This document shows, in pieces, positions 1-64,000 of a stretch of 64,000 bases of DNA. Origin of the DNA: Blastocladiella emersonii ATCC 22665 (lineage: Eukaryota > Fungi > Blastocladiomycota); assembly GCA_025594325.1 (NCBI GenBank), contig JANHCV010000014.1, positions 1,190,857 to 1,254,856 of the forward strand. The letters are read 5' to 3'. Numbering within the stretch: position 1 is the first letter of the stretch; the number at the start of each line of letters is the position of its first letter. The position numbers were made by a program, and so were the translations under genes. The notes under the pieces were generated by a model. The model saw only the letters and a program-made list of their open reading frames with translations. It was not told where the DNA came from and made no database searches.

Positions 1-1437
1 CACCCTGGCGGGTACGCGCACGGCTTCACCGATTACACGAGCGACGACGATGATGCCGTCAGCGACCTTCCGGGTCTCGATATCGACGAGTCGACGCTTA
101 CGCCCGAGCGCTACCGTGCTCCGAGTCGTGGCGAGGGGCCAGTCGCGCCGAAATCCGTGGCTTCGACCCCTGCTCAACCGCTCTCAACCGCTGCTGACCA
201 AGCCCGTCCCCCGCGCCGTGCAGCTGCCATCGCAAACACGCTCGTCACCAATGTCCGTGCACAGTTCGCGGGCGACTTTGCCGACGACACGTCGAACTTC
301 TCGCCGCCCGCCGCCGCCGGCCCAAACGGCCGCCGCCGAAAGCGGCGCGACCTGTACAACACGCTTTCGCGCGCCATGGAGACGATGATGCGGCGTGACT
401 CGTACGGCTTCTTTACCGCGCCCGTCAACGCGTCCGAGGTCCCCGAGTATCTGACCATCATCGAGCAGCCCATGGATCTCGGCACCATGCGCGATAAGAT
501 CCGCGCGCGCCTTTACACGTCGCTTGACCAGTTTGAGGCCGACTTCCGCCTCGTTGTCGACAACTGCAAGACGTTCAACGCGCCCGACTCGGTGTACTGG
601 AAGGCCGCCGACAAGCTCGACGCGTGGGGCTCGCCGTGGTTTGCGAAAGAGGCGACGTACGAGCACACGATTGACGAGCACGGTACCACCACCGGCGTCG
701 CCGCAGCCCGTATCGCGGCGATCGGCAGCAACTCGCCGAGCGGATCTTCGCTCAGCAAACGGTCTTCCGCTCGGTTACGCTCTCAAAACGTGGCCACCGC
801 GTCGTCTCCCGCCCCCGATGCCGCCACACCCAGCGATACCTTCCGCGGGATCCCGGCCGACGAATGGAAACCGCGCACGGCCGAGCTCTCGCTCGATCCG
901 CCGTACCACTTTGCCGCGGACGGAAGCTGGCTGCCGACCGACGCTCCGCCGCACCCGCTTCCCGTCGCGACCCCGCGGGGCGGCGGCGGCGTCCCGCGCG
1001 GCTTCCCACCGCTACTTCAACCCGCGGTTGCCACGACACCGGCTCCCGCCGCCGCGCCCGCCTCGCTCACCGACTTTGGCACCTTTGCCTACTCGTCCAC
1101 GACGCCCATTGACCGCGACCCGGCCACGTTCCGCGCCAAGGACGCACCGCTCGCGCGGCTGCAAGCAGCCGTGTGGGGCGGCCCACTCGGCGCCGCGTAC
1201 GCGGCCTCGCTTGCCCAGTTCGTCACGGGCTTGCCGGCGCCCGTCAACCAGTGGGCTTGGGCCCGCATGGAGGCGCTCAGTTTGAACTCGGCCTCGGTGG
1301 CGGCGTTCGCGGCGGCACGGGCGGTTGGAGCGCGGGTCCCTGATTACGTCCTTGACGCCGAGGGTGGTGGGGATACGGCCGAGGAGATGGACGTGGACCA
1401 CGACGACGACGACGACGCCGAGGACGAGTGGGAATAG
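1..1437 (+). CDS. Bromodomain protein, BRD7/BRD9-like (5' end lies outside the window)
   Basis: Frame 1 is open from base 1 (HPGGYAHGFTDY...) to TAG at 1437. Bromodomain motifs: GFFTAPVN...PEYLTIIEQPMDLGTM...DFRLVVDNCKTFNAPDSVYWKAA. The C-terminal DFGTFA...GAAYAASLAQFV segment is reminiscent of the BRD7/9 C-terminal region. Confidence 0.85.
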   Translation, partial: HPGGYAHGFTDYTSDDDDAVSDLPGLDIDESTLTPERYRAPSRGEGPVAPKSVASTPAQPLSTAADQARPPRRAAAIANTLVTNVRAQFAGDFADDTSNFSPPAAAGPNGRRRKRRDLYNTLSRAMETMMRRDSYGFFTAPVNASEVPEYLTIIEQPMDLGTMRDKIRARLYTSLDQFEADFRLVVDNCKTFNAPDSVYWKAADKLDAWGSPWFAKEATYEHTIDEHGTTTGVAAARIAAIGSNSPSGSSLSKRSSARLRSQNVATASSPAPDAATPSDTFRGIPADEWKPRTAELSLDPPYHFAADGSWLPTDAPPHPLPVATPRGGGGVPRGFPPLLQPAVATTPAPAAAPASLTDFGTFAYSSTTPIDRDPATFRAKDAPLARLQAAVWGGPLGAAYAASLAQFVTGLPAPVNQWAWARMEALSLNSASVAAFAAARAVGARVPDYVLDAEGGGDTAEEMDVDHDDDDDAEDEWE

Positions 1438-1660
1438 TAGTAGCCAAACCGTGTGCGAGACGTAAGAATGGATATCTGTCTTCATTTCTAGCTCCTGGCG
1501 GCGATGGGCCCTGAGGCCTGGCGACGAGTATTCTTCCACAGAGACGAGCAGCTCGCGGGTCGTGGAAGGCCCGACAGCGACAAAGACGGAGAATGTTAAG
1601 GATGATTCAGATGGCTTCTAGCAAAAGGGGGAATGCACAACAAAATGATAGACTCGAGTC

Positions 1661-3631
1661 CTAGTCGGACTTGACCTTGACAGCCGCCGCCGCATCCGCG
1701 GTAGCGGCGTTGCGAGCGGCGATCGCGGACAGCGTGCGCGGTGCGCCGCGCAGCTCGTACCAGCACAGCGGGCCGATGACGTTGACGGCCTTAGCCATGA
1801 CGCGCGCCTGGCGCCAGAGGGTGCGCGGGAGGGCCCAGATCGGCTCGCTGCGCAGGAGGTGCCAGGCGCCGTAGGCGGCGACCTGGAAGAAGTGGCGGAC
1901 GAGGAGCAGCGGCTCGGGCGAGAGGCAGGCGAGGAGGCGGACGGGCGCAGCGGTGCACTCGCCGCCGAGGCGCAGGTAGTCGAAGGTGGCGCGGCGCAGG
2001 TAGCCCATGATGCGGTCGTCGCCGGCCGAGAAGAGCGAGTAGAGGGCGTTGGCGAGGATGTTGATGACGGACGACAGGCGCTTGCGCTCCCAGTACCACG
2101 AGGCGAGGGCGGCGCGGAAGGCCGCGTTGTGGGCCGGGGCAAAGGTCGGGAAGTCGGCCTTGTTGAGCAGGCGGCGCAGGATGACCACGTCGTTGAGCGC
2201 GACCGACATGCCGCCGCCGGTCAGCGGGTGGCGCATGTTGTGGGCGTCGCCGAGGAGGAGCAGGCCGGGGGTGTCGCCCTGGCGCGAGGGCGGGAGGTAC
2301 GGGTTGGGCATGATGCGCAGGCGCTGCGACTCGAGGGCGGCAAAGAAGGCGGGCTGGACCGAGGCGGGGAGCTGCGGTGCGACGTGCGAGCGGAGGTAGT
2401 CGGAGAGCTCGCCGTTGCGGTTGGAGGGCAGCTTGGATCCGGGCACGTCGACGAGGATGCGGGTGTCGTGAGTGCCAATCTGGTAGAGGAGGATGGGCGA
2501 GGGGTCGGCGAGCACGACGTGGCCGTGGTTGGGAGCCGGGAGGGGCACGTCGTGCAGGATCAGGCCGACAAAGTGCGAGGGCGCCTGCATGGCGGTGCCG
2601 AGGGCCTCCTTGCGGAACTTTGAGAAGCAGCCGTCGGCGACGACGGTGAGCGGGGCGAGGAACTCGAGGTGGCGCTCGGTGGCGGCGGCAGCGGGTGCCG
2701 GTTCAGAGTCGGACGAGGCGGGCGTAGAGGAGGTGCCGCGGGCGATGGCGTGGACGCCCAGGATGCGGGGCTCGGTGAGGTCGCGGATCAGGTCGGTGGC
2801 GGTGGCCTGGACGACGGAGATGTTGGGGTGTTCGAGGCACTTGCGGCGCAGGTTCATGATGAAGCGGCCGTGGTGGAACGACTTGCCGCGCGCGGGGAGG
2901 GGATCCGCGGAGCCAGATGGGGAGGCGGCGGCAGCGCTCGGCAGGTCCGGGTAAACGAGGTGGCACGTCTCGTCCTTGTCGACGACGACGTAGCCGTGCA
3001 CGTCGATGGCGTCCATGTTGTCGAGGGTGTCGGCGAGGCCGAGCTTCTCGAGGGCGAGACAGCCGCCGGGCTGCATGAGCTCGCCGACGATGCGGTCGGG
3101 CTCGGAGAGGTCGCGCTCTGTGAGGCGGGCGGGGGTCGGCGGTTAGCAACTGGCTTGTCCGAGAGGCGATCCGCGAGACGCGACGCGATATCGCGTGACC
3201 GCGGGCGTCGAAGCGGGCCACGTGGGCGGAGACGCGTCGCGCCGAGCGATCGGCGGCCGGGGCAGAGGCGATGCGGCGTGCCGTGCATCGCATCCAGCGC
3301 AGGCGAGGTCCACGCGCACGCAGGACCCCGTACCTGCGACCTCGCTCAGGAGTGCAACCACCCACGGTCAGCGATCAGTCAGTGGAGGAGGAGCGTACCA
3401 AGGAGCGCGACGTTGCGGCCGTCCTCTGCGAGCGCGTAGGCGAGGGCGGATCCGGCGACGCCGGCGCCGACAATGACCACGTCGTGAGACGACTAGCGGC
3501 GGAGCGCGCGGATCAGGGCGAGATACGCGATCAGGAGCGAGGCAAAGCGGGCGTGAGCGCTACGGCAAGGATCAGAGCTACGGGTAGACGCGTACGGCGT
3601 GGTACTCGGGCGTAGTTGCGGTCGGTGCCAT
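1661..3631 (-). CDS. ERG1: Squalene epoxidase (squalene monooxygenase), 3 exons
   Basis: Exons 3631-3596, 3492-3399 and 3117-1661, joined by GT..AG introns 3595-3493 and 3398-3118. This gives MAPTATTPEYHASSHDVVIVGAGVAGSALA (FAD-binding GxGxxG), then ERDLSEPDRIVGELMQPGG, VVADGCFSKFR and GDAHNMRHPLTGGGM, all diagnostic of squalene epoxidase. Confidence 0.96.
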
Positions 3632-4851
3632 GGCGAGTGGGTGGTGATAGTGGGTTTCGGGTCGGTTGAGCAGAGGAGCGAGTCGGTCGAGTCGGCAAGT
3701 CGGTGCAGTGGGTGAGGGAGGTTGCGCGAGGCGAGGAGCGAGAGGGATCGCCGAGAAGGTTGTTGGACTTGTCGGCGGGGGAGGGAGGAGAGCGCGGGAG
3801 CGGCGACGGGCGGCGGCGCGGGGGAGGATGAGAGCGGGATTCACGTGTGCGCGCGTCGAGCGCCAGAGCGCCACAGCGGCAAACTCAACTCATTTTTCGA
3901 GTTGGCGGCGGCGATGGCGGCGGGGTCGAATCAGGGTCGGATCCGGCGACGGAGAACAGGTCGAAGGTGCGCGAGGGTGACGCGCGGCGCGTCAGGGCGC
4001 GTCACGGCGCGCCGGCAGCCGCGTCAAAGGGGCACTCGACACGCGTGGGAGCGCGCCCGCCGCGCCCTGCCATCAAAGCTAAACGCTGCTCGGCTCTGCT
4101 CGGGAACGCAGGGGCAGAGGGGAGGCGAGCGACCAGCGGCCAGCGCAGCGACCAGCGCGGATTCGGCGGCAGCCGTGGCCGGCGTGGCGCAGCTGACTCT
4201 CGCCCGCCGCTCCCGCTCCCGCCAGCGCTCCCGCACCGCCCAATGCTGCTTCTCCACCGCCCTCCCTCCACCCACCCTCCCACCGCCCAGCACTCCCCTC
4301 CTCTCTCGGTGCATCGCGAGCGCAAGTGCCAACCACCCCCGACTCCTAGCTGAGGTGCGTCCGCCCCGCCCCGCCCCCAACTCGCTCGCCGGCGCGCCCG
4401 CGGATGGATGGAACGCCGACATGGACTGGGCCTGCCCCCGAGCGCGCGGCTCGATGACTGTTGCTCGCTCGCTGCGGCCGCGCCCCAGCCTTGGCGCGCG
4501 CCTTGTTCAGTCGACCTGGGCGCCCGCCGTGGCCTTGGCGGTGACTGCGATGCCCGTCGCCAACCATCTGCTGCGTGGTGCCCGCCCTGCCGCCGCCGCC
4601 CGCTTCTCACCCCACGCGCGCGCGCCCGCCCACCACTGACGCGCTTCGCCCCTCCCTCCCGCTTGTAGCTGCTCCTCTCCCCTCCCGCACTGCTGCTCTG
4701 CTCTGCCCTGCACTCCTCTCGTCCATTGATTGATTGCACACGTCTCGTCTCTTGTTTCGTGTCGACTGCTCGGTTCCACGCGCGCCAACTCTCGCTCGCC
4801 CCTCCTCCCCCACTCCCCGCGCCGATCATCACTCGCCGTATCACCCCCACC
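3632..4851. promoter_or_regulatory. Divergent intergenic region (putative bidirectional promoter) between ERG1 and the desaturase
   Basis: The two ATGs face away from each other, about 1.2 kb apart. No specific motif was identified. Confidence 0.4.
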
Positions 4852-6303
4852 ATGACCGCGCTCGACGTCTCCACCGCCGATCGCGTCGTCGCCGACACGG
4901 CCACCACCGAGTCCAGATCCGGCCCCGCCGAGTCCTTCATTGCACACACCCCCGACACGCTCTACGCCCGCATCCACGGCAAGTGGTACGACCTGCGCGA
5001 GTTCCGCGACCGCCACCCCGGCGGGCCCGTCGCCATCGGCCTCGTCTCGGGCCGCGACGCCACGGTCCTCTTCGAGTCCTACCACCCCTTTGCCAGCCCG
5101 ACCGCCATGGCCGCCACCCTCAAGCGCTACCTCGTCGCCGACGCCGACGCCGCCCGCCTCCGCACCATCGAGGAGGAGGCCGGCCTGCCGCCCGTCGACG
5201 ACCTCTTCGACTGGCCCGAGGGCGGCTCGCCGTTCGCCCGCGACCTCAAGGCCGCCGTCCGCGACTACTTTGACGCCGAGGCCAAGCGCCGCGGCGTGTC
5301 CTTCCGCCAGGCCATGAAGGGCACCCCGCTCCGCCACGTGCACCTGGCGCTCCTCGCCGCCACCACCATCGCCTCGATCGCCTTCATGGTCCGCGGCTCG
5401 GTCCTCGCCATGTTCGTGACCCCGCTCGCCGCCTGGATCACCGCCGCCAACGTGTTCCACGACGCGTCGCACTTTGCCCTCGCCAAGTCGCCCCTCGTCA
5501 ACTGGCTTGCCTCCTACGGCTTCCCCTACTTCTCCTCGCCCACCACCTGGGGCCTCCAGCACATCATCGGCCACCACGCCTACCCGAACCTCGCCTACCT
5601 CGACCCCGACGTCGCCCACACCCGCCACCTGCGCCGCGACCACCCGAAATTCCCCTGGGCCGAGCCCCACCGCGAGCAGGGAAAGTGGTACCGCATGGCG
5701 CCCCACATCTTCCTCGCCACCACCTTCGGCATGAACATCTCCAACGAGGTCGAGACTGCCGTCGCCGACAGCTACAACGACGCGGTCCCCGTCGGCCCGC
5801 GCACCCTGCTCCGCAACCTCGTCCACTTTGCCGGCCGCGCCCTCACCATCACCACCATGCTCGGCTGGCCCTTCCTCGCCCTGCCCAACGAGTCGGTCGG
5901 CCTGCGCCTCGCCTTTGCCCTCGTGCCCTCCTTCCTCTTCTCGTTCCTCTTCATGGTCAACACCCAGGTCAACCACCTCACCCCGGACCACATTGACGCC
6001 TACTCGCGCGACTGGTTCAAGCACCAGGTCATCACCGCCCAGAACTTTGGCCCCGGCTCCGCCTTCCACTTCTGGATGTCGGGCGGCCTCAACCACCAGC
6101 TCGAGCACCACCTCTTCCCCGGCATCAACCACATCCACCTGCGCGCCCTCCAGCCCCGCGTCCTCGACATCTGCCGCAAGCACGGCGTCAAGTACACCAT
6201 GGCCTCGGGCTACGTCGAGGCCGTCAAGAACTACATGGCCCACACCTTCAACATGGCCGTGCAGCCAAAGGACATGGTCGACGCCAAGCTCAAGGCCGAG
6301 TAA
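4852..6303 (+). CDS. Cytochrome b5-fused front-end fatty acid desaturase, delta-5-like
   Basis: ATG at 4852, intronless, strong C-ending codon bias. N-terminal b5 domain with HPGG. Histidine boxes HDASH, QHIIGHH and QLEHHLFP; the Q-substituted third box is typical of front-end desaturases. Confidence 0.92.
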   Translation: MTALDVSTADRVVADTATTESRSGPAESFIAHTPDTLYARIHGKWYDLREFRDRHPGGPVAIGLVSGRDATVLFESYHPFASPTAMAATLKRYLVADADAARLRTIEEEAGLPPVDDLFDWPEGGSPFARDLKAAVRDYFDAEAKRRGVSFRQAMKGTPLRHVHLALLAATTIASIAFMVRGSVLAMFVTPLAAWITAANVFHDASHFALAKSPLVNWLASYGFPYFSSPTTWGLQHIIGHHAYPNLAYLDPDVAHTRHLRRDHPKFPWAEPHREQGKWYRMAPHIFLATTFGMNISNEVETAVADSYNDAVPVGPRTLLRNLVHFAGRALTITTMLGWPFLALPNESVGLRLAFALVPSFLFSFLFMVNTQVNHLTPDHIDAYSRDWFKHQVITAQNFGPGSAFHFWMSGGLNHQLEHHLFPGINHIHLRALQPRVLDICRKHGVKYTMASGYVEAVKNYMAHTFNMAVQPKDMVDAKLKAE

Positions 6304-6529
6304 GCGTGCCCCCCGCGTGTGTCCTCGCACCCTCCTCATCTACCCTACCCCTCGTCCTCGCACCTCTGTCGTCGCGCGCGCGCTAGTCGCACGCAGTTTT
6401 GGCCAATCCCCTCCCCCCTTCGCCACCCTGCCTGCCTCTCTCGGCCCCGATCTGTCACGCACATTTTACTTTTCTACATAGAGACCTGACCCATTGTTTG
6501 CACACACACACTCTCCTTCGTTCGTCACC

Positions 6530-7375
6530 TCACAGTCCACCACCACCTCGTGCCCACCCGTCCCGGCCGGGCGCGTCGCCGCCAACCCGCGGGGCCCGCG
6601 TCGGTGCCTGCGTGGCCAGCACGCCGAGCGCCTTGAGCTGGAGTCGCTGCAGCTCGGCAACGTGGTCCAGGAGCTCGGCGTTCAGCGTCGCCGCCTCGGT
6701 GAGCCCTGGTGCGCGCGGTGAGGTGGCGGCCGACGCGTACATCTCGAGGTCGTGAAGCGTCATGGTCAGCGGCGTGATCCCCGGCATCGCGCTGGGCAGC
6801 CGAGGCGCGCGGTGCGGGTGGTCGCTCGGGTTTGGGTGTGGGATGGTGAGGGTAGGCGGGCGCGGGGCGCGATCTTTGACGGCTTCTGCACGGCTTGTTC
6901 TTTTCGATGGAGAGGTCGCGAGGATACTCTGCTCGAGGCCCGCGGCCGCTTCGAGTACGCCGAGCCGACTCTGCGCGAGCTGCAGCTGGCCTTCAGCCCG
7001 CTCACGCGCCTGGACCTCGCGCTCGTACTTGAGCTTGAGCTCGTGGAACTCGTCCACTGCCTTGCGGACGGCTGGCCGGGTATGGAGGTCAGTAAGTGCC
7101 CAGGCGACCTTGCTCGCACACGCGTGCGTACCTGTCGAGATCCGCTGGAACATTTCCTCCTTAGACCGGAGCCGGTCCGTAAGCCGCTCATTGTCCAGGC
7201 GCAGTGTAGCGACCTCATTCTGAAGCGCTTCGCACTTGGCGGCGCTCCCGGCCGCGGCCTCCTGGAAGGCAGAGCTCCGCTCGTACGCGGCACTCGAAGC
7301 GCGCTGCAGCGCCTCGAGCGTCTTGACCAGGCGCCGGTTCTCCTCCTCGAGCTGGGCCAAGGTGTGATGGCTCAT
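6530..7375 (-). CDS. Hypothetical coiled-coil protein, with a probable 60-nt in-frame intron at 7131-7072
   Basis: 281-aa ORF with heptad-rich E/L/R/Q segments. The internal sequence GTACGC...TACTGAC...CCAG has donor, branch and acceptor signals. Confidence 0.65.
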   Translation of the reverse strand: MSHHTLAQLEEENRRLVKTLEALQRASSAAYERSSAFQEAAAGSAAKCEALQNEVATLRLDNERLTDRLRSKEEMFQRISTGTHACASKVAWALTDLHTRPAVRKAVDEFHELKLKYEREVQARERAEGQLQLAQSRLGVLEAAAGLEQSILATSPSKRTSRAEAVKDRAPRPPTLTIPHPNPSDHPHRAPRLPSAMPGITPLTMTLHDLEMYASAATSPRAPGLTEAATLNAELLDHVAELQRLQLKALGVLATQAPTRAPRVGGDAPGRDGWARGGGGL

Positions 7376-7652
7376 GTTGTTCTCATGTGTTTATCATCTA
7401 GTGCAAGCTCGATCAGGGAGGGAATGCAGCGCGCGAACTGCCTCCGCGGAGCTGCGAGACACGCGAGACAGTCGCGTGTGGCCGTCACCTGATCGCGGCG
7501 CTCCACGCGTCGCGTCGCGTCGCGTCGCGCGCTCGCGCACCTCCCGTCGCTGCCAAGTCTCGATCACGCATCAAAGCTTCTCGCACAACCACTACCACTC
7601 CACGCAAAGCTCATGTAAACTGCCGACGGACCGGCTCACGCGCCACCTCAAC

Positions 7653-8468
7653 ATGCCAGCCCCTGCTCCCGCGCCAGCCCCCGCGGCGCCGTCAGACTTG
7701 AAGATCATCCTGCTGGGCGATTCCGCCGTGGGCAAAAGCAAGCTCATGGAGCGATTTCTCGTCTCCGGCTACTCGCACGTCACGTCGTCGAGTACGGACC
7801 GCCAGTGACCTGGAGCGTGGGAGCCCGCCAGCGACGCGGCGCTGACCATGCTGCACCCACTCGTAGCGTATGCGCTCAGTCTATTCAAGTACACGACAAC
7901 GCATCCTGCAACGGGGAAGCCGCTCAACATCGACTTTTTCGACACGGCCGGTCAGGAGCGGTTCGCCAGCATGCACGCGAGCTACTACCACGGTTCGTAC
8001 ACCCACCTCCCTCGCGCACGCTGAGACCCGATAAACTGACCCGATTGCTTGGCTGTTACATCTAGGGGCCCACGCCTGCCTGCTCGTGTTCGACCTGATG
8101 CGGAAAGTGACGTACAAGAACCTCGAGAACTGGTACCACGAGCTCCGGCAATACCGCCCATCCATCCCCGTCATCATCCTCGCCAACAAGGTCGACGCGC
8201 AGCCCGAGATGGCCAAGCGCGACTTCAAGTTTGCCGTGGACAACGGCCTCGACCTCAAGTTCGTCAGCGCAAGGTACGCCTTCCTTCCTTCTTGAGTTCG
8301 CTGCTCAAGCACGTCACTGACGCTGCGCTACGATACAATAGTGACGGAACAAACGTCGTGGAAGCGTTCCAGGACATCATCCAGCGCGCGGTCGCGTACA
8401 AGGAGAGCGACCAGCGCGACTTCATGGACGACGTCCTGGAACTGATCCGCGACGACGCGCCCCATTGA
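7653..8468 (+). CDS. RABL2: Rab-like GTPase 2 (IFT-associated), 4 exons
   Basis: Introns 7792-7866, 7993-8065 and 8274-8341 give KIILLGDSAVGKSKLMERFL, STYALSLF, DFFDTAGQERFASMHASYYHGAHAC, ANKVD, FVSASDGTNVV and DFMDDVLELI. These match RABL2 signatures, and there is no C-terminal prenylation cysteine. Confidence 0.9.
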
Positions 8469-8619
8469 GGGCAGCCGGAATATACCAACTTCTGCGACGT
8501 GCGCGCCTAGTTCCCAATTCAAGCCATGACATGGGTAACGGAGAAATCAAACGTTCATTGTGTAAATCGATAGCCCCGCTCAAGGACGTCCGCAACGTGG
8601 CTGCTCGACGCGCAAGCAC

Positions 8620-11600
8620 CTACGACGCGCCATTGGACCCGTTTTCAGGCTTCACACGCGGGACGTTTCGAAGGTCGAGGCGATCAAAGAAGCCCTCGAT
8701 GATCTTGCGCGCGCTGAAGCGGTAGCTGAGGTTGCTCAGGATCGTGCTGACGTGCAGGTACAGCGTCCCGCTCTGGAAGTGGCGCGCATGCTGCTTGCGC
8801 AGGCTACAGTCGGGAGTTTGGGTTAGCGCCACGCGGAGATCTCACCAAGGACGACGAGAGTTGCGCGTACCGAGAGAGGGTCTGGAGGTTCATGTTGATG
8901 AGGACATGGTTACACACATTGGACACGGCGTCGAGGATCTCGCGCGACACGGGGTCCAGGAGGGCGACGTCGAGGAGATCGCTGGGCGCGCTCTGGATCA
9001 CTGGCTCGGAACCCTTGTAGTGCCAGTCGGGGAGCAGCAAGAGATCGTCGAGATCGTCGGGGAGGCAGAACCCGTGCTCTGCGTCGCATTCCCAGCCGTG
9101 AAGATCAAGGACGTCGCGGCCGCGGGCCGTCTTGGCCACGAGACCCAGAGCAAAGAACGCTGTTCCGCGCACCGACAAGACGGGGCATCGGCTCGCAACG
9201 TCACAAACGGCATCGATGACGTAGATCTCCTCCAGGTAGATGATCCCCGCCTTGGTGCAACCCACATGGCCGATCGCCCATAGAATGGCCTTGAGGTGAA
9301 CGGGATCCTCCTCCGCGAGCGAGGACCACTGCCGGAGCTGAGCGCAAAGGTCGCTGAAGTGGCCCTCGTCACACAGCATCCGGCATCCCTCGGGGGTCTT
9401 GGCGAGCTCGCCAAAGAAATGCGGAAGGGTCCACCCATCATCTCTAAGGGAAAAAGAGATTTGGTCAGATTTGGTCAAGCGAGCATGTGTCGCGTGAATC
9501 GGGTGAGGAAATTGGCGTACCCGTCGTCGCCGTGGAAGAGAATGTCCTCGTACTTGCCCCGCTCGAAAGGAGACGAGTTGCGCAAAGTCTTGGCAACCGA
9601 GCGGTAGTAGGAGGTCTCCATTCGCTCAACGTAATGTCGATAACCACCCTACCAGAGACAAAGAGTCAATGGATACGTCTGATGGGGTTGTGCCAAGTAT
9701 CCGTACCGTGCACCACCTGCGATACTCGCGGTCAACGTATCCCGTCGATTTGAGGTACAGGAAGCCCTCGGATGTCGACAAGAGTCGCAGGAAGAGCGGG
9801 TTCCCAGTCTCGCCCAAGTGATCAAGCGTTGGACTGAGTTTCACGAGGGCCGCCTTGATTAGCTCATTGGCACAGGCTGCGTCAAGGATGGTCACGGCGA
9901 TTCGGTGGACCTGGACCGACGGGTCGTAGAGCTGGGTCGCAAGCAGCGGGACGATCCATTCAATGGACTCGGGCGCCGGCGTTCCCTTGAGCAAAGTTCC
10001 CAAGTGGCAAGTCGCGAACATGCGCACGTCGGGAAGGCCGCAGGTGAGAAATTTGGACAGCAGGTTTCGGCAGTGGCCCTCTCTAGAAGCGCGGTAAGAA
10101 ATAGGCAAAATGTGCGTTAGTCGATAGAGTGCTGGTAAAATTCCCAAACGTACTTGGAATAGTCAAGGGACACGATGAGGACACGCATAATGTCGGGGCG
10201 GGCCGTGATCTCGCTCAGGTGGTAAAAGAGGGTGAAGAACCGGAAATGGCCGAGGAGGAACACGCCGGCATCGTGTTTGGCCATGGAACCGACCATGGTG
10301 AAGTATCCCATGGTCAGCGTCTTCTCCAGCCGACTGACAGCCAGCATTTGGTGGGAGCTCGAGCCCTCGCGGTTCTACACATTGTGGCTGTGAGGATACA
10401 CGCCGGCAAGAGGCGTGACCGACTCGGCCGGGCTTGGCTATCGGCTCACACCACCGAGTATTGTGAAAACGCACCGGATCCAGCCCTGCAAGCGCAGAGG
10501 CGATGTCATGGAGCAGCATATTGTCCTGGAGGAACCGCACGCCCTCAGCAGACACGAGTAAGCAGGTTACGAGAAGGGCACCAATCTTGATGAAACGGAC
10601 GTTGGCCTTGTTGATGGGCAAATCGCAGAAGAGTCGCTTCGATGGTCGGTAGAAGCTGCAGAGCCGCTTAAAGAATTTGGTCGTGCGCAGCGTCTCCTCA
10701 AGCCGCCGAGGCGCGAGGAGCGGACCCTGGAGTAGCTCGCACACGATCGCCCAATCCCACTTGGTGTACTCGCGGGACTTGGCGCCAAACACTCCGCTGT
10801 CCTGGAGCATCACGCGAAACTGCGAGTCCTCCATGGCGAGCCCCATCTGTACCTTGACCTGGTCAGTCCGGTATTTTGACGGCCGGGGGATCGCGTCAAT
10901 GCCGCCGGAATCATCGATGTGCGCGAGAGCTGTAATGGCACGGTGGCGGACCTGCTCCTGCTGCCTGAACTGAGAGGCAAGATCGAAGAGGCCAGGAAGC
11001 GATTGAACCTCGACGGCGAGGTGTTCGGGAAGGAGCTGATTGCACAGGTCGATCAGGTAGCCAATGAGAGACGTGGCTCGGTCAACCACTTCGGCCGACG
11101 AAGATCCGATGAGGTCAATCAGCGCTTCAAAGAGGCCGGACTTGACGAACACCAGCAGTTGGAGCGCCATGTAATGGCCCGCAAGATCGAGCCGTTCCGA
11201 CTTGGTCATGTAGTCCTTGGGTTCGTCGACGCGGAAGAGCGCGTGGAGCAGCTTCAGAACAGAGAGCTACATAGGAAATGACGAAGGTGAGATGACAGGT
11301 ACTATCATCCTTCGTGAAATAAAATCGAACCCTAATCTCGTCCATAGGGATCCGAAGCGAGCCGATGATTGAGCGGATGACGCGACGATCGCTCTGGGAC
11401 AAGTAGAGCAGACCAGTCCAGTGCCGAAGTAGGGCGAGAATGGCGCGGGAGGCGGCGGCAAGCTTCTCGTTGAAGGACGGGCCTTTGCTATACGCATCCG
11501 AAAAGACTGCTGAGACAGTCTAAAGGCAGGCAGGATCGGGCGCGAATGCAACGTTAGCCCAATGTCGTGCCTGAGTGCAGTAATCAGAAGCGCACAGTAC

Positions 11601-13110
11601 CTCGATATCGACGCCAGGCCGAACGTAGGCTCGTGTTGATGGTTTCTCGACGAGGGAGAGCAGCGCCATGGCAATGAACTCACTAGCATCCCGTGGACAG
11701 TCAAGGAGTCCAACACAGAGCGAGCGAACCCCGTCTGCATGAGCGAGAGCAGGGAGAATGGGCGAGAGTGCGAGCTCGCAAAGGGTTTGAATTGCAAGGA
11801 GGCGCAGCTTGTCCTCGGGGTGCTCCGAAATCGCGACCACAATGCGGACAAGACTCATGCGAAAGATGGTGCTCGATGCGGGGAGCTCGATCCAACGCCG
11901 GAGAAGCTTGAAGCACTGTTCCTTCTCGGGGAACCCCTTAGACTCGCGTGTGAGGGTCCTGTACAAATTGAGCGTGGCAAAAAGGTCAGGAACACCAGTT
12001 TACGCGGAGATTCGGGGGGAAAAGGTCGCAACGAACCGGAGCACGTGGAGGTCAACGCGGTAATTGAGCATCATTTCGACGGCCGCAGTGCTGGTGCTGA
12101 GGTACCGGAAGCAGCGGTAAGCTGCTGCTCTCGTGACGCCGCTGGAAGACGAGAGGAACGGGAGAAGACTGGATTAACGAGATGGAGAAACAAGTAAGCA
12201 CGTCTTGTTAGTGACCAGGGATGTGGGAGGCGAGATAGAGCAACGTACGCGGCAAGCTTTTCGTCCATTGGCACGGCCATAGCCTGTCCGGGTGACTGGC
12301 GGTGCAGCCGAGCAAAATTGTCCAACGCCTCAAGCTGTGCCACTTCATTCGTTGGCTTTGCTGCTAGAGTCCCGATGACTTCCTGGATTGAAACATGTAG
12401 ACCTAGGAGCAGTGAGGAGACGTGTCAATACATCGACCGACAAGGGGCCTGCACACGCAGCGGGCAACCGGTGACGTACGACGAAGCGCAGCCTTGTCCT
12501 CGTGATGGCGCGACCGGTGCGATTGCTGCTCGGGAGGCGCACTGCGCCTGCGATGAGGGTCAAGGTGATCTGCGCTGGGAACCTTTCGCAGGGCATGATG
12601 GTGGGCAGTCTCAAGAGTTTCGGAAGGCGTCGAGTCCGCACGGTTACGAACGCGACCCGCTACAAGGATTCATGCCAGTTAGCGCCCTGTATCGTGTTAG
12701 ACGAAACCAGTTAGATTGACAGGTTACCGACGGGATTTTCCTTCAGCTGCTTGAGGTGCTCGTAGTAGTCGACCTGGGCGCTCAACTCAGCAATCCGCTG
12801 GTTGGTACGAGAGAGTTGCGCAAGCACGTCCTGCTGTGGGACCGTGGTTCCCTTGGTCCCCGAGTGGGATACCTGCAGCATGTTCTCGGCGCCGATCTTG
12901 ATCTTGGTCTCAATCAGAAGCTCGTGGTTGAGCCCAGCAAGCTAGGTACAGTTTCGGGTCAGCGAATCGTCGTGAAGCCTGCTCGCGAATGGGCAGCAGC
13001 TGCGATCCAGAGCACTGGTCCCAAATTCACGAGTAAGAGAATTCGAGGGCACTTACAATCGCATCGTAATCGTTTGGGTCACGCTGTGCAGGCAACGGAG
13101 GCGGCGCCAT
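8620..13110 (-). CDS. RICTOR: TORC2 subunit RICTOR/Avo3/Ste20, multi-exon, with N-terminal HR1 domain
   Basis: Exon fragments: MAPPPLPAQRDPNDYDAI (putative start 13110); HR1-like LNHELLIETKIKIGAENMLQ; CFKLLRRWIEL...RLLAIQTLCEL; YTKWDWAIVCELLQGPLLAPRRLEETLRTTKFFKRLCSFYRP; FATCHLG...LATQLYDP; PHFFGELAKTPEGC...LKAILWAIGHVG; LSVRGTAFFALGLVAKT. Last exon ends at TAG 8620. Not all exon boundaries were resolved. Confidence 0.92.
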
Positions 13111-13645
13111 GGCGGCGGAGACTGGCACGGATTGCACGGCGTGCTTTCGGCTTGAAAAGTGTGTGAAGCAAGTAATGGGCGGCTATTGCATGAAGTTACG
13201 TTGTTCGTTCATGGTTGAGCACACCGGTCGGGCGAGGAAAGGTGGGCCGTGTGGCGCGTCGCGGGCTCACCGAGCGGGGAAGCCGGCGGGCAAGCTCACG
13301 CTTTGACTTGTCCGCACATAAATATATTTCCACCAATCGATTATGGCCAAAATATCAATTTTAATCTCACTTGTGAGGGCTACACCAATAATTGTTGGCG
13401 AAAGCGTAATCCTGCGGAATACTGGAATAGAGGGAACCATCAGCTGATCTCCCCGCCAGAGCTATCGGATCTTCGCCCCGCTCCACCTCCCGGAGAGGCT
13501 GGCCGTCCGACGACCCTCGCTCGTCGTCATCGTCTCCCAGGCCGGCTCCCTGTCTTGCAACACTACGCCGACTACCTGCAACGCGTCCTACACGATGCCC
13601 ACGCGCGGTTTAGTGCCCCTGCGCACGGCCCGCCCGACGACGAGC
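13111..13645. promoter_or_regulatory. Short divergent intergenic region (RICTOR/NUP107) with an AT-rich core
   Basis: Head-to-head starts about 535 bp apart. An AT-rich patch at about 13315-13440 (ataaatatattt, aaaatatcaattttaat) stands out from the GC-rich background. Confidence 0.45.
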
Positions 13646-16562
13646 ATGACCAACCCCGACGCAGCCGTACTCGTACCAGAGGATGAGCCCATGACCGAGG
13701 CCGAGCTTGTGGGTTCCGATTTCCCGGTGGCCGCACGCGCCGGGCCTGCGGGTAGCGAGGTCAACGGCCATGCCTGGACCAGCGATCGTGACGCCGACCC
13801 CGACGCAGCTGGGCCCATCGCCGACTTGGCGGCTGGCGATCGTGCCTCGGCCGTTGACCGAGACCTTGCGATTCGCTTCGCCGAGGCGGTCCAAGGTCGG
13901 ACGGCCGATTACTTTGGCGAGAACGGCATGCTCGTCACTTATGCGACCATCTGTGACGCAGTGTACGCGATCCTCTTCTCACCCCGGCCCTGCGTCCCAG
14001 ACCTGTGTTAACACCTCTTCGACGAGCTTCTAGTTCGACCGATTTCGCGGAAACCGACACGCGTCACAGTTCGGACGTGGGGGTCCAGGACTCGGTATCC
14101 CTCGTTCGCACGGAGGCCCTTTCGTGGCGCCTCCTCCACATGTTCCTCAGGTACATCATCTCTTTGTCTCTGAACTCGTTGTTTATCTTTTGCCAATGCT
14201 GACGACTTGTACCCCGACCCCACGTGTCTGTAGCCGCCACCACCTCCCTAACCTCGCAGCCGACGCCAACTCTCTCTCCGTCAATGCGCCTTTTCTTTCG
14301 GATTTCGCACTGGAGCGTGCGCTGGTAGCCAGTGACAAATCCCTTCTTGATCTCAAAGTACGTGAAATGCGCCACGCTGCCTACGGAAACCCGAATCTCA
14401 CCCTCGCACCTTGCTCTAGCTTGTGATTCGATGGCTCGAGGACCATTTTTCGCTGCATTCGGGGAAGTCTCAGCACAGCGAGCTGCTCAAGTCTCACCAC
14501 CGTTCTCCGCTTGACGATCTCTTTCTCAGTGCGCCGAATTCTTCCTCGCCCGTCACCACGACTCCTCGCGTGGCTATCAAGTCTGATCTCTCATTTTTCA
14601 ACGCCCTGCTCTTGCTTCTGCGCTCTGGCCGAACTGAGGAGGCCATGGAGTACGCTCGACTTTGTGAGCGCCCAGGCGTCGTCGCAATTCTTGCTGGCAG
14701 ATCTCGTCATCATCCCGAGGCAAATGGTACGAGATAAGCCACAGGAGAAAGTTTTCAGCATGTCCACTCACCTACCTTCAAACTGCATGTAATAGGAGAG
14801 TGGTCTAAGCTTGGCCGAGTGACTGGAAACGTCAATTTCCGGCAGTGGCGTGAGACGGTCATGCTCTTGGCCAAAAACGAGATCCTCTCGGTTCCAGAGC
14901 GGGCGGTCTATGCTCTCCTCTCGGGCTACTTACCCGGCCTCCTTCCTGCTTGCAACTCGTACGAGGACGCCCTCCACGCGTTTGTCACTTGTGTCTATGC
15001 CGCCAAGCTCAACCGTTGCCTTCCCAACGACGCCGCCTTGTTCTTCGAGCACTTGAAGATTTCAAATCACATCAAGTCGAATGCTCATGCTAGCACGGTC
15101 GAGAGTGGACATGACGTCTCGCTCCAGTCGTCCCTCGCGTCCATGGATCTTCACCACGTGTTTCTTGCGCTGCAAAATGGGGTTGCATGGCTTAACATCC
15201 CTGCCCACATCAAAGCCCAAGCGCAGTCGTTCCACGCTGGCGTCCACGCTCGCATCGTCACACAGTCGCTTCCCGAACTCGTGACTTGGCTTGCTGACCG
15301 CGCCTCGCGCGAAAAGCTAACGATGAGCCAAACCCGGTTTGCCGCTCACGCGCTTCTCGCAATCCATGTGACACGTTCAGCCGCCCGTAGTTCTCTTATG
15401 GACCCCATGGACCGCATCGTTCGATTCTACATGCGCCAGCTGCTTGCGGTTCGCGGCCTAGACCAAGCCGTCCCCGTGTACGCCCTTGCCATTCCGCAAG
15501 AGTCCCGTGCCGACGTTTACGCGGCGGTTCTTGCAAAAATCCATCAGCATTCATGGCCGGCGTGCATCGAACGCGCCAAGCAGCTCGGCCTTGATGTTCC
15601 CGCCATCGCCGTTGCGGTCGCTGACGTCCTCTGCACCCACTTCGGCCCCGACCAGCGCAACTCGGCAAGCACCGTAACGGATGATGAGCGGGAGGAAACC
15701 GCGGATAAGCTTTTTCACGCGGTTGACCTCCTCCATCGGAGTCACTTGCTTGTGAACGGCGGACTTGGAAACGAGGATGTCGTGGTACCTGCGATCAATC
15801 GCATACTTCGGCTTCTGCTCTGTACGCATTTCATGGCCACTCGGCCTCGAGCATTTTCCAACTCACTGACTCGATTTTCCTTAGCACGCGCAATGTGGGA
15901 TCACGCACATCGGGCGGCGCAGCTGCTTGCTCCCCTTGCCGAAAGGGCGACATCGGTCTCCACTCCCAGCCTCGGTGTTTGGAAGGAGCTCATGGACTAC
16001 ACCAAGTTCCTTACATTTTTCCGCGGCGGGCTTGATCGTATCCACGTACGTGTTACTTCGACTGGAAATTGCCAGGAAGCTGATCTAACCTGCGCGCGTC
16101 CACGCTCAGACGGACAACGGAGCCCATGATTCGCTGGCCCTGGGCCTCGGGCTACTTGATGGCCAATGGCTACGCCGTGATCGCAGCGACACCGAAGTTG
16201 CAGACCTTTACAAATTCCTCGCACCCAAGGTGATGAGCAAGCTCGCCACGATCATTGCAGACACGGGGTACGTCGCGACTACCACTCACCCGCCATCGCC
16301 TACATTTCAATTGGGTCACGCACCAGGAACGCTTACAATTTCCTGTCGTCGCATTAGGAACATCCGTGAGTCCCGATTCTTTGTCGCAACCATGGCAGCT
16401 CACGCGCCCCTGCTCGCCGAATCGACGGTAACCCCATTTGGGCTCTCTGGTTCCGCTAAGCTTGTCGCTTCGAGTGTCTTGGATCATGACCTGCGAATCT
16501 ACCGTGACTTTGGAGCCCTCTTCGCCCAGCCAGGCTCCGCCCGCTTACCCGACGCGTCCTGA
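13646..16562 (+). CDS. NUP107: Nucleoporin Nup107/Nup84, multi-exon
   Basis: Exon fragments: SWRLLHMFL; IRWLEDH; NALLLLLRSGRTEEAMEYARLCERPGVVAIL; GNVNFRQWRETV...ERAVYALLSG; QTRFAAHALLAI; IVRFYMRQL...VPVYA; LLDGQWLR...LYKFLAPKVMSKLATII. Final stop TGA at 16562. Start and end are approximate. Confidence 0.8.
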
Positions 16563-17149
16563 GTATGAGGCATGGTCATCTGACATGTTCTTTGTATTTG
16601 AATTGAATCTGTTAGTTTCCAACAACGAGAGGCGCCGCCCGTGTACACGTCCCATACAAAGCCTGCACCATAAACCAGCTGGGAAGGATGAAACGTCGCT
16701 GGACTGACAGCAGCCCCCGAAGTCAGGCCACTCACTCATTGGACACGTTAAGTCTATGTAAGTCAGTCGCCCCGGCCACCACGCACCACCTACCGCATAC
16801 CGGTAACTCGAGGCGCTCACGTATCGGCGCAATTCGAGGGAAAGCAGTACGCGTGGACTTCCATCGCGGAAAGCGCTCTAGGAGAACTGCCAATAATTTG
16901 GCCTCGAGTTGTTGCTGGCGACCACGCAGTTGACTGGAGCAACTGGGAGCACCAACAACAGCGCCTCATTAACTCCAGTACGACTACCGCGATTTTACGT
17001 TGGTCCTGTGATGCGCTCAAACCCTTGCTCAAATCGCGCGTGGGCCTCGACATCCCTACTCTCATTGTGCCTGCGGCACAATTTGGTCGCGCTCAAGCTC
17101 GTGCACAGCCTGCTGCTATCGGAAAGAAAAACCTATGACTTGATGTTGA

Positions 17150-18340
17150 CGGGCACGTTGGCTTGCTGATCACGGCTGGGCCAATACTGCCGTCGCGCAG
17201 GTCGGTCCGCTCGCCGTTCTGATCGCCTGGTATGGGCCGGCTGCTATGCAGGGCCCTCTCACGCGCCACGCCCCTGTCGTACTTGAAGGCATGCTTGGGC
17301 AACACTGGAGCGACTGTACAAAGTGTGTCCTTTCGTGGTTCCAATATTGTCTGTCTGTCCTCAATCACTCCTACCGCGTTTGCTGTTATCCTCGAACACG
17401 GCTTGCTTGACACCGACTGCTGTGAGTGGGTGAGTCTCGTCCTCGCGGGAGCCTTGCAGAATGGTTTTGGGTGCTTCAAACTGATTCGCGCGCGCCTTGG
17501 CAAGGAGAGATGCTCGCAACAGTTACCAAGTGTGCCGTAATCATGGCTGGCACCCTTGCACTCGCTGCTAGTTACTGCGTAAGTTTACACCGTCACTCAG
17601 ACGAAAATGTAGCGATTCGCCGCTTGCTTGCAAAGCCACGATTTGACCCATTCGAAGTCACATCCTTTATTGCCTCAACTATTCCTCAGGAGCTCGTCCG
17701 CTTTGCGCGCGACTTGGCACTCGACAATTTCGTGGACGGGTTTGCTGATTCCATCCTCAACTGCCCGAACGCGAACGGAGACTCGCCAATGCTTGCGCTC
17801 AAGCGGTTCCTTGGTCAGGGCGTATTCGCCGACTCAATCGACGTTCTCACCTTCACCAGCAAGGTCCTGCAGCGTGTCGGATACGAGACTGACAGCCTGC
17901 CCGCCAGCTGCTCGAACGCGAGAATGGTTGAGTCAACCATTCTCGCGTTCGTTGCCACCACGGTTATCAGCTCAACCGCGACGCGTACCATGGAGCGCGA
18001 CCGCGGCGTTCCTGGCGGGGTCTTTGAGCAACCTCATGCACTCGCCTCCAACTCGGCAAACGCTGAAGGAAGCTGAATTGTTGACGAGTACTCGCGCACC
18101 TAATGAATTGACTAACTGACTTTTCTTTGGGTGCATTCCAGGTCTAGAACTGCCGTCACACCCGTGCACGCCGCGGCAAGTACCGTACTGCGACTGTTCC
18201 AATCTTGGCCCGCTTTGTGGGACAGCGAAACTCATGAAAAGGACAGTTTGGAGCGCTGGCGGGCGGGAGCGCAAACAAACCTGTCCATCCCAAGTTGTGC
18301 CCTGACCGACGCCTGCAGGATGCTTTGAGAACTAACTAGG
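17150..18340 (+). CDS. Hypothetical spliced protein (boundaries uncertain)
   Basis: A 216-aa ORF at 17426-18076 with protein-like composition (EWFWVLQTD...KPRFDPFEVTSFI...), plus an upstream open segment (ARWLADHGW...CVLSWFQY) and GT/AG signals. No family recognised. Confidence 0.4.
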
Positions 18341-18546
18341 TGGCAACCATGTAGTAAGCAAGCAATCCTAAACAAAGTGTATTCGAGTCTCATCATTGCA
18401 ACAGTGGTCTTCAGCGCCTCCATGTCCCCTCCCCCCTTCTATCCATACAAAGTCGCCCGTCATTGCCTGTTCTTTTTTTTTTTACCCGGAGCCATAACCT
18501 TGAGCCACGCGCACACGCATGCGCGCCCGATACGGCTGCTTGTCGA

Positions 18547-21509
18547 TTACATCGGCAGGACCCCACTGTTTCGCATGTGGTCGCGGAGGATGTACAGGTC
18601 GTCGACCACGGCCTGCCCGCAATGCGCGGTGACGTGCTGGAGGAGCATGAGTCGCGGTTGATCGCGGGCGTGCTCGTGGGCGGTTCCTGCAGTGATGGCG
18701 TCCTCTAGGGCCATTTCCGACTGACACAACGCCAAGAACCCGGCAAGGGCAGCCGCGGCCGCACTGAGGCACCCGCACGGTTGCCGAAGCCACCCGTTCG
18801 TGCGGAGCGTGTGCGCAAGGTCCGCGCGGAGACTGCGCGGACGTGAGCGCGACGCTGCACCTGCAGAACCCGGTGCCGCGAAACACGTGAGGACAAGTAC
18901 ACGCTTTTTCTCAGGCGCTTCGATGTAGCTGGCGAGGTCGCGCGTCGCCTGCGGAGCCATGAAGCGGAACGCGTTGCCCGTGTTGTGAACGAGGACCTGC
19001 ACGGAGAACAAGAACGACGGCTGCTGGAGCAGCGGGCAACCGCTTGGACACATTTCGTAATGCTGGTGGCCAGGCGTGATGGACCCAATGCGCGGCATTG
19101 GCACCGGCGTGCGCATCCCGTCGATTCCGTAGCACGCCGAGACCACGCTTGACAGCAGCAGTGGGAACGCGCCGTCGTCCTGGTCGCCGGTCCGCCAGCC
19201 ATCAATCTCGGCGAGCATCGCGTGCCATCGATTCGGGTACAGGTGCGCAGCGCCGACGACCATTATTACAGCCCAAGCTAGCGACTTGTTGGCAAGGAGC
19301 GCGTTCCCAATCTCGCGCTTGGCGTTGGCAACACGTGCACGACGGTCGGCGGACTGTTCCGATGCGCGGATCGCGGCGCGCTCGGCGGAGGCGGGACCTG
19401 CAATGTCGTGACCGTCGCCAGCTCCCTCCTCCAAGTGGTCCTCATCGCCGTCGTCGCTAGTAGAGTCAGCCGCTGCAACAGCTCCCACCAGCGCCGCCGT
19501 ATTAGCCGCGGCTGCGAAGTCGGCCATGGCTGCGGGATCCCGAAATATCGAGAGCGCAAGGAGGACGAGGACAAAGGGGCCGACCCGCGGGCCCGCGAGC
19601 GAAGCCTCCGTCAGCAGATAGTCGTGGACCTCGGAGAAATTGAGCGTGAACGGCTCCGGGGGCGCGAAGAGAGCAGCTAGCCGCCTTGACAGGTCCACGA
19701 GGGAGCAATCTGCCGCCGTCGGCCGCGCCCGTGCAAAAACGGCCACACATTCGGGGGCGCCGAGCATGCGGCCAACAAACTGGAAGGCGCGCTGCGCAAT
19801 GAACGGGTACTTGGACGCGGAGAGGATTGCCATCCGGAGAACTGTATAACGTGAGCGTCGGCGATGGCCAGGGATGTGCGGGCGAGTGCGGACGCGAGCG
19901 AGTGAGTTACAATGGAGAACCCACATGGCAGTGTACACGTACGTTTGAGCATAATCTCGCCGACCTGGTCCACGTCGGTGATGCGCCGCATCCACGACGC
20001 CCTCATAATGCGGTGTCGGAGCGGCGAGGGCCGTCCGTCGGGGCTCTGGGCACTGAGAACGACCCAGATCGCGCCCGGTGCTGACTGCGGGCCGATCACG
20101 GCAAGACACGGCGCGCTGGCATTTTGCTGGAGGCGGTACTGACGAAGCTGGGCTTCCGCAAGGGTGAAGAGGCGCTGGAGGTGCGTGATGTCCGTGGCCA
20201 TAGCCGTGTCGACCTTGACATGATCTTTGGGCGAAAGCTCGGAGAGAAACACGGAAAGGGCGGGATATTTTTCAAGAAACGAGGTAAGGGAGTCGGATCC
20301 GGGCGCGGCAGCGAGGGCGGTGGCGATGGCGGCAACCACGGACATGCTCATGGGCTCAACGACTTCCGCAACGGGATTCGGCACCCACGTGCCGGTCGCG
20401 AGAAGATGCTCGGCAGCTTCAAGAACGGCCGTGGGCGAGGGCCGGGCCGTGGCAATGCGCCGTGCAATCGGAATCGCAAAGCGGCTAGCCGAGAGTATGT
20501 CCCGGCACAGGCTCACAAGGTCGACTCGCACTAAAGCTGGCAGGCGCGGTGTGGTCGCGAGCGTCATCATGGCGGTCCGGTTGCACCCGGCGCCAGCGAG
20601 CAGACCCAGAAAGGACATCAGCGAGATGGCATGCGGGGCAAGATTCGCTACCGGCGCCAACCCGGGCCCAAGCCCGTGAGCACGAAGCCTCTCCTCGTTC
20701 ACGTACGCTTCCGGGGTGAGCGTCGTGACCCACTTCAGTACTAGATTAAAGCATCTTGGCAAGATCTCGTACGTCACCCCGAGGAGCCCGTCGAGGAGCG
20801 CGCTTGTCCGATCCGCCAAGGCGCAAGTGGCGAGCAAGGTCGTGTGTAGCACCAAGCCCATGAGCTCGCGCGCCGGTAAAGGTGGCGGCGGCGGGATGTT
20901 GCCAAAGTCGCACGGATGGTCTATGTCCATGAGCTCCTTGCACTTGCTGCACGTACATGCCACGGCGCTAGGGCGAAAATCGGCCGGGTAGTCGAGATTA
21001 ATGAGAGGTCGGTCGCGGCCGATAGCCGAGACTTGCGCCGCAGCCCAAAGGATTGCTGCGGCGAGCTCGTACTGAAGCCGGTTGCACAGGGCGGCCTCGG
21101 CCATGGCGTCCTGCAGCAGCTGGTCTCGCAGCCAATGAGGTGCCAGGCGGCTGAGGTCGGCGAACCGCTGCCGAGCTGACTGCTGTTGTTGCTGCTGGTC
21201 GTAGTCGATGGCGGGCGCGGGGTTGCTGACAGCGGCCATGAAATTCTCGGCGACCTTGAGGACGTGCCAGACGACCAGTTCGCCGTCCGTACTGGCCGTG
21301 ACCCCAGCTGCGCGAGCTGCGGAGACGGCCTCCGTGTAGAGCGCCTGCATCGCGTCGCGATACATGACGTCGTTGATGGCGGCGGGCGCTGTGGTCATGG
21401 CGGCGCTGGAAAACGTGCTTGCTGCCAAACCCGAGGGTGCCGTCAAAGTCAAAGGTGTCGTCGCCGCGCCCAGAGCCGATGCCGTCGTGGGTACCGACAT
21501 CCCGTCCAT
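18547..21509 (-). CDS. Hypothetical ~953-aa helical protein, 2 exons
   Basis: ORFs 21509-19677 and 20109-18547 are joined in frame by intron 19942-19842 (GTACGT...TACAG), giving ...GEIMLKL-LRMAILSASKYP... Exon lengths 1567+1295 = 2862 nt. No family recognised. Confidence 0.7.
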
Positions 21510-24380
21510 GATGCTTCTACGGCGCGTGAGAGCGCGCGCGCGCGAGAGAGAGTCACCATGTTACCATGTCGAGGCAGAAAACGTCCGCCGTCGCTCGGGG
21601 ACGAGAGGGTTCGCGCGCGCACTCCGACGGGTCGACGGGTCGGGGAGCAAGCCAATATCCTTTGACAAACCCGTTGCGGTTCGTTGCTTAGTGTAGCAGG
21701 GTGCGCCGGCAATGCAAGTACTTGGGTGGATGGTGGAGTGCTCTATCGTTGCGTCCGAGCAAGGGCATGGAGGAAGGAGGGCGCGTGCGCTGAGTTGGCA
21801 GAGCGGTTGCCGCGGGTTGGGTCGCGTCGCGTCGCGCCGCGTTTCTGCCGGCACACGTGAGAAACGCGTGCGTGTCTCCCATGCACGTCTCCAGGTCGGT
21901 AATTGGTCGCACGCTTCCTTCAATTTCTCCGATCTCGCTGGCGGCCGCGTGCGACCCTGTCCATTGGGGCGAGGGAGGAGTGATGTACTGCAGTAATATA
22001 GTATATAGGATCAAACCGAGCGAGGAAGCAAGCCGCGAGGAATTAGTGGAAGCAACACAACACGGTGCCCGACGCCGTCGTTTGAAACCCGTGGCACTCG
22101 AGGAGCTAGTTGGCGGCAGGCGAGAAGATTGCAGGTGCCACGCTAGGACGTCAAGCAAGTTGAATGTATCGCAAGGGAACTCGGCCGGCGATCTGGTCGA
22201 GTTGGGCCAGGCATCGCGAGCGCCGCAGTGACAGCGCGAGGCCGGATTCGTCGTGGACGGGCACCGAAAGCGAGAGCAGCAGGCTTCCTAAGTAATTTTG
22301 ACCCGGCGAACTGCATCGCGTGAGCACAATGCCGCGACGAGCGGACTACGGGTGCCCATGATCACAGCGGATGCCGAGGTCCACAGGATCCCAGTGGGGC
22401 CGTGCGGCGGTGCCGAGACCGACGACGGTGTCTAGCTCCAGTGGAGACCCCATGCATTTGGAACACGATAGCGACGATCGTGGCTGCGACCACGCCGACT
22501 GCGATAGCGATGGCGACTCCAAGGACGACGGCGGGCCGTGGCTCCGCTGCCGTCCGCGCCGCCCGCGCCGTCGGCCGTCCCCGCTGTCGACACGCAACTC
22601 ACCTCCCGGCTTGCCCGCTAGCTCGCCCGCCCTACCTCCCGCCCGGACGGCCTTCCTGGAGCCGCGCGCCCGCTGGTCGTCGCCGCGTCACGGGCGCGCG
22701 CCCTCAGCCTGCTTCGGTCTCGGTTCGGCGCCGTTCTCAGCTTCGGGCCGACCGCATGCGCCGTGGCAGCGGTCGCCATCGCCTCCCGACCTCCCGTGGC
22801 GTGCGCGTCCCGCGTCCCGCGACCCGCACGAGCTGGGCGCGCGCCGCGTCTCGTGCGCTGGCTTCGCCGCCCACCAACGCACGCCCGCATCCATCCTCGG
22901 CGCCCAGCCTGGCGTGCCGGCCCGGTACCCGATGCTGCTGCTGCTGCTGCTGCGGCGACACCGGCTCGCCACGCGCGTCCATGCCCGTGGTCCGCTTCTC
23001 CACCGCTCGCCCAGGCCGGATCAGGAACGGCCACGGCTGCACCGGTCGGCATGCTCGGGCCACACCGTCGTCGTGCGCTACCCTATTGTGACTTTGTCTA
23101 TTATAGCCCCTCTCTCGACTCGATCAACGTACTACTCGATTGAGCCGCCTGCCTGTCTACGTCCTATCCTGCTTCTTCGACGGCGGCTGCATCGGGGGGA
23201 CCGCCCAGTTGGCGTCGGCGTCAGTTGCAATCATCAGCCGCGCACGCACACCGACCATCGGGCTCGCCATCCGGCTCGCAGTCCCCCATGGCCGATTCTG
23301 GCGCAACTGACGTCAGGTCGACGGCAATCCATTCTCGAGTCACGCGCCTTGGCCGCGATCGCGAGTGCGAGACACGCACGGGTCGCAAACCGACTGTGGC
23401 GCCGCTGAGCGTAACGCGACGATTCCCATCGCCCGCCTCGCCCCGGCGGCCGTGCTCCGAGCCCGCCGGGAGGGACCCCCAGCTCTCCTCTCATCTCGGT
23501 TGCCGCCGCCGACGACGACGACGACTTAACGACAAAGGTCGCTCCGACTTCCCGCGCATTCGTCACCCGTTAGAACCCGCCACACACAGACACACACGCG
23601 CCGTTGCTCCCCATGAATTCCATCAGCGCCGCGCGCCGCGTCCCCTTTTCGATCATCGAGCAGATTCTCGTCCGCGCCGTCTACCTGCACCGCGGCCGCG
23701 AGTGCGACGACCTGCACACGCTCGCGCAGTACGCCCGCGTCCACCGCTTCGAATGGATCCCAAGCGTGCAACGCGCCATCCTCCATCTCGCACCTCGTCT
23801 TGCCTTGGACGCCGCGGCCAAGGTCGGGAACGTGGCGGCTTTGGAACGCCGCGTCGCGTGCCACCTCGAGGTGCCGTCGCCGACCATCACCCAGGTCCTG
23901 GCCGCAGTGGACGCTCGCCACCTCGCACTCCTCGAGTTCTGGCTCCGTCGAGGCGGGTCGGTGCGCGAGCACCTCCTCACGCAGGCGCAGAATCTCTGTT
24001 TGACGCGCATTGAGGACATGCTTGGAAAGTTGTTCAAGGGCATGTACAACGGGGACGGCTTCTTGAATATGCCCGGGGTGCGCGTCTCCATCAACTATAC
24101 CTTCCTTGCTCTGACCCGTTCGCTCACCCATCCCTTTTTACTCTTTCAGATCACAGGCAGCACCGCCAATACGGGCCTACGCCTCGCGGAGGTCTACCGC
24201 AAGGCCGTGTCCGAGGGCGCGACCAGCGTTGTATTTCGCTCGCTGTTCGCCAGCCACGACGACGTGGCCGAGCTCAACCAGGCCGTGCTCGAGACCGCGG
24301 CCAGCGCGACACAGCACGCCTCGCTCGACACGGTAATTTTCGACCGCTGCGCGCTCGACCTGCCCCGCGTGTGCGCCCTC

Positions 24381-24396
24381 CGCCTGCCCAACACGG
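24381..24396 (+). repeat. Target site duplication, left copy (CGCCTGCCCAACACGG); right copy at 26142-26157
   Basis: Exact 16-bp direct repeat flanking the insertion. Confidence 0.93.
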
Positions 24397-26141
24397 CCTT
24401 TTTTTTGGAACCTTTGATTTATTCCTTAACAGCGGTTGTAACCTGCAAGCAGAGTATCCACTGTACGACAGGCGCCGGCCTTTTCTGGCCGAGCTGCAAT
24501 TCAGCAAGGCCTGGACCACGCACGTCGAGGAGCAAAGGGGAAGCAGTGAGGGAAGGAGAGAAGATAGGACAAACGGACGGAGCAAATCAGACCAGTAGCG
24601 TCAAACGAGCAGTAGCGAGAGAGAGAGAGCGAATGAACAATAATCGAGACCGAGCAGGGCGACATGCTGGGCTGGCCAGCGAGAGAGCGAGGGCACGCCA
24701 GAAAGCCAGTAGCAGTACTGTGGCTTTGGCCGTGGCCCGAGAGGAATGTCAGTTTTTCTTTTTCTTCTTCTGTTTTGTCTTTTCTTCTTCAGTTTTGTCT
24801 TTTCTTTTCTTTTCTTTTGTGTCAATCAATGCACCGATGGGCATGATTCAGCGACGACCACGCGGTTCCTTTGGACTTGTCACTTCAGGATGTGCCTTGG
24901 GGAGCCGAGCAGCCAAAGACGGACGGAGGGATCTGCAGCAAGAGCCGCCTGGGCCGCAGTGGTGGGCGGGCACACGGGCGGGTCTTCTTCACGCCCAGAG
25001 GGGTTGGGGGCGTGGGAGTGCATCGAGTGCAAGCACCGCGTGCAGTAGTGGTGTTTGTTGATGAACTTGAGGGTGGCCCTGTGTTGACCAAATGGACGTC
25101 GGACGCGTGCGCTCGCCTCGCGGGGCGGAGCGTCGGAAAAGTTGAGCGGGTCGACCTCGGCGCACCCAGCGGCGTGAGGGAGCCAGCCGAGTCGCCAGAG
25201 GGAGCGCGAGGCCACGGAGGTGATGGCCGCGAGGACGGGCCGGGTGAGGGCGCGGTCGAGTTGGAGGGCCCGCGAGCCGAACGATACGTCGCGGACGCGT
25301 AGAACGCAGCCGGCGAGGCGGGAGAGGGCGTCGGGGTCGCGCCAGATGGAGGCTGCGAGTCGAGTGCCAAAGTTGTGGAGGGCGTCAGTTGCGCCAGCAA
25401 TGGACTCGCCGACCATGGTGTAGCCGGGCGTGCTGAGGTCCTCGCCTTGGATAGGAGAGAGAGGCGGTGGTGGTGCAGATGGGGGTGTAGGTGGAGTGGG
25501 CGCATTTGGTGCTCGTGCAGTGGAGGCGGCGGCGGCAGTAGCGGCGGCGGCGGCAGTAGCGGCGGCGGCGGTGGCAACAGAGGCAGCGGCGCGGCGAGCA
25601 TAGCGCTCAATGGACTTTTGGGCAGAGCCCAGCGCGGCGCACACGGCCGCGGCGTTACGGGTGCAGATCATCCAGTGGCTTCCGTCGTCAATGGCTACTT
25701 GGCACCTAGGACACACCGGTGAAGTGACTACAGTAGGATGGCGGGCGTGCAGAAGTGAGCGAGTGGGTGTGATCCCAAGGAGGTGGCGAACGCGATAGAC
25801 GATGTCGCGGTTCGCAGCGCTGGAGGTGCGCTTATCGAGCGGGCGGGAGCCGGAGCCAATGGCCAGTGAGGTCGCAAGCATGTCAGGGTGCTCATCGGGG
25901 TCAGGGGAGGTGTGGAGGGAGGAGAGGAGGGCGGACTTGGAGCGCAGGGTCGCATCGCAGCGTGCAGTGGACAGGATCTTGAGGAATGCAGTGGAGGATG
26001 TGGGAACGGGGACGTCATCAAAATACAGCGCATGCTGAACATCTAACCGGATCTGTTTGGCGAAGGGGGGAGCGAGGACGAGCTCTTGGGCCAGATTGAC
26101 CCCGTCAGCGGCGAGCCCGTCAGCGATCTCGTTCCCCTCAA
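24397..26141 (-). mobile_element. 5'-truncated non-LTR retrotransposon (RNase H-bearing LINE), family A, 1.75 kb
   Basis: The minus-strand frame is open from 26139 to 24880. It begins EGNEIADGLA (end of RNase H) and contains PTRSLLH...CPRC-x8-H-x3-C (CCHC). A ~480-nt 3' UTR follows, with AATAAA (24423-24418), an A8 tail (T8 at 24399-24406) and a 16-bp TSD. Confidence 0.9.
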
Positions 26142-27430
26142 CGCCTGCCCAACACGGTCAAGGTGGCGTCTCTAACGCTGTACTGGCTCGCGCCGACTGG
26201 GTCGCCGCAACTGCCGTCACCGGGCAGAGCCGCCTGCTGGCCGGCGTCTCTCGAGTCGCTGACGCTGGGCGACTGCGAACTCGGCATTACCAGCTCGCTG
26301 ATCCGGCACCTGATCCCGAGCAACGGCCACGGCGGTGTCGGCAACACCGCTCCACTCGCGACCCTCACCACTTTGCGCCTCTTCGACTGCGACATCCTCG
26401 GGTGCTCGGCCGCGCGCACGCTCGCCGAGTTGCTCCCGCCTAACCTCAAGGACCTGACCCTCAGCAACGCGGGGCTGCACGGCGACTCGCTGGCCGCGCT
26501 CCTGGCCGCGATCCCCTCGTCGGTCACGCTGTGGTCGCTAGACCTGAGCCGCAACGACCTGCGGTGCCTCGAGCGGGTCCTCCTGAACCTGCCTGGCCAA
26601 GCCCCGTGCTTCGTTATCGCAGGCCCCACCGAGGATGGGGACGCGGCAGACGTGGTGGCGTCGGCGCACCTGGTCGACGGCGACGCGTGGCCGCTGCCGC
26701 GGACGCTCCGGAACCTCGACCTGACCGGGTGCACCCTCGGTCCCCGCGCGACACGCGGGCTCGCAGCTGGCCTGCCGCCGCACCTGCGCGAACTTGTCAT
26801 GAAGAACTGCCTCATAACGGAGCAGGCTCACGTGGTGACGGCGCCCGTCACCGAGGCGCAGTCGGCCCTCTTCCTTGCGCTACCGCCCACCCTGCTCGTG
26901 CTCGACCTCAGCGGCGAGACGTGGACCGCGTCGGCCATGACCGCGCTGATGGCGTCGCTTCAGCACTATCATCACCACCACCACCAGCAGCTCAAGGTGC
27001 TCCGGCTCGCGGGGTCCTCGCTGCCGCCCGGGGCGACCGCGGTCGTGGTCGCGCACCTCCCGCCTGCCCTGCGCATGCTCGATCTGCAGGGCTTCGTGTT
27101 CACCGCGCAGCATGCCCAAGTGCTGGCCGCCTGGCGCGTGGTTCGCGGTGCTGCTGCTGCTTTGAACTTGCAGCTGGACGTAAGCCAGCGGACCGCGCCC
27201 GTCTCGGCTGCCCTCGCAGCGGCGCACCCACCGGTTGTCATTGGCTAGACTCTCCTCATTGTTGTATATTGAGTTTGTTGCACCGCTCCCTTCCTTCCCC
27301 CTTCCTTCATAGCTCATAACCATACCATTGCATATCGCTGCCTCGAGCTCTGGTCCTTCAACCCACAAAGTCGCTGTCGTATCGTGTCGGCGTGGCACAG
27401 CGAGCACTTCAAGCCAGAGACGGCGTTCTG

Positions 27431-30400
27431 ATGCCGACCCTCATCCCACGCGAATCTGAAACGCGACGCGGCGCCACGGGTGGCGCAGTTGGCCGCGTCT
27501 CGCTCACCTCCGGAAACGACTTCTACTCGTTCTACTCGAACGACGTAGCCGTCTCGCGCATTGACGGGGTCTGGGCCTCGAGCGCTTTCATCCCGCGGTG
27601 CTTGTCCGCGACAATTGCACATGACCTCCGTGTCCTGCTGGACCATGCGCCGGTTTTTGCCACCTTTGATTTCGAGGACCACCTGGACCGCACCATCACC
27701 GCCAGGGAGGCGCAGGCCATGAGCGAGATGGGCCGCAGGTTGGCGGACTGGACCAAGATTACCGAGCGGGAGCTGGCAGCTTTTGCCCTGCTGCTTTCCT
27801 CGCTGATCCTCAAGTGCCCGAGCCTCAGGGCGTCCCGCGTCTTTGCCTCGGCTGGCGACGTGCACGATGCTGCCCGCGCTTGGGTTGCCCGCATCGTGAA
27901 AGCGATGCAGCAGTCCCTCCCGCTCCGTCACGTTGGGCAGAAGCGCAAGTCCCGGCCTGCGGACCCAACCGACCCGACCTTAGCCGTGATCGGTTTACTG
28001 CGCCACGCCCAGGTCGCGATCAAGCGGGGCTCCTACGCTTCGCCCATGGACGCGCTCCTGGCTATCCGCCCTGCCTACAACGCCGAGATTTCGCCAGAGC
28101 CCTTCCCGGACTCGGCCGCGACCATGGACGAGGTGAGCGCGGCGATCCACGGGCTTCTGTCGGACCACATCGGTGCTTTGCAGGCGCGGCGCGCGGCTGA
28201 CGTTCGCACTCGGATTTCCGCTGCTGTTGAGAGCCGGGCCGGCTGGCTTGACTCGGCGCCCGGCGCCCTCCTTCGTTCTGCTCTTGGCGTTGAGCGCTCG
28301 CGCGCTGAGATCAACATCGCCGCCCTGCCGCAGGGCGAGGACGACGCCACGGGCGCGCAGGCCCAATCACACACGCGCGATCCCGACCTGGTCAAGTCGG
28401 CGCTCGCTGGCCAGCTGCAGTCCATGTTTGCAGAAGGCGCTGATCCGCTTCCGCTTAACTCGGCACGTCCGGGTTGGGCCAACATTTTCGCTCCGCTCTC
28501 GCACGTCCCCGACGACGCGTACGAGGGCCTCATGGACCCGCCTTCCATGGAGGAATTGCTCGACGCGCTCTCAGCTTCCGGCGGGACCAAGGCCCCCGGC
28601 CCGTCCAGGATCCAGACAAAGCTGATCCTCGAGTCGGGCGACGAGTCGCTCGAAGCCCTTCACCGCATCGTCTGCGGGTGCTTCACCTTCCGCACCATGC
28701 CACCGGCGTTCAAGGAGTCCCTCGTGGTCATGATCCCAAAAACCAGCGACCCCTTCTCTGGCGACTTGAGCCAGCTCCGGCCTATCACGCTGCTTGAGGT
28801 GATGCAGAAGGCGATTGTCCGAATCTTCACGAGGCGTCTCACGGCCACTTTCCTGAAGCACAAAGTCCTTCGCGGCGCGTGTGACAGCGTACTTCCTGGA
28901 ACGAGCTCAGACGGAATCGTCAGCGCTGTGAGCGCCATTGTCACGTGGGCTAACGCGGAGCCTGGACGCGAAGCTTTCATGTACTTCGAAGACAAGAGCA
29001 AGGCTTACGACTCCATCGGTTTCGAGGTGGTACGGCGTGCCTTGCGCCGGCTCAAAGTCCCCGAGCCCTTCGTCGAGTTCTACGTGACCCACGTCCTCAG
29101 CTCTCGCTCAGTCTCGCTCTTGACAGATTTTGGTCCGACAAACGCGGTGCCCATTGGCCGCGGCCTGCCTCAGGGCGGCGTCGAGTGCCCGCTCTTGTGG
29201 GACGTAGTGTACGACCCGCTTCTCTGCGCGCTCAAGGAGTGGACGGCGGGAGTTGAGATTTCTGTCGACCCGCCCGCAGTGCACCCGCGCTCAGGCCACG
29301 CCGTCGCCACGCCGCCGCCGCCGCCGGTGACCATGCGTGCCCACGCCTTTGCTTTTGTCGACGACCTCACTGTGGTCGCGAGCTCGCTCGAGGAGCTTGG
29401 CCACGGAGCCGCGATTGTCTCCGAGTTCAACGCTCTCAACGGCCTCCGCGCAAACCCAAGCAAGGGCATGGTCCTGCGCGCGGGACAGTCGGCCAGCGAC
29501 GCCAAGGTGTTCAAGGTGGGCGACGAGGAGGTCCGCATCCTTGGGCCAAAGGAGCCAGCCCGCCTTCTCGGCGTGTGGTTCAGCGGGAACGGCAGCAACG
29601 CGGCCACATTTGAGGTGATCCAGCGCGAGAGCCAGGCTGTGCTCGACGCCATGGAGTTTCGGCGCCTCACGGCGCGATCAGTGGTGTACGCCCTGAACGC
29701 AGTCGGCATCCCGCGCGCGCTGTACCGGGCAAAGGCCGCGATCCCGCTCATTACCCAGCTTGAAGGGCTGGATGCCAAGTTCCGCGGCCTCGTCCGCCGA
29801 AAACTCCGTGTCGCTTCCAGCTCGCCCTCGGCGCCGCTTCACTCGACGGTTGCCCTTGGCCTTCGCTCAATTGTGGACTGCCTGGTAGAGCAGCAGGTGA
29901 CCGAGATCACGATTGGGCTCTCGACAGACGGTCTCCTTGGCGACGCAAGCCGGGTGCTCCTGGCGCTGCTGCAGCGGCATCTTTGGATCCCGGTCTCTCC
30001 GCTCGAGGTGCCAACTGGCGAGCGCGTCTTCCCGTCGCAGCACCCATGGGGCCAGCTCACGTCTCTCATGCACGACCGTGGCCTCTCGATTCGGGACGAG
30101 CACGGCTTGTTCCGCTCGAACCAGGGCAGCTTGCCGCTGGTCGAGGTGCTCCCGTGGTCTCTGCTGGGTCCGCTCCGCAAGTCGCTCAAGCACTACGGGA
30201 TCCTCTTCGCTTCGCAGCTGGTGGGCCCAGGTGGCGACGTCCTAGCCAACCTTGCTTTCTCGCGCGCTCACGGCCTGGCAACCGCAAGAACGAAGTGGTT
30301 CCCACTCGTGAACACGGCGCTGACCGCGACCCTCAACGCGTCGCCAGCCCTGCGCTTGGAGGCCAGCAGGAAGTCCATCGCGTGGAGTCTGCCCGGCGAC

Positions 30401-32440
30401 AACGGCGCAGCCCTCGGGCTGCTGGATCGGGCTGCGGTGACGGGTGGAGGCCTTTTTGACTTCGCTTCCGCGAGCGGGGTGCCCTTCCATGGCCGCGTCG
30501 TCATGGCGCCCAACATAGTTTCCTCGGCCGCTGTGCTCCTGGTCAACCACGTTCTCACCGGCGACGATGGCGCCGTTGCGGCCTGCAGTGGGTGCGACTT
30601 TGTAACCCCGATCCCCGCTCGCTCGCCTTCCGGCAAGGAGTACAGCGGGGTCCCGCGCTTCATGCGGGGCCGGGGAAGGTGCTGGCACTACGCCAAGCTG
30701 GCGCCTGCTGCGGGTGCGCACCCAGTGGACGCCCGCGCCGACCTGGCCGCGCTTCGGCTGATCGACCTCTCGACGCTCTCTGATCCAGTGGAATTCGCGC
30801 GCCTCGCGCTTTCGCTTGAGCTTCCCGAGGACTTTGTGGGCGTCGGCTCGGGCGAGATATTCTCAGATGGCTCGCTCAAGGGCGCGGGCACCGAGGCCGT
30901 GGCTGCTGGTGCAGGCGTCTGCACGGTCGACCGCGAGGAGGACTTTGAGAGGAGCTTCGCAGTCCCTGCCAGCAACCACTCAAGTTTCCGGTCCGAGCTC
31001 TGGGGCGTCATCGCGGCTGCCTCGGTGGCCAGACGCGGGGCCTCGCTCACCATCACTTTGGACAACAAGGGTGTGGTCGACACTGCGGTCAAGATGCTTG
31101 CGCCCAGCGCGCGCGTCAAGATCCGCGCAACGTGCTCGCTGGAATGGGCCGTGCTCCGTTGGATCGTGGAGGCGCGCAACCTCAAGATAGCTTTACAGTG
31201 GACGCGCGGGCACGTCGGCACCAAGGGCAACGAGGTGGCGGCCGGCCTGGCCAACGCAGGAACGCAGCCCGGCGTTGCCCCCCTCGCCATCAATCCAGCA
31301 ATCCGCCGGCTCTTTGATGCGCCCTTCACGGTGATGTGGCGCGGCCAGGCCATCAACACGGACCCGCGGCGCTTTGCGCGCGGCCTCAACAACGCGCGGC
31401 ACAGCGCCGTGCTGACAACCGTGACCGCGGCCAGCGTCACGCGCGCTCCCGTCGACATCCCCGCGACCGCGATCGCGCTGCGCGGCGGGCCCCGTCGCGT
31501 CCGCGGCAGCGAGTCCTTTTCGGCCAATGCTACCCTGAGCTTCCAGCTCAAGGCCCTCGCCGGCCAGCTGCCCACCCGCCATCGCTTGCACTCATGGTGG
31601 CCGCACCGCTACCCGTCCGAGGACTGCGTGGAGTGCTCGGCCCTCGGCCACTCCATCCCTGACACGCAGGCGCATTTCTTCGCGTGCCCAGCCTCGCTGG
31701 CCCGTGTGCCCGAGGCTGCGGAGGCGGCCTTCCCTTATGTCGCCGGCACTCTCAAAACAATCGACGACGACACGCACGCTGACCCCACGCTGCGCAGGGC
31801 CGCGCGCGAGATGGTCATGGAGCTTCTGCGCGACGGCCGCATCGAGCGCACCGCAGCAGGCCTGGTGGACTCGTCGCTCGTCGGCTGGTTCCGCAGATGC
31901 TACGGTCACATGCGGGGCTTCCCGTCCGCCCGGCTAGCACTCTCCGCTGCTGCGGCTGCCTGCTCGACCGCGATCCGCAAGGAAGTGTGGCTGCCCCGGT
32001 GCCAGGCGGTGGCCGAGGCCTCGCCAGTCGTGCACGGCCCGGCGTTGCCGCCGCCCGCCCGGCCTGATCCGTCGCCGCCGCGGCGGGCGCCCCTCACCCG
32101 CGCGAAGCGCGCGGCCGATGGCTACGCGCCGTGCTGCCTCGCCCCGCTCGCTGACCCTGACGATGGCTGCTGCGCCGCGGGAAACCCGCGGCGAAAGGCA
32201 GTGGCCCTCGCTGACGCAGCGGTGGCCCGCCGACACAACGGCGGAACCCTCGCTGCGCACCCGGCCCTCCGACCAGTATTCGGGATCCCCGTCAACGACG
32301 ACGGCTCCCCGCCAACCGTCGGGCCGGCCCTGACCCTTTTTGACCCCCTGCATGGCTCGTGGATCGACGCCCGCGTCGCCCCGCGACTCGGCGACTGGCA
32401 AGTCGCTGAGGACCCTGGCTTCCCGCCAGGGCCGCCGTAG
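27431..32440 (+). CDS. Chimeric ORF: 31 flank-derived codons fused to the retrotransposon RT/RNase H polyprotein (~1669 aa)
   Basis: The ATG at 27431 lies upstream of the left TSD and is in frame with the uninterrupted element ORF. Expression is not demonstrated. Confidence 0.6.
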   Translation: MPTLIPRESETRRGATGGAVGRVSLTSGNDFYSFYSNDVAVSRIDGVWASSAFIPRCLSATIAHDLRVLLDHAPVFATFDFEDHLDRTITAREAQAMSEMGRRLADWTKITERELAAFALLLSSLILKCPSLRASRVFASAGDVHDAARAWVARIVKAMQQSLPLRHVGQKRKSRPADPTDPTLAVIGLLRHAQVAIKRGSYASPMDALLAIRPAYNAEISPEPFPDSAATMDEVSAAIHGLLSDHIGALQARRAADVRTRISAAVESRAGWLDSAPGALLRSALGVERSRAEINIAALPQGEDDATGAQAQSHTRDPDLVKSALAGQLQSMFAEGADPLPLNSARPGWANIFAPLSHVPDDAYEGLMDPPSMEELLDALSASGGTKAPGPSRIQTKLILESGDESLEALHRIVCGCFTFRTMPPAFKESLVVMIPKTSDPFSGDLSQLRPITLLEVMQKAIVRIFTRRLTATFLKHKVLRGACDSVLPGTSSDGIVSAVSAIVTWANAEPGREAFMYFEDKSKAYDSIGFEVVRRALRRLKVPEPFVEFYVTHVLSSRSVSLLTDFGPTNAVPIGRGLPQGGVECPLLWDVVYDPLLCALKEWTAGVEISVDPPAVHPRSGHAVATPPPPPVTMRAHAFAFVDDLTVVASSLEELGHGAAIVSEFNALNGLRANPSKGMVLRAGQSASDAKVFKVGDEEVRILGPKEPARLLGVWFSGNGSNAATFEVIQRESQAVLDAMEFRRLTARSVVYALNAVGIPRALYRAKAAIPLITQLEGLDAKFRGLVRRKLRVASSSPSAPLHSTVALGLRSIVDCLVEQQVTEITIGLSTDGLLGDASRVLLALLQRHLWIPVSPLEVPTGERVFPSQHPWGQLTSLMHDRGLSIRDEHGLFRSNQGSLPLVEVLPWSLLGPLRKSLKHYGILFASQLVGPGGDVLANLAFSRAHGLATARTKWFPLVNTALTATLNASPALRLEASRKSIAWSLPGDNGAALGLLDRAAVTGGGLFDFASASGVPFHGRVVMAPNIVSSAAVLLVNHVLTGDDGAVAACSGCDFVTPIPARSPSGKEYSGVPRFMRGRGRCWHYAKLAPAAGAHPVDARADLAALRLIDLSTLSDPVEFARLALSLELPEDFVGVGSGEIFSDGSLKGAGTEAVAAGAGVCTVDREEDFERSFAVPASNHSSFRSELWGVIAAASVARRGASLTITLDNKGVVDTAVKMLAPSARVKIRATCSLEWAVLRWIVEARNLKIALQWTRGHVGTKGNEVAAGLANAGTQPGVAPLAINPAIRRLFDAPFTVMWRGQAINTDPRRFARGLNNARHSAVLTTVTAASVTRAPVDIPATAIALRGGPRRVRGSESFSANATLSFQLKALAGQLPTRHRLHSWWPHRYPSEDCVECSALGHSIPDTQAHFFACPASLARVPEAAEAAFPYVAGTLKTIDDDTHADPTLRRAAREMVMELLRDGRIERTAAGLVDSSLVGWFRRCYGHMRGFPSARLALSAAAAACSTAIRKEVWLPRCQAVAEASPVVHGPALPPPARPDPSPPRRAPLTRAKRAADGYAPCCLAPLADPDDGCCAAGNPRRKAVALADAAVARRHNGGTLAAHPALRPVFGIPVNDDGSPPTVGPALTLFDPLHGSWIDARVAPRLGDWQVAEDPGFPPGPP
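27507..27523 (+). repeat. Target site duplication, left copy (CCTCCGGAAACGACTTC); right copy at 32796-32812
   Basis: Exact 17-bp direct repeat (18 bp if the adjacent A is counted). The right copy follows the poly(A) directly. Confidence 0.93.
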
Positions 32441-32795
32441 CGCATCCCTGCACCACCGGGCGCGTCTGGACTAGGCCTAGTCTAGCTCGCGCCTGGAGGG
32501 TGTGCGGCGACATGCGCTGAGCTGCGGAGCACGCTCACACGCTCCGCTACCGCCAGGTGGGTCGAGATTTGGGGCAGCCGGGTTGGAGGGTTCTCGGCCT
32601 CGGGCCGGTCTCCCTGCCAGCCTCCCTGCCTCCGCGCGCGCCCAGCCCCATAGGTTTTTCTCCTGTTGTGCTGCCGTTCGTGAGCTCTGTTTGGTGACTG
32701 TGTGGTGACGATGAGTTGTTTTTGTCTTTCCTTTGCATTTTTCCTCCTCTAGCACGTGAATACACCTGGGCGAATTTTCAAAAAAAAAAAAAAAA
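27524..32795 (+). mobile_element. Non-LTR retrotransposon (APE remnant-RT-RNase H-CCHC), family B, 5'-truncated within the endonuclease
   Basis: APE C-terminal motifs SRIDGVW and LDHAPV. RT motifs LRPITLLE, FEDKSKAYDSI, GLPQGGVECPLLW and AFVDDL. RNase H motifs FSDGS, RSELWG, LDNKG and TRGHVGTKGNEVA. CCHC knuckle CVEC...AHFFAC. Stop at 32440, 3' UTR, A16 tail at 32780-32795, 17-bp TSD. Confidence 0.96.
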
Positions 32796-32933
32796 CCTCC
32801 GGAAACGACTTCGCAATCCGGAACTTGCTCATCCATCGTATCCGATTCCAACGTCATGTTCGCACCGTATACCATTCTTCGTCGCGACAAAGGCACGGAG
32901 GACGACCAAGACTTGAGAATTGACTCGCTGAAC

Positions 32934-33040
32934 AGGCGTGAGCTAGACTAGGATTAGTCCAAACGCGCCCGGTGGTGCAGGGATGCGCTACGGCGGCCCC
33001 AGCGGGAAGCCAGGGTCCTCAGCGACTTGCACCTCGCCGA
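32934..33040 (-). mobile_element. Inverted ~105-bp fragment of the family B ORF end and 3' UTR start
   Basis: The reverse complement matches about 32389-32496 (...GCAAGTCGCTGAGGACCCTGGCTTCCCG...TAGCGCATCCCTGCACCACCGGGCGCG...CTAGTCTAGCTC) with several substitutions. Both encode QVAEDPGFPxGPP*. Confidence 0.85.
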
Positions 33041-33062
33041 CCCTCTTTCTCACCCAAAGTAG

Positions 33063-33400
33063 GGCCCTTGTGCAGCTCGTTGTACGATAGAGCCTTACCA
33101 GCTTCGTATCGACGATCAAGTTGTCCCAACCATCAACATCCGCGAGGCCTTTAGCGCAGGCCTTCAAGTCAAGCAAATTCCGAATCAGGTGGGCCAGCTG
33201 AGGACGGCGTCGGGTCATCCCGCGTTGGAGCAGGCGTGTGATTCCCGACAATTGGTGTTCGTCTGTCAGCGCGCGTCTAGCCTGGCGGAGCCTCTTCTAT
33301 GCGGGCCGAGGCGCGCGCGATCGCGGTCGCGGTCGCCGCGGCACCACCGCGCTCGCGGACCCACATCTACTCTGGCTCTCAGGCTGTCATTGCATCCGAG
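33063..33400 (+). pseudogene. Degenerate retroelement fragments (post-RNase H linker-like piece, then an RNase H piece)
   Basis: 33245-33400 reads GVRLSARV*PGGASSMRAEARAIAVAVAAAPPRSRTHIYSGSQAVI, i.e. the RNase H RAE..AI and IY(S/T)DSQ motifs with D>G and a stop. 33090-33160 reads PYQLRIDDQVVPT, resembling family A HALYFDDVPVPT. Confidence 0.55.
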
Positions 33401-33884
33401 TCGGCCATCCGCGACCTATCGTTTCATTCCTCCTCTTCGTCTGATTCTGGCTTTCCTTCTTCTCTCAGTTCTACCAACGCATGGTCGCTTGCAGTGTGTG
33501 ACGCCGGCGTGGCCGTTTGCGCCGTGTGCGCAGCGCGTGGTGCGTCGGGCGCTGTGCGGTGTGCGCGGTGCGCGGTGCGCGGTGTGCATCCGTCAGCGGG
33601 TGAGTGGTTTCACGCCGAGGGAGAGCGGAGCTGCTCGTAACCCTCCCTGGCCCATCATCACGCAGGACTTGGAGCTGACAGCAGAGCCGGCAGCAAGGAG
33701 GAGACCAGCCGTATATTGCCTGACGAACACCTCTCAGACCACCTACGAGATAGATAAGAGCAACTGACTGGGAGCTGGCAGGCTGGCAGTCTGCCAGGCT
33801 GCCAGGGCTCATCATTCATTCCTTTGTTTGCAGGGACGGCAACCAGAGTGTGCGGGCCCACCATGGCTTGAGATGCGGCGTGGG

Positions 33885-33975
33885 TGGTTGGTTGGCTGGT
33901 TGGCTGGTTGGCTGGTTGGCTGGTTGGCTGGTTGGCTGGCAGGTTGGCTGGTTGGCTGGCAGGTTGGCAGGTCTG
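33885..33975 (+). repeat. (GGTTGGCT)n 8-mer tract with GGCAGGTT variants (unit 1; in every unit)
   Basis: Direct reading. Copy number varies among units (3, 5 or 7 uninterrupted copies). Confidence 0.95.
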
Positions 33976-34147
33976 GCAGGTTGTCTTTTGGCTCGTTGAT
34001 TGGACCGTTCGCTTTGCCGACGGGTTCAATAATTGGAGGAGGATCGAAGAGTTGGATAGTGGAGTGTGCGCAAAGTGGTAGATTTGGACATCTGCCGGTC
34101 TGGGTGCTTGCCCACCTGGACGTGAGGGTATTCGAAGATCTGAAGAT

Positions 34148-35110
34148 GGTTTGTTTGAGTACCATGACAATAATCAGCGTGGCGAGTTTGATACAACCGG
34201 AACATCAGATACTATGTTGTTGGTTCGATACTGTGATTTATAGGTCCTTGCCCACCAGATCATGGGGGGTGTGCGAAGATTTGAATATGGTTTTGTTTTG
34301 GTACTATGACGATTACCTACGTGGCTGGTTTACTATATTCCCATGGTCAGATAATTCGTTACGTCGATATTACGATTTATTGGTCCCCAACCAGCTGGAC
34401 ATGCAGGAAGTCAAAGACTTGAACATGGTTTTGTTTGAGTGCTCTGACAATTATCTGCGTGGCTTGTTTATTATATTCCCATGTTCAGATATTTTGTTGA
34501 GTCGATATTACGATTTATGGGTGCCTGGCTAGCTGGTCATGCGGGTGGTCAAGGATTTGAATATGGTTTTGTTTGAGTACCATGACAATTGTCGGAGTGG
34601 CTCGTTTACAATATTGCTCTGCCCAGATTCATGGTTGCTTCGATACTGTAATTTATAGGAGCCAGGCTAGCTGGACATGCGGGAAGTCAAAGATGTGAGT
34701 ACGGTTTTGTTTGAGTTCTCTGACAATTATCTGCGTGGCTTGTTTAGTATATTCCCATGTTCAGATATTTTGTTGAGTCGATATTACGATTTATGGGTCC
34801 CCAACGAGGTGGACATGCAGGAAGTCAACAACTTGAATATGGTTTTGTTTCGGTACTATGACAATTACGTACGTGGCTGGGTTACTATATTCCCATGGTC
34901 AGATATTTTGGTGGTTCGATACTGTGATTTATGGGTTCCTGGCTAGCTGGTCATGCGGGTGGTCAAGGATTTGAATATGGTTTTGTTTGAGTACCATGAG
35001 AATCATGTACGTGGCTGGTTTGGTACATCCCAAACATCGGCTAATTTGTTTCGTGCATGTTGCGATTTGTGGGGGGTCGGATTGGGCCGGACGTTGGCTG
35101 CAGCAAGGTC
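34148..35110. repeat. 138-bp AT-rich sub-repeat, ~7 diverged monomers (shown for unit 1; present in every unit)
   Basis: The GGTTTTGTTT landmark occurs at 34289, 34427, 34565, 34703, 34841 and 34979 (exact 138 spacing), with a degenerate copy at about 34148. Confidence 0.93.
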
Positions 35111-35214
35111 CCTCGGTCAAAATTCGACACAGTTGCTCCCCCTCCCTCTCTGTCATGCAGATAGTGGGTGGTGGCCGACCCATCCTGACCGCGCGCGGCC
35201 CGTATGAAGGTCCG

Positions 35215-35355
35215 CATCCACCCATCCATCCATCCATCCATTCATTCAACACTCACTCCATCACGCACCTTTTCACTTGTGTTGTTTGCCAGCCAGCTAG
35301 ACAGCTAGCCAGGTAGCCAGGTAGCCAGATCCTGCTGCTGCTACCTACCTACCCT
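35215..35355 (+). repeat. Cluster of C/A-rich microsatellites: (CATC)n, (CATT)n, (AGCCAGGT)n, (CTG)n, (CTAC)n (unit 1; in every unit)
   Basis: Direct reading. (CTCTGCAGC)n also occurs near 35735-35770 and (GGTGCGC)n near 33565. Confidence 0.9.
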
Positions 35356-35491
35356 GCCTCCAACAACGCCCGCCGCGTCATGAGCCAGGCAGGGCCGTGC
35401 CGCGACAAATGGCCGCGGCAGGCGTGTACGGTAATTGTACCTGTACCATACTTTCCATGGCCGCCCCGCCACCCTGACTTGGTCCTTGTAT

Positions 35492-35556
35492 GTCACTTGG
35501 TCACCTTGGTCACCTTGGTCACTTGGTCACTTGGTCACTTGGTCACTTGGTCACTT
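35492..35556 (+). repeat. (GGTCACTT)n / GGTCACCTT tract (unit 1; in every unit)
   Basis: Direct reading. Some units carry 16 bp more and/or a TTAGTCAC variant. Confidence 0.95.
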
Positions 35557-38500
35557 TGCGCGTGTGATGGTGGACGAGTGAGTCCAGGCATGCACGCACA
35601 AAAGCCCGCACGCCCACGTGTACTCCTGCCAGGAGCGCCTGGTGTGGGTCATTCACCCACCATTCAGTTAGTAGTCCCTAGCACTCCTTGGCCTTGGTAC
35701 TGTCTCCTGCAGGAGGAGCCCTGCCGCGTTAGCCCTCTGCAGCCCTCTGCAGCACTCTGCAGCACTCTGTCGCCGTACGGCCGCTGCCCTGTTTGCAACG
35801 TACGTTGGCCAGGGCGAGGCAGGTGCTGTGTTGTTGCTTGCCACTTGGCTGCCACCAAGTGCAGGCGCACCCATCGCAAAGCGTTCTGATGGACCCCGCG
35901 GCCATGAAAGCATGGGGCAGCACTGGACATGAATGAATCAAGCAATTGATGGCACTCGGAGGGCAGGCAGGCGCACCCGTTGGCGCAAGCAGACCTGGAG
36001 GATGGATCATTCTTGAGTTCAGGAAGCCTTGCCTGCCCGCCGTTCATGCGAGCGTGTGTGTGACACCAGCGTGGCCGTTTGCGCCGTGTGCGCAGCGCGT
36101 GGTGCGTCGGGCGCTGTGCGGTGTGCGCGGTGCGCGGTGCGCGGTGTGCATCCGTCAGCGGGTGAGTGGTTTCACGCCGAGGGAGAGCGGAGCTGCTCGT
36201 AACCCTCCCTGGCCCATCATCACGCAGGACTTGGAGCTGACAGCAGAGCCGGCAGCAAGGAGGAGACCAGCCGTATATTGCCTGACGAACACCTCTCAGA
36301 CCACCTACGAGATAGATAAGAGCAACTGACTGGGAGCTGGCAGGCTGGCAGTCTGCCAGGCTGCCAGGGCTCATCATTCATTCCTTTGTTTGCAGGGACG
36401 GCAACCAGAGTGTGCGGGCCCACCATGGCTTGAGATGCGGCGTGGGTGGTTGGTTGGCTGGTTGGCTGGTTGGCTGGTTGGCTGGCAGGTTGGCTGGTTG
36501 GCTGGCAGGTTGGCAGGTCTGGCAGGTTGTCTTTTGGCTCGTTGATTGGACCGTTCGCTTTGCCGACGGGTTCAATAATTGGAGGAGGATCGAAGAGTTG
36601 GATAGTGGAGTGTGCGCAAAGTGGTAGATTTGGACATCTGCCGGTCTGGGTGCTTGCCCACCTGGACGTGAGGGTATTCGAAGGTCTGAAGATGGTTTGT
36701 TTGAGTACCATGACAATAATCAGCGTGGCGAGTTTGATACAACCGGAACATCAGATACTATGTTGTTGGTTCGATACTGTGATTTATAGGTCCTTGCCCA
36801 CCAGATCATGGGGGGTGTGCGAAGATTTGAATATGGTTTTGTTTTGGTACTATGACGATTACCTACGTGGCTGGTTTACTATATTCCCATGGTCAGATAA
36901 TTTGTTACGTCGATATTACGATTTATTGGTCCCCAACCAGCTGGACATGCAGGAAGTCAAAGACTTGAACATGGTTTTGTTTGAGTGCTCTGACAATCAT
37001 CTGCGTGGCTTGTTTATTATATTCCCATGTTCAGATATTTTGTTGAGTCGATATTACGATTTATGGGTGCCTGGCTAGCTGGTCATGCGGGTGGTCAAGG
37101 ATTTGAATATGGTTTTGTTTGAGTACCATGACAATTGTCGGAGTGGCTCGTTTACAATATTGCTCTGCCCAGATTCATGGTTGCTTCGATACTGTAATTT
37201 ATAGGAGCCAGGCTAGCTGGACATGCGGGAAGTCAAAGATGTGAGTACGGTTTTGTTTGAGTTCTCTGACAATTATCTGCGTGGCTTGTTTAGTATATTC
37301 CCATGTTCAGATATTTTGTTGAGTCGATATTACGATTTATGGGTCCCCAACGAGGTGGACATGCAGGAAGTCAACAACTTGAATATGGTTTTGTTTCGGT
37401 ACTATGACAATTACGTACGTGGCTGGGTTACTATATTCCCATGGTCAGATATTTTGGTGGTTCGATACTGTGATTTATGGGTTCCTGGCTAGCTGGTCAT
37501 GCGGGTGGTCAAGGATTTGAATATGGTTTTGTTTGAGTACCATGAGAATCATGTACGTGGCTGGTTTGGTACATCCCAAACATCGGCTAATTTGTTTCGT
37601 GCATGTTGCGATTTGTGGGGGGTCGGATTGGGCCGGACGTTGGCTGCAGCAAGGTCCCTCGGTCAAAATTCGACACAGTTGCTCCCCCTCCCTCTCTGTC
37701 ATGCAGATAGTGGGTGGTGGCCGACCCATCCTGACCGCGCGCGGCCCGTATGAAGGTCCGCATCCACCCATCCATCCATCCATCCATTCATTCAACACTC
37801 ACTCCATCACGCACCTTTTCACTTGTGTTGTTTGCCAGCCAGCTAGACAGCTAGCCAGGTAGCCAGGTAGCCAGATCCTGCTGCTGCTACCTACCTACCC
37901 TGCCTCCAACAACGCCCGCCGCGTCATGAGCCAGGCAGGGCCGTGCCGCGACAAATGGCCGCGGCAGGCGTGTACGGTAATTGTACCTGTACCATACTTT
38001 CCATGGCCGCCCCGCCACCCTGACTTGGTCCTTGTATGTCACTTGGTCACCTTGGTCACCTTGGTCACTTGGTCACTTGGTCACTTGGTCACTTGGTCAC
38101 TTTGCGCGTGTGATGGTGGACGAGTGAGTCCAGGCATGCACGCACAAAAGCCCGCACGCCCACGTGTACTCCTGCCAGGAGCGCCTGGTGTGGGTCATTC
38201 ACCCACCATTCAGTTAGTAGTCCCTAGCACTCCTTGGCCTTGGTACTGTCTCCTGCAGGAGGAGCCCTGCCGCGTTAGCCCTCTGCAGCCCTCTGCAGCA
38301 CTCTGCAGCACTCTGTCGCCGTACGGCCGCTGCCCTGTTTGCAACGTACGTTGGCCAGGGCGAGGCAGGTGCTGTGTTGTTGCTTGCCACTTGGCTGCCA
38401 CCAAGTGCAGGCGCACCCATCGCAAAGCGTTCTGATGGACCCCGCGGCCATGAAAGCATGGGGCAGCACTGGACATGAATGAATCAAGCAATTGATGGCA

Positions 38501-41500
38501 CTCGGAGGGCAGGCAGGCGCACCCGTTGGCGCAAGCAGACCTGGAGGATGGATCATTCTTGAGTTCAGGAAGCCTTGCCTGCCCGCCGTTCATGCGAGCG
38601 TGTGTGTGACACCAGCGTGGCCGTTTGCGCCGTGTGCGCAGCGCGTGGTGCGTCGGGCGCTGTGCGGTGTGCGCGGTGCGCGGTGCGCGGTGTGCATCCG
38701 TCAGCGGGTGAGTGGTTTCACGCCGAGGGAGAGCGGAGCTGCTCGTAACCCTCCCTGGCCCATCATCACGCAGGACTTGGAGCTGACAGCAGAGCCGGCA
38801 GCAAGGAGGAGACCAGCCGTATATTGCCTGACGAACACCTCTCAGACCACCTACGAGATAGATAAGAGCAACTGACTGGGAGCTGGCAGGCTGGCAGTCT
38901 GCCAGGCTGCCAGGGCTCATCATTCATTCCTTTGTTTGCAGGGACGGCAACCAGAGTGTGCGGGCCCACCATGGCTTGAGATGCGGCGTGGGTGGTTGGT
39001 TGGCTGGTTGGCTGGTTGGCTGGTTGGCTGGTTGGCTGGTTGGCTGGCAGGTTGGCTGGTTGGCTGGCAGGTTGGCAGGTCTGGCAGGTTGTCTTTTGGC
39101 TCGTTGATTGGACCGTTCGCTTTGCCGACGGGTTCAATAATTGGAGGAGGATCGAAGAGTTGGATAGTGGAGTGTGCGCAAAGTGGTAGATTTGGACATC
39201 TGCCGGTCTGGGTGCTTGCCCACCTGGACGTGAGGGTATTCGAAGGTCTGAAGATGGTTTGTTTGAGTACCATGACAATAATCAGCGTGGCGAGTTTGAT
39301 ACAACCGGAACATCAGATACTATGTTGTTGGTTCGATACTGTGATTTATAGGTCCTTGCCCACCAGATCATGGGGGGTGTGCGAAGATTTGAATATGGTT
39401 TTGTTTTGGTACTATGACGATTACCTACGTGGCTGGTTTACTATATTCCCATGGTCAGATAATTTGTTACGTCGATATTACGATTTATTGGTCCCCAACC
39501 AGCTGGACATGCAGGAAGTCAAAGACTTGAACATGGTTTTGTTTGAGTGCTCTGACAATTATCTGCGTGGCTTGTTTATTATATTCCCATGTTCAGATAT
39601 TTTGTTGAGTCGATATTACGATTTATGGGTGCCTGGCTAGCTGGTCATGCGGGTGGTCAAGGATTTGAATATGGTTTTGTTTGAGTACCATGACAATTGT
39701 CGGAGTGGCTCGTTTACAATATTGCTCTGCCCAGATTCATGGTTGCTTCGATACTGTAATTTATAGGAGCCAGGCTAGCTGGACATGCGGGAAGTCAAAG
39801 ATGTGAGTACGGTTTTGTTTGAGTTCTCTGACAATTATCTGCGTGGCTTGTTTAGTATATTCCCATGTTCAGATATTTTGTTGAGTCGATATTACGATTT
39901 ATGGGTCCCCAACGAGGTGGACATGCAGGAAGTCAACAACTTGAATATGGTTTTGTTTGGGTACTATGACAATTACGTACGTGGCTGGGTTACTATATTC
40001 CCATGGTCAGATACTTTGGTGGTTCGATACTGTGATTTATGGGTTCCTGGCTAGCTGGTCATGCGGGTGGTCAAGGATTTGAATATGGTTTTGTTTGAGT
40101 ACCATGAGAATCATGTACGTGGCTGGTTTGGTACATCCCAAACATCGGCTAATTTGTTTCGTGCATGTTGCGATTTGTGGGGGGTCGGATTGGGCCGGAC
40201 GTTGGCTGCAGCAAGGTCCCTCGGTCAAAATTCGACACAGTTGCTCCCCCTCCCTCTCTGTCATGCAGATAGTGGGTGGTGGCCGACCCATCCTGACCGC
40301 GCGCGGCCCGTATGAAGGTCCGCATCCACCCATCCATCCATCCATCCATTCATTCAACACTCACTCCATCACGCACCTTTTCACTTGTGTTGTTTGCCAG
40401 CCAGCTAGACAGCTAGCCAGGTAGCCAGGTAGCCAGATCCTGCTGCTGCTACCTACCTACCCTGCCTCCAACAACGCCCGCCGCGTCATGAGCCAGGCAG
40501 GGCCGTGCCGCGACAAATGGCCGCGGCAGGCGTGTACGGTAATTGTACCTGTACCATACTTTCCATGGCCGCCCCGCCACCCTGACTTGGTCCTTGTATG
40601 TCACTTGGTCACCTTGGTCACCTTGGTCACTTGGTCACTTGGTCACTTGGTCACTTGGTCACTTTGCGCGTGTGATGGTGGACGAGTGAGTCCAGGCATG
40701 CACGCACAAAAGCCCGCACGCCCACGTGTACTCCTGCCAGGAGCGCCTGGTGTGGGTCATTCACCCACCATTCAGTTAGTAGTCCCTAGCACTCCTTGGC
40801 CTTGGTACTGTCTCCTGCAGGAGGAGCCCTGCCGCGTTAGCCCTCTGCAGCCCTCTGCAGCACTCTGCAGCACTCTGTCGCCGTACGGCCGCTGCCCTGT
40901 TTGCAACGTACGTTGGCCAGGGCGAGGCAGGTGCTGTGTTGTTGCTTGCCACTTGGCTGCCACCAAGTGCAGGCGCACCCATCGCAAAGCGTTCTGATGG
41001 ACCCCGCGGCCATGAAAGCATGGGGCAGCACTGGACATGAATGAATCAAGCAATTGATGGCACTCGGAGGGCAGGCAGGCGCACCCGTTGGCGCAAGCAG
41101 ACCTGGAGGATGGATCATTCTTGAGTTCAGGAAGCCTTGCCTGCCCGCCGTTCATGCGAGCGTGTGTGTGACACCAGCGTGGCCGTTTGCGCCGTGTGCG
41201 CAGCGCGTGGTGCGTCGGGCGCTGTGCGGTGTGCGCGGTGCGCGGTGCGCGGTGTGCATCCGTCAGCGGGTGAGTGGTTTCACGCCGAGGGAGAGCGGAG
41301 CTGCTCGTAACCCTCCCTGGCCCATCATCACGCAGGACTTGGAGCTGACAGCAGAGCCGGCAGCAAGGAGGAGACCAGCCGTATATTGCCTGACGAACAC
41401 CTCTCAGACCACCTACGAGATAGATAAGAGCAACTGACTGGGAGCTGGCAGGCTGGCAGTCTGCCAGGCTGCCAGGGCTCATCATTCATTCCTTTGTTTG

Positions 41501-44500
41501 CAGGGACGGCAACCAGAGTGTGCGGGCCCACCATGGCTTGAGATGCGGCGTGGGTGGTTGGTTGGCTGGTTGGCTGGTTGGCTGGTTGGCTGGTTGGCTG
41601 GTTGGCTGGCAGGTTGGCTGGTTGGCTGGCAGGTTGGCAGGTCTGGCAGGTTGTCTTTTGGCTCGTTGATTGGACCGTTCGCTTTGCCGACGGGTTCAAT
41701 AATTGGAGGAGGATCGAAGAGTTGGATAGTGGAGTGTGCGCAAAGTGGTAGATTTGGACATCTGCCGGTCTGGGTGCTTGCCCACCTGGACGTGAGGGTA
41801 TTCGAAGGTCTGAAGATGGTTTGTTTGAGTACCATGACAATAATCAGCGTGGCGAGTTTGATACAACCGGAACATCAGATACTATGTTGTTGGTTCGATA
41901 CTGTGATTTATAGGTCCTTGCCCACCAGATCATGGGGGGTGTGCGAAGATTTGAATATGGTTTTGTTTTGGTACTATGACGATTACCTACGTGGCTGGTT
42001 TACTATATTCCCATGGTCAGATAATTTGTTACGTCGATATTACGATTTATTGGTCCCCAACCAGCTGGACATGCAGGAAGTCAAAGACTTGAACATGGTT
42101 TTGTTTGAGTGCTCTGACAATTATCTGCGTGGCTTGTTTATTATATTCCCATGTTCAGATATTTTGTTGAGTCGATATTACGATTTATGGGTGCCTGGCT
42201 AGCTGGTCATGCGGGTGGTCAAGGATTTGAATATGGTTTTGTTTGAGTACCATGACAATTGTCGGAGTGGCTCGTTTACAATATTGCTCTGCCCAGATTC
42301 ATGGTTGCTTCGATACTGTAATTTATAGGAGCCAGGCTAGCTGGACATGCGGGAAGTCAAAGATGTGAGTACGGTTTTGTTTGAGTTCTCTGACAATTAT
42401 CTGCGTGGCTTGTTTAGTATATTCCCATGTTCAGATATTTTGTTGAGTCGATATTACGATTTATGGGTCCCCAACGAGGTGGACATGCAGGAAGTCAACA
42501 ACTTGAATATGGTTTTGTTTGGGTACTATGACAATTACGTACGTGGCTGGGTTACTATATTCCCATGGTCAGATATTTTGGTGGTTCGATACTGTGATTT
42601 ATGGGTTCCTGGCTAGCTGGTCATGCGGGTGGTCAAGGATTTGAATATGGTTTTGTTTGAGTACCATGAGAATCATGTACGTGGCTGGTTTGGTACATCC
42701 CAAACATCGGCTAATTTGTTTCGTGCATGTTGCGATTTGTGGGGGGTCGGATTGGGCCGGACGTTGGCTGCAGCAAGGTCCCTCGGTCAAAATTCGACAC
42801 AGTTGCTCCCCCTCCCTCTCTGTCATGCAGATAGTGGGTGGTGGCCGACCCATCCTGACCGCGCGCGGCCCGTATGAAGGTCCGCATCCACCCATCCATC
42901 CATCCATCCATTCATTCAACACTCACTCCATCACGCACCTTTTCACTTGTGTTGTTTGCCAGCCAGCTAGACAGCTAGCCAGGTAGCCAGGTAGCCAGAT
43001 CCTGCTGCTGCTACCTACCTACCCTGCCTCCAACAACGCCCGCCGCGTCATGAGCCAGGCAGGGCCGTGCCGCGACAAATGGCCGCGGCAGGCGTGTACG
43101 GTAATTGTACCTGTACCATACTTTCCATGGCCGCCCCGCCACCCTGACTTGGTCCTTGTATGTCACTTGGTCACCTTGGTCACCTTGGTCACTTGGTCAC
43201 TTGGTCACTTGGTCACTTGGTCACTTTGCGCGTGTGATGGTGGACGAGTGAGTCCAGGCATGCACGCACAAAAGCCCGCACGCCCACGTGTACTCCTGCC
43301 AGGAGCGCCTGGTGTGGGTCATTCACCCACCATTCAGTTAGTAGTCCCTAGCACTCCTTGGCCTTGGTACTGTCTCCTGCAGGAGGAGCCCTGCCGCGTT
43401 AGCCCTCTGCAGCCCTCTGCAGCACTCTGCAGCACTCTGTCGCCGTACGGCCGCTGCCCTGTTTGCAACGTACGTTGGCCAGGGCGAGGCAGGTGCTGTG
43501 TTGTTGCTTGCCACTTGGCTGCCACCAAGTGCAGGCGCACCCATCGCAAAGCGTTCTGATGGACCCCGCGGCCATGAAAGCATGGGGCAGCACTGGACAT
43601 GAATGAATCAAGCAATTGATGGCACTCGGAGGGCAGGCAGGCGCACCCGTTGGCGCAAGCAGACCTGGAGGATGGATCATTCTTGAGTTCAGGAAGCCTT
43701 GCCTGCCCGCCGTTCATGCGAGCGTGTGTGTGACACCAGCGTGGCCGTTTGCGCCGTGTGCGCAGCGCGTGGTGCGTCGGGCGCTGTGCGGTGTGCGCGG
43801 TGCGCGGTGCGCGGTGTGCATCCGTCAGCGGGTGAGTGGTTTCACGCCGAGGGAGAGCGGAGCTGCTCGTAACCCTCCCTGGCCCATCATCACGCAGGAC
43901 TTGGAGCTGACAGCAGAGCCGGCAGCAAGGAGGAGACCAGCCGTATATTGCCTGACGAACACCTCTCAGACCACCTACGAGATAGATAAGAGCAACTGAC
44001 TGGGAGCTGGCAGGCTGGCAGTCTGCCAGGCTGCCAGGGCTCATCATTCATTCCTTTGTTTGCAGGGACGGCAACCAGAGTGTGCGGGCCCACCATGGCT
44101 TGAGATGCGGCGTGGGTGGTTGGTTGGCTGGTTGGCTGGTTGGCTGGTTGGCTGGTTGGCTGGTTGGCTGGCAGGTTGGCTGGTTGGCTGGCAGGTTGGC
44201 AGGTCTGGCAGGTTGTCTTTTGGCTCGTTGATTGGACCGTTCGCTTTGCCGACGGGTTCAATAATTGGAGGAGGATCGAAGAGTTGGATAGTGGAGTGTG
44301 CGCAAAGTGGTAGATTTGGACATCTGCCGGTCTGGGTGCTTGCCCACCTGGACGTGAGGGTATTCGAAGGTCTGAAGATGGTTTGTTTGAGTACCATGAC
44401 AATAATCAGCGTGGCGAGTTTGATACAACCGGAACATCAGATACTATGTTGTTGGTTCGATACTGTGATTTATAGGTCCTTGCCCACCAGATCATGGGGG

Positions 44501-47500
44501 GTGTGCGAAGATTTGAATATGGTTTTGTTTTGGTACTATGACGATTACCTACGTGGCTGGTTTACTATATTCCCATGGTCAGATAATTTGTTACGTCGAT
44601 ATTACGATTTATTGGTCCCCAACCAGCTGGACATGCAGGAAGTCAAAGACTTGAACATGGTTTTGTTTGAGTGCTCTGACAATTATCTGCGTGGCTTGTT
44701 TATTATATTCCCATGTTCAGATATTTTGTTGAGTCGATATTACGATTTATGGGTGCCTGGCTAGCTGGTCATGCGGGTGGTCAAGGATTTGAATATGGTT
44801 TTGTTTGAGTACCATGACAATTGTCGGAGTGGCTCGTTTACAATATTGCTCTGCCCAGATTCATGGTTGCTTCGATACTGTAATTTATAGGAGCCAGGCT
44901 AGCTGGACATGCGGGAAGTCAAAGATGTGAGTACGGTTTTGTTTGAGTTCTCTGACAATTATCTGCGTGGCTTGTTTAGTATATTCCCATGTTCAGATAT
45001 TTTGTTGAGTCGATATTACGATTTATGGGTCCCCAACGAGGTGGACATGCAGGAAGTCAACAACTTGAATATGGTTTTGTTTGGGTACTATGACAATTAC
45101 GTACGTGGCTGGGTTACTATATTCCCATGGTCAGATATTTTGGTGGTTCGATACTGTGATTTATGGGTTCCTGGCTAGCTGGTCATGCGGGTGGTCAAGG
45201 ATTTGAATATGGTTTTGTTTGAGTACCATGAGAATCATGTACGTGGCTGGTTTGGTACATCCCAAACATCGGCTAATTTGTTTCGTGCATGTTGCGATTT
45301 GTGGGGGGTCGGATTGGGCCGGACGTTGGCTGCAGCAAGGTCCCTCGGTCAAAATTCGACACAGTTGCTCCCCCTCCCTCTCTGTCATGCAGATAGTGGG
45401 TGGTGGCCGACCCATCCTGACCGCGCGCGGCCCGTATGAAGGTCCGCATCCACCCATCCATCCATCCATCCATTCATTCAACACTCACTCCATCACGCAC
45501 CTTTTCACTTGTGTTGTTTGCCAGCCAGCTAGACAGCTAGCCAGGTAGCCAGGTAGCCAGATCCTGCTGCTGCTACCTACCTACCCTGCCTCCAACAACG
45601 CCCGCCGCGTCATGAGCCAGGCAGGGCCGTGCCGCGACAAATGGCCGCGGCAGGCGTGTACGGTAATTGTACCTGTACCATACTTTCCATGGCCGCCCCG
45701 CCACCCTGACTTGGTCCTTGTATGTCACTTGGTCACCTTGGTCACCTTAGTCACTTGGTCACTTGGTCACTTGGTCACTTGGTCACTTGGTCACTTGGTC
45801 ACTTTGCGCGTGTGATGGTGGACGAGTGAGTCCAGGCATGCACGCACAAAAGCCCGCACGCCCACGTGTACTCCTGCCAGGAGCGCCTGGTGTGGGTCAT
45901 TCACCCACCATTCAGTTAGTAGTCCCTAGCACTCCTTGGCCTTGGTACTGTCTCCTGCAGGAGGAGCCCTGCCGCGTTAGCCCTCTGCAGCCCTCTGCAG
46001 CACTCTGCAGCACTCTGTCGCCGTACGGCCGCTGCCCTGTTTGCAACGTACGTTGGCCAGGGCGAGGCAGGTGCTGTGTTGTTGCTTGCCACTTGGCTGC
46101 CACCAAGTGCAGGCGCACCCATCGCAAAGCGTTCTGATGGACCCCGCGGCCATGAAAGCATGGGGCAGCACTGGACATGAATGAATCAAGCAATTGATGG
46201 CACTCGGAGGGCAGGCAGGCGCACCCGTTGGCGCAAGCAGACCTGGAGGATGGATCATTCTTGAGTTCAGGAAGCCTTGCCTGCCCGCCGTTCATGCGAG
46301 CGTGTGTGTGACACCAGCGTGGCCGTTTGCGCCGTGTGCGCAGCGCGTGGTGCGTCGGGCGCTGTGCGGTGTGCGCGGTGCGCGGTGCGCGGTGTGCATC
46401 CGTCAGCGGGTGAGTGGTTTCACGCCGAGGGAGAGCGGAGCTGCTCGTAACCCTCCCTGGCCCATCATCACGCAGGACTTGGAGCTGACAGCAGAGCCGG
46501 CAGCAAGGAGGAGACCAGCCGTATATTGCCTGACGAACACCTCTCAGACCACCTACGAGATAGATAAGAGCAACTGACTGGGAGCTGGCAGGCTGGCAGT
46601 CTGCCAGGCTGCCAGGGCTCATCATTCATTCCTTTGTTTGCAGGGACGGCAACCAGAGTGTGCGGGCCCACCATGGCTTGAGATGCGGCGTGGGTGGTTG
46701 GTTGGCTGGTTGGCTGGTTGGCTGGTTGGCTGGTTGGCTGGTTGGCTGGCAGGTTGGCTGGTTGGCTGGCAGGTTGGCAGGTCTGGCAGGTTGTCTTTTG
46801 GCTCGTTGATTGGACCGTTCGCTTTGCCGACGGGTTCAATAATTGGAGGAGGATCGAAGAGTTGGATAGTGGAGTGTGCGCAAAGTGGTAGATTTGGACA
46901 TCTGCCGGTCTGGGTGCTTGCCCACCTGGACGTGAGGGTATTCGAAGGTCTGAAGATGGTTTGTTTGAGTACCATGACAATAATCAGCGTGGCGAGTTTG
47001 ATACAACCGGAACATCAGATACTATGTTGTTGGTTCGATACTGTGATTTATAGGTCCTTGCCCACCAGATCATGGGGGGTGTGCGAAGATTTGAATATGG
47101 TTTTGTTTTGGTACTATGACGATTACCTACGTGGCTGGTTTACTATATTCCCATGGTCAGATAATTTGTTACGTCGATATTACGATTTATTGGTCCCCAA
47201 CCAGCTGGACATGCAGGAAGTCAAAGACTTGAACATGGTTTTGTTTGAGTGCTCTGACAATTATCTGCGTGGCTTGTTTATTATATTCCCATGTTCAGAT
47301 ATTTTGTTGAGTCGATATTACGATTTATGGGTGCCTGGCTAGCTGGTCATGCGGGTGGTCAAGGATTTGAATATGGTTTTGTTTGAGTACCATGACAATT
47401 GTCGGAGTGGCTCGTTTACAATATTGCTCTGCCCAGATTCATGGTTGCTTCGATACTGTAATTTATAGGAGCCAGGCTAGCTGGACATGCGGGAAGTCAA

Positions 47501-50500
47501 AGATGTGAGTACGGTTTTGTTTGAGTTCTCTGACAATTATCTGCGTGGCTTGTTTAGTATATTCCCATGTTCAGATATTTTGTTGAGTCGATATTACGAT
47601 TTATGGGTCCCCAACGAGGTGGACATGCAGGAAGTCAACAACTTGAATATGGTTTTGTTTGGGTACTATGACAATTACGTACGTGGCTGGGTTACTATAT
47701 TCCCATGGTCAGATATTTTGGTGGTTCGATACTGTGATTTATGGGTTCCTGGCTAGCTGGTCATGCGGGTGGTCAAGGATTTGAATATGGTTTTGTTTGA
47801 GTACCATGAGAATCATGTACGTGGCTGGTTTGGTACATCCCAAACATCGGCTAATTTGTTTCGTGCATGTTGCGATTTGTGGGGGGTCGGATTGGGCCGG
47901 ACGTTGGCTGCAGCAAGGTCCCTCGGTCAAAATTCGACACAGTTGCTCCCCCTCCCTCTCTGTCATGCAGATAGTGGGTGGTGGCCGACCCATCCTGACC
48001 GCGCGCGGCCCGTATGAAGGTCCGCATCCACCCATCCATCCATCCATCCATTCATTCAACACTCACTCCATCACGCACCTTTTCACTTGTGTTGTTTGCC
48101 AGCCAGCTAGACAGCTAGCCAGGTAGCCAGGTAGCCAGATCCTGCTGCTGCTACCTACCTACCCTGCCTCCAACAACGCCCGCCGCGTCATGAGCCAGGC
48201 AGGGCCGTGCCGCGACAAATGGCCGCGGCAGGCGTGTACGGTAATTGTACCTGTACCATACTTTCCATGGCCGCCCCGCCACCCTGACTTGGTCCTTGTA
48301 TGTCACTTGGTCACCTTGGTCACCTTAGTCACTTGGTCACTTGGTCACTTGGTCACTTGGTCACTTGGTCACTTGGTCACTTTGCGCGTGTGATGGTGGA
48401 CGAGTGAGTCCAGGCATGCACGCACAAAAGCCCGCACGCCCACGTGTACTCCTGCCAGGAGCGCCTGGTGTGGGTCATTCACCCACCATTCAGTTAGTAG
48501 TCCCTAGCACTCCTTGGCCTTGGTACTGTCTCCTGCAGGAGGAGCCCTGCCGCGTTAGCCCTCTGCAGCCCTCTGCAGCACTCTGCAGCACTCTGTCGCC
48601 GTACGGCCGCTGCCCTGTTTGCAACGTACGTTGGCCAGGGCGAGGCAGGTGCTGTGTTGTTGCTTGCCACTTGGCTGCCACCAAGTGCAGGCGCACCCAT
48701 CGCAAAGCGTTCTGATGGACCCCGCGGCCATGAAAGCATGGGGCAGCACTGGACATGAATGAATCAAGCAATTGATGGCACTCGGAGGGCAGGCAGGCGC
48801 ACCCGTTGGCGCAAGCAGACCTGGAGGATGGATCATTCTTGAGTTCAGGAAGCCTTGCCTGCCCGCCGTTCATGCGAGCGTGTGTGTGACACCAGCGTGG
48901 CCGTTTGCGCCGTGTGCGCAGCGCGTGGTGCGTCGGGCGCTGTGCGGTGTGCGCGGTGCGCGGTGCGCGGTGTGCATCCGTCAGCGGGTGAGTGGTTTCA
49001 CGCCGAGGGAGAGCGGAGCTGCTCGTAACCCTCCCTGGCCCATCATCACGCAGGACTTGGAGCTGACAGCAGAGCCGGCAGCAAGGAGGAGACCAGCCGT
49101 ATATTGCCTGACGAACACCTCTCAGACCACCTACGAGATAGATAAGAGCAACTGACTGGGAGCTGGCAGGCTGGCAGTCTGCCAGGCTGCCAGGGCTCAT
49201 CATTCATTCCTTTGTTTGCAGGGACGGCAACCAGAGTGTGCGGGCCCACCATGGCTTGAGATGCGGCGTGGGTGGTTGGTTGGCTGGTTGGCTGGTTGGC
49301 TGGTTGGCTGGTTGGCTGGTTGGCTGGCAGGTTGGCTGGTTGGCTGGCAGGTTGGCAGGTCTGGCAGGTTGTCTTTTGGCTCGTTGATTGGACCGTTCGC
49401 TTTGCCGACGGGTTCAATAATTGGAGGAGGATCGAAGAGTTGGATAGTGGAGTGTGCGCAAAGTGGTAGATTTGGACATCTGCCGGTCTGGGTGCTTGCC
49501 CACCTGGACGTGAGGGTATTCGAAGGTCTGAAGATGGTTTGTTTGAGTACCATGACAATAATCAGCGTGGCGAGTTTGATACAACCGGAACATCAGATAC
49601 TATGTTGTTGGTTCGATACTGTGATTTATAGGTCCTTGCCCACCAGATCATGGGGGGTGTGCGAAGATTTGAATATGGTTTTGTTTTGGTACTATGACGA
49701 TTACCTACGTGGCTGGTTTACTATATTCCCATGGTCAGATAATTTGTTACGTCGATATTACGATTTATTGGTCCCCAACCAGCTGGACATGCAGGAAGTC
49801 AAAGACTTGAACATGGTTTTGTTTGAGTGCTCTGACAATTATCTGCGTGGCTTGTTTATTATATTCCCATGTTCAGATATTTTGTTGAGTCGATATTACG
49901 ATTTATGGGTGCCTGGCTAGCTGGTCATGCGGGTGGTCAAGGATTTGAATATGGTTTTGTTTGAGTACCATGACAATTGTCGGAGTGGCTCGTTTACAAT
50001 ATTGCTCTGCCCAGATTCATGGTTGCTTCGATACTGTAATTTATAGGAGCCAGGCTAGCTGGACATGCGGGAAGTCAAAGATGTGAGTACGGTTTTGTTT
50101 GAGTTCTCTGACAATTATCTGCGTGGCTTGTTTAGTATATTCCCATGTTCAGATATTTTGTTGAGTCGATATTACGATTTATGGGTCCCCAACGAGGTGG
50201 ACATGCAGGAAGTCAACAACTTGAATATGGTTTTGTTTGGGTACTATGACAATTACGTACGTGGCTGGGTTACTATATTCCCATGGTCAGATATTTTGGT
50301 GGTTCGATACTGTGATTTATGGGTTCCTGGCTAGCTGGTCATGCGGGTGGTCAAGGATTTGAATATGGTTTTGTTTGAGTACCATGAGAATCATGTACGT
50401 GGCTGGTTTGGTACATCCCAAACATCGGCTAATTTGTTTCGTGCATGTTGCGATTTGTGGGGGGTCGGATTGGGCCGGACGTTGGCTGCAGCAAGGTCCC

Positions 50501-53500
50501 TCGGTCAAAATTCGACACAGTTGCTCCCCCTCCCTCTCTGTCATGCAGATAGTGGGTGGTGGCCGACCCATCCTGACCGCGCGCGGCCCGTATGAAGGTC
50601 CGCATCCACCCATCCATCCATCCATCCATTCATTCAACACTCACTCCATCACGCACCTTTTCACTTGTGTTGTTTGCCAGCCAGCTAGACAGCTAGCCAG
50701 GTAGCCAGGTAGCCAGATCCTGCTGCTGCTACCTACCTACCCTGCCTCCAACAACGCCCGCCGCGTCATGAGCCAGGCAGGGCCGTGCCGCGACAAATGG
50801 CCGCGGCAGGCGTGTACGGTAATTGTACCTGTACCATACTTTCCATGGCCGCCCCGCCACCCTGACTTGGTCCTTGTATGTCACTTGGTCACCTTGGTCA
50901 CCTTGGTCACTTGGTCACTTGGTCACTTGGTCACTTGGTCACTTTGCGCGTGTGATGGTGGACGAGTGAGTCCAGGCATGCACGCACAAAAGCCCGCACG
51001 CCCACGTGTACTCCTGCCAGGAGCGCCTGGTGTGGGTCATTCACCCACCATTCAGTTAGTAGTCCCTAGCACTCCTTGGCCTTGGTACTGTCTCCTGCAG
51101 GAGGAGCCCTGCCGCGTTAGCCCTCTGCAGCCCTCTGCAGCACTCTGCAGCACTCTGTCGCCGTACGGCCGCTGCCCTGTTTGCAACGTACGTTGGCCAG
51201 GGCGAGGCAGGTGCTGTGTTGTTGCTTGCCACTTGGCTGCCACCAAGTGCAGGCGCACCCATCGCAAAGCGTTCTGATGGACCCCGCGGCCACGAAAGCA
51301 TGGGGCAGCACTGGACATGAATGAATCAAGCAATTGATGGCACTCGGAGGGCAGGCAGGCGCACCCGTTGGCGCAAGCAGACCTGGAGGATGGATCATTC
51401 TTGAGTTCAGGAAGCCTTGCCTGCCCGCCGTTCATGCGAGCGTGTGTGTGACACCAGCGTGGCCGTTTGCGCCGTGTGCGCAGCGCGTGGTGCGTCGGGC
51501 GCTGTGCGGTGTGCGCGGTGCGCGGTGCGCGGTGTGCATCCGTCAGCGGGTGAGTGGTTTCACGCCGAGGGAGAGCGGAGCTGCTCGTAACCCTCCCTGG
51601 CCCATCATCACGCAGGACTTGGAGCTGACAGCAGAGCCGGCAGCAAGGAGGAGACCAGCCGTATATTGCCTGACGAACACCTCTCAGACCACCTACGAGA
51701 TAGATAAGAGCAACTGACTGGGAGCTGGCAGGCTGGCAGTCTGCCAGGCTGCCAGGGCTCATCATTCATTCCTTTGTTTGCAGGGACGGCAACCAGAGTG
51801 TGCGGGCCCACCATGGCTTGAGATGCGGCGTGGGTGGTTGGTTGGCTGGTTGGCTGGTTGGCTGGTTGGCTGGTTGGCTGGTTGGCTGGCAGGTTGGCTG
51901 GTTGGCTGGCAGGTTGGCAGGTCTGGCAGGTTGTCTTTTGGCTCGTTGATTGGACCGTTCGCTTTGCCGACGGGTTCAATAATTGGAGGAGGATCGAAGA
52001 GTTGGATAGTGGAGTGTGCGCAAAGTGGTAGATTTGGACATCTGCCGGTCTGGGTGCTTGCCCACCTGGACGTGAGGGTATTCGAAGGTCTGAAGATGGT
52101 TTGTTTGAGTACCATGACAATAATCAGCGTGGCGAGTTTGATACAACCGGAACATCAGATACTATGTTGTTGGTTCGATACTGTGATTTATAGGTCCTTG
52201 CCCACCAGATCATGGGGGGTGTGCGAAGATTTGAATATGGTTTTGTTTTGGTACTATGACGATTACCTACGTGGCTGGTTTACTATATTCCCATGGTCAG
52301 ATAATTTGTTACGTCGATATTACGATTTATTGGTCCCCAACCAGCTGGACATGCAGGAAGTCAAAGACTTGAACATGGTTTTGTTTGAGTGCTCTGACAA
52401 TTATCTGCGTGGCTTGTTTATTATATTCCCATGTTCAGATATTTTGTTGAGTCGATATTACGATTTATGGGTGCCTGGCTAGCTGGTCATGCGGGTGGTC
52501 AAGGATTTGAATATGGTTTTGTTTGAGTACCATGACAATTGTCGGAGTGGCTCGTTTACAATATTGCTCTGCCCAGATTCATGGTTGCTTCGATACTGTA
52601 ATTTATAGGAGCCAGGCTAGCTGGACATGCGGGAAGTCAAAGATGTGAGTACGGTTTTGTTTGAGTTCTCTGACAATTATCTGCGTGGCTTGTTTAGTAT
52701 ATTCCCATGTTCAGATATTTTGTTGAGTCGATATTACGATTTATGGGTCCCCAACGAGGTGGACATGCAGGAAGTCAACAACTTGAATATGGTTTTGTTT
52801 GGGTACTATGACAATTACGTACGTGGCTGGGTTACTATATTCCCATGGTCAGATATTTTGGTGGTTCGATACTGTGATTTATGGGTTCCTGGCTAGCTGG
52901 TCGTGCGGGTGGTCAAGGATTTGAATATGGTTTTGTTTGAGTACCATGAGAATCATGTACGTGGCTGGTTTGGTACATCCCAAACATCGGCTAATTTGTT
53001 TCGTGCATGTTGCGATTTGTGGGGGGTCGGATTGGGCCGGACGTTGGCTGCAGCAAGGTCCCTCGGTCAAAATTCGACACAGTTGCTCCCCCTCCCTCTC
53101 TGTCATGCAGATAGTGGGTGGTGGCCGACCCATCCTGACCGCGCGCGGCCCGTATGAAGGTCCGCATCCACCCATCCATCCATCCATCCATTCATTCAAC
53201 ACTCACTCCATCACGCACCTTTTCACTTGTGTTGTTTGCCAGCCAGCTAGACAGCTAGCCAGGTAGCCAGGTAGCCAGATCCTGCTGCTGCTACCTACCT
53301 ACCCTGCCTCCAACAACGCCCGCCGCGTCATGAGCCAGGCAGGGCCGTGCCGCGACAAATGGCCGCGGCAGGCGTGTACGGTAATTGTACCTGTACCATA
53401 CTTTCCATGGCCGCCCCGCCACCCTGACTTGGTCCTTGTATGTCACTTGGTCACCTTGGTCACCTTAGTCACTTGGTCACTTGGTCACTTGGTCACTTGG

Positions 53501-56500
53501 TCACTTGGTCACTTGGTCACTTTGCGCGTGTGATGGTGGACGAGTGAGTCCAGGCATGCACGCACAAAAGCCCGCACGCCCACGTGTACTCCTGCCAGGA
53601 GCGCCTGGTGTGGGTCATTCACCCACCATTCAGTTAGTAGTCCCTAGCACTCCTTGGCCTTGGTACTGTCTCCTGCAGGAGGAGCCCTGCCGCGTTAGCC
53701 CTCTGCAGCCCTCTGCAGCACTCTGCAGCACTCTGTCGCCGTACGGCCGCTGCCCTGTTTGCAACGTACGTTGGCCAGGGCGAGGCAGGTGCTGTGTTGT
53801 TGCTTGCCACTTGGCTGCCACCAAGTGCAGGCGCACCCATCGCAAAGCGTTCTGATGGACCCCGCGGCCATGAAAGCATGGGGCAGCACTGGACATGAAT
53901 GAATCAAGCAATTGATGGCACTCGGAGGGCAGGCAGGCGCACCCGTTGGCGCAAGCAGACCTGGAGGATGGATCATTCTTGAGTTCAGGAAGCCTTGCCT
54001 GCCCGCCGTTCATGCGAGCGTGTGTGTGACACCAGCGTGGCCGTTTGCGCCGTGTGCGCAGCGCGTGGTGCGTCGGGCGCTGTGCGGTGTGCGCGGTGCG
54101 CGGTGCGCGGTGTGCATCCGTCAGCGGGTGAGTGGTTTCACGCCGAGGGAGAGCGGAGCTGCTCGTAACCCTCCCTGGCCCATCATCACGCAGGACTTGG
54201 AGCTGACAGCAGAGCCGGCAGCAAGGAGGAGACCAGCCGTATATTGCCTGACGAACACCTCTCAGACCACCTACGAGATAGATAAGAGCAACTGACTGGG
54301 AGCTGGCAGGCTGGCAGTCTGCCAGGCTGCCAGGGCTCATCATTCATTCCTTTGTTTGCAGGGACGGCAACCAGAGTGTGCGGGCCCACCATGGCTTGAG
54401 ATGCGGCGTGGGTGGTTGGTTGGCTGGTTGGCTGGTTGGCTGGTTGGCTGGTTGGCTGGTTGGCTGGTTGGCTGGTTGGCTGGCAGGTTGGCAGGTCTGG
54501 CAGGTTGTCTTTTGGCTCGTTGATTGGACCGTTCGCTTTGCCGACGGGTTCAATAATTGGAGGAGGATCGAAGCGTTGGATAGTGGAGTGTGCGCAAAGT
54601 GGTAGATTTGGACATCTGCCGGTCTGGGTGCTTGCCCACCTGGACGTGAGGGTATTCGAAGATCTGAAGATGGTTTGTTTGAGTACCATGACAATAATCA
54701 GCGTGGCGAGTTTGATACAACCGGAACATCAGATACTATGTTGTTGGTTCGATACTGTGATTTATAGGTCCTTGCCCACCAGATCATGGGGGGTGTGCGA
54801 AGATTTGAATATGGTTTTGTTTTGGTACTATGACGATTACCTACGTGGCTGGTTTACTATATTCCCATGGTCAGATAATTTGTTACGTCGATATTACGAT
54901 TTATTGGTCCCCAACCAGCTGGACATGCAGGAAGTCAAAGACTTGAACATGGTTTTGTTTGAGTGCTCTGACAATTATCTGCGTGGCTTGTTTATTATAT
55001 TCCCATGTTCAGATATTTTGTTGAGTCGATATTACGATTTATGGGTGCCTGGCTAGCTGGTCATGCGGGTGGTCAAGGATTTGAATATGGTTTTGTTTGA
55101 GTACCATGACAATTGTCGGAGTGGCTCGTTTACAATATTGCTCTGCCCAGATTCATGGTTGCTTCGATACTGTAATTTATAGGAGCCAGGCTAGCTGGAC
55201 ATGCGGGAAGTCAAAGATGTGAGTACGGTTTTGTTTGAGTTCTCTGACAATTATCTGCGTGGCTTGTTTAGTATATTCCCATGTTCAGATATTTTGTTGA
55301 GTCGATATTACGATTTATGGGTCCCCAACGAGGTGGACATGCAGGAAGTCAACAACTTGAATATGGTTTTGTTTGGGTACTATGACAATTACGTACGTGG
55401 CTGGGTTACTATATTCCCATGGTCAGATATTTTGGTGGTTCGATACTGTGATTTATGGGTTCCTGGCTAGCTGGTCATGCGGGTGGTCAAGGATTTGAAT
55501 ATGGTTTTGTTTGAGTACCATGAGAATCATGTACGTGGCTGGTTTGGTACATCCCAAACATCGGCTAATTTGTTTCGTGCATGTTGCGATTTGTGGGGGG
55601 TCGGATTGGGCCGGACGTTGGCTGCAGCAAGGTCCCTCGGTCAAAATTCGACACAGTTGCTCCCCCTCCCTCTCTGTCATGCAGATAGTGGGTGGTGGCC
55701 GACCCATCCTGACCGCGCGCGGCCCGTATGAAGGTCCGCATCCACCCATCCATCCATCCATCCATTCATTCAACACTCACTCCATCACGCACCTTTTCAC
55801 TTGTGTTGTTTGCCAGCCAGCTAGACAGCTAGCCAGGTAGCCAGGTAGCCAGATCCTGCTGCTGCTACCTACCTACCCTGCCTCCAACAACGCCCGCCGC
55901 GTCATGAGCCAGGCAGGGCCGTGCCGCGACAAATGGCCGCGGCAGGCGTGTACGGTAATTGTACCTGTACCATACTTTCCATGGCCGCCCCGCCACCCTG
56001 ACTTGGTCCTTGTATGTCACTTGGTCACCTTGGTCACCTTAGTCACTTGGTCACTTGGTCACTTGGTCACTTGGTCACTTTGCGCGTGTGATGGTGGACG
56101 AGTGAGTCCAGGCATGCACGCACAAAAGCCCGCACGCCCACGTGTACTCCTGCCAGGAGCGCCTGGTGTGGGTCATTCACCCACCATTCAGTTAGTAGTC
56201 CCTAGCACTCCTTGGCCTTGGTACTGTCTCCTGCAGGAGGAGCCCTGCCGCGTTAGCCCTCTGCAGCCCTCTGCAGCACTCTGCAGCACTCTGTCGCCGT
56301 ACGGCCGCTGCCCTGTTTGCAACGTACGTTGGCCAGGGCGAGGCAGGTGCTGTGTTGTTGCTTGCCACTTGGCTGCCACCAAGTGCAGGCGCACCCATCG
56401 CAAAGCGTTCTGATGGACCCCGCGGCCATGAAAGCATGGGGCAGCACTGGACATGAATGAATCAAGCAATTGATGGCACTCGGAGGGCAGGCAGGCGCAC

Positions 56501-59500
56501 CCGTTGGCGCAAGCAGACCTGGAGGATGGATCATTCTTGAGTTCAGGAAGCCTTGCCTGCCCGCCGTTCATGCGAGCGTGTGTGTGACACCAGCGTGGCC
56601 GTTTGCGCCGTGTGCGCAGCGCGTGGTGCGTCGGGCGCTGTGCGGTGTGCGCGGTGCGCGGTGCGCGGTGTGCATCCGTCAGCGGGTGAGTGGTTTCACG
56701 CCGAGGGAGAGCGGAGCTGCTCGTAACCCTCCCTGGCCCATCATCACGCAGGACTTGGAGCTGACAGCAGAGCCGGCAGCAAGGAGGAGACCAGCCGTAT
56801 ATTGCCTGACGAACACCTCTCAGACCACCTACGAGATAGATAAGAGCAACTGACTGGGAGCTGGCAGGCTGGCAGTCTGCCAGGCTGCCAGGGCTCATCA
56901 TTCATTCCTTTGTTTGCAGGGACGGCAACCAGAGTGTGCGGGCCCACCATGGCTTGAGATGCGGCGTGGGTGGTTGGTTGGCTGGTTGGCTGGTTGGCTG
57001 GTTGGCTGGTTGGCTGGTTGGCTGGTTGGCTGGTTGGCTGGCAGGTTGGCAGGTCTGGCAGGTTGTCTTTTGGCTCGTTGATTGGACCGTTCGCTTTGCC
57101 GACGGGTTCAATAATTGGAGGAGGATCGAAGCGTTGGATAGTGGAGTGTGCGCAAAGTGGTAGATTTGGACATCTGCCGGTCTGGGTGCTTGCCCACCTG
57201 GACGTGAGGGTATTCGAAGATCTGAAGATGGTTTGTTTGAGTACCATGACAATAATCAGCGTGGCGAGTTTGATACAACCGGAACATCAGATACTATGTT
57301 GTTGGTTCGATACTGTGATTTATAGGTCCTTGCCCACCAGATCATGGGGGGTGTGCGAAGATTTGAATATGGTTTCGTTTTGGTACTATGACGATTACCT
57401 ACGTGGCTGGTTTACTATATTCCCATGGTCAGATAATTTGTTACGTCGATATTACGATTTATTGGTCCCCAACCAGCTGGACATGCAGGAAGTCAAAGAC
57501 TTGAACATGGTTTTGTTTGAGTGCTCTGACAATCATCTGCGTGGCTTGTTTATTATATTCCCATGTTCAGATATTTTGTTGAGTCGATATTACGATTTAT
57601 GGGTGCCTGGCTAGCTGGTCATGCGGGTGGTCAAGGATTTGAATATGGTTTTGTTTGAGTACCATGACAATTGTCGGAGTGGCTCGTTTACAATATTGCT
57701 CTGCCCAGATTCATGGTTGCTTCGATACTGTAATTTATAGGAGCCAGGCTAGCTGGACATGCGGGAAGTCAAAGATGTGAGTACGGTTTTGTTTGAGTTC
57801 TCTGACAATTATCTGCGTGGCTTGTTTAGTATATTCCCATGTTCAGATATTTTGTTGAGTCGATATTACGATTTATGGGTCCCCAACGAGGTGGACATGC
57901 AGGAAGTCAACAACTTGAATATGGTTTTGTTTGGGTACTATGACAATTACGTACGTGGCTGGGTTACTATATTCCCATGGTCAGATATTTTGGTGGTTCG
58001 ATACTGTGATTTATGGGTTCCTGGCTAGCTGGTCATGCGGGTGGTCAAGGATTTGAATATGGTTTTGTTTGAGTACCATGAGAATCATGTACGTGGCTGG
58101 TTTGGTACATCCCAAACATCGGCTAATTTGTTTCGTGCATGTTGCGATTTGTGGGGGGTCGGATTGGGCCGGACGTTGGCTGCAGCAAGGTCCCTCGGTC
58201 AAAATTCGACACAGTTGCTCCCCCTCCCTCTCTGTCATGCAGATAGTGGGTGGTGGCCGACCCATCCTGACCGCGCGCGGCCCGTATGAAGGTCCGCATC
58301 CACCCATCCATCCATCCATCCATTCATTCAACACTCACTCCATCACGCACCTTTTCACTTGTGTTGTTTGCCAGCCAGCTAGACAGCTAGCCAGGTAGCC
58401 AGGTAGCCAGATCCTGCTGCTGCTACCTACCTACCCTGCCTCCAACAACGCCCGCCGCGTCATGAGCCAGGCAGGGCCGTGCCGCGACAAATGGCCGCGG
58501 CAGGCGTGTACGGTAATTGTACCTGTACCATACTTTCCATGGCCGCCCCGCCACCCTGACTTGGTCCTTGTATGTCACTTGGTCACCTTGGTCACCTTAG
58601 TCACTTGGTCACTTGGTCACTTGGTCACTTGGTCACTTGGTCACTTGGTCACTTTGCGCGTGTGATGGTGGACGAGTGAGTCCAGGCATGCACGCACAAA
58701 AGCCCGCACGCCCACGTGTACTCCTGCCAGGAGCGCCTGGTGTGGGTCATTCACCCACCATTCAGTTAGTAGTCCCTAGCACTCCTTGGCCTTGGTACTG
58801 TCTCCTGCAGGAGGAGCCCTGCCGCGTTAGCCCTCTGCAGCCCTCTGCAGCACTCTGCAGCACTCTGTCGCCGTACGGCCGCTGCCCTGTTTGCAACGTA
58901 CGTTGGCCAGGGCGAGGCAGGTGCTGTGTTGTTGCTTGCCACTTGGCTGCCACCAAGTGCAGGCGCACCCATCGCAAAGCGTTCTGATGGACCCCGCGGC
59001 CATGAAAGCATGGGGCAGCACTGGACATGAATGAATCAAGCAATTGATGGCACTCGGAGGGCAGGCAGGCGCACCCGTTGGCGCAAGCAGACCTGGAGGA
59101 TGGATCATTCTTGAGTTCAGGAAGCCTTGCCTGCCCGCCGTTCATGCGAGCGTGTGTGTGACACCAGCGTGGCCGTTTGCGCCGTGTGCGCAGCGCGTGG
59201 TGCGTCGGGCGCTGTGCGGTGTGCGCGGTGCGCGGTGCGCGGTGTGCATCCGTCAGCGGGTGAGTGGTTTCACGCCGAGGGAGAGCGGAGCTGCTCGTAA
59301 CCCTCCCTGGCCCATCATCACGCAGGACTTGGAGCTGACAGCAGAGCCGGCAGCAAGGAGGAGACCAGCCGTATATTGCCTGACGAACACCTCTCAGACC
59401 ACCTACGAGATAGATAAGAGCAACTGACTGGGAGCTGGCAGGCTGGCAGTCTGCCAGGCTGCCAGGGCTCATCATTCATTCCTTTGTTTGCAGGGACGGC

Positions 59501-62500
59501 AACCAGAGTGTGCGGGCCCACCATGGCTTGAGATGCGGCGTGGGTGGTTGGTTGGCTGGTTGGCTGGTTGGCTGGTTGGCTGGTTGGCTGGTTGGCTGGT
59601 TGGCTGGTTGGCTGGCAGGTTGGCAGGTCTGGCAGGTTGTCTTTTGGCTCGTTGATTGGACCGTTCGCTTTGCCGACGGGTTCAATAATTGGAGGAGGAT
59701 CGAAGCGTTGGATAGTGGAGTGTGCGCAAAGTGGTAGATTTGGACATCTGCCGGTCTGGGTGCTTGCCCACCTGGACGTGAGGGTATTCGAAGATCTGAA
59801 GATGGTTTGTTTGAGTACCATGACAATAATCAGCGTGGCGAGTTTGATACAACCGGAACATCAGATACTATGTTGTTGGTTCGATACTGTGATTTATAGG
59901 TCCTTGCCCACCAGATCATGGGGGGTGTGCGAAGATTTGAATATGGTTTTGTTTTGGTACTATGACGATTACCTACGTGGCTGGTTTACTATATTCCCAT
60001 GGTCAGATAATTTGTTACGTCGATATTACGATTTATTGGTCCCCAACCAGCTGGACATGCAGGAAGTCAAAGACTTGAACATGGTTTTGTTTGAGTGCTC
60101 TGACAATTATCTGCGTGGCTTGTTTATTATATTCCCATGTTCAGATATTTTGTTGAGTCGATATTACGATTTATGGGTGCCTGGCTAGCTGGTCATGCGG
60201 GTGGTCAAGGATTTGAATATGGTTTTGTTTGAGTACCATGACAATTGTCGGAGTGGCTCGTTTACAATATTGCTCTGCCCAGATTCATGGTTGCTTCGAT
60301 ACTGTAATTTATAGGAGCCAGGCTAGCTGGACATGCGGGAAGTCAAAGATGTGAGTACGGTTTTGTTTGAGTTCTCTGACAATTATCTGCGTGGCTTGTT
60401 TAGTATATTCCCATGTTCAGATATTTTGTTGAGTCGATATTACGATTTATGGGTCCCCAACGAGGTGGACATGCAGGAAGTCAACAACTTGAATATGGTT
60501 TTGTTTGGGTACTATGACAATTACGTACGTGGCTGGGTTACTATATTCCCATGGTCAGATATTTTGGTGGTTCGATACTGTGATTTATGGGTTCCTGGCT
60601 AGCTGGTCATGCGGGTGGTCAAGGATTTGAATATGGTTTTGTTTGAGTACCATGAGAATCATGTACGTGGCTGGTTTGGTACATCCCAAACATCGGCTAA
60701 TTTGTTTCGTGCATGTTGCGATTTGTGGGGGGTCGGATTGGGCCGGACGTTGGCTGCAGCAAGGTCCCTCGGTCAAAATTCGACACAGTTGCTCCCCCTC
60801 CCTCTCTGTCATGCAGATAGTGGGTGGTGGCCGACCCATCCTGACCGCGCGCGGCCCGTATGAAGGTCCGCATCCACCCATCCATCCATCCATCCATTCA
60901 TTCAACACTCACTCCATCACGCACCTTTTCACTTGTGTTGTTTGCCAGCCAGCTAGACAGCTAGCCAGGTAGCCAGGTAGCCAGATCCTGCTGCTGCTAC
61001 CTACCTACCCTGCCTCCAACAACGCCCGCCGCGTCATGAGCCAGGCAGGGCCGTGCCGCGACAAATGGCCGCGGCAGGCGTGTACGGTAATTGTACCTGT
61101 ACCATACTTTCCATGGCCGCCCCGCCACCCTGACTTGGTCCTTGTATGTCACTTGGTCACCTTGGTCACCTTAGTCACTTGGTCACTTGGTCACTTGGTC
61201 ACTTGGTCACTTGGTCACTTGGTCACTTTGCGCGTGTGATGGTGGACGAGTGAGTCCAGGCATGCACGCACAAAAGCCCGCACGCCCACGTGTACTCCTG
61301 CCAGGAGCGCCTGGTGTGGGTCATTCACCCACCATTCAGTTAGTAGTCCCTAGCACTCCTTGGCCTTGGTACTGTCTCCTGCAGGAGGAGCCCTGCCGCG
61401 TTAGCCCTCTGCAGCCCTCTGCAGCACTCTGCAGCACTCTGTCGCCGTACGGCCGCTGCCCTGTTTGCAACGTACGTTGGCCAGGGCGAGGCAGGTGCTG
61501 TGTTGTTGCTTGCCACTTGGCTGCCACCAAGTGCAGGCGCACCCATCGCAAAGCGTTCTGATGGACCCCGCGGCCATGAAAGCATGGGGCAGCACTGGAC
61601 ATGAATGAATCAAGCAATTGATGGCACTCGGAGGGCAGGCAGGCGCACCCGTTGGCGCAAGCAGACCTGGAGGATGGATCATTCTTGAGTTCAGGAAGCC
61701 TTGCCTGCCCGCCGTTCATGCGAGCGTGTGTGTGACACCAGCGTGGCCGTTTGCGCCGTGTGCGCAGCGCGTGGTGCGTCGGGCGCTGTGCGGTGTGCGC
61801 GGTGCGCGGTGCGCGGTGTGCATCCGTCAGCGGGTGAGTGGTTTCACGCCGAGGGAGAGCGGAGCTGCTCGTAACCCTCCCTGGCCCATCATCACGCAGG
61901 ACTTGGAGCTGACAGCAGAGCCGGCAGCAAGGAGGAGACCAGCCGTATATTGCCTGACGAACACCTCTCAGACCACCTACGAGATAGATAAGAGCAACTG
62001 ACTGGGAGCTGGCAGGCTGGCAGTCTGCCAGGCTGCCAGGGCTCATCATTCATTCCTTTGTTTGCAGGGACGGCAACCAGAGTGTGCGGGCCCACCATGG
62101 CTTGAGATGCGGCGTGGGTGGTTGGTTGGCTGGTTGGCTGGTTGGCTGGTTGGCTGGTTGGCTGGTTGGCTGGTTGGCTGGTTGGCTGGCAGGTTGGCAG
62201 GTCTGGCAGGTTGTCTTTTGGCTCGTTGATTGGACCGTTCGCTTTGCCGACGGGTTCAATAATTGGAGGAGGATCGAAGCGTTGGATAGTGGAGTGTGCG
62301 CAAAGTGGTAGATTTGGACATCTGCCGGTCTGGGTGCTTGCCCACCTGGACGTGAGGGTATTCGAAGATCTGAAGATGGTTTGTTTGAGTACCATGACAA
62401 TAATCAGCGTGGCGAGTTTGATACAACCGGAACATCAGATACTATGTTGTTGGTTCGATACTGTGATTTATAGGTCCTTGCCCACCAGATCATGGGGGGT

Positions 62501-64000
62501 GTGCGAAGATTTGAATATGGTTTTGTTTTGGTACTATGACGATTACCTACGTGGCTGGTTTACTATATTCCCATGGTCAGATAATTTGTTACGTCGATAT
62601 TACGATTTATTGGTCCCCAACCAGCTGGACATGCAGGAAGTCAAAGACTTGAACATGGTTTTGTTTGAGTGCTCTGACAATCATCTGCGTGGCTTGTTTA
62701 TTATATTCCCATGTTCAGATATTTTGTTGAGTCGATATTACGATTTATGGGTGCCTGGCTAGCTGGTCATGCGGGTGGTCAAGGATTTGAATATGGTTTT
62801 GTTTGAGTACCATGACAATTGTCGGAGTGGCTCGTTTACAATATTGCTCTGCCCAGATTCATGGTTGCTTCGATACTGTAATTTATAGGAGCCAGGCTAG
62901 CTGGACATGCGGGAAGTCAAAGATGTGAGTACGGTTTTGTTTGAGTTCTCTGACAATTATCTGCGTGGCTTGTTTAGTATATTCCCATGTTCAGATATTT
63001 TGTTGAGTCGATATTACGATTTATGGGTCCCCAACGAGGTGGACATGCAGGAAGTCAACAACTTGAATATGGTTTTGTTTGGGTACTATGACAATTACGT
63101 ACGTGGCTGGGTTACTATATTCCCATGGTCAGATATTTTGGTGGTTCGATACTGTGATTTATGGGTTCCTGGCTAGCTGGTCATGCGGGTGGTCAAGGAT
63201 TTGAATATGGTTTTGTTTGAGTACCATGAGAATCATGTACGTGGCTGGTTTGGTACATCCCAAACATCGGCTAATTTGTTTCGTGCATGTTGCGATTTGT
63301 GGGGGGTCGGATTGGGCCGGACGTTGGCTGCAGCAAGGTCCCTCGGTCAAAATTCGACACAGTTGCTCCCCCTCCCTCTCTGTCATGCAGATAGTGGGTG
63401 GTGGCCGACCCATCCTGACCGCGCGCGGCCCGTATGAAGGTCCGCATCCACCCATCCATCCATCCATCCATTCATTCAACACTCACTCCATCACGCACCT
63501 TTTCACTTGTGTTGTTTGCCAGCCAGCTAGACAGCTAGCCAGGTAGCCAGGTAGCCAGATCCTGCTGCTGCTACCTACCTACCCTGCCTCCAACAACGCC
63601 CGCCGCGTCATGAGCCAGGCAGGGCCGTGCCGCGACAAATGGCCGCGGCAGGCGTGTACGGTAATTGTACCTGTACCATACTTTCCATGGCCGCCCCGCC
63701 ACCCTGACTTGGTCCTTGTATGTCACTTGGTCACCTTGGTCACCTTAGTCACTTGGTCACTTGGTCACTTGGTCACTTGGTCACTTGGTCACTTGGTCAC
63801 TTTGCGCGTGTGATGGTGGACGAGTGAGTCCAGGCATGCACGCACAAAAGCCCGCACGCCCACGTGTACTCCTGCCAGGAGCGCCTGGTGTGGGTCATTC
63901 ACCCACCATTCAGTTAGTAGTCCCTAGCACTCCTTGGCCTTGGTACTGTCTCCTGCAGGAGGAGCCCTGCCGCGTTAGCCCTCTGCAGCCCTCTGCAGCA

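Follow-up and report, generated by a model that had tools for sequence, protein, structure and literature searches.

Chromosome-specific macrosatellite arrays as candidate satellite-type regional centromeres in Blastocladiella emersonii

The stretch of Blastocladiella emersonii DNA analyzed here (64,000 nucleotides, hereafter the window) passes from ordinary genes into a long tandem array, and the question it raises is whether this array is the edge of a centromere, as a first-pass annotation had proposed. The features of the window are listed in Table 1. Tandem Repeats Finder and a repeat finder placed 12 unit starts between positions 33494 and 61728, spaced 2546–2578 bp apart, and the array runs up to base 64000 of the window, which is the last base of contig C6. 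Alignment of the units revealed 0–8 substitutions per 2.56 kb (99.7–100% identity), with the edge unit being the most diverged. Differences in unit length were found as 16-bp steps within 8-bp microsatellites, and are accounted for by the two alternative copy numbers of (GTCACTTG)n. The extent and unit lengths proposed for the array are confirmed. The window thus has the extended run of near-identical, non-coding tandem units that characterizes a satellite-type regional centromere.

Table 1. Positions of features in the window; features within the repeat are given for the reference unit.
Feature	Position	Strand	Remarks
Bromodomain protein gene	157-1437	+	Ordinary gene-bearing arm (157..16129)
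Squalene epoxidase gene	1661-3076	-	Ordinary gene-bearing arm (157..16129)
RICTOR fragment	10163-11209	-	Ordinary gene-bearing arm (157..16129)
Nup84/107 gene	14819-16129	+	Ordinary gene-bearing arm (157..16129)
XL poly(A) retroposon, 1.74 kb	24399..26141	-	3' portion of a LINE; distant relative of the intact LINE at 27524..32794
Host DNA	26142..27523		Weak leucine-rich-repeat matches
Intact non-LTR retrotransposon (LINE), 5.27 kb	27524..32794	+	1682-aa open frame with RVT_1 domain
Junction segment, 561 bp	32933..33493		No repeat found; between transposon belt and first unit
Macrosatellite array	33494..64000	+	11.9 head-to-tail units of 2546-2578 bp, reaching the end of contig C6
Reference unit	41164..43725	+	2562 bp, GC 0.54; first 128 bases at 5' end 72% GC
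(GTGCGCG)n microsatellite	41196..41254	+	
(TGGTTGGC)n microsatellite	41551..41668	+	Length differs from unit to unit
Block of seven 138-bp monomers	41764..42729	+	Unit positions 601-1566; no indels between monomers
(AGCCAGCT)n microsatellite	42961..42998	+	
(GTCACTTG)n microsatellite	43162..43226	+	7.9 or 9.9 copies
(AGCACTCTGC)n microsatellite	43401..43439	+	
17-mer GCAGGCGCACCCGTTGG	43636..43652	+	Once per unit; conserved in 7/7 families; used for genome-wide unit count

The internal organization of the unit agrees in most respects with what had been read from the sequence initially. The monomers and microsatellites that had been described were confirmed, the unit having seven diverged, indel-free 138-bp monomers and five microsatellites. 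The monomer block has a GC content of 0.43, compared to 0.62–0.67 in its flanks. Sequence similarity between monomers is just about 77%, while the 138-bp period is strictly kept; it is retained in all six of the families for which the monomer block was sampled, with 0–1% indels in full-length calls. A super-period of 413 bp, corresponding to three monomers, was found only in families A and B. The dyads that had been noted correspond to three short imperfect inverted repeats per unit, which are too weak to be kept as a feature. The description of the unit as a higher-order repeat does not hold in the strict sense derived from alpha-satellite, by which the whole unit consists of diverged head-to-tail monomers, because the monomers make up just 38% of the unit (966 of 2562 bp) and the remainder is without the 138-bp period.

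We considered whether the array could be a tandem cluster of protein genes or of genes for an unknown RNA, or else an artefact of assembly. Open reading frames reach up to 237 aa in each unit, the length of the monomer (138 bp) is a whole number of codons, 46, and just 4 stops occur among the 321 codons of one reading frame through the monomer block, all of which would fit a gene cluster. Against this, substitutions sorted by codon phase were not in excess at the third position, whether within the unit (362/379/451, the third position of the open frame having the fewest) or in comparisons between families (530/454/552), so that the open frame lacks the phase bias of purifying selection. A Pfam search of the longest open frames of the unit identified no family. 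Nor does each unit carry a recognizable RNA gene, as would an rDNA, 5S, or other RNA-gene array: a search of the window against Rfam yielded no family reaching the gathering score, a single unit had no match even at E<=1, and a tRNA search found no tRNA gene. These results uphold the non-coding nature ascribed to the array. As for an artefact, a 567-bp unitig from public reads (positions 32970–33536, 0 differences) bridges the boundary between flank and array in two runs, and array unitigs are 46–200 times deeper than the junction unitig. Such a depth is not a copy number, but it hints that this family may have 50–200 units, compared with 16 in the assembly. Junction and units are therefore both represented in read-derived unitigs, and the far greater abundance of the unit's words than of the junction's indicates that the array was not inflated by assembly. 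We consider it very unlikely that the array is a gene cluster or an artefact. A search for public sequencing runs turned up DNA runs and no RNA run. The four runs all come from one sample, probably the one used for the assembly itself, and this counts against a centromere reading.

The first-pass annotation had raised a subtelomeric location as an alternative, meaning that the array would be a satellite at a chromosome end whose telomere is unassembled, and the extension of the array to the very end of its contig is compatible with such a location. However, the array continues as 4 units on contig C21 (C21:1732048-1742282, reverse strand), the end of which is 100% identical to the window unit over 2806 bp and of matching polarity, as expected for one broken array. 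The same was observed for 6 of 6 contig pairs, both halves in each case having the polarity of one continuous array; if polarity were random, such agreement would have a probability of 1/64. The starts of C6 and C21 have subtelomere-type elements in common with the telomere-capped start of C2. This presence of subtelomere-like DNA at both outer ends indicates that C6 and reversed C21 form one chromosome of about 3.0 Mb, with the array lying approximately 1.22 Mb and 1.73 Mb from the chromosome ends. What the window shows is the left half of this array, which lies in mid-chromosome, approximately 41% of the way along. Three scaffolds have end-type repeats at both outer ends (the start of C2 being the sole true telomere among them), and their arrays lie at approximately 41%, 47%, and 59% of scaffold length. 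The telomere repeat (CCTAAA)n is present only at the starts of C2 and C11, neither of which resembles the unit, and no telomere repeat was found at array-bearing contig ends. A 3-kb element common to four contig ends was ruled out as rDNA. The array is thus chromosome-internal and no array adjoins a telomere; we reject the subtelomeric alternative for the window array and regard it as extremely improbable.

A genome-wide count based on the 17-mer GCAGGCGCACCCGTTGG demonstrated that the array is not confined to a single locus. All 315 genome matches fall within seven families on 12 contigs (C2, 19 matches; C5, 66; C4, 14; C7, 29; C6, 11; C21, 4; C10, 17; C11, 8; C17, 36; C19, 11; C20, 4; C9, 96). 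Six families are located on pairs of contig ends, and the seventh is on C17, with its partner half absent from the assembly. The contigs pair as C6 with C21, C2 with C5, C7 with C4, C11 with C10, C20 with C19, and C9 with C16. Unit identity is 96–100% within a family (the value of 96% being due to a 358-bp remnant on C16, with 99–100% otherwise) and 76–90% between families. Seven chromosome-scale scaffolds therefore each contain one internal, gene-free array of relatively AT-rich composite units, which are near-identical within a chromosome and diverged between chromosomes. The composite blocks are 2.5–4.3 kb in length and the assembled arrays span 41–276 kb. Contigs C1, C3, C8, and C15 (about 9.8 Mb) contain no array; each is missing a telomere at one end at least, and they could join array-bearing scaffolds. 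Contig-end bookkeeping fits seven chromosomes, and a minimum of six was inferred in the genome paper (PMC9730499); there could also be an eighth chromosome without an array. The array-free contigs and the unassembled partner half of C17 count against the centromere reading. When metagenomes were scanned for exact matches to a 22-mer conserved in the monomer, no relatives were found outside the B. emersonii genome; four AT-rich metagenome contigs that matched the 22-mer had no similarity beyond the seed and were dismissed as chance matches.

We also examined the DNA that leads up to the array, which had been described as a gradient from housekeeping genes to young LINE insertions and debris. 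Genes do occupy the first 16 kb of the window and are followed at a distance by a retroposon and a LINE, but a stretch of about 8 kb of single-copy DNA (16.2–24.4 kb) intervenes, and the transposon belt on the window side is only about 9 kb with little debris. The XL retroposon copy is marked by a T-run (24399–24406) and by an 18-bp target-site duplication with 1 mismatch (24381–24398 and 26142–26159). The intact LINE has a poly(A) tail (32780–32794) and a perfect 18-bp target-site duplication (27506–27523 and 32795–32812), and the empty site of its insertion is still present on C21. No other full-length copy was found, and 3 of approximately 9 young copies of this element are near arrays. The host DNA at 26142..27523, together with XL and positions 32795–32932, is duplicated at 98% on C21, where the copy directly abuts the array's far edge. 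Between the intact LINE and the first unit lies 0.7 kb, made up of 0.14 kb of host DNA and the 561-bp junction segment. This retrotransposon-rich flank is much narrower than in the pericentromeres of plants and animals. This narrow belt, and the presence of genes within approximately 17 kb of the window array, count against the centromere reading.

Retroelements at or within the array, a further feature of satellite-type regional centromeres, were found at the other assembled arrays as well as in the window. XL is present at 13 of 13 assembled array edges, within 0–7.3 kb, in young copies that are 91–97% alike between chromosomes, and in families D and G older XL copies (72–80% alike) form part of the repeat unit itself. 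Flanks on the other chromosomes are known from match coordinates and 3-kb contig ends. An ESM Atlas search with the 332-aa XL frame returned only unnamed clusters, with a weak zf-RVT hint below the level of recognition.

Genes were found for CENP-C (80.6 bits; C16:633010-633261) and for an H3 variant resembling CenH3 (C15:561588-562077), proteins that may act at the arrays. A histone-fold match in a long open frame on C21 was rejected as CenH3; from its sequence motifs we take it to be of the NF-YC/HAP5 type. Judged by position and structure alone, the seven arrays are probably satellite-type regional centromeres. The first-pass annotation had named three sequence-level outcomes that would speak against a centromere, namely a single locus, a position only next to telomeres, and an assembly artefact; the array proved to be multi-locus, non-telomeric, and read-backed, so each of these checks favours the centromere reading. 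What falls away from the original proposal is the strict higher-order label and the broad retrotransposon-rich flank. In the mechanism we propose, a portion of each array would carry CenH3 nucleosomes and CENP-C, the likeliest site being the AT-rich monomer block with its strict 138-bp period. Within an array, gene conversion and unequal exchange would homogenize the units and purge insertions from the core, and for this reason retroposons would survive only at the edges.

The main competing explanation is that the arrays are non-centromeric heterochromatin, knob-like macrosatellites derived from one ancestral locus that by chance occupy a single site on most chromosomes, with the true centromeres being short or unique sequences elsewhere. 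Macrosatellites with kilobase units do occur away from centromeres in other organisms, and several large contigs of B. emersonii have no array. Among fungi, the majority of known centromeres are of a non-satellite kind (PMC13682844, PMC7385547). On the other hand, one internal array per scaffold, chromosome-specific homogenization, and a retroposon recurring at the edges form the pattern expected of centromeres, and no other one-per-chromosome candidate is known. We therefore view heterochromatin of this type as a serious but rather unlikely explanation.

The classes of fungal centromere described are point, small regional, inverted-repeat, transposon-rich, and mosaic. According to a 2026 study of fungal centromere prediction, satellite higher-order arrays are absent from them (PMC13682844). 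The kind proposed here is listed for fungi neither there nor in PMC7385547, which counts against the centromere reading. Our literature searches found no work naming centromeres, Blastocladiomycota, and satellite together, and nothing relevant on the karyotype or centromeres of Blastocladiella. Like the transposon-rich or AT-rich regional centromeres of Dikarya (Neurospora, Cryptococcus), which occur once per chromosome, the arrays, one on each of seven scaffolds, are gene-free, GC-poorer than the genome, and tens to hundreds of kilobases in length, whereas the Dikarya centromeres consist of degenerate interspersed transposons rather than homogenized tandem units (PMC7385547). The mosaic centromeres of Mucor circinelloides, with pericentric Grem-LINE1, offer a parallel in another early-diverging fungus: a LINE lineage is found almost only beside the centromere candidates, and scaffolds break at such regions in both assemblies. 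Mucor, however, is without CENP-A, and its core is short and AT-rich, bears a conserved motif, and is no satellite array (bioRxiv 10.1101/706580), whereas Blastocladiella has a CenH3-like gene and, as the candidate core, a large tandem array.

Satellite arrays outside the fungi provide closer structural parallels. Human alpha-satellite centromeres likewise have chromosome-specific, kilobase-scale units that are near-identical within and diverged between chromosomes, a sub-repeat of roughly nucleosome size, and edges at which the most diverged units and LINE insertions are found. The B. emersonii unit differs in being only partly monomeric (38%), with a monomer of 138 bp rather than 171 bp and the rest made up of unrelated sequence and microsatellites; its assembled arrays measure 41–276 kb rather than megabases. 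The human macrosatellites D4Z4 and DXZ4 are similar in having highly alike units of 2.5–4 kb in arrays of a heterochromatin type, but they occur at one or a few loci, as opposed to one array on each of seven scaffolds, and D4Z4 carries a gene while none is detectable here. In the satellite centromeres of plants (Arabidopsis CEN178 with ATHILA), one retroelement lineage also inserts repeatedly into the arrays and old insertions can be amplified within the repeat; the B. emersonii arrays differ in that the element is a non-LTR poly(A) retroposon instead of an LTR element and the unit is a composite of 2.5–4.3 kb (PMC10984392).

The evidence leans slightly toward a more specific reading, namely that the arrays are bound by CenH3 and would be the first satellite-based, chromosome-specifically homogenized centromeres to be described in fungi, with a strictly length-conserved 138-bp sub-repeat and a lineage of non-LTR retroposons that has homed to them repeatedly and in part become incorporated in the unit. 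B. emersonii is a model organism that can be cultured, its genome is approximately 33 Mb, and the array sequences are family-specific and uniquely mappable, so the centromere question can be tested directly. The arrays also explain the breakage of the genome into contig pairs and can guide scaffolding. If they bind CenH3, an early-diverging lineage of fungi would possess satellite centromeres that are homogenized chromosome by chromosome and targeted by homing retroelements, and satellite centromeres might then be ancestral in opisthokonts rather than inventions of animals and plants only.

We compared the terminal 3 kb at either end of each of the 21 contigs (C1–C21) of the assembly with the macrosatellite unit and among themselves. 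The assembly totals 32.65 Mb (N50 2.02 Mb, L50 6). Its contig statistics and telomere repeat match those published for Blastocladiella emersonii ATCC 22665, with 21 contigs, N50 2.02 Mb, L50 6, and the telomere motif AAACCT; the same paper gives a size of 34.27 Mb and no fewer than six chromosomes (PMC9730499). The repeat was found at 13 contig ends and resolved into seven families of arrays (A–G), between which identity is 76–90%. A 17-mer that every family carries once per unit had 315 exact matches genome-wide (63 forward and 252 reverse), each of which was assigned to a contig by family-specific extensions of the word, the C7 count being obtained by subtraction. The matches numbered 19 on C2, 66 on C5, 14 on C4, 29 on C7, 11 on C6, 4 on C21, 17 on C10, 8 on C11, 36 on C17, 11 on C19, 4 on C20, and 96 on C9; by this exact-match count, no units with the 17-mer were present on C1, C3, C8, C12–C15, or C18. 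Approximately 0.98 Mb of arrays is assembled, and each segment touches a contig end. The repeat whose array the first-pass annotation read as the edge of a centromere is thus not confined to a single locus, there being one array in each of seven scaffolds of contigs joined at the arrays.

Array families and other located features of the window and contigs
Feature	Location	Strand	Unit length	Identity of halves	Other
Family A	C2 end, C5 start		3124 or 3148 bp	99%	
Family B	C7 end, C4 start		2766 or 2790 bp	100%	
Family C (window's array)	C6 end, C21 end (C21:1732048-1742282)		2546-2578 bp	100% over 2806 bp	30.5 kb assembled on C6, 10.2 kb on C21
Family D	C11 end, C10 end		3.3 kb	100%	
Family E	C20 end, C19 start		2635 or 3049 bp	100%	
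Family F	C9 end, C16 start		variable	96%	276 kb assembled
Family G	C17 end		4.1-4.3 kb		partner half not assembled
XL poly(A) retroposon	window 24399-26141	minus			18-bp target-site duplication
Intact LINE	window 27524-32794				1682-aa frame, RVT_1 reverse-transcriptase domain, poly(A) tail, perfect 18-bp target-site duplication
XL plus flank copy	C21:1728938-1732047				beside C21 array
Paralogous segments	window 16940-17990, C21:1701500-1702543				73% alike
Inverted family E unit	C20:1786398				single, at array edge
CENP-C cupin domain	C16:633010-633261				80.6 bits
H3 variant (candidate CenH3)	C15:561588-562077				two introns
Second diverged H3-like gene	C1:3640470-3640884				
U4 snRNA gene	C7:1525-1679				at C7 start
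Three tRNA genes	C1:1-3000				

The polarity of the two halves was that of one array broken by the assembler in all six contig pairs, for which the chance under random polarity is 1/64; a common telomere-directed polarity would predict disagreement in all six. Telomere repeats, (CCTAAA)n, were found at two contig ends, the starts of C2 and C11, and neither of these has similarity to the unit. The window covers C6:1190857-1254856, and the array reaches its last base, 64000, where C6 itself ends. The start of C6 carries elements that are 87–95% alike to those at the start of C21 and the ends of C5, C19, and C3, and a 97% element is common to C21 start, C5 end, and the telomere-capped C2 start. 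Because of these outer-end elements related to a telomere-capped end, C6 plus reversed C21 is modeled as one chromosome, about 2.96 Mb long without the array, that carries subtelomere-type DNA at each end and has the array at approximately 41% of its length. End-type repeats are also found at both ends of C2+C5 and C20+C19, with arrays at approximately 59% and 47%, only the C2 start being telomere-capped. A subtelomeric satellite, the alternative raised in the first-pass annotation, is largely excluded by the telomere-capped ends, the pair polarity, and the outer ends of C6 and C21; the array is chromosome-internal. The tally of contig ends, open and end-type, agrees with seven chromosomes; there may instead be eight, one of them without an array.

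Several other features were observed at contig ends. The small contigs C12 and C13 each start with 3 kb that recurs, as an exact reverse complement, in their final 3 kb; each contig may be palindromic or a hairpin artefact. Breaks within long (CTG)n/(CAG)n runs (C10 start, both C13 ends, and C18 start) suggest a C10-(C13)-C18 join, by which the family D array would lie within a roughly 5-Mb chromosome. A 3-kb terminal element, 87–98% alike, is common to the ends of C4, C15, and C16 and the start of C20; at three of these ends, those with matching terminal 60 bases, it stops at the same base, and the C20 start is the reverse complement. This element contains no rRNA or telomere repeat and may be the border of an unassembled repeat. 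The tRNA and U4 snRNA genes at the starts of C1 and C7 are listed in the table.

Within the window, Tandem Repeats Finder and a repeat finder placed 12 unit starts from 33494 to 61728 at a spacing of 2546–2578 bp, and alignment of the units in the window revealed 0–8 substitutions per 2.56 kb, bearing out their near identity. Unit length varies in 16-bp steps located within 8-bp microsatellites, and the most diverged unit is the first, at the array edge. Each unit has a 5' part of 72% GC, five microsatellites, and a run of seven indel-free 138-bp monomers spanning unit positions 601–1566, this block having a GC content of 0.43 compared to 0.62–0.67 in its flanks. The 138-bp period was found in six of six sampled families with 0–1% indels (full-length calls), and the monomer sequences are about 77% alike. 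The nested monomers described at first pass are present, but the strict higher-order-repeat label fails because they account for only 966 bp of the 2562-bp unit, which makes it a composite macrosatellite containing an internal sub-repeat. The microsatellites noted at first pass are likewise present, but the dyads amount to just three short, imperfect inverted repeats per unit.

The monomer length equals 46 codons, and one reading frame through the monomer block is interrupted by just four stops. Substitutions by phase numbered 362, 379, and 451 among monomers, with the fewest at the third position of the open frame, and 530, 454, and 552 between families; neither set of phase counts hints at a protein under purifying selection. 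No Pfam family matched the longest ORFs, Rfam gave no family for the whole window at gathering score and no match for one unit at E<=1, and a tRNA search found none. A gene cluster is thus largely excluded, and the array is non-coding as first described.

Four DNA runs from one sample, in the form of read-derived contigs, bear on whether the array is an assembly artefact. A 567-bp unitig (32970-33536) spans the flank-array boundary in two runs with 0 differences. Junction unitig depth was 135, 7.6, and 3.9 in runs X1, X2, and X4, and exact array unitigs had depths of 25000 (possibly a ceiling), 945–1511, and 178–598, respectively. The array unitigs are thus 46–200 times deeper than the junction unitig, with 16 units in the assembly, these depths not being copy numbers. 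An artefact is largely excluded by these data: the array is not inflated by assembly and is probably under-assembled.

The left flank passes from genes for a bromodomain protein, squalene epoxidase, RICTOR, and Nup84/107 (window 0–16 kb) through single-copy DNA (16.2–24.4 kb) to the XL retroposon and the LINE. The empty site of the LINE is preserved on C21. Because it is intact and the assembly yielded no other full-length copy, this LINE is possibly still active; 5'-truncated copies of 95–98% identity occur close to the arrays of C9 and C20 and at five further sites. XL is weakly similar, by translated comparison, to the C-terminal part of the neighboring LINE's protein. Young XL copies, 91–97% alike, lie 0–7.3 kb from all 13 assembled array edges, with only two comparable copies elsewhere among the candidates scored. 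The XL T-run directly adjoins satellite in the sequence of C21 and C16, and match coordinates suggest the same on C4, C5, C11, C19, and C17. Older XL-like pieces, 72–80% alike, are found inside the repeat unit of families D and G, and therefore the XL lineage entered the arrays on more than one occasion. The last, truncated unit on C21 is adjoined by a 98% copy of XL with 1.5 kb of upstream flank; the homology of this copy begins exactly at the poly(A) end and it has no target-site duplication, which would fit retroposition carrying upstream sequence and joining to a broken array edge. Five XL copies share a 5' end near 1750 bp, which suggests that the element is non-autonomous or that one insertion was copied. 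At the C20 array edge, XL copies lie between the inverted family E unit and other units. Paralogous segments lie on either side of the family C array, at distances of about 16 kb (left) and 30 kb (right), in like orientation once C21 is flipped, and may represent an old duplication across the array.

A single match to the CENP-C cupin domain was found, along with a diverged, intron-containing H3 variant whose best solved relative is an H3/CENP-A chimera. The aligned stretch of the variant is four residues longer than H3, and we take the extra residues to lie in loop 1, making this gene a candidate CenH3. Together, the two genes point to a likely CenH3-based kinetochore in B. emersonii. In the second diverged H3-like gene, a very long insertion separates helices, and a TAG lies in frame upstream.

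The words 'centromere' and 'satellite' are absent from the genome paper (PMC9730499), and 'satellite' is absent from reviews of fungal genome architecture (PMC7385547) and kinetochore diversity (PMC9089191) and from a Mucor centromere preprint (bioRxiv 10.1101/706580). In the literature searched, no paper joined centromere, Blastocladiomycota, and satellite; a 2026 methods paper describes higher-order satellite arrays as lacking in fungal centromeres (PMC13682844). Among fungi, the pericentric Grem-LINE1 of Mucor comes closest as a parallel. All seven arrays are chromosome-internal, without recognizable genes, lower in GC than the surrounding genome, and present once per scaffold. The arrays are also homogenized within and diverged between chromosomes, with a 138-bp sub-repeat of conserved length and a recurrent retroposon lineage at their edges. 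The main rival reading, non-centromeric heterochromatin occurring once per chromosome, we regard as rather unlikely. Because the combined traits of the arrays match the pattern of satellite regional centromeres, all seven probably serve as the regional centromeres of B. emersonii.
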